Assembly (NCBI RefSeq): GCF_032444005.1
Contig: NC_091282.1
Span: forward strand, 71,734,001-71,798,000
Direction of reading: 5' to 3'
Origin: Ranitomeya imitator
Lineage: Eukaryota
DNA: 64,000 nucleotides
A program made the translations under genes and the position numbers. Every line of letters starts with the position of its first letter. Positions within the stretch are counted from its first letter, which is position 1. The notes under the pieces were generated by a model. It saw nothing but the letters and a program-made list of their open reading frames with translations. It made no database searches and was not told where the DNA came from. Below are positions 1 to 64,000 of this stretch, piece by piece.

Positions 1-1383
1 CTGACATGAACGGTCCCTAGTAAACCCGTGCTGATACTGGGTCATGAGGTTATTCCTCTTCAGATACTCCAGTATAGCATCCCTTAGAATGCCCTCCAGG
101 ATTTTACCCACAGTAGAGGTTAAACTTACTGGCCTATAATTTCCGAGTTCAGTTTTTGTCCCCTTTTTGAATATTGGCACCACATTTGCTATACACCAGT
201 CCTGTGGTACAGACCCTGTTATTATGGAGTCTTTAAAGATTAAAAATAATGGTCTATCAATGACTGTACTCAATTCCTGCAGTACTCGGGGGTGTATCCC
301 ATCCGGGCCCGGAGATTTGTCAATTTTAGTGATTCTTAGACGCCGCCGCACTTCCTGCTGGGTTAAGCAGGTGACATTTAATTGGGAATTTTTATCACTA
401 GTCATTTTGTCTGCCATGGGATTTTCTTGTGTAAATACTGATGAAAAAAAGTCATTTAGCATATTGGCTTTTTCCTCATCCACCATTTCACCCAGACTAT
501 TTTTAAGGGGGCCAACACTATCATTTTTTAGTTTCTTACTATTTATGTAGTTAAAGAATATTTTAGGATTATTTTTACTCTCTCTGGCAATGAGTCTCTC
601 TGTCTCAATCTTTGCTGCCTTGATTTGCTTTTTACAGAATTTATTTAATTTTCTGTATTTATTTAATGCCTCCTCACTACCTACTTCCTTTAATTCTCTA
701 AATGCTTTCTTTTTGTCACTTATTGCGCCCCTTAGAGCTCTATTTAGCCATATTGGTTTCCTCCTATTTCTAGTATGTTTATTCCCATACGGTATATACT
801 GTGCACAGGTCCTATCCAGAATGCTAATAAATGTCTCCCATTTTCTTTGTGTATTTTTGTGTCTCAGGATATCATCCCAGTTAATTGCACCAAGATCCTC
901 TCTCATCCGTTGGAAATTTGCCCTCCTGAAGTTTAGTGTCCTTGTAACCCCTCTATTACACATCATTTTAAAGGATACATGAAAACTTATTATTTTGTGA
1001 TCGCTATTCCCCAAGTGACCCCCAACCCTTATATTTGATATACGGTCTGGTCTGTTGGTTAATATTAGGTCTAGCAGTGCCCCCCTTCTTGTTGGGTCCT
1101 GAACCAGTTGTGAAAGGTAATTGTCTCTCATAGTTGTCAAAAACCGATTACCTTTGCTGGAACTGCAAGTTTCTGTTCCCCAATCTATTTCAGGGTAGTT
1201 GAAGTCCCCCATAATAATGACTTCTCCTTGAGTCGCAGCTTCATCTGTTTGCTTTACGAGGATATTCTCCATTGCTTCCATTATTTTTGGAGATTTGTAA
1301 CAAACCCCTATCAGTAATTTATTATTTTTTCCCCCTCCCCTTATCTCCACCCACAGGGACTCTACATTTTCATTAAATTCACC
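1..1383 (-). mobile_element. CR1-clade LINE ORF2 fragment (endonuclease C-part to RT N-part), runs off the window start
   Basis: Minus-strand translation gives IIMGDF (APE endonuclease) near 1200-1220 and YRPVSLTSTVGKILE...QHGF (CR1 RT N-part) near 1-180. It joins in frame with 13060-13192 across the Tc1 TA site (RDNI|GEFNENVESLWVE). Confidence 0.9.
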
Positions 1384-1607
1384 TACAGTGGGGCAAAAAA
1401 GTATTTAGTCAGTCAGCAATAGTGCAAGTTCCACCACTTAAAAAGATGAGAGGCGTCTGTAATTTACATCATAGGTAGACCTCAACTATGGGAGACAAAC
1501 TGAGAAAAAAAAATCCAGAAAATCACATTGTCTGTTTTTTTAACATTTTATTTGCACATTATGGTGGAAAATAAGTATTTGGTCAGAAACAAAATTTCAT
1601 CTCAATA

Positions 1608-2624
1608 CTATGTAATATATCCTTTGTTGGCAATGACAGAGGTCAAACGTTTTCTGTAAGTCTTCACAAGGTTGCCACACACTGTTGTTGGTATGTTGGC
1701 CCATTCCTCCATGCAGATCTCCTCTAGAGCAGTGATGTTTTTGGCTTTTCGCTTGGCAACATGGACTTTCAACTCCCTCCAAAGGTTTTCTATAGGGTTG
1801 AGATCTGGAGACTGGCTAGGCCACTCCAGGACCTTGAAATGCTTCTTACGAAGCCACTCCTTCGTTGCCCTGGCGGTGTGCTTTGGATCATTGTCATGTT
1901 GAAAGACCCAGCCACGTTTCATCTTCAATGCCCTTGCTGATGGAAGGAGGTTTGCACTCAAAATCTCACGATACATGGCCCCATTCATTCTTTCATGTAC
2001 CCGGATCAGTCGTCCTGGCCCCTTTGCAGAGAAACAGCCCCAAAGCATGATGTTTCCACCACCATGCTTTACAGTAGGTATGGTGTTTGATGGATGCAAC
2101 TCAGTATTCTTTTTCCTCCAAACACGACAAGTTGTGTTTCTACCAAACAGTTCCAGTTTGGTTTCATCAGACCATAGGACATTCTCCCAAAACTCCTCTG
2201 GATCATCCAAATGCTCTCTAGCAAACTTCAGACGGGCCCGGACATGTACTGTCTTAAGCAGTGGGACACGTCTGGCACTGCAGGATCTGAGTCCATGGTG
2301 GCGTAGTGTGTTACTTATGGTAGGCCTTGTTACATTGGTCCCAGCTCTCTGCAGTTCATTCACTAGGTCCCCCCGCGTGGTTCTGGGATTTTTGCTCACC
2401 GTTCTTGTGATCATTCTGACCCCACGGGGTGGGATTTTGCATGGAGCCCCAGATCGAGGGAGATTATCAGTGGTTTTGTATGTCTTCCATTTTCTAATTA
2501 TTGCTCCCACTGTTGATTTCTTCACTCCAAGCTGGTTGGCTATTGCAGATTCAGTCTTCCCAGCCTGGTGCAGGGCTACAATTTTGTTTCTGGTGTCCTT
2601 TGACAGCTCTTTGGTCTTCACCAT
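1608..2624 (-). CDS. Tc1 transposase, 338 aa, essentially intact DD34E
   Basis: Paired-like HTH N-terminus; WSDETK / QHDND / PDLNPIE with 34 residues between the second D and E. A K-to-stop change removes only the last 2 residues relative to the second copy (...GYITKY). Confidence 0.93.
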
Positions 2625-4025
2625 AGTGGAGTTTGGAGTCAGACTGTTTGAGGGTGTGCACAGGTGTCTTTTTATACTGATAACAAGTTTAAACAGGTGC
2701 CATTACTACAGGTAATGAGTGGATATAGATAAGTATAACACATCAACATGGTAGTCAGAAAAATCTCTAGATCTTAATAAATATACTCAATATACAAAAG
2801 GATGTATATACCATGTAAACTACAAAAGAGGATTTGTAGAGCCTATCATCAAATACTACATGAACAGCGATACAACAGATGATCAGAAGGCCAAGTATAG
2901 CTAATAAAATCACAATTTTTATTGAAAGTTATCTTAAAACCATATACAACCAAGGTGTACACAGAGAGACGAACTACTACAAAAATCACAATCACCCATA
3001 GACACGCGCAGCCACGGGTAATAGAGTATATATAGAACTATCTGTTATATCTTGGGAAACAGCTAATACTCTAAATCAATAATGTGCACAATCATCCCCA
3101 TAATAGGGCACTCCACACACACCCCCCTATAATGGGCAGGACATATGTCCCAAAGGATATGCAACCTATATGGGAAAACTCTATCACATCTCCCAGGCAT
3201 AGACACATCCACCATGCATAATATAAATCATACCCGGCCAGGAGGCCACATGATATAAACAACCATGTAAACAAATTACCTTGGTAGGGTAGTGGGGGAT
3301 GTAACTCTGATACCCGCAGCCGCGCGCGTGCCCCGACGCACGTTTCGGACTCCTTTATCAAGGGGCCTAGCATACACACACAAGTCACTCATATTTATAC
3401 ATCCTGGCAAGTGCACAGATAACCGCGCACCCGGAAGTCGCACGTGCTGCCCCAAGCATGACGCGTGCCGCTGCATGATCCCCGGCGACGCCCATCAGCA
3501 TCGGCGTCACAACGGAGCGGGGCCAAGCCGGACCAACACCACATCACAAGACGCCGAGAACTGGGAGGCGTGGCGGCGAGCATACACAGCACGCGTCAGA
3601 GGAAGCAGCGCGACTCTTAACCCTATACATACCAAACACACCAAACCGTGACAAGATAAATTAGAAAGTGCATACGGCGTATATTCACTCCTGATACAAA
3701 ACACAATTTATATACAGCGATAATACAATATTGTATCACATAAATGCTGCACACACAAAGGTGTGCCCAGTTGGATCAGTAGCACTTTATCCGGAATAGT
3801 CCAAATATTATGGCCGGAAACTAGATGTAGTGACCGGATCCGTTGCTCGCACAGTCCATTAGCCGTTTCTCGCACCTCCATAGTGAAATGTGTATACATA
3901 TATACCAATGTTACTAAAAAGCAATAAAAACAACAATTAGACACAATCGTATGTTAAAAAAACTTAAAAATACTTATATGGGGACATGATAAGTGGAATA
4001 TGAAGTACATGATAGTGGCACACAT

Positions 4026-6941
4026 CTACAAAAATGGGGCATAACTGATATTCTCGTTAAGTCCAGATGGTTGGACCGTGTCCAACGTCCATATCCACCT
4101 GGATTCTAACTGGGCCAATCTCTTAGTCATACTACCACCCCTAATGTCCATATCGAGCATATCTATGCCCCGAAATCTCAAGAGATCCCCATTACACTCG
4201 TGGTACCGCCTAAAATGACGAGGGATGGTTTTTAATACCGTAACATCCTCAACTGTTGCAGCAGCAGCAATGCCCAGAACGTGTTCCCTGATACGTATTT
4301 TCAATGGTCGTGTAGTCATGCCAATATAGATTTTCCGGCATGGACACACCGCATAGTAGATAACGTATCTACTGTTGCATGTGATCCGTTTCTTAACTGA
4401 AAATGTACGTGACCCATCCTGATTATCAAATGTATCAATCCGGTCAACATTGGTGCATGCTACACACCGGCCGCAAGGGAAACATCCATTGCGTACGGTC
4501 GCCTGGTCAAGAAATGTGTTACTAGGCATACCAGTGTAGTGGCTACGGACCAGGTGATCCCTCAGATTCCTTGATCTCCTTGCTGCAATAGCAGCTTTCT
4601 CAGGCACAAATCTGGAGATCACTGGATCAGCCCTCAAAATATGCCACGATTTATTCAGAATCCTTCTCATATGTGTAAATTGGGAATGGTAATCCGTAAC
4701 AAATCTCACCAAATCCTGGCCATTTTTTGAAGGCTGTTTAGGGCCATACAGTAAGGTGTTCCTAGACGTGTATTTCGCTCTGTTGAATGCTTTCTTGATC
4801 ATGCGATTACTAAAACCGCGTTCCTTTAACCTTAACTTCAGGTCATCAGCTTGTTTGATAAATTCCACATTACTTGAACACAACCTACGCAACCGGAGAA
4901 ATTGTCCGGTAGGGACTGATTGGATCATGTGACCCGGATGGGAGGAGGTGGCGTGCAACAACATGTTCGTGGAGGTAGGTTTACGAAAGATGTTTGTCTG
5001 TACCTCACCTTTCTCATCCTTATATAGTGAGACATCCAAAAATTCAATGGTTTGAGAATCATATTTATATGTGATGAATATATTCAACCGATTCTCATTA
5101 AGAGATGACATGAACACCTCTAGGTCTTCCAATGGTCCCTGCCAGATTAGTAAAATGTCGTCGATGTACCGCGTCCAGGAAAGGACGCGGCACATCGGCG
5201 AAGACCAATCAGGCAGGGGGAGGTCCCTCTCCCACAGCCCCAGGAACAGGTTGGCATAAGCCGGGGCGAAAGACGCCCCCATAGCTGTTCCCTGGAGCTG
5301 CAGGAAGAAGGACCCCTTGAAGACAAAAAAATTGTGTGTTAATGTAAATCTTAACAACTCCACAACCAACCTCTGAATGTCTACCGGCAAGTTGGACATA
5401 CTGAGAAAAACTTCAGTGGCATGAATCCCATCCTCATGCCTAATGCTGGTGTATAGGGATTCCACGTCCCCCGTCACAAACACCATATCGTCATCCAATT
5501 GTAAACCATCTACCCGTCGTAATAATTCACCGGTATCTTTTAGAAATGATGGCAACCCCTCCACTAACGGTTGTAGCTTTGAGTCAATCCAACGATTTAC
5601 ATTTTCGAGGTAATTACCTCTCCCCGATATAATAGGGCGTCCAGGGGGAGTCTGCGCATCCTTATGAATTTTAGGGAGTAGGTAAAAAGTAGAAATAGTT
5701 GGTTCTGATACAGTCAGGGCAGTAGCCAACTCCTGAGTTATAGTGCCCGCTTCCCTCGCCTGATTAATAATCAGGTGCAGCTGTGTGACAAAGGAGGACA
5801 ATGGGTTGAATGTCAGTTTTTTATAACACGTATTATTATTTAATTGGCGGAAGGCCTCTATCTCATAGAGTGTCTTCGGCCACACAACCACATTGCCTCC
5901 TTTGTCAGCTGGTTTATACACTACATCCGTAAAATCCTGTAGGACGCGCAGACGCCCCCTTTCTTCCTTGGTAAGATTGTCATTATATATATATCGTGGG
6001 ATTTCCATGAACTCCTTGGAGACAATCTGTACAAACAGGTCTATATTAGAGCAAGATGATATAGGAGGGAATTTCTTAGATTTAACACGTATTGACGATG
6101 GTACTTTACCTCCCTCCGGTGTGTTATGCTCAATAGCCAATTCCTCCAATGTACGTAGAGCTACTTGCTCTTCTTCTGTGGGAAAAATTTGGGAGAGGTT
6201 GCCATCAAAAAAATGCTTTTTAAAAATCAACGACCGGGCAAATAGATGTAAATCTTTGATAGCCGAGAAGGCATCAAAGCTCGCTGCTGGAGAAAAGGAA
6301 AAGCCTTTCTCCAATATATCTAGGTCTACATCTGAAAAAATATGTTTGCTCAAGTTAATTACCTTATTCTTGTATCTGGTTGCCACCGGGGAACGATCAT
6401 GCCGTCTATAAGGATGGAATACGTGTTCTCTCTGATTATGTCTGATCGATCCCGATCTAGTGGCTATAGATGACCCAGATACCTCAGATGTATCACTAAC
6501 AGATGACACTGACGTCTGTGAGGGGGTACGTCCCAGTTGCCGACCCTGTATCCGTGGTTTCCTCCACATATATACAGTCTGATTCTCATAATCTCTCCGA
6601 TCCCTATTTAACTTATTCAGTTGGGTAGCCTGGACCTTCTTCACCACAGCCTCCAAGGATTTATCCAACTGATTGTTAAACATACTCAATTTCTCCAACT
6701 TGCCCATAGTTTTTAATTCATCCTCAATTTTCTTAATCTCTGTATCCAACTGTGATATTATTTTGCTATTATGTTCACTTAATAGCTGCATAAAAACCTG
6801 CGAACATCCGTTGCAGGCCTCCTCCCACCGGGTCACAAACCCCGCATCCTCAATTGGAAATGTAGGAATCACCCTTACACGGAGACCTCTAGGAATCATT
6901 TTTCTAGCCAGATATTTGTCGAGAAATGTACGGTTCCACCA
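4026..6941 (-). CDS. Inverted, 5'-truncated copy of the same Penelope ORF
   Basis: Translation identical to the plus-strand ORF from WWNRTF to the stop. It begins at the inversion junction 6941/6942 and has no native start. Confidence 0.9.
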   Translation of the reverse strand, partial: WWNRTFLDKYLARKMIPRGLRVRVIPTFPIEDAGFVTRWEEACNGCSQVFMQLLSEHNSKIISQLDTEIKKIEDELKTMGKLEKLSMFNNQLDKSLEAVVKKVQATQLNKLNRDRRDYENQTVYMWRKPRIQGRQLGRTPSQTSVSSVSDTSEVSGSSIATRSGSIRHNQREHVFHPYRRHDRSPVATRYKNKVINLSKHIFSDVDLDILEKGFSFSPAASFDAFSAIKDLHLFARSLIFKKHFFDGNLSQIFPTEEEQVALRTLEELAIEHNTPEGGKVPSSIRVKSKKFPPISSCSNIDLFVQIVSKEFMEIPRYIYNDNLTKEERGRLRVLQDFTDVVYKPADKGGNVVVWPKTLYEIEAFRQLNNNTCYKKLTFNPLSSFVTQLHLIINQAREAGTITQELATALTVSEPTISTFYLLPKIHKDAQTPPGRPIISGRGNYLENVNRWIDSKLQPLVEGLPSFLKDTGELLRRVDGLQLDDDMVFVTGDVESLYTSIRHEDGIHATEVFLSMSNLPVDIQRLVVELLRFTLTHNFFVFKGSFFLQLQGTAMGASFAPAYANLFLGLWERDLPLPDWSSPMCRVLSWTRYIDDILLIWQGPLEDLEVFMSSLNENRLNIFITYKYDSQTIEFLDVSLYKDEKGEVQTNIFRKPTSTNMLLHATSSHPGHMIQSVPTGQFLRLRRLCSSNVEFIKQADDLKLRLKERGFSNRMIKKAFNRAKYTSRNTLLYGPKQPSKNGQDLVRFVTDYHSQFTHMRRILNKSWHILRADPVISRFVPEKAAIAARRSRNLRDHLVRSHYTGMPSNTFLDQATVRNGCFPCGRCVACTNVDRIDTFDNQDGSRTFSVKKRITCNSRYVIYYAVCPCRKIYIGMTTRPLKIRIREHVLGIAAAATVEDVTVLKTIPRHFRRYHECNGDLLRFRGIDMLDMDIRGGSMTKRLAQLESRWIWTLDTVQPSGLNENISYAPFL

Positions 6942-7828
6942 GAACACGTTCTGGGCATTGCTGCTGCTGCAACAGTTGAGGATGTTACGGTATTAAAAAC
7001 CATCCCTCGTCATTTTAGGCGGTACCACGAGTGTAATGGGGATCTCTTGAGATTTCGGGGCATAGATATGCTCGATATGGACATTAGGGGTGGTAGTATG
7101 ACTAAGAGATTGGCCCAGTTAGAATCCAGGTGGATATGGACGTTGGACACGGTCCAACCATCTGGACTTAACGAGAATATCAGTTATGCCCCATTTTTGT
7201 AGATGTGTGCCACTATCATGTACTTCATATTCCACTTATCATGTCCCCATATAAGTATTTTTAAGTTTTTTTAACATACGATTGTGTCTAATTGTTGTTT
7301 TTATTGCTTTTTAGTAACATTGGTATATATGTATACACATTTCACTATGGAGGTGCGAGAAACGGCTAATGGACTGTGCGAGCAACGGATCCGGTCACTA
7401 CATCTAGTTTCCGGCCATAATATTTGGACTATTCCGGATAAACTGCTACTGATCCAACTGGGCACACCTTTGTGTGTGCAGCATTTATGTGATACAATAT
7501 TGTATTATCGCTGTATATAAATTGTGTTTTGTATCAGGAGTGAATATACGCCGTATGCACTTTCTAATTTATCTTGTCACGGTTTGGTGTGTTTGGTATG
7601 TATAGGGTTAAGAGTCGCGCTGCTTCCTCTGACGCGTGCTGTGTATGCTCGCCGCCACGCCTCCCAGTTCTCGGCGTCTTGTGATGTGGTGTTGGTCCGG
7701 CTTGGCCCCGCCCCGTTGTGACGCCGATGCTGATGGGCGTCGCCGGGGATCATGCAGCGGCACGCGTCATGCTTGGGGCAGCACGTGCGACTTCCGGGTG
7801 CGCGGTTATCTGTGCACTTGCCAGGATG

Positions 7829-7836
7829 TATAAATA
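7829..7836 (+). promoter_or_regulatory. Candidate TATA box of the pLTR promoter
   Basis: TATAAATA downstream of a CpG-rich stretch (7600-7810) and ~30 nt upstream of the hammerhead stem I. Confidence 0.45.
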
Positions 7837-7861
7837 TGAGTGACTTGTGTGTGTATGCTAG

Positions 7862-7898
7862 GCCCCTTGATAAAGGAGTCCGAAACGTGCGTCGGGGC
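7862..7898 (+). ncRNA. Minimal type I hammerhead ribozyme in the pLTR (further copies 12270-12306 on + and 3330-3366 on -)
   Basis: GCCCC-UUGAUAA-A-GG(AGU)CC-GAAA-C(GUGC)GUC/GGGGC: 5-bp stem I, U3-A8 core variant, 2-bp stem II, self-complementary stem III ACGUGCGU, GUC cleavage after 7893. Confidence 0.75.
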
Positions 7899-8478
7899 AC
7901 GCGCGCGGCTGCGGGTATCAGAGTTACATCCCCCACTACCCTACCAAGGTAATTTGTTTACATGGTTGTTTATATCATGTGGCCTCCTGGCCGGGTATGA
8001 TTTATATTATGCATGGTGGATGTGTCTATGCCTGGGAGATGTGATAGAGTTTTCCCATATAGGTTGCATATCCTTTGGGACATATGTCCTGCCCATTATA
8101 GGGGGGTGTGTGTGGAGTGCCCTATTATGGGGATGATTGTGCACATTATTGATTTAGAGTATTAGCTGTTTCCCAAGATATAACAGATAGTTCTATATAT
8201 ACTCTATTACCCGTGGCTGCGCGTGTCTATGGGTGATTGTGATTTTTGTAGTAGTTCGTCTCTCTGTGTACACCTTGGTTGTATATGGTTTTAAGATAAC
8301 TTTCAATAAAAATTGTGATTTTATTAGCTATACTTGGCCTTCTGATCATCTGTTGTATCGCTGTTCATGTAGTATTTGATGATAGGCTCTACAAATCCTC
8401 TTTTGTAGTTTACATGGTATATACATCCTTTTGTATATTGAGTATATTTATTAAGATCTAGAGATTTTTCTGACTACC

Positions 8479-11400
8479 ATGTTGATGTGTTATACTTATC
8501 TATATATATCTTTTACTGTGTTTTGCACAGGCTGTACGTATGACATGGATTTCCAAGCTAAGGAAAAACATTGGCTGTTACATATAGACCAGGTGTTCGG
8601 GGGTGACGGAGCTAATTACCATGAGGATAGTGATATGAAGTGGGAAGAACAAACCACTATGCTGCAAAAAATGGTGGTGAAACGGACTAAATTATGGTGG
8701 AACCGTACATTTCTCGACAAATATCTGGCTAGAAAAATGATTCCTAGAGGTCTCCGTGTAAGGGTGATTCCTACATTTCCAATTGAGGATGCGGGGTTTG
8801 TGACCCGGTGGGAGGAGGCCTGCAACGGATGTTCGCAGGTTTTTATGCAGCTATTAAGTGAACATAATAGCAAAATAATATCACAGTTGGATACAGAGAT
8901 TAAGAAAATTGAGGATGAATTAAAAACTATGGGCAAGTTGGAGAAATTGAGTATGTTTAACAATCAGTTGGATAAATCCTTGGAGGCTGTGGTGAAGAAG
9001 GTCCAGGCTACCCAACTGAATAAGTTAAATAGGGATCGGAGAGATTATGAGAATCAGACTGTATATATGTGGAGGAAACCACGGATACAGGGTCGGCAAC
9101 TGGGACGTACCCCCTCACAGACGTCAGTGTCATCTGTTAGTGATACATCTGAGGTATCTGGGTCATCTATAGCCACTAGATCGGGATCGATCAGACATAA
9201 TCAGAGAGAACACGTATTCCATCCTTATAGACGGCATGATCGTTCCCCGGTGGCAACCAGATACAAGAATAAGGTAATTAACTTGAGCAAACATATTTTT
9301 TCAGATGTAGACCTAGATATATTGGAGAAAGGCTTTTCCTTTTCTCCAGCAGCGAGCTTTGATGCCTTCTCGGCTATCAAAGATTTACATCTATTTGCCC
9401 GGTCGTTGATTTTTAAAAAGCATTTTTTTGATGGCAACCTCTCCCAAATTTTTCCCACAGAAGAAGAGCAAGTAGCTCTACGTACATTGGAGGAATTGGC
9501 TATTGAGCATAACACACCGGAGGGAGGTAAAGTACCATCGTCAATACGTGTTAAATCTAAGAAATTCCCTCCTATATCATCTTGCTCTAATATAGACCTG
9601 TTTGTACAGATTGTCTCCAAGGAGTTCATGGAAATCCCACGATATATATATAATGACAATCTTACCAAGGAAGAAAGGGGGCGTCTGCGCGTCCTACAGG
9701 ATTTTACGGATGTAGTGTATAAACCAGCTGACAAAGGAGGCAATGTGGTTGTGTGGCCGAAGACACTCTATGAGATAGAGGCCTTCCGCCAATTAAATAA
9801 TAATACGTGTTATAAAAAACTGACATTCAACCCATTGTCCTCCTTTGTCACACAGCTGCACCTGATTATTAATCAGGCGAGGGAAGCGGGCACTATAACT
9901 CAGGAGTTGGCTACTGCCCTGACTGTATCAGAACCAACTATTTCTACTTTTTACCTACTCCCTAAAATTCATAAGGATGCGCAGACTCCCCCTGGACGCC
10001 CTATTATATCGGGGAGAGGTAATTACCTCGAAAATGTAAATCGTTGGATTGACTCAAAGCTACAACCGTTAGTGGAGGGGTTGCCATCATTTCTAAAAGA
10101 TACCGGTGAATTATTACGACGGGTAGATGGTTTACAATTGGATGACGATATGGTGTTTGTGACGGGGGACGTGGAATCCCTATACACCAGCATTAGGCAT
10201 GAGGATGGGATTCATGCCACTGAAGTTTTTCTCAGTATGTCCAACTTGCCGGTAGACATTCAGAGGTTGGTTGTGGAGTTGTTAAGATTTACATTAACAC
10301 ACAATTTTTTTGTCTTCAAGGGGTCCTTCTTCCTGCAGCTCCAGGGAACAGCTATGGGGGCGTCTTTCGCCCCGGCTTATGCCAACCTGTTCCTGGGGCT
10401 GTGGGAGAGGGACCTCCCCCTGCCTGATTGGTCTTCGCCGATGTGCCGCGTCCTTTCCTGGACGCGGTACATCGACGACATTTTACTAATCTGGCAGGGA
10501 CCATTGGAAGACCTAGAGGTGTTCATGTCATCTCTTAATGAGAATCGGTTGAATATATTCATCACATATAAATATGATTCTCAAACCATTGAATTTTTGG
10601 ATGTCTCACTATATAAGGATGAGAAAGGTGAGGTACAGACAAACATCTTTCGTAAACCTACCTCCACGAACATGTTGTTGCACGCCACCTCCTCCCATCC
10701 GGGTCACATGATCCAATCAGTCCCTACCGGACAATTTCTCCGGTTGCGTAGGTTGTGTTCAAGTAATGTGGAATTTATCAAACAAGCTGATGACCTGAAG
10801 TTAAGGTTAAAGGAACGCGGTTTTAGTAATCGCATGATCAAGAAAGCATTCAACAGAGCGAAATACACGTCTAGGAACACCTTACTGTATGGCCCTAAAC
10901 AGCCTTCAAAAAATGGCCAGGATTTGGTGAGATTTGTTACGGATTACCATTCCCAATTTACACATATGAGAAGGATTCTGAATAAATCGTGGCATATTTT
11001 GAGGGCTGATCCAGTGATCTCCAGATTTGTGCCTGAGAAAGCTGCTATTGCAGCAAGGAGATCAAGGAATCTGAGGGATCACCTGGTCCGTAGCCACTAC
11101 ACTGGTATGCCTAGTAACACATTTCTTGACCAGGCGACCGTACGCAATGGATGTTTCCCTTGCGGCCGGTGTGTAGCATGCACCAATGTTGACCGGATTG
11201 ATACATTTGATAATCAGGATGGGTCACGTACATTTTCAGTTAAGAAACGGATCACATGCAACAGTAGATACGTTATCTACTATGCGGTGTGTCCATGCCG
11301 GAAAATCTATATTGGCATGACTACACGACCATTGAAAATACGTATCAGGGAACACGTTCTGGGCATTGCTGCTGCTGCAACAGTTGAGGATGTTACGGTA

Positions 11401-11610
11401 TTAAAAACCATCCCTCGTCATTTTAGGCGGTACCACGAGTGTAATGGGGATCTCTTGAGATTTCGGGGCATAGATATGCTCGATATGGACATTAGGGGTG
11501 GTAGTATGACTAAGAGATTGGCCCAGTTAGAATCCAGGTGGATATGGACGTTGGACACGGTCCAACCATCTGGACTTAACGAGAATATCAGTTATGCCCC
11601 ATTTTTGTAG
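8479..11610 (+). CDS. Penelope-like RT plus GIY-YIG endonuclease (1043-aa open frame; probable true start ATG 8545)
   Basis: KPADKGG, YLLPKIHK, GRPIIS, DVESLYTSI, QGTAMGA, RYIDD, FLDV; Cys linker CFPCGRCVAC; VIYYAVCPCRKIYIGMTTRPLKIRIREH (GIY-YIG). No stops or frameshifts. Confidence 0.95.
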   Translation: MLMCYTYLYISFTVFCTGCTYDMDFQAKEKHWLLHIDQVFGGDGANYHEDSDMKWEEQTTMLQKMVVKRTKLWWNRTFLDKYLARKMIPRGLRVRVIPTFPIEDAGFVTRWEEACNGCSQVFMQLLSEHNSKIISQLDTEIKKIEDELKTMGKLEKLSMFNNQLDKSLEAVVKKVQATQLNKLNRDRRDYENQTVYMWRKPRIQGRQLGRTPSQTSVSSVSDTSEVSGSSIATRSGSIRHNQREHVFHPYRRHDRSPVATRYKNKVINLSKHIFSDVDLDILEKGFSFSPAASFDAFSAIKDLHLFARSLIFKKHFFDGNLSQIFPTEEEQVALRTLEELAIEHNTPEGGKVPSSIRVKSKKFPPISSCSNIDLFVQIVSKEFMEIPRYIYNDNLTKEERGRLRVLQDFTDVVYKPADKGGNVVVWPKTLYEIEAFRQLNNNTCYKKLTFNPLSSFVTQLHLIINQAREAGTITQELATALTVSEPTISTFYLLPKIHKDAQTPPGRPIISGRGNYLENVNRWIDSKLQPLVEGLPSFLKDTGELLRRVDGLQLDDDMVFVTGDVESLYTSIRHEDGIHATEVFLSMSNLPVDIQRLVVELLRFTLTHNFFVFKGSFFLQLQGTAMGASFAPAYANLFLGLWERDLPLPDWSSPMCRVLSWTRYIDDILLIWQGPLEDLEVFMSSLNENRLNIFITYKYDSQTIEFLDVSLYKDEKGEVQTNIFRKPTSTNMLLHATSSHPGHMIQSVPTGQFLRLRRLCSSNVEFIKQADDLKLRLKERGFSNRMIKKAFNRAKYTSRNTLLYGPKQPSKNGQDLVRFVTDYHSQFTHMRRILNKSWHILRADPVISRFVPEKAAIAARRSRNLRDHLVRSHYTGMPSNTFLDQATVRNGCFPCGRCVACTNVDRIDTFDNQDGSRTFSVKKRITCNSRYVIYYAVCPCRKIYIGMTTRPLKIRIREHVLGIAAAATVEDVTVLKTIPRHFRRYHECNGDLLRFRGIDMLDMDIRGGSMTKRLAQLESRWIWTLDTVQPSGLNENISYAPFL

Positions 11611-13059
11611 ATGTGTGCCACTATCATGTACTTCATATTCCACTTATCATGTCCCCATATAAGTATTTTTAAGTTTTTTTAACATACGATTGTGTCTAAT
11701 TGTTGTTTTTATTGCTTTTTAGTAACATTGGTATATATGTATACACATTTCACTATGGAGGTGCGAGAAACGGCTAATGGACTGTGCGAGCAACGGATCC
11801 GGTCACTACATCTAGTTTCCGGCCATAATATTTGGACTATTCCGGATAAACTGCTACTGATCCAACTGGGCACACCTTTGTGTGTGCAGCATTTATGTGA
11901 TACAATATTGTATTATCGCTGTATATAAATTGTGTTTTGTATCAGGAGTGAATATACGCCGTATGCACTTTCTAATTTATCTTGTCACGGTTTGGTGTGT
12001 TTGGTATGTATAGGGTTAAGAGTCGCGCTGCTTCCTCTGACGCGTGCTGTGTATGCTCGCCGCCACGCCTCCCAGTTCTCGGCGTCTTGTGATGTGGTGT
12101 TGGTCCGGCTTGGCCCCGCCCCGTTGTGACGCCGATGCTGATGGGCGTCGCCGGGGATCATGCAGCGGCACGCGTCATGCTTGGGGCAGCACGTGCGACT
12201 TCCGGGTGCGCGGTTATCTGTGCACTTGCCAGGATGTATAAATATGAGTGACTTGTGTGTGTATGCTAGGCCCCTTGATAAAGGAGTCCGAAACGTGCGT
12301 CGGGGCACGCGCGCGGCTGCGGGTATCAGAGTTACATCCCCCACTACCCTACCAAGGTAATTTGTTTACATGGTTGTTTATATCATGTGGCCTCCTGGCC
12401 GGGTATGATTTATATTATGCATGGTGGATGTGTCTATGCCTGGGAGATGTGATAGAGTTTTCCCATATAGGTTGCATATCCTTTGGGACATATGTCCTGC
12501 CCATTATAGGGGGGTGTGTGTGGAGTGCCCTATTATGGGGATGATTGTGCACATTATTGATTTAGAGTATTAGCTGTTTCCCAAGATATAACAGATAGTT
12601 CTATATATACTCTATTACCCGTGGCTGCGCGTGTCTATGGGTGATTGTGATTTTTGTAGTAGTTCGTCTCTCTGTGTACACCTTGGTTGTATATGGTTTT
12701 AAGATAACTTTCAATAAAAATTGTGATTTTATTAGCTATACTTGGCCTTCTGATCATCTGTTGTATCGCTGTTCAGGTAATGAGTGGAGGAAAGAGGAGA
12801 CTCTTAAAGAAGAAGTTACAGGTCTGTGAGAGCCAGAAATCTTGATTGTTTGTTTCTGACCAAATACTTATTTTCCACCATAATATGCAAAAAAAATGAT
12901 AAAAAAAACAGACAATGTGATTTTCTGGATTTTTTTTTCTCAGTTTGTCTCCCATAGTTGAGGTCTACCTATGATGTAAATTACAGACGCCTCTCATCTT
13001 TTTAAGTGGTGGAACTTGCACTATTGCTGACTGACTAAATACTTTTTTGCCCCACTGTA

Positions 13060-13192
13060 TATTATCACGCAGGATGGGTTTTAAGGATGATTTTACATAT
13101 AGACACACCCCACCCCCTCGCTTATCTGTACGGTCATTTCTGAACAGGCTATAGCCCTGCAAGTTAACAGCCCAGTCATGGCTCTCAGCCAT
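13060..13192 (-). mobile_element. 5' part of the same CR1 endonuclease, separated by the Tc1 insertion; 5'-truncated
   Basis: ESHDWAVNLQGYSLFRNDRTDKRGGGVCLYVK is a typical CR1 endonuclease segment and is continuous with 1-1383 once the Tc1 is removed. Confidence 0.85.
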
Positions 13193-15318
13193 TGTCTACT
13201 ACTCGCGCTGAGATCAGTGCAACCAGGAGACGATGATGAGAGTTGTATTCAGCAGCAGCTGGGTAACTCCTGTGTATAATAAATAATTACACTAAAAAAA
13301 ATGGTGTGGGCTCCCACTCAATTTTCATAACCAGTATAGGGAAAGCCGATGGCTGGGGGCTGATGTTAATAATCTGAGAAAAGGGCTATATCCTAAAAGG
13401 TTCCCAGGCTATTAATAACAGCTCACAGTTCTTTGCTTAGCCTTTAATGGTGACTCTACAGGGGATCCCAGAAAAAAATGAGGTGGGGACCCATTATAAA
13501 TTAAAACCAGCAAAGGCTAAACAGACAGTTGTGGGTTGATATTAATAGCTTGACATGGGGTCAGAGATATTGGCCCCTCCAGGCTACCAACATCAGCACT
13601 CAGCCGCTCCAGAAATGGTACATCCATAAAATGCACCAAATACAGTATGGTGCCTAGCCTCGCTCTTCCCACTCGTTCTGTGGCGGTGGCAAATGGGGAA
13701 ATATGGTTGGGGTTCAAGTCAGTTTTGTATTGTCAGCTGACATTGACATCAAGCCCAGGAGTTAGTAATGGAGAAGCGTCTATAAGACGCCACCATTCCT
13801 GACCCCGTAGTCAAATTGTAAATAAAAAACACCCAGAATAAAGTCCTTTATTTGAAATAAAAATCCACTCCGTTTTACCGTCGCAGTGATCTCATTGAGG
13901 TCACCGCAGTTCATCTTCCCGTCTCACAGTGAAGTGAGTGTGGGAATGCAGCCTCAGGGACCAGCGGTAACCTCGATGGTGTCACTGCATGTCACTGATG
14001 CTGTGCTCGCAGCAGCTCCTCCCATGGTTTTCAGCAAATATGCAAATTACCTCATTACAGAGGAAGAGAGCTTGAACTCTGGTGACATCTATTGGAAGTA
14101 GAAATACTAAAAGTCAATATCGACCCTTTAACTAGCCTTGTCATATCACATAAGATCAAAGCCAAAACAGAATCTTAATTTGTAGACATGTGTTTAGAGG
14201 TGTTGCCCCTCCTCAATGCAAAGCATGAGATCTGATTTGGCGGTACGAGAGGCTTTTGACTGGGGTCTCAGAAGTAACATTTCTCCTAGTAAAGAGTTTC
14301 ATGCAAAGGTAAGCTTGTACGCAATGTCTCTCATGCAGCCAAATCAGATCTCATGCTTTTCTGCTCAACTTCTGATCCTAAAATTCCTCGAAAAACATCA
14401 ATCCTTGAGACTTCAATTACTGAAAAAGGAGAATGGTCATTTGTTAGTTGGAAAGACAAAAACTAATGGTCATCTGACCAACTGAAGGTCTATAATAAAC
14501 ATGTTGTTACTTGAACAATACAATGCAGTGTGCGCACAATTATTAGGTAATTTGTATTTTTTATTACTAATTTTATTATTGAACATCTCCAATGCTCTTG
14601 GTCAATCCAAAGAGTTAATAAACCTGAAACTTGAATATTTAAGAAAGTAACAGTATCTACATGTGCAGAATTATTGTGCAACTAATAAAAATTCAAAATT
14701 TTACATCTCTATTGTTTATTTTCAATTGTTAACCCCTTTACCCCCAAGGGTGGTTTGCACGTTAATGACCGGGCCAAATTTTACAATTCTGACCACTGTC
14801 CCTTTATGAGGTTATAACTCTGGAACGCTTCAACGGATCCCAGTGATTCTGACATTGTTTTCTCATGACATATTGTACTTCATGATAGTGGTAAAAATTC
14901 TTTGATAGTACCTGCGTTTATTTGTGAAAAAAACGGAAATTTGGCGAAAATTTTGCAATTTTCCAACTTAGAATTTTTATGCAATTAAATCACAGAGATA
15001 TGTCACACAAATACTTAATAAGTAACATTTCCCACGTGTCTACTTTACATCAGCACAATTTTGGAACCAAAATTTTTTTTTGTTAGGGAGTTATAATGGT
15101 TAAAAGTTGACTAGCAATTTCTCATTTTTACAACACCATTTTTTTTTAGGGACCACATCTCATTTGAAATCATTTTGAGGGGTCTATATGATATAAAATA
15201 CCCAAGTGTGACACCATTCTAAAAACTGCACCCCTCAAGGTGCTCAAAACCAAATTCAAGAAGTTTATTAACCCTTCTGGTGCTTCACAGGAATTTTTGG
15301 AATGTTTAAATAAAAATG

Positions 15319-15735
15319 TATCGTTTCTCCTTATGGAGTGTGACATACCATCTCTGGCTTGTCAAGGTAAGGAGGCTTATTCTCCGTGCAATGCTCCTCT
15401 GGGAAATATAATATGCAAATTGCCTCTTCCGAGAAAAAGAGGACTTAACTCTATAGCGCCACCTGTTGGAAGTAGCGATCCTACAAGTCACAATCAACTC
15501 TTTAATGAGTCGTGCAATATGACTTAGGATAAAAGCCAAATTAGTATCTCAATTCGCAGACACGGTGTTTCGGGCTGTTGGCCCTCGTCAGTGCGAAGCA
15601 TGAGAACTAATATGGCTAGGTGAGAGGCTCTGGACTGGGGCCTAAGGGGTATCGTTTCTACTTATGGAGAGTGACATACCATCTCTGGCTTGTCAAGGTA
15701 AGGAGCCTTATTCGCCGTGCAATGCTCCTCTGGGA
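15319..15735 (-). mobile_element. Retrozyme / satellite-2-like element: 331-bp monomer plus ~87-bp terminal redundancy
   Basis: Direct repeat 15319-15406 ~ 15650-15737; 7-bp TSD AAAAATG (15312-18, 15736-42); host element sequence rejoins across it; central canonical hammerhead. Confidence 0.8.
15553..15597 (-). ncRNA. Canonical type I hammerhead ribozyme
   Basis: UUCGCA-CUGACGA-GGGC(CAACA)GCCC-GAAA-CACCGUGUC/UGCGAA: 6-bp stem I, perfect core, 4-bp stem II, short near-palindromic stem III, GUC cleavage between 15559 and 15558. Confidence 0.88.
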
Positions 15736-17014
15736 AAAAATGAACATTTAACTTTTATTCACAAAAAATTTACTTCAGCTCCAATTTGTTTTATTTTACC
15801 AAGGGTAACAGGAGAAAATGGACCCCAAAAGTTGTTGTACAATTTGTCCTGAGTGCTTCACAGAAGTTTATAATGCAGAACCGTAAAAATAAAAAATCAT
15901 ATTTTTTCACAAAAATTATCTTTTCGCCCCCAATTTTTATTTTCCCAAGGGTAAGAGAAGAAATTGGACCACAAAAGTTGTTGTACTTTTTGTCCTGAGT
16001 ACGCTGATACCCCATATGTGGGGGTAAACCACTGTTTGGGTGCATGGAAGAGCTCGGAAGGGAAGGAGCGCCGTTTGACTTTTCAATGCAAAATTGACAG
16101 GAATTGAGATGGGACGCCATGTTGCGTTTGGAGAGCCACTGATGTGCCTAAACATTGAAACCCCCCACAAGTGACACCATTTTGGAAAGTAGACCCCCTA
16201 AGGAACTTATCTAGATGTGTTTTGAGCGCTTTGACCCACCAAGGGCTTCACAGAAGTTTATAATGCAGAGCTGTAAAAATAAAACAAAAATTTTTTCCCA
16301 CAAAAATTATTTTTTAGCCCCCAGCTTTGTATTTTCCCGAGGGTAACAGGAGAAATTGGACCCTAAATCTGTTGGCCAATTTGTCCTGAGTGCGCTGATA
16401 CCCCATATGTGGGGGGGAACCACCGTTTGGGCGCATGGGAGGGCTCGGAAGGGAAGGAGCTCCATTTGGAATGCAGACTTAGATGGAATGGTCTGCAGGT
16501 GTCACATTGCGTTTGCAGAGCCCCTAATGTACCTAAACAGTAGAAACCCCCCACAAGTGACACCATTTTGAAAACTAGACCACATAAGGAACTTATGTAG
16601 ATGTGATGTGAGAGCTTTGAACCCCCAAGTGTTTGACTACAGTTTGTAACTGTATATTGGAAACTAGACCCCCCAGGGAACTTATCTAGATGTGTTGTGA
16701 GAACATTGAACCTCCAGTTTCACTACAGTTTATAACGCAGAGCCTTGAAAATAAAAAATCTTTTTTTTTCCCACAAAAATTAAATTAAAGAAATTGGACC
16801 CCAAAAGTTGTTGTCCTATTTGTCCTGAGTGCGCTGATACTCCATATGTTGGGGTAAACCCCTGTTTGGGCACACGGGAGAGCTCGGAAGGGAAGAAGTA
16901 CTGTTTTACTTTTTCAGCGCAGAATTGGCTGGAATTGAGATCGGATGCCATGTCGCGTTTGGAGAACCCCTGATGTGCCTAAACAGTGAAAAAAAAAACA
17001 CAATTATAACTGAA

Positions 17015-17254
17015 ACCCTAATCCCAACAGTAACCCTAACCACACCCCTAACCCTGACACACCCCTAACCCTAATCCCAACCCTATTCCCAACTGTAAAT
17101 GTAATCTAAACCCTAACCGTAACTTTAGCCCCAACCCTAACCCTAACTTTAGCCCCAACCCTAACTGTAGCCCTAACCCTAGCCCTAACCCTAGCCCTAA
17201 CTCTAACCCTAGCCCTAACCATAGCCCTAATCCTAGCCCTAACCCTAGCCCTAA
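17015..17254 (+). repeat. Degenerate telomere-like (CCCTAA/CCCTAG)n tract inside the piggyBac-like element
   Basis: Repeated CCCTAACCCTAG and CCCTAA units read directly. Confidence 0.85.
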
Positions 17255-20200
17255 TGGGAAAATGGAAATAAATACATTTTTTTAATTTTTCCCTAACTAA
17301 GGGGGTGATGAAGGGGGGTTTGATTTACTTTTATAGCTGTTTTTATGATTGGCAGCCGTCACACACTGAAAGACGCTTTTTATTGCAAAAAATATTTTTT
17401 GCGTTACCACATTTTGAGAGCTATAATTTTTCCATATTTTGGTCCACAGAGTCATGTGAGGTCTTGTTTTTTGCGGGACGAGTTGACGTTTTTATTGGTA
17501 ACATTTTCGGGCACGTGGCATTTTTTCATCGCTTTTTATTCCGATTTTTGTGAGGCAGAATGACCAAAAACCAGCTATTCATGAATTTCTTTTGGGGGAG
17601 GCGTTTATACCGTTCCGCGTTTGGTAAAATGGATAAAGCAGTTTTATTCTTCGGGTCAGTACGATTACAGCGATACCTCATTTATATCTTTTTTTATGTT
17701 TTGGCGCTTTTATACGATGATGCTGCATGGCGGCTCTTTTTTTGCGGGACAAGATGACGTTTTCAGCGGTACCATGGTTATTTATATCTGTCTTTTTGAT
17801 CGCGTGTTATTCCACTTTTTGTTCGGCGGTATGATAATAAAGCATTTTTTTTTGCCTCGTTTTTTTTTTTTTTCTTACGGTGTTTACTGAAGGGGTTAAC
17901 TAGTGGGCCAGTTTTATAGGTCGGGCCGTTACAGACGCGGCGATACTAAATATGTGTACTTTTATTGTTTTGGTTTTTTTATTTAGATAAAGAAATGTAT
18001 TTATGGGAATAATATTTTTTTTTTTCATTATTTAGGAACATTTTTCTTTATTTTTTTTTACACATTTGGAAACATTTTTTTTAACTTTTTTACTTTGTCC
18101 CGGGGAAGACATCACAGATCGGTGATCTGACAGTTTGCACAGCACTCTGTCAGATCACCGATCTGACTTACAGCACTGCAGGCTTCACAGTGCCTGCTCT
18201 GAGCAGGCTCTGTGAAGCCACCTCCCTCCCTGCAGGACCCGGATGCCGCGGCTATCTTGGATCCGGGTCTGGAGCAGGGAGGGAGGTAGGGAGACCCTTG
18301 CAGCAACGCGATCACATCGCTTTGCTGCGGGGGGCTCAGGGAAGCCCGCAGGGAGCCCCCTCCCTGCGCGATGCTTCCCTGTACCGTCGGCACATCACGA
18401 TCATGTTTGATCGCGGTGTGCCGGGGGTTAATGTGCCGGGAGCGGTCCGTGACCACTCCTGGCACATAGTGCCGGATGTCAGCTGCGATAGGCAGCTGAC
18501 ACCCGTCCGCGATCGGCCGCTCTCCCCCCGTGAGCGCGGCCGATCGCGTATGACATACTATCCCCTCGGTGGTCATAGGGGCCCATCCCACCTCGACGGG
18601 ATAGTACGTCTAATGTCAGTAAGGGGTTAAAGTGAGAATAATAACCGAAACAGCTCAAAATGTAAAAAAATACATTTCTGACATTTGAATAAAAATCTCA
18701 GTGACAATATATCTAACATTCTACTGTATTCAATAACAGTCATAATTCTTCTACTCATAGAGTCTACCAGATAGTTAATCAGTTGACGATTTTTTTGGGC
18801 AGCACCAACCACAGACTCTCGACACTGATCAGAGAGGGGACTGTTTTCCCTCACAGTAAAATTTCCCATATAGAAAGGGCCACAAGTTCTCAATAGGGTT
18901 TAGGTCAAGCGAGGAAGAGGCCGGGTCATTCTTGCCTCATTATTAAGGCATTTACTGGCAGCCGAGCAGTTGAGACTTCAATGCTGCAATGGAGCAGTGT
19001 CCTGCAGAAAAATCATGGATTTCTTGAAAGATGCAGACTTTTCCCTATACCACTGCTGGAAGAAAGTGCCTTCTAAAAACTGGCAGTAGGTTTGAGAGTT
19101 GATTTTGATTCCATCTTCAACCCCAAAAGGTCCAACTGGCTCATCTTTAACAATACCAGCCCATAGCAGTGCCCCAAGTCCACCTTGCTGGCGTCTGAGT
19201 AGAGGTGGAGGTTTGTGACCATGGTCCATCAAGAGTCACAATTCTCATCAGTCCATAAAACCCTTGAAAAATCTGTCTTCACATATTTCTTAACCAAGTA
19301 TTGACATTTCGTCTTCTGTGACTTGTTTAGTGGTGGTCAGGTTTCAGTCTTCCTTACCTCGACCATATCTCCGAACACTGAAAAGCTTGCAGTTCTCTGC
19401 CTTGTTCAGTGGTGGTTGGGCTTAGCCTTCCTTAAGTCGGCCATGCCTCTGAGCACCTTGTACTTCTGTGTCTTTTTCAGTGCTGGTTGGTTCAGCCTTC
19501 CATACCTCGACCGTGTCTCTGACGCTTGAGCACGCTGTACTTCTATGTCTTGTTCAGTGGTGGTCGGGTTCAGTCTTCCATACCTCGATCGTGTCTCTGA
19601 GGCTTGAACACCCTGTACTTCTGTGTCTTGTTCAGTGGTGGTCGGGTTCAGCCTTCCTTACCTCAGCTGTGCCTCTGAGCCTTGATCACCCTGCACTTCT
19701 GGGCCTCCAGGGAGGTTGCAGTTCTATAATATGACAGCATTGGAAGATAATGGCTTCTTAGTCACTTCACATTTGATTCTTCTCACAACTTTGGCAGCTA
19801 ATTTGCATCTTTCTGGCTCAACGCATTTGCTTGTGACCCCGTTCACTATTTGAAACAAAACTTTTGATAGTTCTGTGATCACGCCCCAATATTTTAGCAA
19901 TTTCAGGAGTACTGCATTCCTCCCTAAGGCTTGTATCAATTTATTTTTCAGTTGGTTAAATCATTTTTTTGGCCCATTTTACCTGAATACAAATACATAT
20001 CACCTGATCTCCTTCATCCAATAAGCATCGAGTTTATACAGCTTGGAGGTGGAAAATCGGCATACAAATGATGATCCGTTCAAAATACTCACTGCCTAAT
20101 AATTCTGCACACAGTGTAGACACATGGATGTGTATAAATTAGGTGGAAAAATATTTAGAATTGAGAGTCCTCAGTGGTTGATACCTTTTAATGGCTAACT

Positions 20201-20373
20201 GATAAGATGGTAAAAAATTGCAAGCTTTCGAGACTACATACGTCTCTTTATCTTGATTAAACTGTTCATGGAACGTCTTTAGCTGTGGCTCAGACTCCAT
20301 CCAGAAGATTAAAATGTCATCAATGTAGCGGTAGTACGCCAGAGTTTGAGTTTGACAGGAGACTGGCACAGCA

Positions 20374-21553
20374 ATGGGAAGTAAAATGGCCCCACTGTAT
20401 GCAAATCTTTTCATGGCCAAGCTTGAAAGCGACTTTTTGTCCTCATGTCCCATCAGGCCTCTGGCGTACTACCGCTACATTGATGACATTTTAATCATCT
20501 GGACGGAGTCTGAGCCACAGCTAAAGACGTTCCATGAACAGTTTAATCAGTTTTATCCTACCATCAACTTGACACTCAACTACTCCTGCAATGAAATTAA
20601 CTTTTTGGACACCATCATTAAGCTGCAGAACAATAAAATAGAGACATCCCTGTATCAGAAGCCAATCGACCGTCCAACATACCTTAAATGGGACAGTTTC
20701 CATCCAAAACACATAAAAACTCTATTGTCTACAGCCATCCATCAGATACAATTGTATATGTTCCAACTCAATGGATAGGGATGAACACCATGGTCGCCTC
20801 AGAAAGACCTTTTTGAATCAGGGCTACCATCCAAGAACAATTGAAAATCAGATCACAAGAGCCACCAGAACATCAAGGAATCACCTGCTACATTACAAAG
20901 CTAAAGAAGAAAATAACCGGGTACCTCTAGTAGTCACCTACAATCCAAATCTGGAGGTGCTAAGGGGAGCTGCACAGAAATTACAACCTTTACTGCAAAA
21001 AGATGCCCATTTACAATCCATTTTTCCAGACCCCCCACTACTGTGTTTTAGGCAGCCCCCAAATTTAAGAAGCATCATTGTCAAGAGCTCCCTGTCCTCT
21101 CCAACAGCTGCAGGTACCTTTCCTTGCAACCAGAAAAAATGTAAAACCTGTCCATTTATAATGACCACGGACAAGATAAAGATCCCCAATTCATATCAGG
21201 ACTACAAGATCCCAGGTACTTTCAGCTGAGTCACATCTAATGTGGTGTACCTAATTATTTGTACTAAATGTCCAACTGGGGGTCTGTATGTGGGGGAGAC
21301 AGGGCAGAAACTGAGAACAAGGATGAACTCTCATCGCCATACAATAAGAGAAAAAAGAATGGATATACCTGTGGCAATACATTTCTGTCTCCCAAATCAT
21401 AACATTATGGACATGAAATTACTTGTACTAAAAGGTAACTTCAAATCGCGGAAAGACAGGAGAGTCTGGGAATATAAACTGATGACGACCTTTGACACGC
21501 TAACTGCAGGAATTAATGTGTCACACGGATTTATGTCTTTTTACATCAACTAA
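20374..21553 (+). pseudogene. Penelope RT/GIY-YIG pseudogene
   Basis: GTAMGSKMAPLYANLFM, YRYIDD, NFLD, CNQKKCKTC linker and VYLIICTKC...YVGETG...RMNSH, spread over three frames. Confidence 0.9.
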
Positions 21554-21781
21554 GGAACTTGCCCATCAGACCATGTGGGGTCATCACAACAGAGACCCTA
21601 ATCACAGTACAATAAAACAATCCTTATCTAAGAATTGGCCCAATATTTATGGACGTAACTGTTTATCACCCATGGTAATTCTGCTTCATGTCACCTGGCT
21701 TATCCATGGTTTTTCCCTTTTTTTTTTTTTCTATACTATGTTGTGCATAAATATGTGATTCTTCAGAATTTGTTTTAGTCT

Positions 21782-21822
21782 TTGCCTGATGAAGAGACGT
21801 ATGTAGTCTCGAAAGCTTGCAA
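21782..21822 (+). ncRNA. Minimal hammerhead-like motif in the pLTR of the second Penelope
   Basis: UUGC-CUGAUGA-A-GAGAC(GUAUGUA)GUCUC-GAAA-GCUU/GCAA; stem III is reduced to the palindrome AGCU and could form only as a dimer. Confidence 0.55.
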
Positions 21823-21864
21823 TTTGTTACCATCTTTTCAGTTAGCCATTAAAAGGTATCAACC

Positions 21865-23044
21865 GTTTGATACCGTGCCGCACAAGAGGTTGGTACACAA
21901 AATGAGAATGCTTGGTCTGGGGGAAAATGTGTGTAAATGGGTTAGTAACTGGCTTAGTGATAGAAAGCAGAGGGTGGTTATAAATGGTATAGTCTCTAAC
22001 TGGGTCGCTGTGACCAGTGGGGTACCGCAGGGGTCAGTATTGGGGCCTGTTCTCTTCAAGATATTCATTAATGATCTGGTAGAAGGTTTACACAGTAAAA
22101 TATCGATATTTGCAGATGATACAAAACTATGTAAAGCAGTTAATACAAGAGAAGATAGTATTCTGCTACAGATGGATCTGGATAAGTTGGAAACTTGGGC
22201 TGAAAGGTGGCAGATGAGGTTTAACAATGATAAATGTAAGGTTATACACATGGGAAGAGGGAATCAATATCACCATTACACACTGAATGGGAAACCACTG
22301 GGTAAATCTGACAGGGAGAAGGACTTGTGGATCCTGGTTAATGATAAACTTACCTGGAGCAGCCAGTGCCAGGCAGCAGCTGCCAAGGCAAACAAGATCA
22401 TGGGGTGCATTAAAAGAGGTCTGGATACACATGATGAGAGCATTATACTGCCTCTGTACAAATCCCTAGTTAGACCGCACATGGAGTACTGTGTCCAGTT
22501 TTGGGCACCGGTGCTCAGGAAGGATATAATGGAACTAGAGAGAGTACAAAGGAGGGCAACAAAATTAATAAAGGGGATGGGAGAACTACAATACCCAGAT
22601 AGATTAGCGAAATTAGGATTATTTAGTCTAGAAAAAAGACGACTGAGGGGCGATCTAATAACCATGTATAAGTATATAAGGGGACAATACAAATATCTCG
22701 CTGAGGATCTGTTTATACCAAGGAAGGTGACGGGCACAAGGGGGCATTCTTTGCGTCTGGAGGAGAGAAGGTTTTTCCACCAACATAGAAGAGGATTCTT
22801 TACTGTTAGGGCAGTGAGAATCTGGAATTGCTTGCCTGAGGAGGTGGTGATGGCGAACTCAGTCGAGGGGTTCAAGAGAGGCCTGGATGTCTTCCTGGAG
22901 CAGAACAATATTGTATCATACAATTATTAGGTTCTGTAGAAGGACGTAGATCTGGGGATTTATTATGATGGAATATAGGCTGAACTGGATGGACAAATGT
23001 CTTTTTTCGGCCTTACTAACTATGTTATGTTACTATGTTATGTT
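21865..23044 (+). mobile_element. 5'-truncated CR1 LINE (RT C-half open to the native stop at 22930) inserted in the Penelope pLTR
   Basis: FDTVPH, GVPQGSVLGP, IFADDTKL; CR1 3' end with (TACTATGT)-like tail; AACC duplicated at 21861-64 and 23045-48. Confidence 0.92.
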
Positions 23045-23350
23045 AACCACTGAGGACTCTCAAATCTAAATATTTTTATATCTACTGGCTAACACGGTAC
23101 CAAGATATATTTCTTTCCTGTATAAATTAGGTGGGAAGTTAGGAATCTAACGATCTTAAAAGTCAAGATGGTCAAGAAAAGACATTGTTGTGATTTCAAA
23201 TACTAAAAATAAGAGGATGAATATTTATTGGTTGGGATTACAGAAATGTAATGGTTATTCAACCCTTAGAAAGTCAAAGAGAGAGTATTAATTGAGGAGT
23301 CTGGGTCAGCCATGGCTTGGTCACGATGTGTATAAATCTAGGTCATCCTC

Positions 23351-23555
23351 TTACTGCTGATCATACAGCGGAGTGATTGTTCCGTCCTTCCACTCGATCA
23401 GGATCTCTCCATGCCTCAGGGTCGTTGAGTTAGAATCTGGACCCGGATAATCAGACAGGTCGACCTTGCCGGTTAAAGGGGATTGCTCATAGGGAGAACC
23501 AAATTTATGGTGAGGTTTGACATGATTTGGTAGTGCTGATAAAAGTTTCCGTTTC
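23351..23555 (-). CDS. Coding exon 6, cytoplasmic tail to the stop codon
   Basis: TTTTACCTTCCAG|G AAA CGG AAA; 67 codons to TAA; the only long open frame, and phase 2 matches exon 5. Confidence 0.85.
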
Positions 23556-26500
23556 CTGGAAGGTAAAATAATATTTTAATATTACACCTTTAAATTTATG
23601 TATAACATTTGCTAAATATTCTGTACTAGCCTTGTAATGAGTATTTAAAGAGGAATTGTCATCAGGTCAAAAGTGGCCAGTTCCTGTCTCTATTATATTC
23701 CTGCTACTCCCTTGTGTTATCTGTTTTCTGTTTTTTAAAAATCCGCCATACCGTTCCAGAGATATTGGCCTTTTTATTTAGTGTTAATGTTTCTGGCCTT
23801 TACTAAGGGGCGTGGCTCACAGGGTAATAATGTGTAAAAGCCCAAAGACACGCCCAGGAGAATTATGTGAGCCACGCCCCTTTAGTAAAGGTCCTAAAAA
23901 TTAGTGCAAGATAAAAAGACCCATATTTCTGGCACTATATGGTGGATTTTTAAAAAGAAAAAAATGGAATCTTCAGGACAGCGTCAGGAATAAAATAAGA
24001 GCAAAAACTACCCACTTTGGACCTGGTGACAGGTTCTCTTTAAATCAGACTTACTTGTTGACACGGACATTCAGTACAAGTATGATCACCCCTAGGATGA
24101 ATGTAAAGGGGCTTAAAATCAACATGGCGATTCTCCATCCACTGCCTGTGAGAAGAGGAGGAATATTAATAATAATAATAATAATAATAATTTTATTTAT
24201 ATAGCGCCAACATATTCCGCAGCGCTTTACAAATTATAGAGGGGACTTGTACAGACAATAGACATTACAGCATAACAGAAATCACAGTTCAAAATAGATA
24301 CCAGGAGGAGTGAGGGCCCTGCTCGCAAGCTTACAAACTATGAGGAAAAGGGGAGACACGAGAGGTGGATGGTAACAATTGCTTTAGTTATTCGGACCGG
24401 CCATAGTGTAAGGCTCAGGTGTTCATGTAAAGCTGCATGAACCAGTTAACTGCCTAAGTATGTAGCAGTACAGACACAGAGGCTATTAACTGCATAAAGT
24501 GTATGAGAACATGATACGAGGAACTTTTTTTTTTATTTTTTTTTTTTACGATAGGCCACACCGGGATCATTAGGTTAATGTGTTGAGGCGGTAGGCCAAT
24601 CTGAACAAATGAGTTTTTAGGGCACGCTTAAAACTGTGTGGATTGGGGATTAATCGTATTAACCTGGGTACTGCATTCCAAAGAATCGGTGCAGCACGTG
24701 TAAAGTCTTGGAGACGGGAGTGGGAGGTTCTGATTATTGAGGATGCTAACCTGAGGTCATGAGCGGAGGGCACGGGTAGGGTGGTAGACTGAGACCAGAG
24801 AGGAGATGTAGGGTGGTGCTGAGCCATGGAGTGCTTTGTGGATGAGGGTAGTAGTTTTGTACTGGATTCTGGAGTGGATGGGTAGCCAGTGTAATGACTG
24901 GCACAAGGTAGAGGCATCGGTGTAACGGTTGGTGAGGAATATGATCCTGGCTGCAGCATTCAGGACAGATTGGAGCGGGGAGAGTTTGGTAAGAGGGAGG
25001 CCGATTAGTGGAGAGTTACCATAGTCCAGAATATTGAATAATGTTGAATGATAGTCCACAATACTTTGTAAATTACTTTCATCATATAACTCTATAGGGA
25101 TCAGAATTTTGTTTTTATAATACACAGCCCCAAATCAAACCACATGCGTCATTGAAAGAGGGGGTAGACCCCCGAAGTGTAAGGAAATGATTGCACAGTT
25201 GTAACTTAGAGTGAATATGTTTTTCATTATTCACTGTTTTTGCGTATTTGAAAGAAAGCCAAGATAAAAACTTTTCTAAAGTGCTAGAGAAACTTCTTGA
25301 GTGGTGTCCTTTCTAATATACTGTATACAAGGTCCCTTGCTTTCATTTGCAGGACTACAGAGTTTACAAAATGTTTTTGGCCTGCAGCCTCCAGTAGGGG
25401 GAGCTCTCTGTATACAGCTCTCACAGAACTCAGTATCCAACAGGTTTTCAGATTTCAGAAAACCCCCAGCCCCCTGCAGCTATTTGTTTAGTAAGAAAAA
25501 ACCTTCCGTTCAGCACTAAGATTACGACTCTGCTAGAGGTGCCTGATTGGTTGCAGTGCTGTCCACGTGACTTCAGCGCTGCAGACAACTAGTAGCGTCA
25601 GAAACTCTGTGCTGGACCCGGGGAGGGTGATTCAAGATTTTTTTTTTTTAAACAAACTGCAGCCGGGGGACCTCGGAAAACCCCCTTTAATAATCAGTCT
25701 TCAGTAAGGTAAAAATTTGAATTGACCAACCAAGCTGTACGATATGCAGACTTTATGGAAAATTGGTGCATGGCTGGACAGTTTTCTTTTTAGTTTTTTG
25801 TTTTTTTTCAAATCTGTGCCATTTAAGAGATATCTTTTTTTTGGGGACATAGCATAGTGAGGAATTATTTGCTTGACAAGTGTCAGTTTTTAATGGCACA
25901 GTCTATTGTAGCATATTATGCACTTGTGGCGCCCCAGGGTCCTGGTTGTCACAGTGACGCTGCTTTCCTCACAGGGAGAGTGATGTTACCTTTGGAAGTG
26001 ATGAAGGATATCTTTTATCAGGTAACCACAATGCACACAACATGTTCCCACTCCAGGCCACAAGGGGGAGCTTTTGATCCTATTTCTAGGCGACTCCCCT
26101 GCATATGCATATATTCTGGTTTGGAGGGAAGTTAGTCAGATTCTGTCAGAGGACAGAGGAGAGAGCAGTCAGACATGAAGTGTCAGAAGGACTGAAGGAG
26201 CCGTGAAGCCAGAGCCACTACAGCTCCTAAAGAAAGAGACATACAGAAGGAAACAACATCGTTCAGTGAGCGTTCCGGAGAGCGAAGCACAGGAGAGTGA
26301 TATCAGGGGAGACCAGCTATGAGCAGGCTGCCTCCCTCTGAAGCGCAGATAACCGGTATCCGGACCACCGAGGTTGTAAGGGACTCTATGACTTACAGCA
26401 GAGAGTGGCAAGTTACCTGTCCACCACACACACCTGAAGACACAGTAACACATAGAGCCCGGGGCGTGATAGAGTCCCTGTAAAAAGGCTCGAGTTACCT

Positions 26501-29500
26501 GTCATACAGGCATTGTCCTATCCTACATGGGGGACAGAGAGAAGAACTGTGAGGACCTTATCTGAAGCCATAGGCGGTAAGGGACTACAACACCACCACG
26601 CTAGAGGAAGGCTTTTAACTCCACCTGGTAAAGGGGAACTCTGGATCTGCTTCCAAGCCAGCCGGAACCTGCCAGCCCTGTGATCTGGTGCCCTCGACTG
26701 TGGCTGCCTGAAGTCTTCAGTAAACCAGGTAAAGAGACTGCAAACCTGTGTCCTTGTTCTTTACTGCACCATTCACCATCTTCCATCTACACACCGGGAG
26801 CCCTGGGGATATACTTCACCTGTGGGAAGGTATACCATCTAGCTGCCATAACCTCACCCCAGTGGACCCCTTAAAGCAGCGTTGGTCTCCACTGACCGAA
26901 TACCACAGGTGGCGTCACGAACATAAACTTTATTCAATTTCCCCTTTTACATGGGCGCCCAGGGCCACGGACCGGGTCGCCACCGTGACATCCCCCTGTG
27001 AACACTGGACCCGGTACCGGGTACCCCACGGCCCTGGTGGGCGACTCATCTTGGAGTCACGAACAGGATGGACCGACCCTGAGAATCGGGTCATGTGCGC
27101 CTAAAAGACTGTGTTGTGCTGAGAGACTGTACATTGTGAATTGCCGCCAAAACGTCCGCCATTATAGTGCCACGAGGAACGCTGGAAAAGACAAGTGCGC
27201 CATCATGGGTGAGAACTAACTGTGTGGCGCGAAAATAATGGCCGCCCACTTCAAATACTTCTGTACCATGTGGACATGCCCATCAGCAACTGAGATCCAC
27301 CTCCTGATCCTGAATGGCGGAAGAAAGAAAAAGAAGAAGCTCCGCCCCCGAAGGAGAGAGCGGGAACTGGAGGAGGACGCAGGAAGCAATGTGGAGGACA
27401 CCACGGCGAGCAACCTGGACCCGGAGTGTGGGGTGGAAGCTGAGGACTCCCCCAGCCACCAGGATGGAAGCTGCGGCGAGCTGTCACCAGAAGTCCCGGA
27501 GTTCCAGCAAGCCAGAGTGAAAGAACTCACCGACCAGCTCCTGCAGATGCAGCTGAACTCTGAGGCCACGTGGAAGCGTGTTATGATGTGGTGGTTTAGG
27601 AGCAACATGGAACTAGCTCTGAAGGAAGTGGTAACTGTACTGACCGCAGTCCCTAAGCTCAACACAACACTAGAAGTAGCCGTGGGGTGCTTCTAACTCT
27701 CCCTAGGCACCTCGTCACCGCCTAAGAGCTAACTACCCCTAAAGATAGAAGCAGGAAAACTATCTTGCCTCAGAGAAAATCCCCAAAGGATAGATTAGCC
27801 CCCCACAAATAATGACTGTGAGTGGAGAGGGAAAAGACATACACAGAATGAAACCAGGATGAGCACAGGAGGCCAGTCTAACTTGATAGATAGGACAGGA
27901 TGGAATACTGTGCGGTCAGTATAAAACACTACAAAAATCCACGCAAAGTTTACTAAAAATCTCCACACCTGACTAAAGGTGTGGAAGGTAAATCTGCTTC
28001 CCAGAGCTTCCAGCAAGACAGAATTAATTCATACTGATAACGCTGGACAAACATAGAAGCACAGAACGGAAAAGTCCACAAACAGTGAACAGAAAAGAGA
28101 AAGCAAAAACTTAGCTTTGCTGAACTGGTCAGGATAACAGGGAACTCCAAAGAGATGTGAATCCAACCAGGAACCATTTACAAGTGGCACTGGCTGAAGG
28201 ACAGAGCCAGGCATAAATAGCCGAGCAGAAAAGACGATCAGTGGAAGCAGCTGAAGACAGCTAACTCCAAAGAGCAGCCATACCACTAGAAACCACAAGA
28301 GGGAGCCCAAGAGCAGAACTCACAAAAGTGCCACTTACAACCACCGGAGGGAGCCCAAGAGCGGAATTCACAACAGAAGGCGGCGCAAGGAGAAAAGCTG
28401 CAGGAACCGAGTCCTGTTCGACGGCCCCTGACAGCAGTAGAGACCGGCTCCGGAGACACCGCAGCAGCAGGTAAGGAGACCGACCCTGCCCCGGTAGCCA
28501 AGGAATTCCTAGTGGGCCCACTAGCTGCAATACCCCGTTATGGATCTGGATGGATTCAGATCCTGGGGGAATGGGACCAGGCCACAGGGATGGAAAGTTT
28601 TATGAAGGCCCCAATCCAGCCTGCCGGGAGAATTCTACGCGGAATGGACTGTATACCGCTGGGTGAACCCTGGGACAGATCTTATGGGGTTCCCAGGGGC
28701 AGAAAAGAAGGAAGGAGATGTCCTAGAGATTCTGAGCTGGAAGGAATACCAACAACAACTTGCCCGTAAATGGGAGGCTAAGGAGGAGGAGTCCCAGGCC
28801 CGGCGCAAAGCCTTTGACGAGAGGGACCTATGTGCCAAGGCCCAGGCCCACAAGGACCGCCAGACAAACCAGGTTGGAGTTTCATTAAGGAGCCAGGCCT
28901 GTACGCTGAGATCTTTGTTAATAGGAGGGACGTGGAGTCCCACCTCTGGGAAGGACACCTGGACAGGGACCTTTACCCCGGCGATCGTGTCACGTACACC
29001 AGACATCTTGGTGAAAAAGGGTGGTATGCTTTAAATTTGAAAAAGCAAAGAGACATTGCCCCAAAGCTGGCTAAACCAAAGGCACCAGTAGCGCCACCTA
29101 GCGCCAAAGTAGCCACCACCACTAATACTCCCACTGTGACCCCAGCTTGCACCTCCAAGACTACAGTGTGCACCATAACCACCACTGAGACAGCAGTGGC
29201 AGCCTCACCAGCCATTACGTGTACCCAGGCTACACAGACTGAACTGATAACCACGTGCAGCTGCACTCAGACCCGCATAGTGGGAACTGACAACATGTTC
29301 ATCATCCCTGGAATCAGGTTGGAACCTAATATGAGTGAGCGTAGCGTCCAGGTGCTACCAAAAGAACCATAAGACTAAATCTGAAAAGCAATATGACTGT
29401 TAATAAGTTATCTGTTTGAAAGTTTGTTTTACCTGGCCAAGGTTTTAAGCACTAAAGAATCTAACAGTTTAAAGGACATTCGGATCATGGACAGTGAATG

Positions 29501-32500
29501 ATTCACAAACTCTGTTGCATATAGCTGGCACCTATTTAGGTGCTTCCTACTGGTTTTACAAAGAAGCTTTAAAGAAACTGTTTCTAATATTGCTCTGAAA
29601 GTTGCCTTGTTTTACAGAGACCTGAAGAAAAACCCGTTTGGTGCGGCAGGATTCTGGGTCTGGATACACGCCTTGTAGCCCACCTAAAGCCTACGTTGAG
29701 GGTTGATGACGGGTCCCTCACATCGTTGCTGCTGTATAAAGTTATTAATGGACTTGAATATTAACTTGAATGATAAATTTCACCTTTAAAAATGCTACCT
29801 CAGTATAAAAAGTTAAATGTGTTGCACTTTAAGGTAGCCATAATGTTTGATCCAGTTAGAGAAAGTGAGAAAAATACTAATGACTTGGAAAAAAAAAAAG
29901 AAAAAACATGTTGCACCCTTAAAGGGAATGTTGATTTGTTGCACTTTAATAAAATGATAGCATTTGAAAGTGTCAGAAAAGTTAGTTAGAACTGTATTTT
30001 ATAAGCCAGATATTGTTATGTGCAGAAAGTATTGATGTCTAATGTTGCACTTTTGAATTAAGCGGACCTGATGCAGTATACCCGTAAGGGTAGTCACCGT
30101 TTGTCGGAAAAGTTCTGCACTTTGAAGAAAATAAAGAAAATGTTTGTTTTGCACTTTGAAGCCTTAAGAGATAGTATACCCGTAGAGGGTAATTGCCTTT
30201 CATAGTTAGTTATCATACTGTTTTCTATTTTCGGAAAGTACGCGTACTAAGTATAAATGGTCTTGTAATGTTCACGCATCAATTCCTCCCATAAAGGGAA
30301 GCTCCAGTTTACACTATTAACTTGTTCTATTTGTTTACAGCATTTAAAAATTTGTGTATCTTTTTGCTAATATGTATTGTTGTTCTTCTTTTCCCAGTAC
30401 TGGAGTACTGGATTTAACGGGGGGGGAGTGTGGCGCCCCAGGGTCCTGGTTGTCACAGTGTCGCTGCTTTCCTCACGGGGAGAGTGGTGTTACGTTTGGA
30501 AGCGATGAAGGATACCTTTTATCAGGTAACCACAATGCACACAACATGTTCCCACTCCAGGCCACAAGGGGGAGCTTTTGATCCTATTTCTAGGTGACTC
30601 CCCTGCATATGCATATATTAAGGTTTGGAGGGAAGTTAGTCAGATTCTGTCAGAGGACAGAGGAGAGAGTAGTCAGACATGAAGTGTCAGAAGGACTGAA
30701 GGAGCAGTGTAGCCAGAGTTGCTACAGCTCCTAAAGAAAGAGTCATACAGAAGGAAAAAACATCGTTCAGTGAGCGTGCAGGAGAGCAAAGCACAGGAGA
30801 GCTGCAAGCAGGCTGCCTCCCTCTGAAGCCCAGATAACCGGTAGCCGGAACACTAAGGTTGTAAGGGACTCTACGACTTACAACAGAGACGGACAGGACA
30901 GCTGAACTGCAAGTTACCTGTCCACAACACACACCTAAAGACACAGTAACACATAGAGCCCGGAGCGTGATAGAGTCCCTGTAAAAAGGCTCGAGTTACC
31001 TGTCATACAGGTATTCTCCTATCCTATATGGGGGACAGAGAGAAGAACTGTGAGGACCTTATCTGAAGCCATAGGCGGTAAGGGACTACAACACCACCGC
31101 GCTAGAGGAAGGCTTTCAACTCCACCTGGTAAAGGGGAACTCTGGATCTGCTTCCAAGCCAGCCGGAACCTGCCAGCCCTGTGATCTGGTGCCCTCGACT
31201 GTGGCTGCCTGAAGTCTTCAGTAAACCAGGTAAAGAGACTGCAAACCTGTGTCCTTGTTCTTTACTGCACCATTCACCATCTTCCATCTACACACCGGGA
31301 GCCCTGGGGATATACTTCACCTGTGGGAAGGTATACCATCTAGCTGCCATAACATCACCTCAGAGGACCCCTTAAAGCAGCGTCGGTCCCCACTGACTGA
31401 ATACCACAGGTGGCGTCACGAACATAAACTTTATTCAATTTCCCCTTTTACATGGGGCCCAGGGCCACGGACCGGGTTGCCACCGTGACATCCTCCTGTG
31501 AACACCAGACCGGGTATCGGGTACCCCATGGCCCTGGCGGGTGACTTACACTAAAATACAGCAAAACATTATTTCTGGGCTTCAGATTAAGAAAGAAGAA
31601 AAAAAGCTATTTTGCCATTGGTTTCGGGGTTACCTTTTTACTGTAGTCAAAGTGCAGTAAAAATTACATGTTTTTTTGTAGCTCTGGAAAAGTACAACAA
31701 TATCACATACCATATATATTATTTCTTTATGGTTTACTAATTTTACAAGCTAAAAATCTTTTAAAAAGAAAAATGTATTTATTTTACTCACAGAGCCACC
31801 ATGCTAACCACTAAGCCATTGTGCTAACCACTGAGCCACCGGGCTAACCACTGAGCCACCGGGCTAACCACTGAGCCCCCGGGCTAACCACTGAGCCACC
31901 GGGCTAACCACTGAGCCACAGTGCTGCCTTTTGTTTAATTTTTTTGCCATGTTTTGAAACCTATAACTTTTTTTGAGAACTTGTTTTTTTTCCCTTTTTT
32001 TTATAGTGGGGTGAGCTGAGTATTGGCGCTATTTTATTTTAGCATACAGTTTATACAACTTTTGCTCAATGTTATACCATTTTTTGGCGAGGTGAATGAA
32101 AAACAGCAATTCTGGCATTTTTTATTTATACTATGCTGGATAAAAAAATATATTTTAATAATTTGTACCTTTCCTTACGCAATAATGGCAAGTATGCTTA
32201 ATCTAATATATAATTGCCTAGAATACTACTTCCTGCAATTTGTGCCAACTTCCTGTCCGGAGCTAATGTCCGGAGCTAATGTCCAGAGCTAATGTCCGGA
32301 GCTAATGTCCGGAGCTAATGTGCGGAGCTAATGTCCGGAGCTAATGTCCGGAGCTAATGTGCGGAGCTAATGTCCGGAGCTAATGTGCGGAGATAATGTC
32401 CGGAGCTAATGTCCGGAGCTAATGTGCGGAGATAATGTCTGGAGCTAATGTCCGGAGCTAATGTGCGGAGATAATGTCCGGAGCTAATGTCCGGAGCTAA

Positions 32501-35500
32501 TGTCCGGAGATAAGTGACGTCAACAGTGTCCAGTGTCTGATTGGTTGCTGCCTGCTGCGAGCGACCAATCAGAAACGTGCCGTACTGTGACAAATTTAAT
32601 AATTTGTACCTTTCCTTACGCAATAATGGCAAGTATGCTTAATCTAATATATAATTGCCTAGAATACTACTTCCTGCAATTTGTGCCAACTTCCGTGGCT
32701 TTGTCCGGAGCTAATGTCCGGAGCTAATGTCCGGAGCTAATGTCCGGAGCTAATGTGCGGAGCTAATGTCCGGAGCTAATGTCCGGAGCTAATGTCCGGA
32801 GCTAATGTGCGGAGATAATGTCCGGAGCTAATGTCCGGAGCTAATGTCCGGAGATAAGTGACGTCAACAGTGTCCAGTGTCTGATTGGTTGCTGCCTGCT
32901 GCAAGCGACCAATCAGAAACGTGCCGTACTGTGACACACTCCGCCCGCCATATTGGTGTGATTTTTGAATTTTTACCTCACAGCAAGTTTCTACTGCGTG
33001 GAGGCGGGCCCAGTGACGTTGCTCTTCAAGCTCCTGCCGAATTTCGTCAAAAAAATTATAATACCATTTACCAAAACTATATATATTTAGTTGTGAAGTG
33101 GTTCAGTGACATTTTCACACCAATTTTGAACTTTTGTTTGGTGTTTTCTCCATATACTGCCTATTATTCACTGACTGTTATACTGAGAGACTGCCGTTTA
33201 TTAACCTCTTCTTTGCCACATTGGGTATATTGCTCTATTATTTGCCACATAAGGACATTGTCCATTATTGCCCAGCAATTTCTCTGCAATATAAACTGCC
33301 TATTTATTAATATCTGCATTCCTGCAAAGAACTATTGCCTATTATTAACTGGCTATTTTCCTACTACCTGACACTGCCTCTTATTAACCTGTTGTTTGCC
33401 ACCACCACGCTTAAAGCTGTTTAGCTTAGCCAACATGAGCTCTAATAGTAAGGATACTAATGACACAGAGCCCAAAGCTGCTGATGGCGCACGTAAGATT
33501 AGGTCTGATAGAAAGTATACTAATAATGCAGAGCAAAAAGACGCCGATGCCGCACGTAAGCGCAAACAGCGTGCTAACAAGAGTACAGAGGATAGATGCA
33601 AGCGCATGGACACTGTTAAGTATACTAATGACAAAGGCTACCGTGATGTGGTTGATGGGCATGCTTATATTAGCCCATCGGTGTACTATGAACGTTGATT
33701 TCTTAAATTTTACACTTCTGTAAAAATAAACACAAAAAATTTGGGTACACAAAAAGGCTTTTATTTCTGTTGTACCTATTAGAATTATTTAAAATGAAGG
33801 CTTAGCTAAGCCCAAGAGATGATTAAAAACGTTTCATACCAACCCATCAGATGTAAAATTACTGTGAAAATACCTGATGGGCACACAAGTATGCGCCAGT
33901 ATGGGTACTAAGAGGCTTTCCACATAATAATGAAATATTTTAAAATGTCATAGAACATACCAATATACATAGTTATTGATACATATTATTTATTATTTAC
34001 ATTATTGTTCTTAAGCAAAGAACCGTTGTTGTGGCATTTGCCACAACACGCAAAGTTGTCGTCTGATGTCTTTCATCCCTCCCCTCATAAGCATGTTCAC
34101 GGATCCTGTGTAACTGTACCTTAAATAACAAGAATTGTCAAGAGCTGGTGAGTGCAGCCATTTTTTGTTTCTTACTATTATTTATTAATTGTATTATTCT
34201 TACATTTGAATAAATAAAGTATATATGGATTCTAGACTCCCGATTCTTTAGAATCGGGCTGCCATCTAGTTTTGTATATTTAGGAAAGGGAGGCGATTTA
34301 AGCTTTGTTGTGTTTTTCGAAAAAAAATATTGTCTACATCTTCTTAGAGGACTAGAACCTGCAAATCCTTAATTTGCTGGTACAGTACATAGCAGTACTT
34401 TTCAGTTGACAAAGAGGGGGCACCCTACTCAGCCTAACCCCTTGTATGACATGACCGCTATTGACTTTGGTTAAATTCCCACAATTGGAATAATCTCTGA
34501 CAACAGTAGCAGGAGACAGATGTCACCTGTGTATCACAGCCAGCATCAGCTATGTCTGGAGTAGGAATGCATCCATACAACATACTGTATATGTAAGTCA
34601 CATGTCATAAAGGGGTTAAAAATTGTGCATGGTTAAAATAAAAAAAATACATAATTGGAATTGCCGCTGAAGTATCAACCAAAAGATTATAGTTGAATAA
34701 AAATTTTACCAAATGCTAAAAAAGGGAACAAAAATTTAAAAAAAAAACAGTTGTGATATTGCTGGGTTTTTTTTTACTATGTTTCCACTAAAAAATAATA
34801 AAAGTTAACCCATAAATTGTATAAATCACAAAAACTTACGCTACAAAAAAAAAACAAGCCATCTAAAACGTAACTCACCATCTTCCTCCACGACATAGAT
34901 CCTTTCAGTTAAATTCTCCCAGGAACTGACCTCCCACTCATCACCTAAAAAAGCATTAATGGCGAAAAGCAAATGAGACACCTACATGAATTCATACGTG
35001 ACATTGCAGATACTGTACAGCTCCATATCTCGGGTCTACCACTGATAGGCTTAGCTAAAATACACATTCCAGACTTGATTTGGGTTGGGTTGACAAGGAC
35101 CGACAGATCCATTCCTTCCAGGCATATTATAAGGTCAGTGTCACACTTGCGAGTGCAATGCGAGAAACTCGCCTCAATACCCGGCACTGCCGCCGGCACT
35201 CAGGACCGGAGCGTTCAGCTGCACAGAAATACATGTAGCCGCACACTCCGGTCCCGAGTGCCAGCGGCAGTGACGGGTATTGATGCCAGAGACTTGCGCG
35301 AGTTTCTCTCATTGCACTCCCAAGTGTGACCCCGGCCTAAGTGGCAGTCTCTGTGCCAAGCAAGACAAGCTTAGCTGTACTCCAAAGCAGGGTCTTCATG
35401 ATGGGCCCTATCCTCACTCTTTGTCCCTGCTTTTCAGCTAGAAGTCAGATGAACAGTTCTCAATGTATCTGGCACAACATTTCTTGTTTCCAGGCATTAC

Positions 35501-36212
35501 TATCCATCCCTCCTGGACTATCCCTACATTTAAATTAATTGGTTGTGGACTAAGAACACCTAGTGTTCGAAACGCGTTCAGCTGTATCATGGTCGTCCTT
35601 CCGTTCATTGGATATTGCTGATTTTTGACATGCAGTGTTTCCTCTTTTTTAAAATAATTTGGAATAAAAACTTTTGATTTTATATACTTTCCTGAGCTGG
35701 ATTCCTCTTTCATTCTCATCTATCCCTACATTTACTGGTTCTGTCAGCCGCGGAGATTTCCCATCCAGTTCCGCAGTACACCTGAGATCCGTTACCTTCC
35801 CTTCACGTGGTTCCTTTTCCATCTTCCTCTGTACATCAGAGGATGAGGCACTCTTCGTGACATCTGTATCCAGCCTTGAGCTCCGGACGTTGCATGAATG
35901 TCCGCAGGGAATTTCTGTAAGGCCTCCTACTGCCCCGAACAATGGATTATCATTTTCGCTATCAGTCCACTGCACCCTGAATTTGGCCTTGGTTAACAAA
36001 CTTCCCTATCTGACTGTCTATAAGGAAACAGTCCCTTTTCACTGCGGCTTTCACTCCCACTATGGGCTAGATCCAAACTTTAACTATATCTGTCTTTCAC
36101 TAACACTATGCACTACATTTCTATATACTAAGCACATTACACTTACAATGCTTATCAAAGTCTATCTTACCCTATAGTCACTACCTTATGCCCTAAAACT
36201 GAACCTATGTCT

Positions 36213-36259
<47 letters not shown>

Positions 36260-39200
36260 CAAAATACACATAACATTATTCACACGTTGCTACAATGCGA
36301 TTTGTGGCTTCTGGAGTACAAACGTGGCAGTACAGTCCACCACTCCTACATTAATACCAGAGGAGGTCAGTTATGGAGACAGCAGAGCGTTGGGGACGTT
36401 TCTGCCCTCTGCTCCTCAGCACTCGGGGATCCCGCTCTGTAACGTTACAGGGTCTCCACTTCATGGCTGAGTTACTGCGGCTCCTTCCGTTTTGCAATAA
36501 TATCACTCACAGGTGATGGAGGGAAGATTTAGGACAAAGAAATGTCCTGACCTGACTTGTTCCCCTGGTGGCTCCTATTACAGCTGGTATCAGCGAGCTC
36601 TTTAATAAAATAATGTCTACCTCTTTGTAAGAGTAATACTTCATAGAGAAATTCCATAATAAAGACAATCATTCATATTTATAGCATTCCATTATACTTA
36701 CTGGTGTCTGTTGTGTAAGTCAGTGCAGGCATCTGCGTCGCTGTGATCCTCTCGCTCATGTCTGGCAGACGGAGAGTAGATTGTATTTCATCTGTGATGT
36801 TGCTGGACTTTTCTACAACAGTCACTGTTATATGATGGATCACTGAGCAAGGGAAGATATATGCAAGAAGATTTATACACTGTATATATACCGTTTTTCA
36901 TTAAGTTTTCTATTTTATACATACAATATTATGCTATGTATCTACTTATACTGTCATTTTTCCGTATATTCCTTTTTTATACATTTGTGTATGGATTCAT
37001 AGAGTCTCTTTATCTGTTTGTATTTACTGACCTAGTCAGACTCATTACTGATATATTCCTTTGCTCCTCACATAGCGACAGTTTACGAAAAAAATTGCCA
37101 AATCGAAACATCACTACAGTCACAATTAAGGCGTACTACAGAATTATTCAATGTAACGTGCACTACGTTAATAAACTTTACAATTTTGCTTGAACTGAGT
37201 GTGCAGTGAATATTTTCAACTACATACTGGGACTCCACTTACACCTCAATTATACTAGGTGTGCGCACTTTGAGCTTCATTACAGATTAGGAAACACTGA
37301 CAGTGCTTCCTCCTCTGGACCCAGCTCTGCTATGTAGTGTAGCCAGGATGCAGAAAATATGTTGTTAATATTTTAACCTCCGGAGCTTTTTTGTTTTTTT
37401 CGTTTTTGTTTTTCACTCCCCTTCTTTCCAGAGCCATAACTTTTTTTATTTTTCCGTCAATATGGCCATGTGAGGGCTTATTTTTTGCGGGACGAGTTGT
37501 ACTTTTGAACAATACCATTGGTTTTACCATGTCATGTAACAGAAAATGGGAAAAAAAATTCCAAGTGCGATGAAATTGCAAAAAAAGCGCAATCCCACAC
37601 TGGTTTTTTGTTTGGCTTTTTTGCTAGGTTCACTAAATGCTAAAAATGACCTGCCATTATGATTCTCCAGGTCATTACGAGTTCATAGACACCAAACATG
37701 TTATTTTATATCTAAGTGGTGAAAAAAATTCCAAAGTTTGCTAAAAAAAAAAATAAAATAAAAAATTGTGCAATTTTCCAATACCCGTAGCGTTTCCATT
37801 TATCGTGATCTGGGGTCGGGTGATGGCTTATTCTTTGCATGCCGAGCTGATGTTTTTAATTATACTACTGTTGTGCAGATACGTTCTTTTCATTGCTCAT
37901 TATTGCGTGTTAATGCAATGTCGTGGGACGAAAAAAAAAGTAATTTTGGCGTTTTGATTTTTTTCTTGCTATGCCGTTTAGCAATCAGGTTAATCCTTTT
38001 TTTATTGATAGATGGGGCGATATGTGTAGGTTTGATTTTTTTATTGTTTTATTTTGATTGGGGCAAAAGGGGGGTGATTTGAACATTTATATTTTTTTCA
38101 TTTATTTAAACACTTTTTTTTTTATTCTGACATGCTTCAATAGCCTCCATGGGAGGCTAGAAGCATCCACTACTCGATCGCCTCTGCTACATAGAGGTGA
38201 TGCACAGATCACCTCTAGGCAGCAGAATTACAGGCTTGCTATGAGCGCCGACCACAGGGTGGCGCTCATAGCAATCTGCCATCAACCACCATAGAGATCT
38301 CGAGGAGACCGCTGGTTGTGATGGCAACGCACCGATGACCCCCTATCACGTAACGGGGGTCAGCGGTGCGCGTACTTTCGGCAGTGCGCTTGTTAAATGC
38401 CGCTGTCAGAGTTTGACAGCGGCATTTAACTAGTTATTGGGGGTAGGCGGATCGCGATTCCGCTCGCGCCAATTACGGGCACATGTCAGCTGTTGAAAAC
38501 AGCTGACATGTCATGGTTTTGAGGTGGGTTTCCCGCCGGAGCCCACCTCAAAGCGGGGGATACTACCAGCTAACGTACTATTCCATCAGCTGGCAGAAAG
38601 GGGTTAAAGTACCCTTCCTATCCAGGTCTTTTAGGATATTATGGGGGCACAGTATGAGAAATAAATAAAAATTATTTCATAAAAATAAAAATGAGATACC
38701 GCCAGTCTGAAAATCTGCCTCTCGCCCTGCTCTCATAATAAAATAAATTTACCAATTTATAAAAATAATTTCTATGGAAAGGGAAACGCAAGGTAATTTT
38801 TTTTTAGCAGTCCTACTGCTCAGTGTATAAATGGCGTCACTAAATGCCTCGGTTCACCGTTCAACCTACTTATTTAGATTACTGCCACTCATTCTATATT
38901 GAATGACAGTGTTGACTTGCCCAAAGCCAGTGCAGTCTGAAGATAAATCTCCATTCTGTAATCACTGAGCAGAAGAGAGCACAGAAATCACTCTCTCCTC
39001 ACTTCTAACATTGCTAGTGTTCTCTGCTATGACTTCAGTGCAGAAGAGACCACAGAAATCACTCTCTCCTCACTGCTGACATTGCTTGTGTTCTCTGCTA
39101 TGACTTCAGTGCAGAAGAGACCACAGAAATCACTCTCTCCTCACTGCTGACATTGCTAGTGTTCTCTGCTATGGCTTCAGTGCAGAAGAGACCACAGAAA

Positions 39201-42200
39201 TCACTCTCTCCTCACTGCTGACATTGCTAGTGTTCTCTGCTATGGCTTCAGTGCAGAAGAGACCACAGAAATCACTCTCTCCTCACTGCTGACATTGCTA
39301 GTGTTCTCTGCTATGGCTTCAGTGCAGAAGAGACCACAGAAATCACTCTCTCCTCACTGCTGACATTGCTAGTGTTCTCTGCTATGGCTTCAGTGCAGAA
39401 GAGACCACAGAAATCACTCTCTCCATACTGCTGACATTGCTAGTGTTCTCTGCTATGGCTTCAGTGCAGAAGAGACCACAGAAATCTCTCTCTCCTCACT
39501 GCTGACATTGCTAGTGTTCTCTGCTATGACTTCAGTGCAGAAGAGACCACAGAAATCACTCTCTCCTCACTGCTGACATTGCTAGTGTTCTCTGCTATGG
39601 CTTCAGTGCAGAAGAGACCACAGAAATCACTCTCTCCGTACTGCTGACATTGCTAGTGTTCTCTGCTATGGCTTCAGTGCAGAAGAGACCACAGAAATCA
39701 CTCTCTCCTCACTGCTGACATTGCTAGTGTTCTCTGCTATGGCTTCAGTGCAGAAGAGACCACAGAAATCTCTCTCTCCTCACTGCTGACATTGCTAGTG
39801 TTCTCTGCTATGACTTCAGTGCAGAAGAGACCACAGAAATCTCTCTCTCCTCACTGCTGACATTGCTAGTGTTCTCTGCTATGGCTCCAGTGCAGAAGAG
39901 ACCACAGAAATCTCTCTCTCCTCACTGCTGACATTGCTTGTGTTCTCTGCTATGGCTTCAGTGCAGAAGAGACCACAGAAATCTCGCTCTCCTCACTGCT
40001 GACATTGCTAGTGTTCTCTGCTATGGCTTCAGTGCAGAAGATACCACAGAAATCACTCTCTCCTTACTGCTGACATTGCTAGTGTTCTCTGCTATGGCTT
40101 CAGTGCAGAAGAGACCACATAAATCACTCTCTCCTCACTGCTGACATTGCTAGTGTTCTCTGCTATGGCTTCAGTGCAGAAGAGACCACAGAAATCACTC
40201 TCTCCTCACTGCTGACATTGCTAGTGTTCTCTGCTATGACTTCAGTGCAGAAGAGACCACAGAAATCTCTCTCTCCTCACTGCTGACATTGCTAGTGTTC
40301 TCTGCTATGGCTTCAGTGCAGAAGAGACCACAGAAATCTCTCTCTCCTCACTGCTGACATTGCTTGTGTTCTCTGCTATGGCTTCAGTGCAGAAGAGACC
40401 ACAGAAATCTCTCTCTCCTCACTGCTGACATTGCTAGTGTTCTCTGCTATGGCTTCAGTGCAGAAGAGACCACAGAAATCACTCTCTCCTCACTGCTGAC
40501 ATTGCTAGTGTTCTCTGCTATGGCTTCAGTGCAGAAGAGACCACAGAAATCACTCTCTCCTCACTGCTGACATTGCTAGTGTTCTCTGCTATGACTTCAG
40601 TGCAGAAGAGACCACAGAAATCTCTCTCTCCTCACTGCTGACATTGCTTGTGTCCTCTGCTATGGCTTCACTGCAGAAGAGACCACAGAAATCACTTTCT
40701 CCTCACTGCTGACATTGCTAGTGTTCTCTGCTATGGCTTCACTGCAAAAGAGACCACAGAAATCACTCTCTCCGTACTGCTGACATTGCTTGTGTTCTCT
40801 GCTATGGCTTCAGTGCAGAAGAGACCACAGAAATCACTCTCTCCTCACTGCTGACATTGCTAGTGTTCTCTGCTATGGCTTCAGTGCAGAAGAGACCACA
40901 GAAATCACTCTCTCCTCACTGCTGACATTGCTAGTGTTCTCTGCTATGGCTTCAGTGCAGAAGAGACCACATAAATCACTCTCTCCTCACTTCTGATGTG
41001 CTTTCACTTCCACTCGCTCTGGCATCCTACAGGCAACACGTGTTCCTGTCGTGGTGTACTACTGAGTGTGGGGTACATTACTTTTACTTCAAGGCCGCAG
41101 GCCTCCATTGGCTCCAGGTCACGGATTCCATAAAAACAATTTACAAACAAGCACACAGGATAAGACCCAACGGATGCCGGACACAATTTCAGCCCAGATT
41201 CACAGTATGAGTAGAGAATTCCTCTTACTATCTTCCGTAGCACTAGGAATTCATCTCTACTTGTAGCAGTATATTCGGATTCCATCTCACTCTGCCTCTG
41301 AGAGCTTGAGTCCAATATCACCTGCAGCTCCACAGGAAGAGTGCGCCCAGAGGCCCTGACGTCTATCTCGAGATTCCCAGGCTGGCAAGGGGACTCGTGT
41401 GGAGCGGTTCTTTGGCAATGCAGTGCCCCGAGTATTAGGCCCACATTGTCCCTAGCAACCTCTCAATTCACTGTCACTTCCTGAACTTAACTCTCAATTC
41501 CCCCCTCTCTCAACTAGGCCGATCTTTACAGCTAACTCTACCTAGGCCAAACTGCAGCCCCAGAGGGTTCCATCTTCAGAAACACACATTTAACCCCCCT
41601 AAAGTATCAGGGAGCAGAACATCACCTCCACCACTACTACACATACATTCAATAAACTTTCATTTTGGTGCAATGGAGTAACAGATTTGAAAACAAAAAG
41701 AGCAATTTTTTTTATTACTCCATCTCCTTCAAGGCGATGTGGTTAGTTTGAAGTATAATTTTGGGTTGCAGACTCACTTAATGACCTCTTTCACACACCA
41801 CTTTTTGGTACATATGCTATTTGTTCTTTTTATGGATAGACCATGGACTGATTACAATGAATGTACCTTTTCACATGTACTTGTCCATGAACCTTTGGAT
41901 GACATTTGCCATCTTATGGGAAACAGAGGAATACATCAAGCCTTTACATTTTGGGCATGGGAAATTTCCATAGGGTATATATTATATAAATTTTGACATA
42001 CTCAGACCAATACACGGACAGCACAATGACCAAAAATATGCTGGTCTCAAGCTAATCTTCGGCTGGAATCACACATACAGTTTTTTTGGCAGCTTTTGGT
42101 GAAGATTCAAGAGCCAAAGCAAGGAATAGATATAAAGGGAATGGGAAATATTAAGATGACACTTAAACTTATTTTTGTCTATTTCTGGCTTTTTCTTAAA

Positions 42201-45200
42201 ACCTGTATTAAAAACTGCATGTGAGTTTCCGGATGTAATGAAATTGTCACATGATTAATATTACAATGAACACATTATCATTATCCATGTTATAACGACT
42301 AATAATGCACTTTAGATGAGACATGGCCCCTATAATTCATTTTTTGTCTTACTTTCGTCGGATAATGTTGTCACTTGCTCTGGATCCTTCTTGGTACTTT
42401 GCTCGGGAGGCAATGATGGGCTGAAGCTCCCTGGAATATTGCTCTCTCCACAAACTGATAAATCCAACAGTGTTTTCCATTTGCTGAACTTATCCACTCC
42501 ACTTGACATGAACACTTTTTTGGTCCCTTGCTTGGCAGTCAGATGTAAGTTATGACCATAGAGAGTAAGGTAACCCATTGGGTCACACAGCCAGACCTGG
42601 TTCCTTCTCCCCGCACAAGGTTCTATCTTCAGGGTGTGAAAGTTGTGGGCTTTCATCACTGTTAGGCACTTGTTGCTATAGACATTAATGATGGATTTGG
42701 TGCCTAGGTCCCAGGTCCAGTACTGATAATCAGAAGTAATTTTACACTTGGCCAATGATACTCTGCCGGTGTCTTCAGCCGCATGGATACACTTCTCCAG
42801 CTGGAGGTTTCTTATCATGAAGTTCTGACCTTTGGTGACTGTAGATAAAGAAAAATACTATAAAAACTTTTTGTGTCACATCTTATCCAATAGTAACTAA
42901 TTACAGAGAAAAATATAAAATAAAACTGTGTTCATCATTACTCACTTTAACCTCTTCATTCTAAAATGTGTCTATACAAATGCACAGAGAATGGGAAACA
43001 AACAAGGAGAATTGAAGCTGCTAACACAGGAAGATAGATATGATGTCATAGGCATCACTGCAACTTGGTGGGATGATACACATGATTAGAAAACACAAAC
43101 ATTGAAGGCCACAACTTATTTATTAGAAACAGGATTAACAAGAGGGGAGGAGGTGTTGCATTGTATGTTAGGAAAATGTATATCTCCACAGAGATCCAAG
43201 CTTCAGATAATGGTAGCTCTAAAGAAACTGTTTGGGTAAGAATTCAAGGAGAGAAGAACAGAAAGGACACTGTTGTATTGTTCCACTCCTGGTTTTGGCT
43301 TACAAATACTGATGTAAAATACTGACCAAATACTGCTGGTGTGACGGCAGCCTTAGGAGGTAAGCAGAGAGCAGAATGAGGGGCCTGCAGCACTGAGGTG
43401 AAGCAGTGTGCTGCATCTATCACTATTAGGAAGCATGCTGAGAGCAGAATGAGGGGCTTGCAACACTGAGGAGAATCAGCATGTTGCATCTATCCCTATT
43501 AGGAAGCACATAGAGAGAAGAATAAGGGGCCTGCAGCACTGAGAAGCAGTGTGCAGCTGGGAAATATATTTTTTGGCAAATAAGAATAGCACCATCCATT
43601 CTGCTATGTGAAAATGGATGCACAGAGGATCAGAAGGAGATAAAAAAGATACAAAGGTAGAAGAAATTAAAAAAAATCAGATTCTGTGATTTTGAAAAAG
43701 AAAAGAAAATAAAACAGGCAGCAGGAATCAGGAATAAACATGTTATTCAATTGAAATTTTTAATTAAAATAAATTTGTTTTTTGTTCTGAGGAAGAAGTA
43801 AGTTACTTTGAAACGCATAGACATTAATAAAAGATGCATACCCTTCTTGTGTGTGCCCGGATTTGCCTTTCATTCACTAGAAGTGTGAAATTTCCACAAT
43901 TATCCCTTCGGCAAATCTTTATGTGATAATAGTGAAGTGATGTTAGAACCTGATAATACAATGTCTGACCTGTTGTATTGCAGTGCACAGTGGTCATACA
44001 TGCGCCATCAGGGATATTCGTGATAACAGTATGTGCCCACTCTGATACTGCATGTGATACTAGAATGTGTCCACTATCGTTCTCACTCTTATGGGAATAC
44101 TTATTACATCTTGTGTGTCCAGAAATAGTTTTTTTTTCACTGGCGCATATTTGTTTTTTTAACATCAGCACAGATTGTGAGCTATGGATATACTGATAAG
44201 AAATGTAAACTTTGGCCGCGATACATAAAAGTTGTTAGGAGCCCAGAGGGACGGCCATTGTCTCGCAGATCACAAGATGGGAGGAAACAGTAACATTAAG
44301 TAGTCAGACAGGAAATACCTGCTACTGCCAGGACACTAAGGGTACCGTCACACACTGCCATTTCGATTGCTACGACGGTACGATTCGTGACATTCCAGCG
44401 ATATCGTTACGATATCGCTGTGTCTGACACGCAGCAGCGATCAGGGATCCTGCTGAGAATCGTACGTCGTAGCAGATCGTTTAGAACTTTCTTTCGTCGC
44501 TGGATCTCCCGCTGGCATCGCTAGATTGGTGTGTGTGACACCGATCTAGCGATCTAGCGATGCGATCTAGCGATGCGTTCGCTTGTAACCAGGGTAAACA
44601 TCGGGTTACTAAGCGCAGGGCCGCGCTTAGTAACCCGATGTTTACCCTGGTTACAAGCGTAAAACTAAAAAAAAACAAACAGCACATACTTACATTCTGG
44701 TGTCCGTCAGGTCCCTTGCCGTCTGCTTCCCGCACTCAGTGACTGCCGGCCGTAAAGTGAAAGCAGAGCACAGCGGTGACGTGCTTTCACTTTCACTTTA
44801 CGGCCGGCAGTCAGTGAGTGCGGGAAGCAGACGGCAAGGGACCTGACGGACATCGGAATGTAAGTATGTGCTGTTTTTTTTTTTTTTACGCTGGTAACCA
44901 GGGTAAACATCGGGTTACTAAGCGCGGTCTGTGTGACAGCTCCCCAGCGACCACACTACGATTTACCTACGATCACGGCCAGGTCGTATCGCTGGTCGTG
45001 ATCGTAGGTAAATCGTATAGTGTGACGGTACCCTTACAGCAGAAGGACAATTACATTAAGCTTCAGCAATGCAAGTAATAGAATGCTATACAACAGGGAG
45101 AAATGCAAGATTCCACATCTGGGCAAGAAAAACAAAAAATACATCTATAGAATGGGAGAAGTAGAACTAAGCAACAGCACGCGTGAAAGAGACTTGGGTA

Positions 45201-48200
45201 TACTAATAGATCAGAGACTGCACATGAGTCAACAGGTGATGCAGCAGCAAAAAAGGCAAACACAGTTCAAGGATGTTTTAAGAGAACCCGTAAAATCCGC
45301 TTGAATAGCTATGAAGGTGTAACAACCCTGCTGGCATCACTGCATGGCCTCCCATCCCCCACCTGCATTACACTCAAACTCACTTCTCTGGGCCATCTTG
45401 TGACTTCTCTCTGCTGCCAGCTCCATGCTGTGTGCCTCATGTCTGCTGCTTGCTCTGTGCATGCTCTGTCTGTGTGCATAGGGGGCAGCGCCGGCAACTC
45501 CTGTGTCTTATTGAGACTGTGAGCACCTTGCTAAGGTGTCCTCGGCCAATCACCATGAGGCTTCCTGCATTTAAGACATCCCCACCCATTGGTGGGGGCC
45601 AGTGCAACTTACTCCCTCAGTCAGTTCTTAGCTGCTGAGGTGCCAGGCCCTGTCTCTGTTACTCTTGTGTCCGCCACCCAGGAGGCGTTGTACCCTGGTC
45701 TCTGTCCTGTGTTTGCCACCCAGTGGGGCTTAGTACCCTGATTTGTGTCCTTGTGTAGCCACCCAGTGGGGCTTCGTACCCTGGCTTGTGTCCGTATTTC
45801 TGTGCCTTGGCCCGTTCCTGACTCTGTCTTAGTCTAGTCCCGTTCCTGTATTCGTTTATATACGTCTTGGTTTGCTTTCGGCTCTGCTCTCTGCGACCTT
45901 GCTTTGCCCCTTGCTCTGCACTCTGTGGCTTTGCTCTGCTTTCAGCTCTGCTCTCTGTGACCTTGCTTTGCTCCTTGCTCTGCATTCTGTGACCTTGCTC
46001 TGCACTCTGTGGTTTTGCACTCAGCTCTGCACTCTGACTTTGCTCTGCTCTCAGCTCTGCACTCTGTGGCTTTGCTCTGTGGCTTCGCTCCTTGCAGGTT
46101 CTACGTCTCTTGCTCTTGGATCCGCCTCCTGCGTTTCTGCACTTGGCTCCACCTCCTGCTCTTGGCTCTGTCTCCTGCTTTTCCACACATGGCTCCGCCT
46201 CCTGCTTTTGGCTCTGCCTCCTGCGTTTCCGCACTTGGCTCCACCTCCTGCATTTCCGCACTTGGCTCCACCTCCTGTGTTTCCGCGCTTGGCTCCACCT
46301 CCTGCTCTTGGCTCCTCCTTCTCCATTTCCATGCTTGGCTCCACCTCCTGCTCTTTGCTCCGCCTCCTGCGCTTCTGTTCTTTGCTGTAGCTCCTGTGCT
46401 TCCGCTTTGCATCCGCTCTTGTGGTCTTTCTCTACCTATTCATAAGTCCTCCTGTCTGAACAGGTTCTTACCTGTTTTACATACCTGCCTGCGACTGGTC
46501 ATTACTGATTCATCCAGTGTACCAGCCTTGTCCGCCAGTCCTGCTAGAGCCAGCCGTACGTGCCTGCCAACCAGAGAGCCAGCCATGCCCGCCTGCCTGC
46601 CATTGTCTCTGTTGTACCCGTCTGCCTGCCTGTGTCCCAGCCGTGCCCATCTGTCTGCCACAGTGCCAGCCGTGCCCGCCTGCCTATGTTCCGTTCTCCC
46701 AGTGGGATCAGCAGCCACAGCCAGACACCACCCTGGAGTGGTACCTGGTAGCTTCCTGCCGCACAAGCCTGACCTCACCATCAGAGACTCCAGCAAACAC
46801 CAAGGAAGCTACTTAGTTACACCCCTTCCAGGGTAGTCTGGTCTGTAGCCCAGTGGGGCCACACCCCCGCACGCCTGCGCCAACCAGTCTAGGGCACAAG
46901 CGTAACAGTTTGCACAGGCCATGGTTCCCGCTGAGTCCCATGTCCTTTCGCTCTCGGAGCAAGATGCACCGATCATGGTCTCTGATGCTATCTATAATTT
47001 ACTTCTGGCCTTCAAAAAGCAAGCTCTTGCGGATCCACCAAGGTACTATGGGGATCCAAAACTGTGCCTTGTGTTCCTGGAGCAGTGTATGCTGAACTTT
47101 GAATGGTATGCTTCCGATTACCCCTCTGATCTGTTCAAGGTGCGGTACATAATGTCCTACCTAGCAGGAGATGCTTTGGAATAGATCAACCCTATCTTTG
47201 AAGCAGGGGATCCCATCATCACAGACTTGGAGGCCTTCCTGGCGGCCTTCCGTAAAGTCTTTGATGTGCCTACTTCTACGTCTCCTGGAAAGTCTTCCCC
47301 TCCAAGCTCACAGAGATGGTCCAGACAAAAGAAACCTGTGGGTAAACCGTCACTTCCGTCCTTGAAGGTCCAAGACTCACCTGTTCCACAACCTGCCAAA
47401 GCAGCTACCCGAGCAAGATCCAAGAGGTCTAATAAGAGGGGTCTGGCAAATCTGCAGCCTGAATCTTGTGCTGAGATTGAAATAAGGTATAGCTGTGGTT
47501 GTAAAGAACATTCTGATGGTCTCTGCCCTGTGAAGCCTGTACTCCAAAACCCTGGGCCAGTAAGAGAGGCTGCCCCTGGCGAGAGTACTTCCTCTCCATC
47601 TAAGTTAATGACTGTTTCTCTGCCTTCTGGGAGCTTTGGTGTGTTTAAGCCGCCTATCATTCGGAGTCAGTGTATGGTCTCCGTTCTACAGCTCGAGAAC
47701 CCGGTGTGGGCGTTGTCTGACAATGGCCGAGCCCTTCTAAAGAGCAGTCTAGTCCTGCAAGGACAACTACAGCTCCAAGTTAGAGCCTTATACATGAAGA
47801 AGTTTGTTTTCCGTATGCTTTCTGTTATGCCCATGGGTCATTCTGAGCCAAGGACTCTACCACCTGCTCTGGTCAAGAGTTCCAGTAAAGTGTTTCGTTT
47901 GAATCTACCCAGTCTTGAGAAGTGTTTGGTTCCCATGCGTCAAAGACAGTTAGCAGTGTCATCTTCTTCAGCTGGTCTGCTAGTCGTCGAGTCAAGGTGT
48001 GCTGACATCACCGAAGATGGGGAAACGGTGACGATGTCTCCACACATCTCCAGCGACTATATTAGTAAACAGTCGTCGAGTCAAGGTGTGCTGACGTCAC
48101 CGAAGATGGGAAAACGGTGACCAAGGATCTACACATCTCCAGCGGCTATACCTGTAATCAGTTCCTAGGAACATCCCCGCCGTTTTTAAACAATTTCTTC

Positions 48201-51200
48201 TGGATAACAGGCAGAAGATGGTTCCTATGTGGATACCTTCAGCGTCCTTGTGGCCGGCTGGTGAAGATTTTAAAACAGAAGTTTGTTCACCTCAATTTTT
48301 CTCTGACCTAGTGGAGGTGTTGTTCTCCACACTCATCACCAATGATTTTTCTTGTGTTCCGTACCTAACAACATCTCTGCTACCTGTCGGGCAAAAGTTG
48401 AACCCTATGAGAAGGTTTCCAGTTTCCAAATGTCCGGCTGGTGAAGATGTTAAGACAGCAGCATTCAAGTCCCTGTTACCTGTGTACCTGGAGGAGGTGG
48501 ATCCTGTTGAGCACCAAGAGACTTTGTTTTCTGAGATTCCTGGTGATCCGTCTGCCTTATTCTACCCTGAAGATGTCATGTTGGCCTGGACTGTGTGTGG
48601 ACCTATTCTTCTTCTGCAAATCATCCTGGCGAGCTTGAAGAAGAGGGGCCGTAAAGGAAGGGGGGGTACTGTAACAACCCTGCTGGCATCACTGCATGGC
48701 CTCCCATTCCCCACCTGCATTACACTCAAACTCACTTCTCTGGGCCATCTTGTGACTTCTCTCTGCTGCCAGCTCCATGCTGTGTGCCTCATGTCTGCTG
48801 CTTGCTCTGTGCATGCTCTGTCTGTGTGCATAGGGGGGCGACGCTGGCAACTCCTGTGTCTTATTGAGATTGAGACTCTGCGCACCTTGCTAAGGTGTCC
48901 TCGGCCAATCGCCATGAGGCTTCCTGTATTTAAGACATCCCCACCCTTTTGTGGGGGCCTGTGCAACTTACTCCCTCAGTCAGTTCTTAGCTGCTGAGGT
49001 GCCAGGCCCTGTCTCTGTTACTCTTGTGTCCGCCACCCAGGGGGGCATTGTACCCTGGTCTCTGTCCTGTGTTTGCCACCCAGTGGGGCTTAGCACCCTG
49101 GTTTGTGTCCTTGTGTAGCCACCCAGTGAGGCTTCGTACCCTGTCCTATTTCTGCCACCCAGTGGGGCGTCGTACCCTGGCTTGTGTCCGTATTTCTGTG
49201 ACTTGGCCCGTTCCTGACTCTGCCTTAGTCTAGTACCGTTCCTGTGTTCGTTTATATTCCTGTCTTGGCTTGCTTTCGGCTCTGCTCTCTGCGACCTTGC
49301 TTTGCTCCTTGCTCTGCACTCTGTGGCTTTGCTCTGCTTTCAGCTCTGCACTCTGTGTCTTGCTTTGCTCTGCTTTCGGCTCTGCTCTCTGCGACCTTGC
49401 TTTGCTCCTTGCTCTGCATTCTGTGACCTTGCTCTGCACTCTGTGGTTTTGCACTCAGCTCTGCACTCTTACTTAGCTCTGCTCTCACCTCTGCACTCTG
49501 TGGCTTTGCTCTCGGCCCTGCTCTCTGTAGCTTTGCTTTGCACTCTGACTTTGCTCTGCTCTCAGCTCTGCACTCTGTGGCTTTGCTCTGTGGCTCCGCT
49601 CCTTGCGGTTCTACGTCTCTTGCTCTTGGCTCCGCCTCCTGCGTTTCTGTTCTTTGCTCTAGCTCTTGTGCTTCCGCTTTGCATCCGCTCTTGCTGTCTT
49701 TCTCTACCTATTCATAAGTCCTCCTGTCTGAACAGGTTCTTACCTGTGTTACATACCTGCCTGCAGACCAGTCCCTACCGGTTCTTCCAGTGTACCAGCC
49801 TTGTCCGCCAGTCCTGCTAGAGCCAACCATACCTGCCTGCCAACCAGAGAGCCAGCCATGCCCGCCTGCCTGCCAGTGTCTCTGTTGTACCCGTCTGCCT
49901 GCCTGTGTCCCAGCTGTGCCTGTCTGTCTGCCACAGTGCCAGCCTGCCTGTCTATGTTCCGTTCTCCCAGTGGGATCAGCAGCCACAGCCAGGCGCCACC
50001 CTGGAGTGGTACCTGGCAGCTACCTGCCGCACAAGTCTGACCTCACCATCACAGGCTCCAGCGAACACCAAGGAAGCTACTTAGTTACGCCCCTTCCAGG
50101 GTAGTCTGGTCTGTAGCCCACTGGGGCCACACCCCCGCGCCAACCAGTCTACTGTCTAGGGCGCGAGCGTGACAGAAGGGCAAATTGACATACAGTTTTC
50201 TAAAGAGTTTTTTTTTTTAACCAAATAACGTAAAAAAAAAAAACCTTCCCAAAACTGTTTCTAAAGTGTTTTAAAATCTCTTCCTATTTATTTCTATGGA
50301 AAGTCCACTATGCTGTGAATATGAAGAGAGATTTTTTTTAGCTTTTGTTTTTCCTGAATTGCTGGAAATGTGTCCAAACTAAGCACTAGCCAATCAAAAA
50401 GCTGCAAAAAACCTCTTCAATAAGTCTTAAGGAAATGAAAAGTTCATCCTAAACACCCCCCAAAAAAAAGTTTGAAAAATTTGTTGTTTTTAAGCACCTC
50501 ATGGAACTTCCTATGTGCATAGCCTAAAACTACAGAGGGCCCATCAGTCTGTTAGCCAAGAGATTCTAAACATGTGTCGGATTTATCAAATAGCGTGATA
50601 TTACACAGTATTGACACACTTGCAAACATTGGGATTGGGACATTTTCCACAGCCAAAAATGGCGCAATCTGATTCTTATCTTTTCTAATATACACCATGT
50701 TGCAAATTACATTTTTCTCGGATTTTCCTAAATGATCGATGCAAATGACAGTCAGTCTAATAAAAGTTATCACTGTTAGATTATACATCAAATTTTATTG
50801 AAGAAAACTCCCAATGATAACAGTATAATCTCCAAAATGAATAAAACCTCAAAATGCACTGTTCCAAATGATTAGGCACAGTAGAATTTCTAAACATTTG
50901 ATATGTTTTAAAGAACTGAAAATGCTCATTTGTGGAATTTGCAGCATTAGGAGGTCACATTCACTGAACAAAAAAGCTATTTAACTCCAAAACATTCTAA
51001 GGCCTCTTTCACATTTCCGTCTTTCTTTTTCCGTCACAATCCGTGGTTTTGTGAAAAAAAGGGATCCAGTAAATGTTTCTGCTGGATCCGTTTTTTTCTC
51101 ATAGACTTGTATTAGCAACGGATTGTGACGGATGGGCAGAGATAACGCATAGAGGAACGTTTTTTCTGTACGTCGGAAAATCGCTCAGCGGCGGATCCTG

Positions 51201-54200
51201 CGCTGTCCGTTGTTGGCTATAATGGAAGCCTATGGACGCAGGATCCGTCGCTGACTGTGAAAAGCAGGAATCCAGTGAGAGATGCCGTCTTTTGATACTG
51301 AGCATGCATGCCTATGCAGCATCAATAGTAAAAAGATATAATGTAAAAAATAATAAAAAAAATAAAAAATTGTGATATTCTTACCTTCCAGCATCCCCTG
51401 CAGCCTTCCCGATGCTCGCAATGCTGCCGGCAGCTTCCGTTCCCAGTAATGCATTGCGAGACCGCTACGTCATCATAGGTCATTGCTCGCAAAGCATTAC
51501 TGGGAACGGGAGCTGCTGGCAGCATTGCGAGCATCGGTAAGGCTGCAGGTGATGCCTGGGTTGTGTTGTGTATGCGTTTTTGCAGCGGAAAAATGCGGCG
51601 TAGACGCATACACAATCTGTGCACATAGCCTCAATGGATCCATCAAAAAAATGGACCCAGTGCACCTGTTTTTTTACAAACAGCACAGGATCCGTCTTTT
51701 CAACATTTTGCCGGATTGTGACGGAACGGAAGTGTGAAAGAGGCCTTACAGGCCAAGTGACATGTTAACATAGGAACCCTTCTTTGATATCACCTTCACA
51801 ATTCTTGCATCCATTGAACTTGTGAGTTTTTGGAGAGTTTCTCCTTGTACGTCTTTGCATGAAGTCAGAATAGCCTCCCAGAGCCGCTGTTTTGATGTGA
51901 ACTGCCTCCCACCCTCATAGATCTTGTGCTTGATGATACTCCAAAGGTTCTCTATAAGGTTGAGGTCAAGGGAAGATGGTGGCCACACCATGAGTTTATC
52001 TCCTTTTATGCCCATAGCAGCCAATGACTCAGAGGTATTATTTGCCGCATGAGATGGTGCATTGTCATGCATGAAGATGATTTTACTCCTGAAGGCACGT
52101 TTCTGCTTTTTATACCATGGAAGACGGTTGTCAGTGAGAAACTCTATATACTCTCCAGAGGTCATTTTCACACCTTCAGGAACCTTAAAGGCCTTACGAG
52201 CTGTTTCCTTATGATTCCGACCCAAAACATGACTCCTCCACCACCTTGCTGACGTCGCAGCTTTGTTGGGACATGGTGGCCATCCACTACTCCATCCATC
52301 TGGACCATCCAGGGTTGCTTGACACTCATCACTAAACAAGACTGTTTGAAAATTAGTCTTCATGTATGTCTGGGCCCACTGCAACCGGTTCTGCTTATGA
52401 ATACTGTTTAGAGGTGGCCGAATAGTAGGTTTATGCACCACAGCAAGCCTTTGAAGGATCCTACGCCTTGAGGTTCGAGGGACTCCAGAGGCACCAGCAG
52501 CTTCTAATAACTGTTTGCTGCTTTGTAATGGTATTTTGGTAGCTGCTCTCTTAATCCAATGAATTTGTTTGGCAGAAACCTTCCTCATTATGCCTTTATC
52601 TGCATGAACTCTGTCTGCTCTGTTTCAGTCAATCTCTTCACAGTATGATGATCACTCTTAAGTTTTCGTGAAATATCTAATGTTTTCATACCTAGTCCAA
52701 GGCATTGCACTATTTAACGCTTTTCAGCAGCAGAGAGATCCTTTTTAGTTCCCATATTGCTTGAAACCTTTGGCCTGCTTAATAATGTGGAACATCATTT
52801 TTAAGTAGTTTTCCTTTAATTAGAATCACCTGGAAAACTAATTATCACATGTGTTTAAGATTGATTTCAGTGATCCATTGAGCCCTGAGACACAATACCA
52901 TCCACGAGTTTATTTGAAAAACAAAACAATTAAATCTTTATGACACTTAAATCCAATTTGCATAATAATTTGTGACGTAGTATATTGCCCAGTTACATAG
53001 TATATTGCCCAGTTACGTAGTATATTGCCCAGTTACGTAGTATATTGGCCAGCCACGTAGTATATTGGCCAGCCACGTAGTATATTGCCCAGCCATGTAG
53101 TATATTGCCCGGTCACGTAGTATATTGCCCAGTGACGTAGTATATTGCCCAGCCACGTAGTATATTGCCCAGTGACGTAGTATACAGCACAGAGCCACGT
53201 AGTATATTGCACAGCGACGTAGTATACAGCACAGAGCCACGTAGTATATTGGCCAGTCACGTAGTATATTGCCCAGTTACGTAGTATATTGCCCAGTGAC
53301 GTAGTATACAGCACAGAGCCACGTGGTATATTGGCCAGTCACGTAATATATTGCCCAGCTACGTAGTATATTGCCCAGCCACGTTTGTCACAGGTTAAAA
53401 AATAAAAAATAAACATATCCTCACCTTTCCCAGGGCTTCTTGTAGTCCACGGCAGCTTCCGGTCCCAGGGTTGGTATGAGCGCAGGTCTTTCTAGCGCAG
53501 GCGCGCAGGGCCTGTGATGACGTCGTGGTCACATGACCGTGACGTCATTGCAGGTCCTTCTGCCATACCATCTTTGCCACCGGAACCAGCAACGGAAGAT
53601 GGCGTCCGGCGTGAGCGACTACGGAGGGTGAGTATAGCAGGTTTTTTTTATTATTATTTTTAACATTACATTTTTTACTATTGATGCCACATAGGCAGCG
53701 TCAATAGTAAAAAGTTGGGGACACACAGGTTTAATAGCGGCGGTAACGGATTGCGTTACATACGGCATAACGCGGTCCGTTACCGCCGGCATTAACCCTG
53801 TGTTAGCGGTGACCGGAGGGGAGTGTGCGGGCGACAGGCACTGACTGCGGGGCGTAAGGAGCGGCCATTTTCTTCCGGACTGTGCCCGTCACTGATTGGT
53901 CGCGGCAGCCATGACAGGCAGCTGGCGAGACCAATCAGCGAATGAATAACCGTGACAGAAGGACAGACAGACAGACAGATGGAAGTGACCCTTAGATAAT
54001 TATATAGTAGATACATATTTGGCAATGCTACTTCCATAAAAGTCCGATCTATCAAAATATTAAATTAATTAACCCAATCGGAAAAACGCAGTAATGAGGA
54101 AAAAATTTTTAAAAAAACAAATTGCATTTTTTTTGCTGCCACAACACCTAGAAAGAATGCAATATAGGCATTGTACATACCCCAACATTAGATCAATTAA

Positions 54201-57200
54201 AACATCGCACACAAAAACAAGCTCTCACACAGCCACATTGACTGAAAATTGAAAACGTTCCGGGTCTCAGAAATCGCAAAACATTTTGCCTTTTTTATGA
54301 ATTTCCTTTTTTTTTCACCATTTAAATAAAATGAACTTTTCATCTTTGGTATCACCTGCCAGGTCATTTTTACCATAAAATAATTATTATAAACAAAATT
54401 GTTCCGATTTTCATCCAGAAAATTAGGACAATTTTTTTTCTCACACTTGTCATCCGTCTGCTGTCCGTGTACAATTCATTTTTTACAGCAGTAGCTATTA
54501 ATCACACAACCATTTACCGTTTCCTAGGGTACAGATTTGTAATGTCTCCTTAAAAATCAGATGCTATACTGCGGCTCCAAATGGCATCTGATTTTTTTTT
54601 CTTGCATCCTTCCGATTTCAGAGTGAAATCTGCGTATGCTGCAATTTTTTTCAGATTCTGTCAATAAAAAAAAAAAAAAAGGTAATCGGCACTGCCCCAT
54701 TGAATAACATGGTTCAGTGTGCTGTCCAATATAAAATCAGATAGCACTTGTCCGATTTATGATGTTTTCTGCACCTAGTAAGTAAATTAGGTTACTTGCA
54801 TTTTTTATGTTTTTTTATTAACATTATTAATAAAGATTACATGCATTTTTGATAAAACGCACTAAAAGCGCATGCGCGGTTCTTACTTGCGGATTTTCTG
54901 CATCTAATGCAATTCTATGGGAAAATCCTCACATACAACTCAGCGTTCCTGTAATTGTGTGATAGAGACTGTTGTGTACCTGCCCTTGAAGACAGAAATT
55001 GTAAAGTGTGTACTGTGACATGTGGTTTTATTATGGTTTATGGTGTAATGTGAAATGCATTGAATGTTATAAGTGGGCAGCACGGTGGCGCAGTGGTTAG
55101 CACAGCAGCCTTGCAGCGCTGGGGTTCTGGGTTCTAATCCCACCCAGGACAACATCTGCAAAGAGTTTGTATGTTCTTTCCGTGTTTGCGTGGGTTTCCT
55201 CCGGGTTTTCCGGTTTCCTCCCACACTCCAAAAACATACTGATAGGGATTCTAGATTGTGAGCCCCAATGGGGACAGTGATGATAATGTGTGCAAAACTG
55301 TAAAGCGCTGCGGAATATGTTAGCGCTATATAAAAATAAAGATTATTATTACTGATGCTGCTGTGTTGGTACTGTATTGGTATTGGTAATGCCTAAAGTA
55401 GCTCTATACAGTCAGCTCAGATTTAGGGAAAGAATAGTATTATTAGTATATTGTTCAAATAGGAAAGTAATGCAAGCTGTGTGCTGGAATGGAGGTGAAA
55501 GATTAGATCATCCCAGCAACAGACTGCAGGAAAAGATACAGTTGAATAATGGGAGAGGAAAAGGTCAAAATAAAAAAGGGGAATTGTTTCCTGGTTTAGT
55601 CAGACTGAGTTACTGAGCGGTTCGTGTGAAGTTCAGGTTTAGGCTGCAGTGGGCTGGAGGGACGTGGAGTATATAGCATTCTGGCAACATGAGGTTGTAC
55701 CAAATTTCCTGTGGACCTTCCTGTAACTTCCGGGGCCTACGGCCTGAACTAGGTACTGAGGAGTGTGACTCAATCCCTTTCAATACAGAGGAACCACATG
55801 AGGGAAATGTAGCGGATCTTGGGAGTTCGGTTGGCTTGGATAGGAAATCCCTGGTGCTGACAGAAGGATCAAGTGTAGGACCAGTCTGAGCTGAACGTGA
55901 TTAGAGGCTTGAAATGTACTGTGTTGATGAAACTGGAAATGGAGGGTGCTGTGCCCAAAACTGTGTGTTAAAGACTGATGTATCTGAACTGTCCAGTAAA
56001 GTTGAACTTGATATAATGAACCAGGTGTCCCCTGATGTGTGGCGGCTGGTCGTGGACCAAAGGATGTGAATGCAACAGAGATCTCTGGCCTGAAAGTGAG
56101 TACACCTCAGTCTCTTTATTTGTGGGGTGTCAGGGTGTGGAGAAGCACCAGCTCTCCCAGGCACCTTAAATTGTGTGAACACAACCCAACACCACATCAC
56201 CGTCATTTGAGGTTTCTGATATGTGGTCATTTTGTTGGAGAAATTTCTGCAACTAAGGCCTCATTCAGACATCAGTGATTTTTATGGCACATGAAAACTG
56301 GCCATTTTTTTTATCCGTGTGTTGAATGAGATTTTCATCAGTGATGGGTCCGTGTGTCAGTTTTTACCATCAGGTTTTCATCAGTGATTTTCTCGTAGAG
56401 TTTGCTCACATCTGCATATAAATATGCAAAAAAATTGAATTGCACTCGCACCAATGTTATTCAGTGAGGCAGAGTTCACGTGCGAGTTTTTCCTCAGCTG
56501 TTAATCGGGCTTAGGATAAAAATTGCAGTATGCTGTGAATGGTCTCGTAAAATGGCCCGAGACTCGCCAATGCAGGTCAATGGGTGCAAGAAAAAAATCT
56601 AAAAAAAATATATAAAACTACAGATAGATGACAGAAAGATATTACACAGATAAAAATGAAGCAGCACAGCATGCAAAACATTTAAAAAAAAAAACAACTC
56701 ACGGTGCAAGGCTCCTGGACAATCCCATAATCCGTCAGATATATAAAGATAAGAAGAGGCAGCAGTCCAGTATTAGGCAGAAAGTGTGGACTTTATTAAC
56801 CAGTGGCGTAACTAAAGTCTGATGGGCCCTGGTGCAAGATTTAGACTGGGCCCCCTCCATCTTGCGTATATATATATCTACTATATAATCGTCTAAGGGT
56901 CACTTCCGTCTTTCTGTCTGTCCTTCTGTCTGTCCTTCTGTCTTTCTGTCACGGATATTCATTGGTTGCGGCCTCTGTCTGTCATGGAATCCAAATCGCT
57001 GATTGGTTGTGGCAAAACGCCCACGACCATTGCCACGACCAGTCAGCGACGGGCGCAGTCCGGCGGCAACATGGCCGCTCCTTCCTCCCCCCAGTCAGTG
57101 CCCGCTCCGTACTCCCCTCCAGTCAGCGCTCACACAGGGTTAATGGCAGCGCTAATGGACCGCGTTATGCCGCGGTGTAACGCACTCCATTAATGCTGCT

Positions 57201-58525
57201 ATTAACCCTGTGTGACCTATTGATGCGGCCTATGCAGCCTCAATAGTAAAAAGATCTAAAGTTAATAATAATAAAAAAAAATAAAAAATCATATACTCAC
57301 CTTCCGCCGCATTTCCCGATCCTCGCGACGCTCTGGTGACCGGTCCATGCATTGCAATCTCACAAGATGATGATGTAGTGGTCTCGCGAGACCGCTACGT
57401 CATCATCTCGCGAGACCGCAATGCACTCTTGAGACCGGAGAGCGCGAGGAGTGTCAGTAAACACTTCCTGGATCCAGGGGCCAACGGAAGGTGAGTATAT
57501 AACTATTTTTTACTTTAATTCTTTTTTTTTAACAGGGATATGATGCCCACATTGCTATATACTACGTTGGCTGTGTTATATACTACGTGGGCTGTGCAAT
57601 ATACTACGCGGGCTGTGCAACATACTGCGCGGGCTGTGCAACATACTACGCGGGCTGTGCAATATACTACATGGGCTGTGCAACATACTACGCGGGCTGT
57701 GCAATATACTACGTGGGCTGTGCAACGTGGCTGGGCAATATACTACGCGTGCTGGGCAATATACTACGCGGGCTGGGCAATATACTACGTGACTGGGCAA
57801 TATACTACGTGACTGGGCAATATACTACGTGACTGAGCAATATACTACGTGACTGGGCAATATACTACGCGGGCTGGGCAATATACTACGCGGACTGGGC
57901 AATATACTACGTGACTGGGCAATATACTACGTGACTGGGTAATATACTATGTGGCTGGGCAATATACTACGTGACTGGGCAATATACTATGTGGCCGGGT
58001 AATATACTACGTGACTGGGCAATATACTACGTGACTGGGTAATATACTATGTGGCTGGGCAATATACTATGTGGCTGGGCAATATACTATGTGACTGGGC
58101 AATATACTACGTGGCTGTGCAATATACTACGTGGCTGTGCAATATACTACGTCGCTGGGCAATATACTATGTGGCTGGGCAATATACTATGTGACTGGGC
58201 AATATACTACGTGGCTGTGCAATATACTACGTGGTTGGGCAATATACTACGTGACTGGGCAATATACTACGTGGTTGGGCAATATACTACGTGGTTGGGC
58301 AATATAGTATGTGACTGGGCAATATACTACGTGGTTGGGCAATATACTACGTGGCTGGGCAATATAGTATGTGACTGGGCAATATACTACGTGGTTGGGC
58401 AATATACTACGTGGCTGGGCAATATACTACGCGGCTGGGCAATATACTACGTGGGCTGTGCAATATACTACGTGGACATGCATATTCTAGAATACCCGAT
58501 GCGTTAGATTCGGGCCACCATCTAG

Positions 58526-58572
<47 letters not shown>

Positions 58573-60937
58573 TATATGCCCTCCATGCTGGTAATTATGT
58601 CCCTTATCCTGGTCCCATCCTGGTATATACAGTGGGGCAAAAAAGTATTTAGTCAGTCAGCAATAGTGCAAGTTCCACCACTTAAAAAGATGAGAGGTGT
58701 CTGTAATTTACACCATAGGTAGACCTCAACTATGGGAGACAAACTGAGAAAAAAAAAATCCAGAAAATCACATTGTCTGTTTTTTTAACTTTTTATTTGC
58801 ATATTATGGTGGAAAATAAGTATTTGGTCAGAAACAAAATTTCATCTCAATACTTTGTAATATATCCTTTGTTGGCAATGACAGAGGTCAAACGTTTTCT
58901 GTAAGTCTTCACAAGGTTGCCACACACTGTTGTTGGTATGTTGGCCCATTCCTCCATGCAGATCTCCTCTAGAGCAGTGATGTTTTTGGCTTTCCGCTTG
59001 GCAACACGGACTTTCAACTCCCTCCAAAGGTTTTCTATAGGGTTGAGATCTGGAGACTGGCTAGGCCACTCCAGGACCTTGAAATGCTTCTTACAAAGCC
59101 ACTCCTTCGTTGCCCTGGCGGTGTGCTTTGGATCATTGTCATGTTGAAAGACCCAGCCACGTTTCATCTTCAATGCCCTTGCTGATGGAAGGAGGTTTGC
59201 ACTCAAAATCTCACGATACATGACCCCATTCATTCTTTCATGTACCCGGATCAGTCGTCCTGGCCCCTTTGCAGAAAAACAGCCCCAAAGCATGATGTTT
59301 CCACCACCATGCTTTACAGTAGGTATGGTGTTTGATGGATGCAACTCAGTATTCTTTTTTCCTCCAAACACGACAAGTTGTGTTTCTACCAAACAGTTCC
59401 AGTTTGGTTTCATCAGACCATAGGACATTCTCCCAAAACTCCTCTGGATCATCCAAATGCTCTCTAGCAAACTTCAGACGGGCCCGGACATGTACTGGCT
59501 TAAGCAGTGGGACACGTCTGGCACTGCAGGATCTGAGTCCATGGTGGCGTAGTGTGTTACTTATGGTAGGCCTTGTTACATTGGTCCCAGCTCTCTGCAG
59601 TTCATTCACTAGGTCCCCCCGCGTGGTTCTGGGATTTTTGCTCACCGTTCTTGTGATCATTCTGACCCCACGGGGTGGGATTTTGCGTGGAGCCCCAGAT
59701 CGAGGGAGATTATCAGTGGTCTTGTATGTCTTCCATTTTCTAATTATTGCTCCCACTGTTGATTTCTTCACTCCAAGCTGGTTGGCTATTGCAGATTCAG
59801 TCTTCCCAGCCTGGTGCAGGGCTACAATTTTGTTTCTGGTGTCCTTTGACAGCTCTTTGGTCTTCACCATAGTGGAGTTTGGAGTCAGACTGTTTGAGGG
59901 TGTGCACAGGTGTCTTTTTATACTAATAACAAGTTTAAACAGGTGCCATTACAGGTAATGAGTGGAGGAAAGAGGAGCCTCTTAAAGAAGAAGTTACAGG
60001 TCTGTGAGAGCCAGAAATCTTGATTGTTTGTTTCTGACCAAATACTTATTTTCCACCATAATATGCAAATAAAATGTTAAAAAAAACAGACAATGTGATT
60101 TTCTGGATTTTTTTTTCTCAGTTTGTCTCCCATAGTTGAGGTCTACCTATGATGTAAATTACAGACGCCTCTCATCTTTTTAAGTGGTGGAACTTGCACT
60201 ATTGCTGACTGACTAAATACTTTTTTGCCCCACTGTATATCCCTCATCCTGGTATACGTCCCCCATTCTGCCGCCATATATTTAAGTATAATGCACTCCC
60301 CATAGCTCTCCCTATAGTACAATGCAATGCACTCCCAATATCCCACCCTATAGTATAATGCACCCCCATAGTCCTTCATACAGTGTAATGCACTCTCCAT
60401 AGTCATCTATGTAGTATAAAGCACAGCCTATAGTCATCCATATAGCATGAAGCACAACCCATAGTTATCCATGTAGTATAATGCACAGCCCATAGTCTTG
60501 TGACTATGTGACTATGCCATAACATATATTGTTCTATGGATTACAGAAATGGCCACTGGACCAGGGTCCTACAAATTGATTAGCTTGACTACTTAAACTA
60601 TCTGTATAATAATAATGATAATAAAAATAATAATATATTAATGACAACAGTATATATTGTATATAATTATATTAATCTAATAGTATAATATTATCTAACA
60701 ATAGAATACAAATAATATATGTATAGTGATACAAATAAAATAAATAAAAATAACAACAATATAATTGTATAATTCTTGGAGGATATTAACCAATAATAAC
60801 CATAATAAAATTATTATTGCTATTGTATTATTACTATATTGGTAGCGTTTTGTATCATTTTTATAAAGTAATACTTCTTACTTACCCATCGGGAGGATGC
60901 AGAGAGATGCCAGCAGCCACAGACTGGGAATTCCCAT
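23351..60937 (-). CDS. Six-exon gene, 346-aa type I membrane protein: signal peptide, ricin-B (CysR-like) lectin, T/S stalk, OST-beta/SLC51B-like TM region, cytoplasmic tail
   Basis: Exon lengths 52+486+141+66+91+205 = 1041 nt, all GT-AG, intron phases 1,1,1,1,2 consistent, open frame MGIPSLWLL...[25 protein letters not shown] on minus at 23229-23224. Confidence 0.85.
23649..24039. mobile_element. T2-family MITE (TTAA TSD) filling most of the 499-bp last intron
   Basis: TTAA|AGAGGAATTGTCATCAGGTCAAAAGTGG ... CCACTTTGGACCTGGTGACAGGTTCTCT|TTAA; ~28-bp imperfect TIR. Confidence 0.8.
24055..24145 (-). CDS. Coding exon 5, transmembrane helix ([30 protein letters not shown])
   Basis: CCTCCTCTTCTCACAG| ... 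AA|GTAAGT; 91 nt, phase 1/2; hydrophobic stretch followed by KKRK in the next exon. Confidence 0.88.
24168..25030 (-). mobile_element. 5'-truncated L2 LINE 3' fragment with (ATT)n tail
   Basis: LDY.NS.LIGLP...[12 protein letters not shown]...LHWLPI..RIQYK...[10 protein letters not shown]; 3' end AAAGCGCTGCGGAATATGTTGGCGCTATATAAATAAA(ATT)n. Confidence 0.9.
27579..28375 (-). mobile_element. Solo LTR of another Gypsy-type family nested in the internal region
   Basis: TGTTATGA...TTCACAACA termini; ~800 bp; interrupts the host internal ORF. No clean TSD; orientation tentative. Confidence 0.65.
28830..29372 (+). CDS. LTR-internal ORF with a cold-shock-domain-like segment and a T/A/P-rich tail (probably frameshifted at its 5' end)
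   Basis: GWSFI...EIFVN...LYPGDRVTY...[10 protein letters not shown] aligns by eye with CSD GFGFI...DVFVH...L.EG..V.F...G.KG..A.NV. Confidence 0.5.
   Translation: MCQGPGPQGPPDKPGWSFIKEPGLYAEIFVNRRDVESHLWEGHLDRDLYPGDRVTYTRHLGEKGWYALNLKKQRDIAPKLAKPKAPVAPPSAKVATTTNTPTVTPACTSKTTVCTITTTETAVAASPAITCTQATQTELITTCSCTQTRIVGTDNMFIIPGIRLEPNMSERSVQVLPKEP
31790..31922. repeat. 20-bp minisatellite (CCACTGAGCCACCGGGCTAA), ~6 copies
   Basis: Read directly. Confidence 0.9.
32202..34269 (+). mobile_element. Non-autonomous Helitron with a duplicated 5' end and 12-bp GTCCGGAGCTAA arrays
   Basis: A|TCTAATATATAATTG 5' ends at 32202 and 32643; 3' hairpin CCCGATTCT-TT-AGAATCGGG (34239-58) then CTAG|T at 34269; charged ORF remnant 33435-33698. 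Confidence 0.82.
34438..34615. mobile_element. Small piggyBac-like MITE
   Basis: CCCCTTGTATGACATG ... CATGTCATAAAGGGG|TTAA; left target site degenerate (CTAA). Confidence 0.6.
34879..34944 (-). CDS. Coding exon 4, juxtamembrane ([21 protein letters not shown])
   Basis: GCTTTTTTAG| ... G|GTGAGT; 66 nt, phase 1/1. Confidence 0.8.
35133..35337. mobile_element. PIF/Harbinger-type palindromic MITE
   Basis: TAA on both sides; long imperfect TIRs (GTCACACTTGCGAGTGCAATG / CATTGCACTCCCAAGTGTGAC). Confidence 0.75.
36702..36842 (-). CDS. Coding exon 3, Thr/Ser-rich stalk
   Basis: CTTCCCTTGCTCAG| ... A|GTAAGT; 141 nt, phase 1/1, open ([17 protein letters not shown]...TYTTDT). Confidence 0.82.
37377..38603. 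mobile_element. Non-autonomous piggyBac-like element related to 14733-18626
   Basis: TTAA flanks; AAAGGGG|TTAA right end; shared internal motif TTTTGCGGGACGAGTTG. Confidence 0.65.
38965..40994. repeat. 71-bp minisatellite, ~28-29 copies, intronic
   Basis: Unit CAGTGCAGAAGAGACCACAGAAATCACTCTCTCCTCACTGCTGACATTGCTAGTGTTCTCTGCTATGGCTT; repeated ORF offsets are multiples of 71 (142, 284, 426). Confidence 0.97.
42353..42838 (-). CDS. Coding exon 2, ricin-B/R-type lectin domain
   Basis: Acceptor TTTCTTTATCTACAG|; donor A|GTAAGA; paired Cys and QxW-like motifs (QYWTW, NQVWLC, SKWK) spaced as in mannose-receptor CysR domains. Confidence 0.92.
42960..43275 (+). mobile_element. Decayed CR1 endonuclease fragment
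   Basis: [18 protein letters not shown]...YDVIGIT.TWWD...RGGGVALYV. Confidence 0.8.
44340..45033. mobile_element. Harbinger-type MITE with internal inverted repeats
   Basis: GGGTACCGTCACAC ... GTGTGACGGTACCC with TWA flanks. Confidence 0.75.
45070..45290 (+). mobile_element. Decayed CR1 RT C-terminal fragment
   Basis: NREKCKI.HLG...[14 protein letters not shown]. Confidence 0.75.
45318..50174 (+). mobile_element. Non-autonomous Ty3/Gypsy LTR element (LTRs 45318-46907 and 48670-50174) with a gag remnant
   Basis: TGTAACA...TAACA/TGACA termini; 5-bp TSD GAAGG; PPT AAGGAAGGGGGGG; gag remnant PPRYYGDP...FLEQC...[13 protein letters not shown]...[12 protein letters not shown]; no RT or integrase. 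Confidence 0.9.
51001..51745. mobile_element. Harbinger-type MITE
   Basis: GGCCTCTTTCACA ... TGTGAAAGAGGCC with TAA/TTA flanks. Confidence 0.75.
51746..52755 (-). pseudogene. DD37E transposase pseudogene
   Basis: FSDE...HDNAPSH...DLNLIE with 37 residues between the second D and E; frameshifts around RRQQGGGG and N-terminal stops. Confidence 0.88.
52973..54011 (-). mobile_element. Non-autonomous Helitron, 3'-truncated, with a ~20-bp ACGTAGTATATTGCCCAG array (52975-53385)
   Basis: A|TCTACTATATAATTATCTAAGGGTCACTTCC on minus; same family as 56877-58525. Confidence 0.75.
55075..55350 (+). mobile_element. tRNA-derived V-SINE with an L2-type 3' tail
   Basis: A/B-box-like head GGTGGCGCAGTGG...GGTTCTAATCCC; V-domain GTTTGCGTGGGTTTCCTCCGGG...CCGGTTTCCTCCCACACTCC; tail matches the L2 at 24168. 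Confidence 0.85.
56801..56876 (+). mobile_element. Probable hAT-type MITE left end hosting the Helitron and Tc1
   Basis: CAGTGGCGTAACT terminus; no matching right TIR found. Confidence 0.35.
56877..58525 (+). mobile_element. Complete non-autonomous Helitron with a 20-21-bp GCAATATACTACGTGACTGG array (57560-58480)
   Basis: A|TC 5' end; 3' hairpin CCCGATGCGTTAGATTCGGG (58495-514) then CTAG|T. Confidence 0.88.
58630..60235 (-). mobile_element. Full-length (1606 bp) Tc1 DD34E copy with a 1-bp frameshift in the transposase
   Basis: Both TIRs and TA TSDs present; ORFs 59346-59870 and 58847-59470 together give the 340-aa protein; extra T near 59355. Confidence 0.95.
60886..60937 (-). CDS. Coding exon 1 (signal peptide [17 protein letters not shown])
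   Basis: Acceptor TTACAG|GAGATAATG at 60943, donor G|GTAAGT at 60885; phase 1 matches the lectin exon (…PM-V-TKG-QNF). Confidence 0.78.
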
Positions 60938-61310
60938 TATCTCCTGTAATTACAGACTAAACTCTGTCTCTGGACCCGAGTTCTGTGCGATATTAAATCC
61001 TCGAGGCTGCAGAGAATCCGGGTTTTCTGTGTCAGGGTGGAGCACCCATTCCTGTAAGGGAAGGAGGTCTGCACAATGATGGGAAATCAGGCCTAGGCGT
61101 ATGGAACAGAAAAAAACTTAGGAGTTTTCTTTTGTTAGACGGCAGCAGCCAGAGGTTGAGGGAAGAATGTTAATCAAGAAGACTGAACTCAGAATCCATT
61201 ATCCCCTAGCATCCATTCTCGTATCACCAGAATTCTCTTATGTGTAGATTTATCAAGATGTTTTCTGGCAAAGATATTCATGTGTCCTCGGTTGTCAGAT
61301 TTATAAAGGT

Positions 61311-62060
61311 GCATATGTGGCCAAAAGTTTTGAGACTGACACAAACTTGCGTTTTCGACAAAGTTTTCATCTTCCCTATTTTCAGATCTTTTAGTGAGGT
61401 GGTTCTATGGTTACCGAAGAACAAATGCCATGAATAAAGAATGTGATCTTACCATCCTCCGATAATTGTATTGGTTGATGGCGGTCACCAATCCCAAGTC
61501 CACTAGAGAATGAATTGAGTGTGGGTGTGCATGCTTTACATCTGCTCTACAGCCATGATGAAAAGTTCTGAGACTGACACAAATTTTGGTTGTCATACTG
61601 TTTGCTCCTTTAGTGTTTTTAGATTTTCTAGTTGGAGATTTCTATTGTTCTTGAAGGACAATTATCAGAAATTCATAAGTTTTTACACTTTTATTGACAA
61701 ATACATCAAGTTTCTGCAAAGACTCAACGTTTTCAGTGTTGACCCTTATTTTGCAAGACTTCTGCCCTTCTCCGTGGCGGCTGGATATCAGCTTCTGGAC
61801 CAAATCCTGACTGATGACCACCCATTCCTGTCTAATCAGTGCTTGGAGCTTATCACAATTTCAATGTTTTTGTCCTGCTTTTTGAGAATTGACCACATGT
61901 TCTCAATGGGATTGAGACCTGGGGAGTTTCCTGGCCAAAGACCCAAAACTTCAATGTTTTCTTCACCGAGTCACTTAGTTATTATTTTTCCCTTGTGACG
62001 TGGTCGCTATCATGCTGGGAAAGCCAGTGTTCATCACTAAATTGTTCTTAGATCCGTGGG
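61311..62060 (-). mobile_element. Old Tc1-like remnants (two TIR-like starts and a transposase 3' fragment)
   Basis: GCCAAAAGTTTTGAGACTGACACAAA-like at 61320 and 61560; decayed transposase-like sequence to ~62060. Confidence 0.5.
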
Positions 62061-63044
62061 AGAAATTGCTCTTGAGTTTGCTATTACTGTATATAAAATG
62101 GAGCTCTGCAGATCCTCATTCATGGGATCACTACTGGTCCCAGCAGGTGGATCATCAGCAAACAATATCTCATCTATAGGGCATCTATCGGGTATAACAT
62201 ATCCTTGTTAATACTCCTTTTTGTCCTAACCTCATTTTTAAGGGGCAACTTTACCAATATATAGAATTTATAATAATGCATCAAGGTTGTAAGTCTAGCA
62301 GCGGATATCAGTCACACTTATGGATAAAGGTGTTTTGGGAGATTCTCGACACCGGAGATTGCCACATACCAAAATTTGAACTTTTCTGCCACCATACAGC
62401 TGTTTTTAATTCATTTAGGAGATGGTGTCAGGGCTGGATCTGTAACGTGGCGCAGTGTGGTAGCCATGGGCGAGCTACTCACGTTTCATGCCCCGGCACT
62501 CTACAAGGAAATGGGTGTCCTGGCTGGGTGTGTGGACTTGTGGGCGCTATGGCATTGCAGGCCGCATGACACCGGTGACTTCAGCTGGCCAGGAACAGGT
62601 CTTATAAAGTTCAATGAGGAAGTCTTTTATCGAACAGTAACTTAGTGGGTATTATGTACAACAGATAGTGGGTGCAAAACGTCATCAACATCTTCATACA
62701 CATTCTCCTGTCCTTCCCAGAATGACTCGGTTCTGCCTTACTCAGTCCTCTGTCTTCGCCATTACCGAGCATGGTACTTCAGCAACTTCCCTCATCCTCA
62801 ACAACGGTATAACAGTCAGTGAGAGTCCTGAACTTTAACCCACAGTTCCACATCCTTTTCCCCTTAGGGTATGTGTCCACGGGCCATATTACATCCGGAA
62901 TAGCTGCGGAATGAAAGCTGCGTAGAGCCACAGAGTTCAATCCGCAGCGTCCAGATGTTACAGCATAGTGGAGGGGATTTTATTAAATCCCGTCTCCACT
63001 ATGCGTGGTAACATGCACCCGGCGGCCCTGCGTTTCCGGACATG

Positions 63045-64000
63045 TGCAGCGCCCCAGAGACCTGGTCGTTGCAGTGTAGCGCTCTGCCACTAAGGGGAGC
63101 AGCGGTACGTCTGATGGCACTAAGGAGTTCTTCTGACCAGGTATCACTAGAACACATTACACTTCACACTCCGGCCACTAGGGGGAGAAAAAGGCTTTAT
63201 TTATTGGGCCACTCCTCACACTGGTAAAACTAGGGGCTGTGGAGGAAGTTAGTCAGAAGCTGACTGGGTTGGAACCAGGCAACATCCCGTGGCAGGGGGT
63301 GTTGCGGGAGAAGGCACAGGGGGGTCCCTGTCAGGCGTGGGAACCTAGCAGGTGCCTAGCGAACAGAACGTAACGGAACCGCGCCTGCACACCTTGCGGC
63401 GGTATCCTAAGAGAAAGACAAGAGGGGAAGAATATTGTGGAACAGTGTAAACAAGATCAGCACAAAGGAGAGCCAGTAAGAGTCGTGCCGAGAGAGGAAG
63501 GCAACATCTTACTGAGGCGCGTAGTCGGTGGCCGGATCACCGTAGGAGTAACTGACTTCAGGCCTTACTTCAAATTCCGCTGGACAGTTGATTATAGGTT
63601 GGCTGTCTACCTTCTACACCTACGAAGACATAGGGGGCAACATTGGGAGAGGGGCGTCTCTAGGGTCCCGGAAGACCTCCAAGCATTCCCGTCAAACGGG
63701 TGGCATCCTAGCCAAAATATACCTGGGGGACGTTAGGAACTAGCAACATCTGGAACCAAAGAACGAGAGAGAGAGAGAAAGCTGTAGAGAACAAACGAAG
63801 GAGAACAGCAGTTGTGAGGACTATTCCGAATGCTCAGCAGGGTAGGACTACAACACACAGGCGCTATTGGTAGGCAACGATTTCCATCTGCGAGGGAAAC
63901 TCTGGATGTGCCCATCGGACCGGCCCGTCTCTGATAGCTCGGTTGAACGTGCTCTGGACTGAGTGTATTGAAGCCTTCAGTAAAAAGGTAAAGAGACTGC
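63045..64000 (+). mobile_element. LTR of a family related to 25925-31548, inserted in a Harbinger-type MITE (62867-63044); runs off the window
   Basis: Starts TGCAGCGCCCCAG; shares CTTCAGTAAA..GGTAAAGAGACTGC with the 25925 LTR. Confidence 0.7.

Follow-up and report, generated by a model that had tools for sequence, protein, structure and literature searches.

A 1.26-unit hammerhead repeat inserted near an intact Penelope-like element in a frog genome, probably a solo copy of a non-LTR retrozyme

We analyzed a 417-bp insert located in the window, by which we mean the whole 64,000-nucleotide stretch of Ranitomeya imitator DNA under study. Our results indicate that this insert most probably represents a metazoan non-LTR retrozyme family in the genome of an anuran, as a solo, dead-end copy. 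The DNA displays a ribozyme motif, a discrete insertion flanked by a duplication within a host repeat, a length greater than one unit, a family whose members do not share ends, and a co-resident Penelope-like element (PLE) with the same insertion architecture. From these features, we infer an RNA intermediate, its circular or multimeric state, and a PLE as the mobilizer of the insert.

The presence of type I hammerheads in amphibian repeats of ~330 bp has been known since 1987. Such repeats were reinterpreted in 2020 as non-LTR retrozymes yielding circular RNAs (Cervera & de la Pena, PMC7229834), and a later survey reported retrozymes, whose consensus averaged 316 bp, in 7 of 7 amphibians (Li, Clavereau & Pollet 2026, bioRxiv 10.64898/2026.07.22.740005). 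In that survey, the amphibian retrozymes were phylogenetically next to the pseudo-LTRs of PLEs, and monomers were dispersed along chromosomes (10.64898/2026.07.22.740005). The class is thus already known, from its description in 2020 and from the amphibian survey of 2026, and the insert is another example of it.

Results

The insert interrupts a host tandem repeat of ~390 bp, which occupies window positions ~15150-17000 in units that are 70-87% identical. When the insert was removed together with one AAAAATG, the joined flanks were colinear, by alignment, with three paralogous units of the host repeat. Because of this colinearity across the junction, the three units can be taken as paralogous empty sites. 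The two copies of an 89-nt direct repeat (15318-15406 versus 15649-15737) showed 96% identity and a start-to-start spacing of 331, and the terminal redundancy amounts to 87-89 nt. The exact ends of the insert are ambiguous by 1-3 nt, since the unit is also matched by the G of the left duplication and by the first AA of the right one (microhomology). Inside the 417 bp, the longest stretch free of stops is 76 codons, and this frame grows to 79 codons only by continuing into the left flank. The initial annotation had described a non-coding 417-bp insert with a 7-bp duplication and an 87-bp terminal redundancy of period 331, and our measurements bear out this description. The insert carries no poly(A) tail. 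Beyond the host repeat, we noted degenerate interstitial telomere-like repeats, variants of (CCCTAA)n, directly after it at 17014-17254, and a 78-bp tandem repeat at 19313-19701 (about 3-5 copies, 86% identity).

Table 1. Positions of the features discussed in the text, in window coordinates
Feature	Position	Strand	Basis or remark
Insert	15319..15735	minus = sense strand	417 bp; 1.26 units of a 331-nt non-coding hammerhead-bearing repeat
Left target-site duplication copy, AAAAATG	15312..15318	.	Sequence; single AAAAAT(A/G)-like copy at paralogous empty sites
Right target-site duplication copy, AAAAATG	15736..15742	.	Sequence, paralogous empty sites
Terminal redundancy, sense-3' copy (end of complete unit)	15319..15405	-	Direct repeat
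Terminal redundancy, sense-5' copy (partial upstream unit, comparable to PLE pseudo-LTR)	15649..15735	-	Direct repeat
Type I hammerhead	15553..15597	-	Rfam RF00163 full-length match, descriptor scan, folds
Hammerhead helix I	15597-15592 with 15558-15553	-	6 bp
Hammerhead core CUGACGA	15591-15585	-	
Hammerhead helix II	15584-15581 with 15575-15572	-	4 bp, loop CAACA
Hammerhead GAAA	15571-15568	-	
Hammerhead helix III	15568-15566 with 15562-15560	-	3 bp, 3-nt loop
Predicted cleavage site, after C of GUC	C15559	-	
Extended helix I, 5 bp more (UCUCA/UGAGA) beyond internal loop	15546..15605	-	MFE fold of 62-nt segment and whole unit
Copy 2, older, same family as insert, about one unit	14037..14332	-	~74% identity alignment, core destroyed
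Inverted unit piece abutting sense-5' side of copy 2	14323..14359	+	Inverted repeat, 37 nt, 86%
Octamer ATGCAAAT	15413..15420 and 14040-14047	+	Alignment of insert with copy 2
PLE composite insertion	2724..12773	+	Self-comparison, 15-bp duplication, inside Tc1-like transposon
PLE inverted 5'-truncated copy	2724-6944	inverted	
PLE partial tandem copy (pseudo-LTR)	6942-8365		
PLE full copy	8366-12773		4408 bp
PLE intact ORF	8479-11610		1043 aa, RT and GIY-YIG
PLE 15-bp duplication CAGGTAATGAGTGGA	2709-2723 and 12774-12788		
PLE pseudo-LTR hammerhead-like motif, UUGAUAA core	12270-12306, 7862-7898, 3330-3366	+, +, -	Sense orientation

The two terminal copies of the insert differ at four positions (15329, 15339, 15375, and 15383 versus 15660, 15670, 15706, and 15714), a divergence of 4.5%. 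All four differences are transversions, and no CpG has decayed. We considered whether this pattern pointed to a heterogeneous template, which it fits as well as it fits age, and found that it was not significant, as the local ratio of transitions to transversions is near 1:1. The 4.5% difference could reflect age, a heterogeneous multimeric template or array, or RT error.

The minus strand of the insert carries a hammerhead of type I topology, with three helices and helix I open. All positions of the invariant core are canonical (C3 U4 G5 A6 N7 G8 A9, G12 A13 A14, A15.1-U16.1, and H17). In an 81-nt search against Rfam Hammerhead_1 (RF00163), model positions 1-45 were fully covered with 30.6 bits, under the curated gathering score of 34, and with an E value of 1.9e-6 that becomes ~1.5e-3 once scaled to the window. 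The motif was unreported by the Rfam gathering-level search of the whole window and by a 651-nt E-value search, which we attribute to its sub-threshold score and, probably, to speed filters. In our own structural descriptor scan, it was the only complete hammerhead in the 64 kb. As a null, we used Markov-simulated windows with the same dinucleotide statistics, which gave a mean of 0.02 matches per window and at least one match in 4 of 200 windows. The exact ribozyme pattern had no match in the viral, prokaryotic-genome, and metagenome collections scanned. Elsewhere in the window, hammerhead-like pattern matches at 2126, 59372, and 36378 are not ribozymes, since none of the three passes the helix test; those at 2126 and 59372 lie inside Tc1-like transposase ORFs (Pfam). 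A weak hammerhead match at 43787 looks like chance.

We then evaluated the folding of the ribozyme. Helix III (ACAC-C-GUGU) showed no predicted stability as a hairpin, and a duplex calculation gave -8.8 kcal/mol for its self-duplex. The catalytic fold is predicted to lie 3.3 kcal/mol above the MFE of the hammerhead monomer, and a cofold prediction of two ribozyme segments yielded only a trivial domain swap. For the 331-nt unit RNA, strong structure is predicted (z = -4.1), and the global fold includes ribozyme helices I and II. Since helix III is weak alone, the models imply cleavage in the dimer, a dimer-dependent design documented for the newt and axolotl ribozymes (PMC7229834) and for the PLE ribozymes (PMC4209133). 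The insert hammerhead is presumably catalytic. The initial annotation had called it a textbook type I hammerhead on the minus strand, a description that suits the core at every position but not helix III, which is minimal and unstable as a hairpin; the comparison with Rfam models that it had suggested gave a match over the full length of the model, at a score below the threshold.

The shortness of the motif and its score below the Rfam gathering threshold would be compatible with a chance match, the repeat then being an ordinary small LTR-like or MITE-like element. We consider this extremely improbable, as the match extends over the full model with every invariant core base in place, at the E values and the descriptor null given above. 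Furthermore, no PBS-like or PPT-like stretch was seen when the sequence of the insert was read by eye, and terminal inverted repeats at its ends were absent from the listing of the repeat scan. The second copy of the family in the window, described below, also argues against such an element, since it has no ends in common with the insert and carries a recognizable decayed motif at the homologous site.

This second copy, hereafter copy 2, lies 1.3 kb upstream of the insert on the same strand and is 74-75% identical to the insert unit, in an alignment that is reliable over 14037-14287 and tentative beyond, to 14332. Decay has turned its ribozyme core into UUGAGGA and UAAAC, and the copy gave no Rfam match; the homologous site recognizably holds the same motif in a decayed state. 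Copy 2 starts at unit position 15410 and continues through unit position 15319, where the insert ends. Since copy 2 ends at other unit positions, the two genomic copies that we inspected at the DNA level share no ends, with the reservation that those of copy 2 are blurred by ~26% divergence. The same junction between the 3' end of the unit and its own 5' start is present in copy 2 and in the insert. An inverted piece of the unit abuts copy 2 (Table 1), and a possible degenerate duplication of ~10 bp, TTTTCAGCAA (14028-14037) and TTTTCTGCTCAA (14358-14369), may surround copy 2 and the inverted piece.

To extend the family beyond the window, we translated the sense strand of 15321-15548 (-) and searched protein collections. 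Three Ranitomeya imitator gene models (P0121, P0122, and P0123; GCA_958301615.1), located on three contigs, carry pieces of the retrozyme unit, each consisting of 36-44 residues from the same unit frame. In the core of P0122, 31/32 residues match, and the passage into a second matching frame is accounted for by an indel of one base. One of the three models is LRRFIP-like and one is beta-crystallin-like. The pieces are in sense orientation and continue through unit positions 15404-15410, so these positions are not family-wide termini. The exons may represent real exonization or annotation artifacts. The unit contains an AG/G acceptor-like site near 15427 and a G/GTATGT donor-like site near 15350. 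Together, the two copies in the window and the three on separate R. imitator contigs define a multicopy, dispersed family. The proposal of a retrozyme whose copies differ in their ends, as opposed to a single-copy sequence, is thus upheld by copy 2 and by the three gene models.

In the alignment of the insert with copy 2, the longest block without any difference spans 12 nt and includes the octamer ATGCAAAT, which is kept as QFAYY codons in the Ranitomeya gene-model copies. The octamer is a possible promoter or enhancer element.

With its 1.26 units, the insert locus has a single hammerhead. An "active" retrozyme is recognized by a tandem of two or more successive units that bear hammerheads (Li et al. 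2026, 10.64898/2026.07.22.740005), an arrangement found neither at this locus nor in copy 2. In the terms of Li et al., the insert is therefore a monomer derivative and not an active retrozyme. With its one hammerhead, the locus is unable to release unit-length RNA alone, and a propagating tandem form of the family is presumed.

On the other side of copy 2, the window contains an element with an intact ORF that is, by its coding sequence, a PLE. The ORF combines RT motifs (YIDD) with a linker rich in Cys and with a GIY-YIG nuclease, in which two Cys lie between GIY and YIG. Its Pfam matches to RVT_1 and GIY-YIG are weak, its homologues carry PF00078 and PF01541, and its best protein matches are from dendrobatid frogs, with 56% identity. 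The Cys motif of the linker suggests the Neptune group. The composite insertion consists of a 1.32-mer plus an inverted copy, without poly(A), and its parts are 99.9% identical. It interrupts a Tc1-like transposon, whose intact paralogue (58628-60240) supplies the empty site and reveals the 15-bp duplication. The composite conforms to the architecture described for PLEs, which comprises a pseudo-LTR formed by a partial tandem, an inverted 5' copy, and a duplication of variable length, and partial tandems are the normal outcome of PLE integration (PMC8557442). At its two outer ends, the composite corresponds to different unit positions, about 8365 and 8505, an arrangement suggestive of priming from both ends of the target. 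This PLE family is probably active currently or was so recently. The window contains three Tc1/Sleeping-Beauty-like transposon copies (1384-13059, split by the PLE; 58614-60240; and 51746-52588), the first two of which are 98.6% identical and have ~210-bp terminal inverted repeats.

No canonical hammerhead was found in the PLE. Its pseudo-LTR sequence holds a hammerhead-like motif, a U3-A8 core variant with a helix I of 5 bp, a helix II of 2 bp, and no Rfam match, for which our own descriptor gave a null of 0.14 sites per 64 kb. A U3-A8 covariation variant has been described for PLEs (PMC4209133). The PLE ends at 12773, 2.5 kb from the insert, and is by far the younger of the two, with 0.1% divergence between its arms versus 4.5% between the terminal copies of the insert. 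A comparison within the window detected no nucleotide similarity between the PLE and the insert. The initial annotation had pointed to this ORF-intact Penelope as a candidate helper. The ORF is real and intact, but the element, as judged from these comparisons, is neither the source nor a close relative of the insert, and it qualifies as a helper at the class level only. Moreover, a 5'-truncated LINE-type RT ORF at 21782-22930 (+) (RVT_1, 4e-20; nearest solved structure, R2 RT), unrelated to the PLE RT, represents another RT class near the insert, so a PLE is a putative rather than an established helper class.

The insert might instead be a severely 5'-truncated copy, a solo pseudo-LTR plus tail, of an autonomous hammerhead-bearing PLE family residing elsewhere. 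PLE insertions are mostly 5'-truncated and bear hammerheads in their pseudo-LTRs (PMC4209133; PMC8557442), and the boundary between the categories is thin, given that the Xenopus retrozyme families are sisters of PLE pseudo-LTRs (10.64898/2026.07.22.740005). Nevertheless, this origin appears unlikely. The 3' end of the insert unit joins its own 5' start with a period of 331, as it does in copy 2, whereas a long truncated element would show internal PLE sequence upstream of it. In addition, the insert has no similarity to the PLE of the window, and its ribozyme is a canonical type I hammerhead (4-bp helix II, 6-bp helix I), not one of the minimal PLE type.

Discussion

We propose the following cycle for the insert, read as a solo retrozyme copy. 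Master copies elsewhere in the genome, composed of tandem 331-bp units, would be transcribed on what corresponds to the minus strand of the window. As the palindromic helix III would be too weak alone, the type I hammerheads of adjacent units would pair and cleave after GUC (C15559). Cleavage would free 331-nt RNAs, which a host ligase could circularize. A Penelope-like RT/GIY-YIG enzyme would then copy a circle or an uncleaved multimer by target-primed reverse transcription. In the target, the plus strand would be nicked after ...AAAAATG (15318), and the 3'-OH generated there would prime the cDNA. Synthesis would proceed from unit position 15319 rightwards over 1.26 units and through the intact hammerhead site; the end of the cDNA would be joined by a 2-nt microhomology, and the duplication would result from a second nick 7 nt away. 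In this scheme, the sense RNA corresponds to the minus strand, so the first-strand cDNA would be the plus-strand DNA if the insertion was RNA-mediated.

The extent of the insert bears on the nature of the template. A monomer released by the hammerhead would end at 15558; instead, synthesis would have passed through the ribozyme and 87 nt of a second pass. Synthesis beyond the cleavage site implies a template with an uncleaved or religated site and more than one unit, so the template of the insert would be either a circle or a multimeric transcript, two forms that would leave the same sequence. The claim that a 1.26-mer fits a circle or a multimer thus stands as far as a template of more than one unit is concerned, but the circle is not singled out: the PLE, an element nobody supposes to be circular, is itself a 1.32-mer, so the 1.26-mer supports PLE-like integration more than it supports a circle. 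The insert and copy 2 together display both PLE outcomes, a partial tandem in the one and an inverted 5' piece in the other.

Tandem repeats are known to give rise to circular DNA. A satellite piece of 1.26 units might accordingly have been re-inserted from an extrachromosomal circular DNA or during the repair of a staggered break, without any reverse transcription, and the permuted copy, longer than one unit and devoid of a poly(A) tail, would agree with such a DNA-level origin. We regard it as very unlikely, because the 7-bp duplication is clean, microhomologies occur at both junctions, and copy 2 has an inverted 5' piece, all of which mirror the PLE composite, and because the exonized copies of R. 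imitator are dispersed over three contigs.

Returning to the retrozyme copy and its proposed cycle, we put forward a broader suggestion that we ourselves find rather doubtful. Taken together, the insert, copy 2, and the PLE might show directly, at the sequence level, that retrozymes are integrated through target-primed (twin-primed) reverse transcription of the PLE type, at variable positions along an endless template, and the perfectly conserved ATGCAAAT may mark an internal snRNA-type promoter as in newt satellite 2, for which such a promoter is reported in work cited in PMC2220036. If the promoter reading of ATGCAAAT were true, a module of promoter plus ribozyme would have been retained across frogs and salamanders. 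The mobilization of animal retrozymes is still a model and not a demonstrated pathway, and the insert alone adds an instance but no principle. It is nonetheless useful as a clean, datable worked example, in which a clear duplication and paralogous empty sites accompany a template-spanning hammerhead, next to an autonomous PLE of the same architecture, and from which a genome-wide analysis of insertion end-points could start.

Comparison with known systems

Like the plant LTR retrozymes (PMC4918200), the insert is non-autonomous, bears a hammerhead and direct terminal repeats, and has a proposed circular RNA intermediate. The plant elements differ by their type III hammerheads within true LTRs, PBS and PPT, 4-bp duplications, length of 600-1000 nt, and Gypsy helpers, all of which are absent in the insert.

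The resemblance to the minimal hammerheads of PLE pseudo-LTRs (Cervera & de la Pena 2014, PMC4209133; Lunse et al. 2017) lies in the type I topology, the dimer-dependent helix III, and the association with a partial-tandem or inverted insertion architecture. In contrast to these minimal ribozymes, that of the insert is canonical, with a C3-G8 core, a 4-bp helix II, and a 6+5-bp helix I. Unlike PLEs, the insert has no ORF, and the PLE of the window has at most the U3-A8 variant with its 2-bp helix II.

The initial annotation had labeled the insert satellite-2-like. This holds for the length of the unit, ~330 in urodele satellite 2 and in the axolotl Rtz_331 and Rtz_353 (axolotl clone, 331), and for the type of ribozyme, which has the same topology; helix III of the insert, ACAC-C-GUGU, is one base from that of the axolotl HHR_Amex2, ACACGUGU. 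The insert also contains an octamer motif, and an snRNA-type promoter is reported for newt satellite 2 (cited in PMC2220036). The label is supported for these features of length and ribozyme; outside the ribozyme core, a comparison with the axolotl clones made by eye showed no convincing similarity. Furthermore, unlike the satellite 2 of newts and salamanders, the insert resides in a frog and is a dispersed single insertion, not a long array.

Feature for feature, the insert agrees with the metazoan non-LTR retrozymes, the exceptions being a single hammerhead at this locus and a score under the curated Rfam threshold. Like them, it has a non-coding unit within 170-400 nt, a type I hammerhead, a GC content of <50%, a duplication of >4 bp, no LTR, PBS, or PPT features, and an amphibian host. 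Its unit RNA is predicted to be structured while leaving the ribozyme free, and its weak helix III implies dimer cleavage. Finally, these retrozymes co-occur with PLEs, represented here by the intact element at 2724-12773.

What the first reader, a model, noticed from the sequence alone, without database searches (positions are those of the whole stretch)
23351..60937. Ricin-B lectin fused to an OST-beta-like membrane anchor: an unannotated-looking 346-aa receptor
Seen: a complete phase-consistent gene that the ORF track shows only as one fragment. The lectin domain follows the mannose-receptor CysR pattern but lacks FNII and CTLDs. The segment [19 protein letters not shown] resembles OST-beta WFFRVEDASPWNHSILAL, and the tail ends in [10 protein letters not shown]. 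My recollection, unverified, is that lectin-bearing OST-beta relatives exist in non-mammalian vertebrates. Inference: it is either an OST-alpha partner with a glycan-sensing ectodomain or a lectin receptor; mammalian SLC51B lacks such a domain.
Basis: partly seen in the sequence, partly recalled or inferred. Interest (0 to 1): 0.7.

Follow-up and report, generated by a model that had tools for sequence, protein, structure and literature searches.

The report
Lectin-bearing paralogue of transporter subunit OST-beta
This poison-frog gene is real and expressed, and encodes a single-pass membrane protein that joins a mannose-receptor-type sugar-binding domain to the membrane anchor and tail of OST-beta, the small partner subunit of the bile-acid exporter. 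It is an old, unstudied sister gene of OST-beta, found in fishes, amphibians, reptiles and birds, with no mammalian copy seen here.

Summary
A six-exon minus-strand gene runs from the ATG at 60937 to the stop at 23351, with AG/GT at every junction. It totals 1008 nt, so 336 aa, not 346. Assembled transcripts from four studies splice exon 5 to exon 6 and end in poly(A).

- **Lectin domain:** exon 2 is an R-type lectin (Pfam 4e-12). Its closest solved relative is the mannose-receptor CysR domain, by profile (E 3e-18) and by fold (TM 0.80).
- **OST-beta homology:** the membrane-proximal motif, TM helix, basic stop-transfer and C-terminal GE..WKDG..L[YF] hairpin match bona fide OST-beta (hhalign 99.4%, E 9e-22). 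Pfam's OSTbeta model alone stays borderline.
- **Not SLC51B itself:** frogs, birds, turtles, coelacanth and teleosts each have both genes, and a tree splits them 100/99.
- **Different neighbourhoods:** this clade (zebrafish si:dkey-245n4.2) lies beside NUDT2, MYORG and AQP3. SLC51B lies between MTFMT and RASL12.
- **Shared ancestry of the lectin:** many non-mammalian SLC51B proteins carry the same lectin, so it is probably ancestral.

Function is untested. The most likely role (about 45%) is a glycan-binding accessory subunit of an OST-alpha/TMEM184-type partner.

I found no paper describing it.

The parts
60886..60937 (-). Exon 1, coding part: ATG at 60937, 17-residue hydrophobic signal peptide, phase-1 donor gtaagt. 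The 5' UTR reaches at least 60971.
   Evidence: Sequence. 16/16 identity to the P0014 N-terminus. The related-species cDNA contig L004 aligns to 60971-60890.
42353..42838 (-). Exon 2: R-type (ricin-B, CysR-like) beta-trefoil lectin domain with six Cys and QxW-type Trp, plus the start of the stalk.
   Evidence: Pfam Ricin_B_lectin 4.3e-12, 46.8 bits against a cut-off of 29. 85% identity to P0014. The family profile hits mannose-receptor CysR 1dqg at E 2.6e-18. Foldseek top hit is 1dqg, TMt 0.80.
36702..36812 (-). Exon 3: 37-codon Ser/Thr-rich stalk with an N-I-T sequon, phase 1 to 1.
   Evidence: Sequence with AG/GT. 79% identity to P0014 residues 175-217. Also present in E. coqui P0001. Predicted disordered in the orthologue model.
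34879..34944 (-). Exon 4: 22-codon acidic juxtamembrane piece (…[14 protein letters not shown]), phase 1 to 1. It is skipped in some annotated isoforms of other frogs.
   Evidence: Sequence. L004 aligns to 34930-34878. It lines up with the WF[FY]RxED pre-TM motif of OST-beta. Mantella isoform 2 and Rhinoderma X2 lack it.
24055..24145 (-). Exon 5: Trp-initiated transmembrane helix and the start of the basic stop-transfer (…NVRVNK), phase 1 to 2.
   Evidence: Sequence. 97% identity to P0014. Pfam OSTbeta on this exon alone is only E 0.088. A helix at 241-275 in the orthologue model. Contigs of four runs cover 24054-24146 and continue upstream.
23351..23555 (-). Exon 6, coding part: KRK, a roughly 45-residue linker, the conserved C-terminal [22 protein letters not shown], and the TAA stop at 23353-23351.
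   Evidence: Translation. 90% identity to P0014. The tail motif is nearly invariant in the family, shared with non-mammalian OST-beta, and predicted as a beta-hairpin with pLDDT about 85.
23188..23350 (-). 3' UTR with AATAAA at 23229-23224 and poly(A) addition at about 23188-23191.
   Evidence: Contigs of runs X5 and X15 end here in runs of 17 and 23 T, which are poly(A) on the minus strand. The 499-nt intron 23555-24053 is skipped in all four runs.

Best explanation
The window holds the poison-frog orthologue of an unnamed vertebrate gene, zebrafish si:dkey-245n4.2, listed as 'uncharacterized protein LOC…' in frogs, reptiles and birds. It is an ancient paralogue of SLC51B (OST-beta).

Shown here:
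- It is a spliced, polyadenylated, conserved gene of 336 codons.
- The protein is a type I membrane protein. In order it has a signal peptide, a CysR-type R-lectin beta-trefoil, a disordered glycosylated stalk, an acidic juxtamembrane motif, a Trp-initiated TM helix, a basic NKKRK stop-transfer, a linker, and a C-terminal GE..WKDG..L[YF] beta-hairpin.
- From the juxtamembrane motif to the C-terminus it is homologous to OST-beta.
- It is a separate clade with its own chromosomal neighbourhood.
- Non-mammalian SLC51B often carries the same lectin, so the lectin-plus-anchor architecture most likely predates the duplication. Mammalian OST-beta would then be the trimmed form.

Inferred, about 45% likely: like OST-beta, it uses its TM helix and flanks to pair with a seven-TM protein of the OST-alpha/TMEM184 fold. 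It would act as that protein's trafficking and activity subunit. The lectin would add recognition of a glycan, possibly an anionic or sulfated one, on the extracellular or luminal side.

The duplication probably dates to the early vertebrate genome doublings. That step is inferred from the human map positions of the neighbouring genes, recalled from memory.
For: **Gene model and expression**
- Exon arithmetic and splice sites.
- cDNA contig of a related frog.
- Same-species contigs from four studies join E5 to E6 and carry poly(A).

**Lectin**
- Pfam 4.3e-12.
- Family profile against PDB: mannose-receptor CysR is top, E 2.6e-18, aligned end to end.
- Foldseek top hit 1dqg, TMt 0.80, rmsd 2.3 Å, on a model with pLDDT above 90 in the lectin.
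- Six Cys and four Trp are invariant or nearly so (C102: 90% or more) across both clades.

**OST-beta homology**
- 23 of 24 family members hit Pfam OSTbeta at E <= 1. Two pass the gathering score, at 28.5 and 27.7 bits against 27.
- A profile of the TM and tail alone pulled out short proteins at E 1e-6 to 1e-11 from 1.84 billion sequences. These score 33-91 bits on Pfam OSTbeta (nine of the ten scanned: 55-91), and those looked up are named OST-beta by NCBI.
- hhalign of clade A against canonical OST-beta: 99.4%, E 9.2e-22, 106 columns.
- Canonical non-mammalian OST-beta against human 9ljg_B: E 8.5e-16.

**Paralogy**
- The A|B split has 100/99 support, with frog, bird, turtle, coelacanth and teleost on both sides.
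- Pyxicephalus has a canonical 134-aa OST-beta. X. tropicalis SLC51B is used as a single-copy gene in PMC11342244.

**Synteny**
- Clade A lies next to NUDT2 in gharial and turtle.
- In ostrich it lies between a GH31 gene (MYORG-like) and NUDT2.
- In sardine it lies next to an aquaporin.
- Zebrafish order is aqp3a, si:dkey-245n4.2, wdr54 (PMC9210284).
- Leatherback SLC51B, which bears the lectin, lies between MTFMT-type and RASL12-type genes.
Against: - No partner was tested.
- The human acidic di-leucine motif, needed for alpha-beta association (PMC4924846), is absent here.
- The residue after the TM-initial Trp is Arg or Lys, not the Asn of OST-beta.
- The pre-TM acidic motif is conserved only in neobatrachian frogs within this clade. 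Reptile, bird and fish members have unrelated sequence there.
- Pfam OSTbeta is below its cut-off for the nearest orthologue (23.0 bits) and for the window's TM exon alone (13.3 bits).
- A profile of this clade alone reaches human OST-beta only at E 0.26.
- The window itself contains no neighbouring gene, so synteny is shown only in relatives. X. laevis has a different 3' neighbour, a VIT/VWA gene.
- The joined protein from this window was never searched, by instruction. Full-length statements rest on the 85-100% identical orthologue P0014.
Confidence: 0.6

Rival explanations
1. It is a stand-alone lectin receptor. The CysR-type domain captures a glycan ligand. The conserved cytoplasmic WKDG hairpin recruits a cytosolic sorting or signalling partner. 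The OST-beta-like TM helix is only inherited baggage, and no seven-TM transporter is involved.
For: - The tail is the most conserved part of the protein, [14 protein letters not shown] nearly invariant from teleosts to frogs. It is far more conserved than in SLC51B, which suggests a clade-specific cytosolic interaction.
- The motifs needed for alpha-beta association in human OST-beta (the di-leucine, and Asn after Trp) are missing (PMC4924846).
- The closest lectin relatives are endocytic receptors: mannose receptor and DEC-205.
Against: - The TM helix itself is strongly conserved (W, M, L, L, S, P, G, I and N invariant). That is unusual for a passive anchor and typical of a helix that packs against another membrane protein.
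- It shares its Trp, Gly and basic-cluster positions with OST-beta.
- No classical endocytic motif is evident in the tail.
Confidence: 0.3
2. It is simply the frog orthologue of SLC51B (OST-beta) that kept the ancestral lectin domain, and works with OST-alpha in bile-acid export.
For: True SLC51B of turtle, shark, bird and fishes does carry such a lectin domain. The anchor and tail are homologous.
Against: - Frogs have a separate canonical OST-beta: Pyxicephalus P0077 and X. tropicalis SLC51B.
- The tree splits the two clades 100/99.
- Relatives of this gene lie by NUDT2, MYORG and AQP3, not between MTFMT and RASL12.
Confidence: 0.03
3. It is a decaying or mis-assembled gene model with no function.
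For: Exon 4 is skipped in some annotated isoforms of other frogs. The introns are full of transposons.
Against: - The frame is intact over six exons.
- Spliced polyadenylated transcripts appear in four studies.
- Orthologues are conserved from teleosts to birds, with invariant Cys, Trp and tail residues.
Confidence: 0.02

Closest known systems
OST-beta / SLC51B (Pfam PF15048), accessory subunit of the OST-alpha/beta bile-acid and steroid-sulfate exporter
   Same: - Single-pass N-out topology.
- An acidic motif before a Trp-initiated TM helix.
- A conserved Gly inside the helix.
- A basic N[KR][KR][KR]K stop-transfer.
- In non-mammalian OST-beta, the same C-terminal GE..WKDG..L[YF] motif, and often the same N-terminal lectin.
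- hhalign 99.4%, E 9e-22.
   Different: - It is a separate clade (100/99) in a different chromosomal neighbourhood.
- It has Lys or Arg instead of Asn after the Trp.
- It has no acidic di-leucine motif.
- Its tail is much more strongly conserved.
- Every full-length member I examined has the lectin.
- No transport or partner data exist.
- A 2018 commentary calls SLC51A and SLC51B the only known members of the family (PMC5924743, as listed).
Cysteine-rich (CysR) R-type lectin domain of the mannose receptor family (MRC1, LY75/DEC-205)
   Same: - Best sequence-profile match (E 2.6e-18) and best fold match (TMt 0.80).
- Collinear over the whole domain, including the N-terminal F-[LM]-I-x-N…C start, three disulfide-forming Cys pairs, and the S-[KR]-W-K strand.
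- The position of MR Trp117 is aromatic (Phe) here.
   Different: - No FNII domain or C-type lectin domains follow. The domain is attached by a disordered stalk to an OST-beta-type anchor.
- The position of MR Asn102 is a conserved Lys inside an A-K-Q-G-T-K-K stretch, so ligand specificity may differ.
- The roles of MR Trp117 and Asn102 in binding sulfated sugar are recalled from the literature, not checked here.
Zebrafish si:dkey-245n4.2 and RefSeq 'uncharacterized protein LOC…' models (e.g. X. laevis LOC108718863, T. guttata LOC105760850)
   Same: They are orthologues of the window's gene with the same architecture, the same tail and roughly the same length, 322-349 aa.
   Different: Nothing beyond species divergence. 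None has a name, a described function or, in the library searched, a paper about it. It appears only in gene lists.

Membership tests
OST-beta family (Pfam PF15048 / SLC51B-like) | Score above Pfam's gathering threshold (27 bits) on the OSTbeta model | tested here: inconclusive
   The window's TM exon alone scores 13.3 bits. The nearest orthologue P0014 scores 23.0 bits, E 9e-5. Two clade members pass, at 28.5 and 27.7 bits. 23 of 24 hit at E <= 1. The joined window protein was not scanned, by instruction.
OST-beta family (Pfam PF15048 / SLC51B-like) | Demonstrable homology to bona fide OST-beta across the juxtamembrane motif, TM helix and cytoplasmic tail | tested here: met
   hhalign of the clade profile against 14 canonical OST-beta sequences gives 99.4%, E 9.2e-22, 106 columns. 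The exhaustive HMMER search recovers named OST-beta proteins at E 1e-6 to 1e-11.
OST-beta family (Pfam PF15048 / SLC51B-like) | Single TM helix, N-terminus outside, positive-inside cluster | tested here: met
   Signal peptide in exon 1. One helix at 241-275 in the orthologue model. N-K-K-R-K follows immediately after it.
OST-beta family (Pfam PF15048 / SLC51B-like) | Conserved Trp-Asn at the start of the TM segment. That it is required for function in mouse Ost-beta is my recollection of Christian et al. 2012; the paper is not held. | tested here: not met
   The Trp is invariant, but the next residue is Arg or Lys throughout this clade, against Asn (sometimes Lys or Thr) in SLC51B.
OST-beta family (Pfam PF15048 / SLC51B-like) | Extracellular acidic di-leucine motif (EL20L21EE), needed for alpha-beta association in human (PMC4924846) | tested here: not met
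   Exon 4 reads …[14 protein letters not shown], with no Leu-Leu. The LLWF[FY]R block of SLC51B is absent in this clade.
OST-beta family (Pfam PF15048 / SLC51B-like) | Orthology to SLC51B: position between MTFMT and RASL12, and placement inside the SLC51B clade | tested here: not met
   The tree splits the clades 100/99. Relatives lie by NUDT2, MYORG and AQP3, while turtle SLC51B lies between Formyl_trans and Ras genes. The window itself holds no neighbour gene.
OST-beta family (Pfam PF15048 / SLC51B-like) | Physical association with OST-alpha, and requirement for its trafficking and transport | not testable with these tools
No experiment was possible.
R-type lectin / mannose-receptor CysR domain | Ricin_B_lectin profile above threshold, and a beta-trefoil fold with three disulfides | tested here: met
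   46.8 bits against a cut-off of 29. The model has 12 strands with pLDDT above 90. Six Cys are conserved (five invariant, C102 in 90% or more). 1dqg is the top hit by fold and by profile.
R-type lectin / mannose-receptor CysR domain | Mannose-receptor family architecture: CysR, then FNII, then tandem CTLDs | tested here: not met
   Only a stalk, a TM helix and a tail follow the lectin. No FNII or CTLD hit appears in any of the 24 members.
R-type lectin / mannose-receptor CysR domain | Carbohydrate binding | not testable with these tools
   Only the alignment to the MR ligand-pocket positions is available: Phe for Trp117 and Lys for Asn102.

The most novel reading that the evidence does not exclude
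Bony vertebrates other than mammals have a second, lectin-equipped beta-type subunit for the OST-alpha/TMEM184 transporter fold. It either partners one of the orphan TMEM184 proteins or gives OST-alpha a second, glycan-gated mode. On this reading the ancestral OST-beta was itself a CysR-type lectin, so glycan recognition was originally built into this transporter system and was lost in mammals.
Probability: 0.3. Interest if true: 0.75.

Novelty: new variant of a known kind. Interest (0 to 1): 0.5.

Why it matters
OST-alpha/beta is the basolateral bile-acid and steroid-sulfate exporter. Its structure was solved only recently, its fold links it to the orphan TMEM184 proteins (PMC13346981), and SLC51 has been described as a two-gene family (PMC5924743).

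This gene adds three points:
- A third OST-beta-type gene exists across non-mammalian bony vertebrates.
- The beta subunit ancestrally carried a mannose-receptor-type lectin and a conserved cytoplasmic hairpin. Human OST-beta shows neither.
- Both points give concrete, cheap experiments on what the beta subunit does beyond chaperoning, and on whether TMEM184 proteins also have beta partners.

It is a finding in comparative genomics and not a new mechanism, and the gene models already sit unnamed in RefSeq.

Tried and rejected
- **Pfam on single exons.** Only the lectin is significant. OSTbeta on the TM exon is E 0.088, and the tail and acidic exons have no hit. Single-exon scans are therefore too weak to decide.
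- **Clade-only profile against PDB.** Human OST-beta is the top hit but at E 0.26, which is not evidence by itself. The link needed non-mammalian OST-beta as a bridge.
- **Neighbour genes in the window.** tblastn with gharial NUDT2 exons found nothing. Frog intergenic distances are too large, so synteny was read in relatives.
- **X. laevis and Hymenochirus flanks.** These were uninformative: a VIT/VWA gene and an 87-aa ORF.
- **Orthology to SLC51B.** Rejected.
- **Literature.** 'SLC51B' with 'ricin' gave 0 papers. No paper listed for 'organic solute transporter' with 'lectin domain' holds both terms. si:dkey-245n4.2 appears only in gene lists. Christian et al. 2012 is not held, and a search for its residue names found nothing.
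- **Joined protein not searched.** Exons were searched by reference, and the annotated orthologue P0014 stood in for full-length analyses.
- **Complex prediction not used.** No OST-alpha or TMEM184 sequence was available by reference.
- **Absence from mammals not proven.** No mammal appeared among the named hits. One search scored only 8000 candidates and listed 50 proteins, and most of the 98 representatives were not looked up by name.

Full report
**1. The observation**

Reading the DNA around them gives six exons:

| Exon | Coordinates | Length (nt) | Content |
|---|---|---|---|
| E1 | 60937-60886 | 52 | ATG in a good context, hydrophobic signal peptide |
| E2 | 42838-42353 | 486 | lectin |
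| E3 | 36812-36702 | 111 | Ser/Thr stalk |
| E4 | 34944-34879 | 66 | acidic juxtamembrane piece |
| E5 | 24145-24055 | 91 | TM helix |
| E6 | 23555-23351 | 202 + stop | tail and TAA |

Every intron starts with GT and ends with AG. The phases fit, and the sum is 1008 nt, or 336 codons. The tail also continues for nine residues after [10 protein letters not shown].

A tblastn of the annotated 336-aa Dendrobates tinctorius protein P0014 matches each exon in order, at 79-100% identity and without stops inside the exon bounds. A 1536-nt transcript contig of another frog (L004, Logan SRR12112769) aligns to E1, E2, E4, E5, E6 and the 3' UTR in order.

In this species, contigs from four runs of four studies cover 23188/23232-23554, skip exactly 499 nt, resume at 24054-24146 and run on for a further 226 to 810 nt. 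For the two contigs long enough to reach the 5' end (780 and 810 nt upstream) that length fits E1-E4 plus a short 5' UTR. Two of them end in 17 and 23 T, which are poly(A) on the minus strand, downstream of an AATAAA. The gene is therefore real, spliced as modelled at the one junction I could lay, and expressed.

Earlier notes of this scan call the genome the mimic poison frog. The near-identity to dendrobatid proteins agrees with that.

Exons were searched by reference, and P0014 served as the full-length proxy.

**2. The ectodomain**

- E2 scores 46.8 bits (E 4.3e-12) on Pfam Ricin_B_lectin, against a cut-off of 29.
- A model of P0014 built on 45 relatives has pLDDT above 90 over residues 21-148 and twelve strands.
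- Its best Foldseek match in the PDB is the mannose-receptor CysR domain 1dqg (E 1.6e-8, TM by target 0.80, rmsd 2.3 Å). More MR CysR entries follow, and only then other beta-trefoils.
- The family profile finds the same domain first by sequence, at E 2.6e-18, aligned from residue 3 to 131 of 135. That is ahead of plant ricin-type B chains at 2e-14 and DEC-205 at 2e-7.
- Six Cys and the Trp of the QxW-type repeats are invariant or nearly so (C102: 90% or more) in both clades.
- No FNII or C-type lectin domain follows.

In the alignment to 1dqg, the position of MR Trp117 is a conserved Phe, and that of Asn102 is a conserved Lys within A-K-Q-G-T-K-K. I recall from the literature that those two MR residues hold the sulfated sugar. 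That recollection was not checked here, so a preference for anionic glycans is only a suggestion.

**3. The anchor and tail**

Taken alone, Pfam's OSTbeta model is borderline:

| Query | Score |
|---|---|
| Window TM exon | 13.3 bits |
| P0014 | 23.0 bits |
| Two relatives | 28.5 and 27.7 bits (cut-off 27) |
| All 24 family members | 23 hit at E <= 1 |

. A profile of the clade's TM and tail puts human OST-beta first among 177,635 PDB sequences, but only at E 0.26.

The decisive step was an exhaustive HMMER search of 1.84 billion representatives with that profile. Besides the clade itself, it returned short proteins of 127-181 aa at E 1e-6 to 1e-11. These score 33-91 bits on Pfam OSTbeta (nine of the ten scanned score 55-91). 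Those looked up are named OST-beta or SLC51B by NCBI in shark, coelacanth, bichir, teleost, caecilian, frog, lizard and bird.

They share four features with the window's protein:
- the Trp-initiated helix with a fixed Gly;
- the basic cluster after the helix;
- the acidic residues before the helix;
- most tellingly, the C-terminal motif G-[ED]-[IV]-x-[IV]-x-W-K-D-G-x-x-[TS]-x-L-[YF].

A profile-profile comparison of the clade (23 sequences) with 14 canonical OST-beta proteins gives 99.4% probability, E 9.2e-22, over 106 columns. The canonical non-mammalian profile in turn hits human OST-beta at E 8.5e-16, but only over human residues 17-101. The WKDG tail finds no counterpart in the human protein.

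In the model, the helix spans 241-275 and the tail forms a small beta-hairpin with pLDDT about 85. The stalk and linker are disordered.

**4. Orthologue or paralogue**

The clade with the tail [11 protein letters not shown][IV]TPL[YF] includes the following:
- all major frog lineages;
- axolotl and X. laevis LOC108718863;
- crocodilians, turtles and squamates;
- ostrich and zebra finch;
- coelacanth and lungfish;
- many teleosts, where it is called si:dkey-245n4.2.

Canonical OST-beta exists beside it in frog (Pyxicephalus, 134 aa), lizard, bird, turtle, coelacanth and teleosts. X. tropicalis SLC51B is used as a single-copy gene in PMC11342244.

A maximum-likelihood tree of 31 proteins separates the two groups with 100/99 support. 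Each side roughly follows the species tree.

The neighbourhoods differ:

| Gene | Species | Neighbours |
|---|---|---|
| Clade gene | Gharial, Emydura | convergent with NUDT2 (the exon ORFs read in the gharial locus L001 as Ap4A hydrolase, by my recollection of the human protein; Emydura rests on a NUDIX hit to a 149-aa product) |
| Clade gene | Ostrich | between a GH31 gene (MYORG-like) and NUDT2 |
| Clade gene | Sardine | next to an aquaporin and WDR54 |
| Clade gene | Zebrafish | aqp3a, si:dkey-245n4.2, wdr54 (PMC9210284) |
| SLC51B | Leatherback turtle | between a methionyl-tRNA formyltransferase-type gene and a Ras-type gene |

The leatherback arrangement is the MTFMT-SLC51B-RASL12 order that I know from human 15q22.31.

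NUDT2, MYORG and AQP3 are neighbours on human 9p13.3. From established knowledge of the human map, 9p13 and 15q21-22 share several paralogue pairs: TPM2/TPM1, TLN1/TLN2, AQP3-7/AQP9 and UBAP1/UBAP1L. A whole-genome-duplication origin is therefore likely. This last step is inference from memory, not a tool result.

**5. An unexpected extension**

Many proteins that are SLC51B by name, motif, tree and (for the turtle) synteny carry the same N-terminal lectin:
- horn shark (313 aa);
- leatherback (287 aa);
- rifleman bird (275 aa, partial);
- tiger barb (332 aa);
- anchovy;
- sturgeon and bowfin, which NCBI lists only as uncharacterized or hypothetical proteins and which are SLC51B here by motif and tree.

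The lectin-plus-anchor architecture therefore most likely predates the duplication. The short mammalian OST-beta, and the short forms annotated in some frogs, lizards and fishes, would be derived or alternative forms.

I found no paper that says this. A 2018 commentary calls SLC51A and SLC51B the only known members of the family (PMC5924743).

**6. How it most likely works**

Shown:
- topology and domain order;
- homology of the anchor and tail to OST-beta;
- strong purifying conservation of the helix and the hairpin.

[quoted passage not shown] A helix conserved at nine positions from fish to frog is more typical of a helix that packs against a partner than of a passive anchor.

I therefore put about 45% on a beta-subunit role with SLC51A or a TMEM184 paralogue, in which the lectin adds glycan recognition outside the cell or in the secretory pathway. 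I put about 30% on a stand-alone lectin receptor that signals or sorts through its hairpin tail.

Points against a simple OST-beta-like role:
- no acidic di-leucine motif (PMC4924846);
- Lys or Arg instead of Asn after the Trp;
- a pre-TM segment that is not conserved outside neobatrachian frogs.

**7. Verdict**

The gene is a paralogue of SLC51B, not SLC51B itself. Function is open.

It is a new variant of a known kind. The gene models exist in RefSeq as 'uncharacterized', and the architecture also occurs in annotated non-mammalian SLC51B. However, neither the paralogue nor the lectin-bearing ancestry of OST-beta appears in the literature I could search.

Noticed in passing
window 51746-52588 (-) and 58847-59870 (-): Two Tc1/mariner-type transposase remnants sit in intron 1. 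The first scores DDE_3 1e-10. The second scores Sleeping-Beauty-type HTH 5e-23, HTH_Tnp_Tc3_2 4e-24 and DDE_3 8e-14, and its two ORFs overlap in different frames, so it is broken by a frameshift.
   Followed up: partly
window 26169-27100 and 30687-31490: Two copies of one repeat lie in intron 4. They include identical 61-aa ORFs at 26601-26786 and 31102-31287. Between them is the retroelement noted by another finding (s1-271853).
   Followed up: no
window 39938-40996 (+): A tandem array in intron 2 gives four near-identical 68-aa ORFs at spacings of 426, 284 and 142 bp.
   Followed up: no
window 53013-53314 and 57540-58507: Minisatellites open in several frames (peptide repeats such as [15 protein letters not shown]), on both strands, in intron 1.
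   Followed up: no
window 44300-47100 and 48500-50100: Two large related GC-rich blocks in intron 1 hold long low-complexity ORFs on both strands. A 297-aa ORF at 47227-48120 lies between them and has no Pfam hit.
   Followed up: partly
window 24093: All four transcript-like runs read C where the window has T. On the minus strand this is a synonymous Leu codon change in the TM exon, so probably a polymorphism.
   Followed up: partly
P0059, P0066, P0085, P0102, P0122; locus L009 10001-17011: Bona fide SLC51B of shark, turtle, carp, sturgeon and a bird carries an N-terminal ricin-B/CysR lectin that human OST-beta lacks. Some species also have short annotated forms, so alternative first exons or promoters may produce lectin-plus and lectin-minus OST-beta.
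   Followed up: partly
L010 21393-35598 against 10001-27496: In ostrich the clade gene and the convergent NUDT2 gene overlap by about 6 kb at their 3' ends, as annotated.
   Followed up: no
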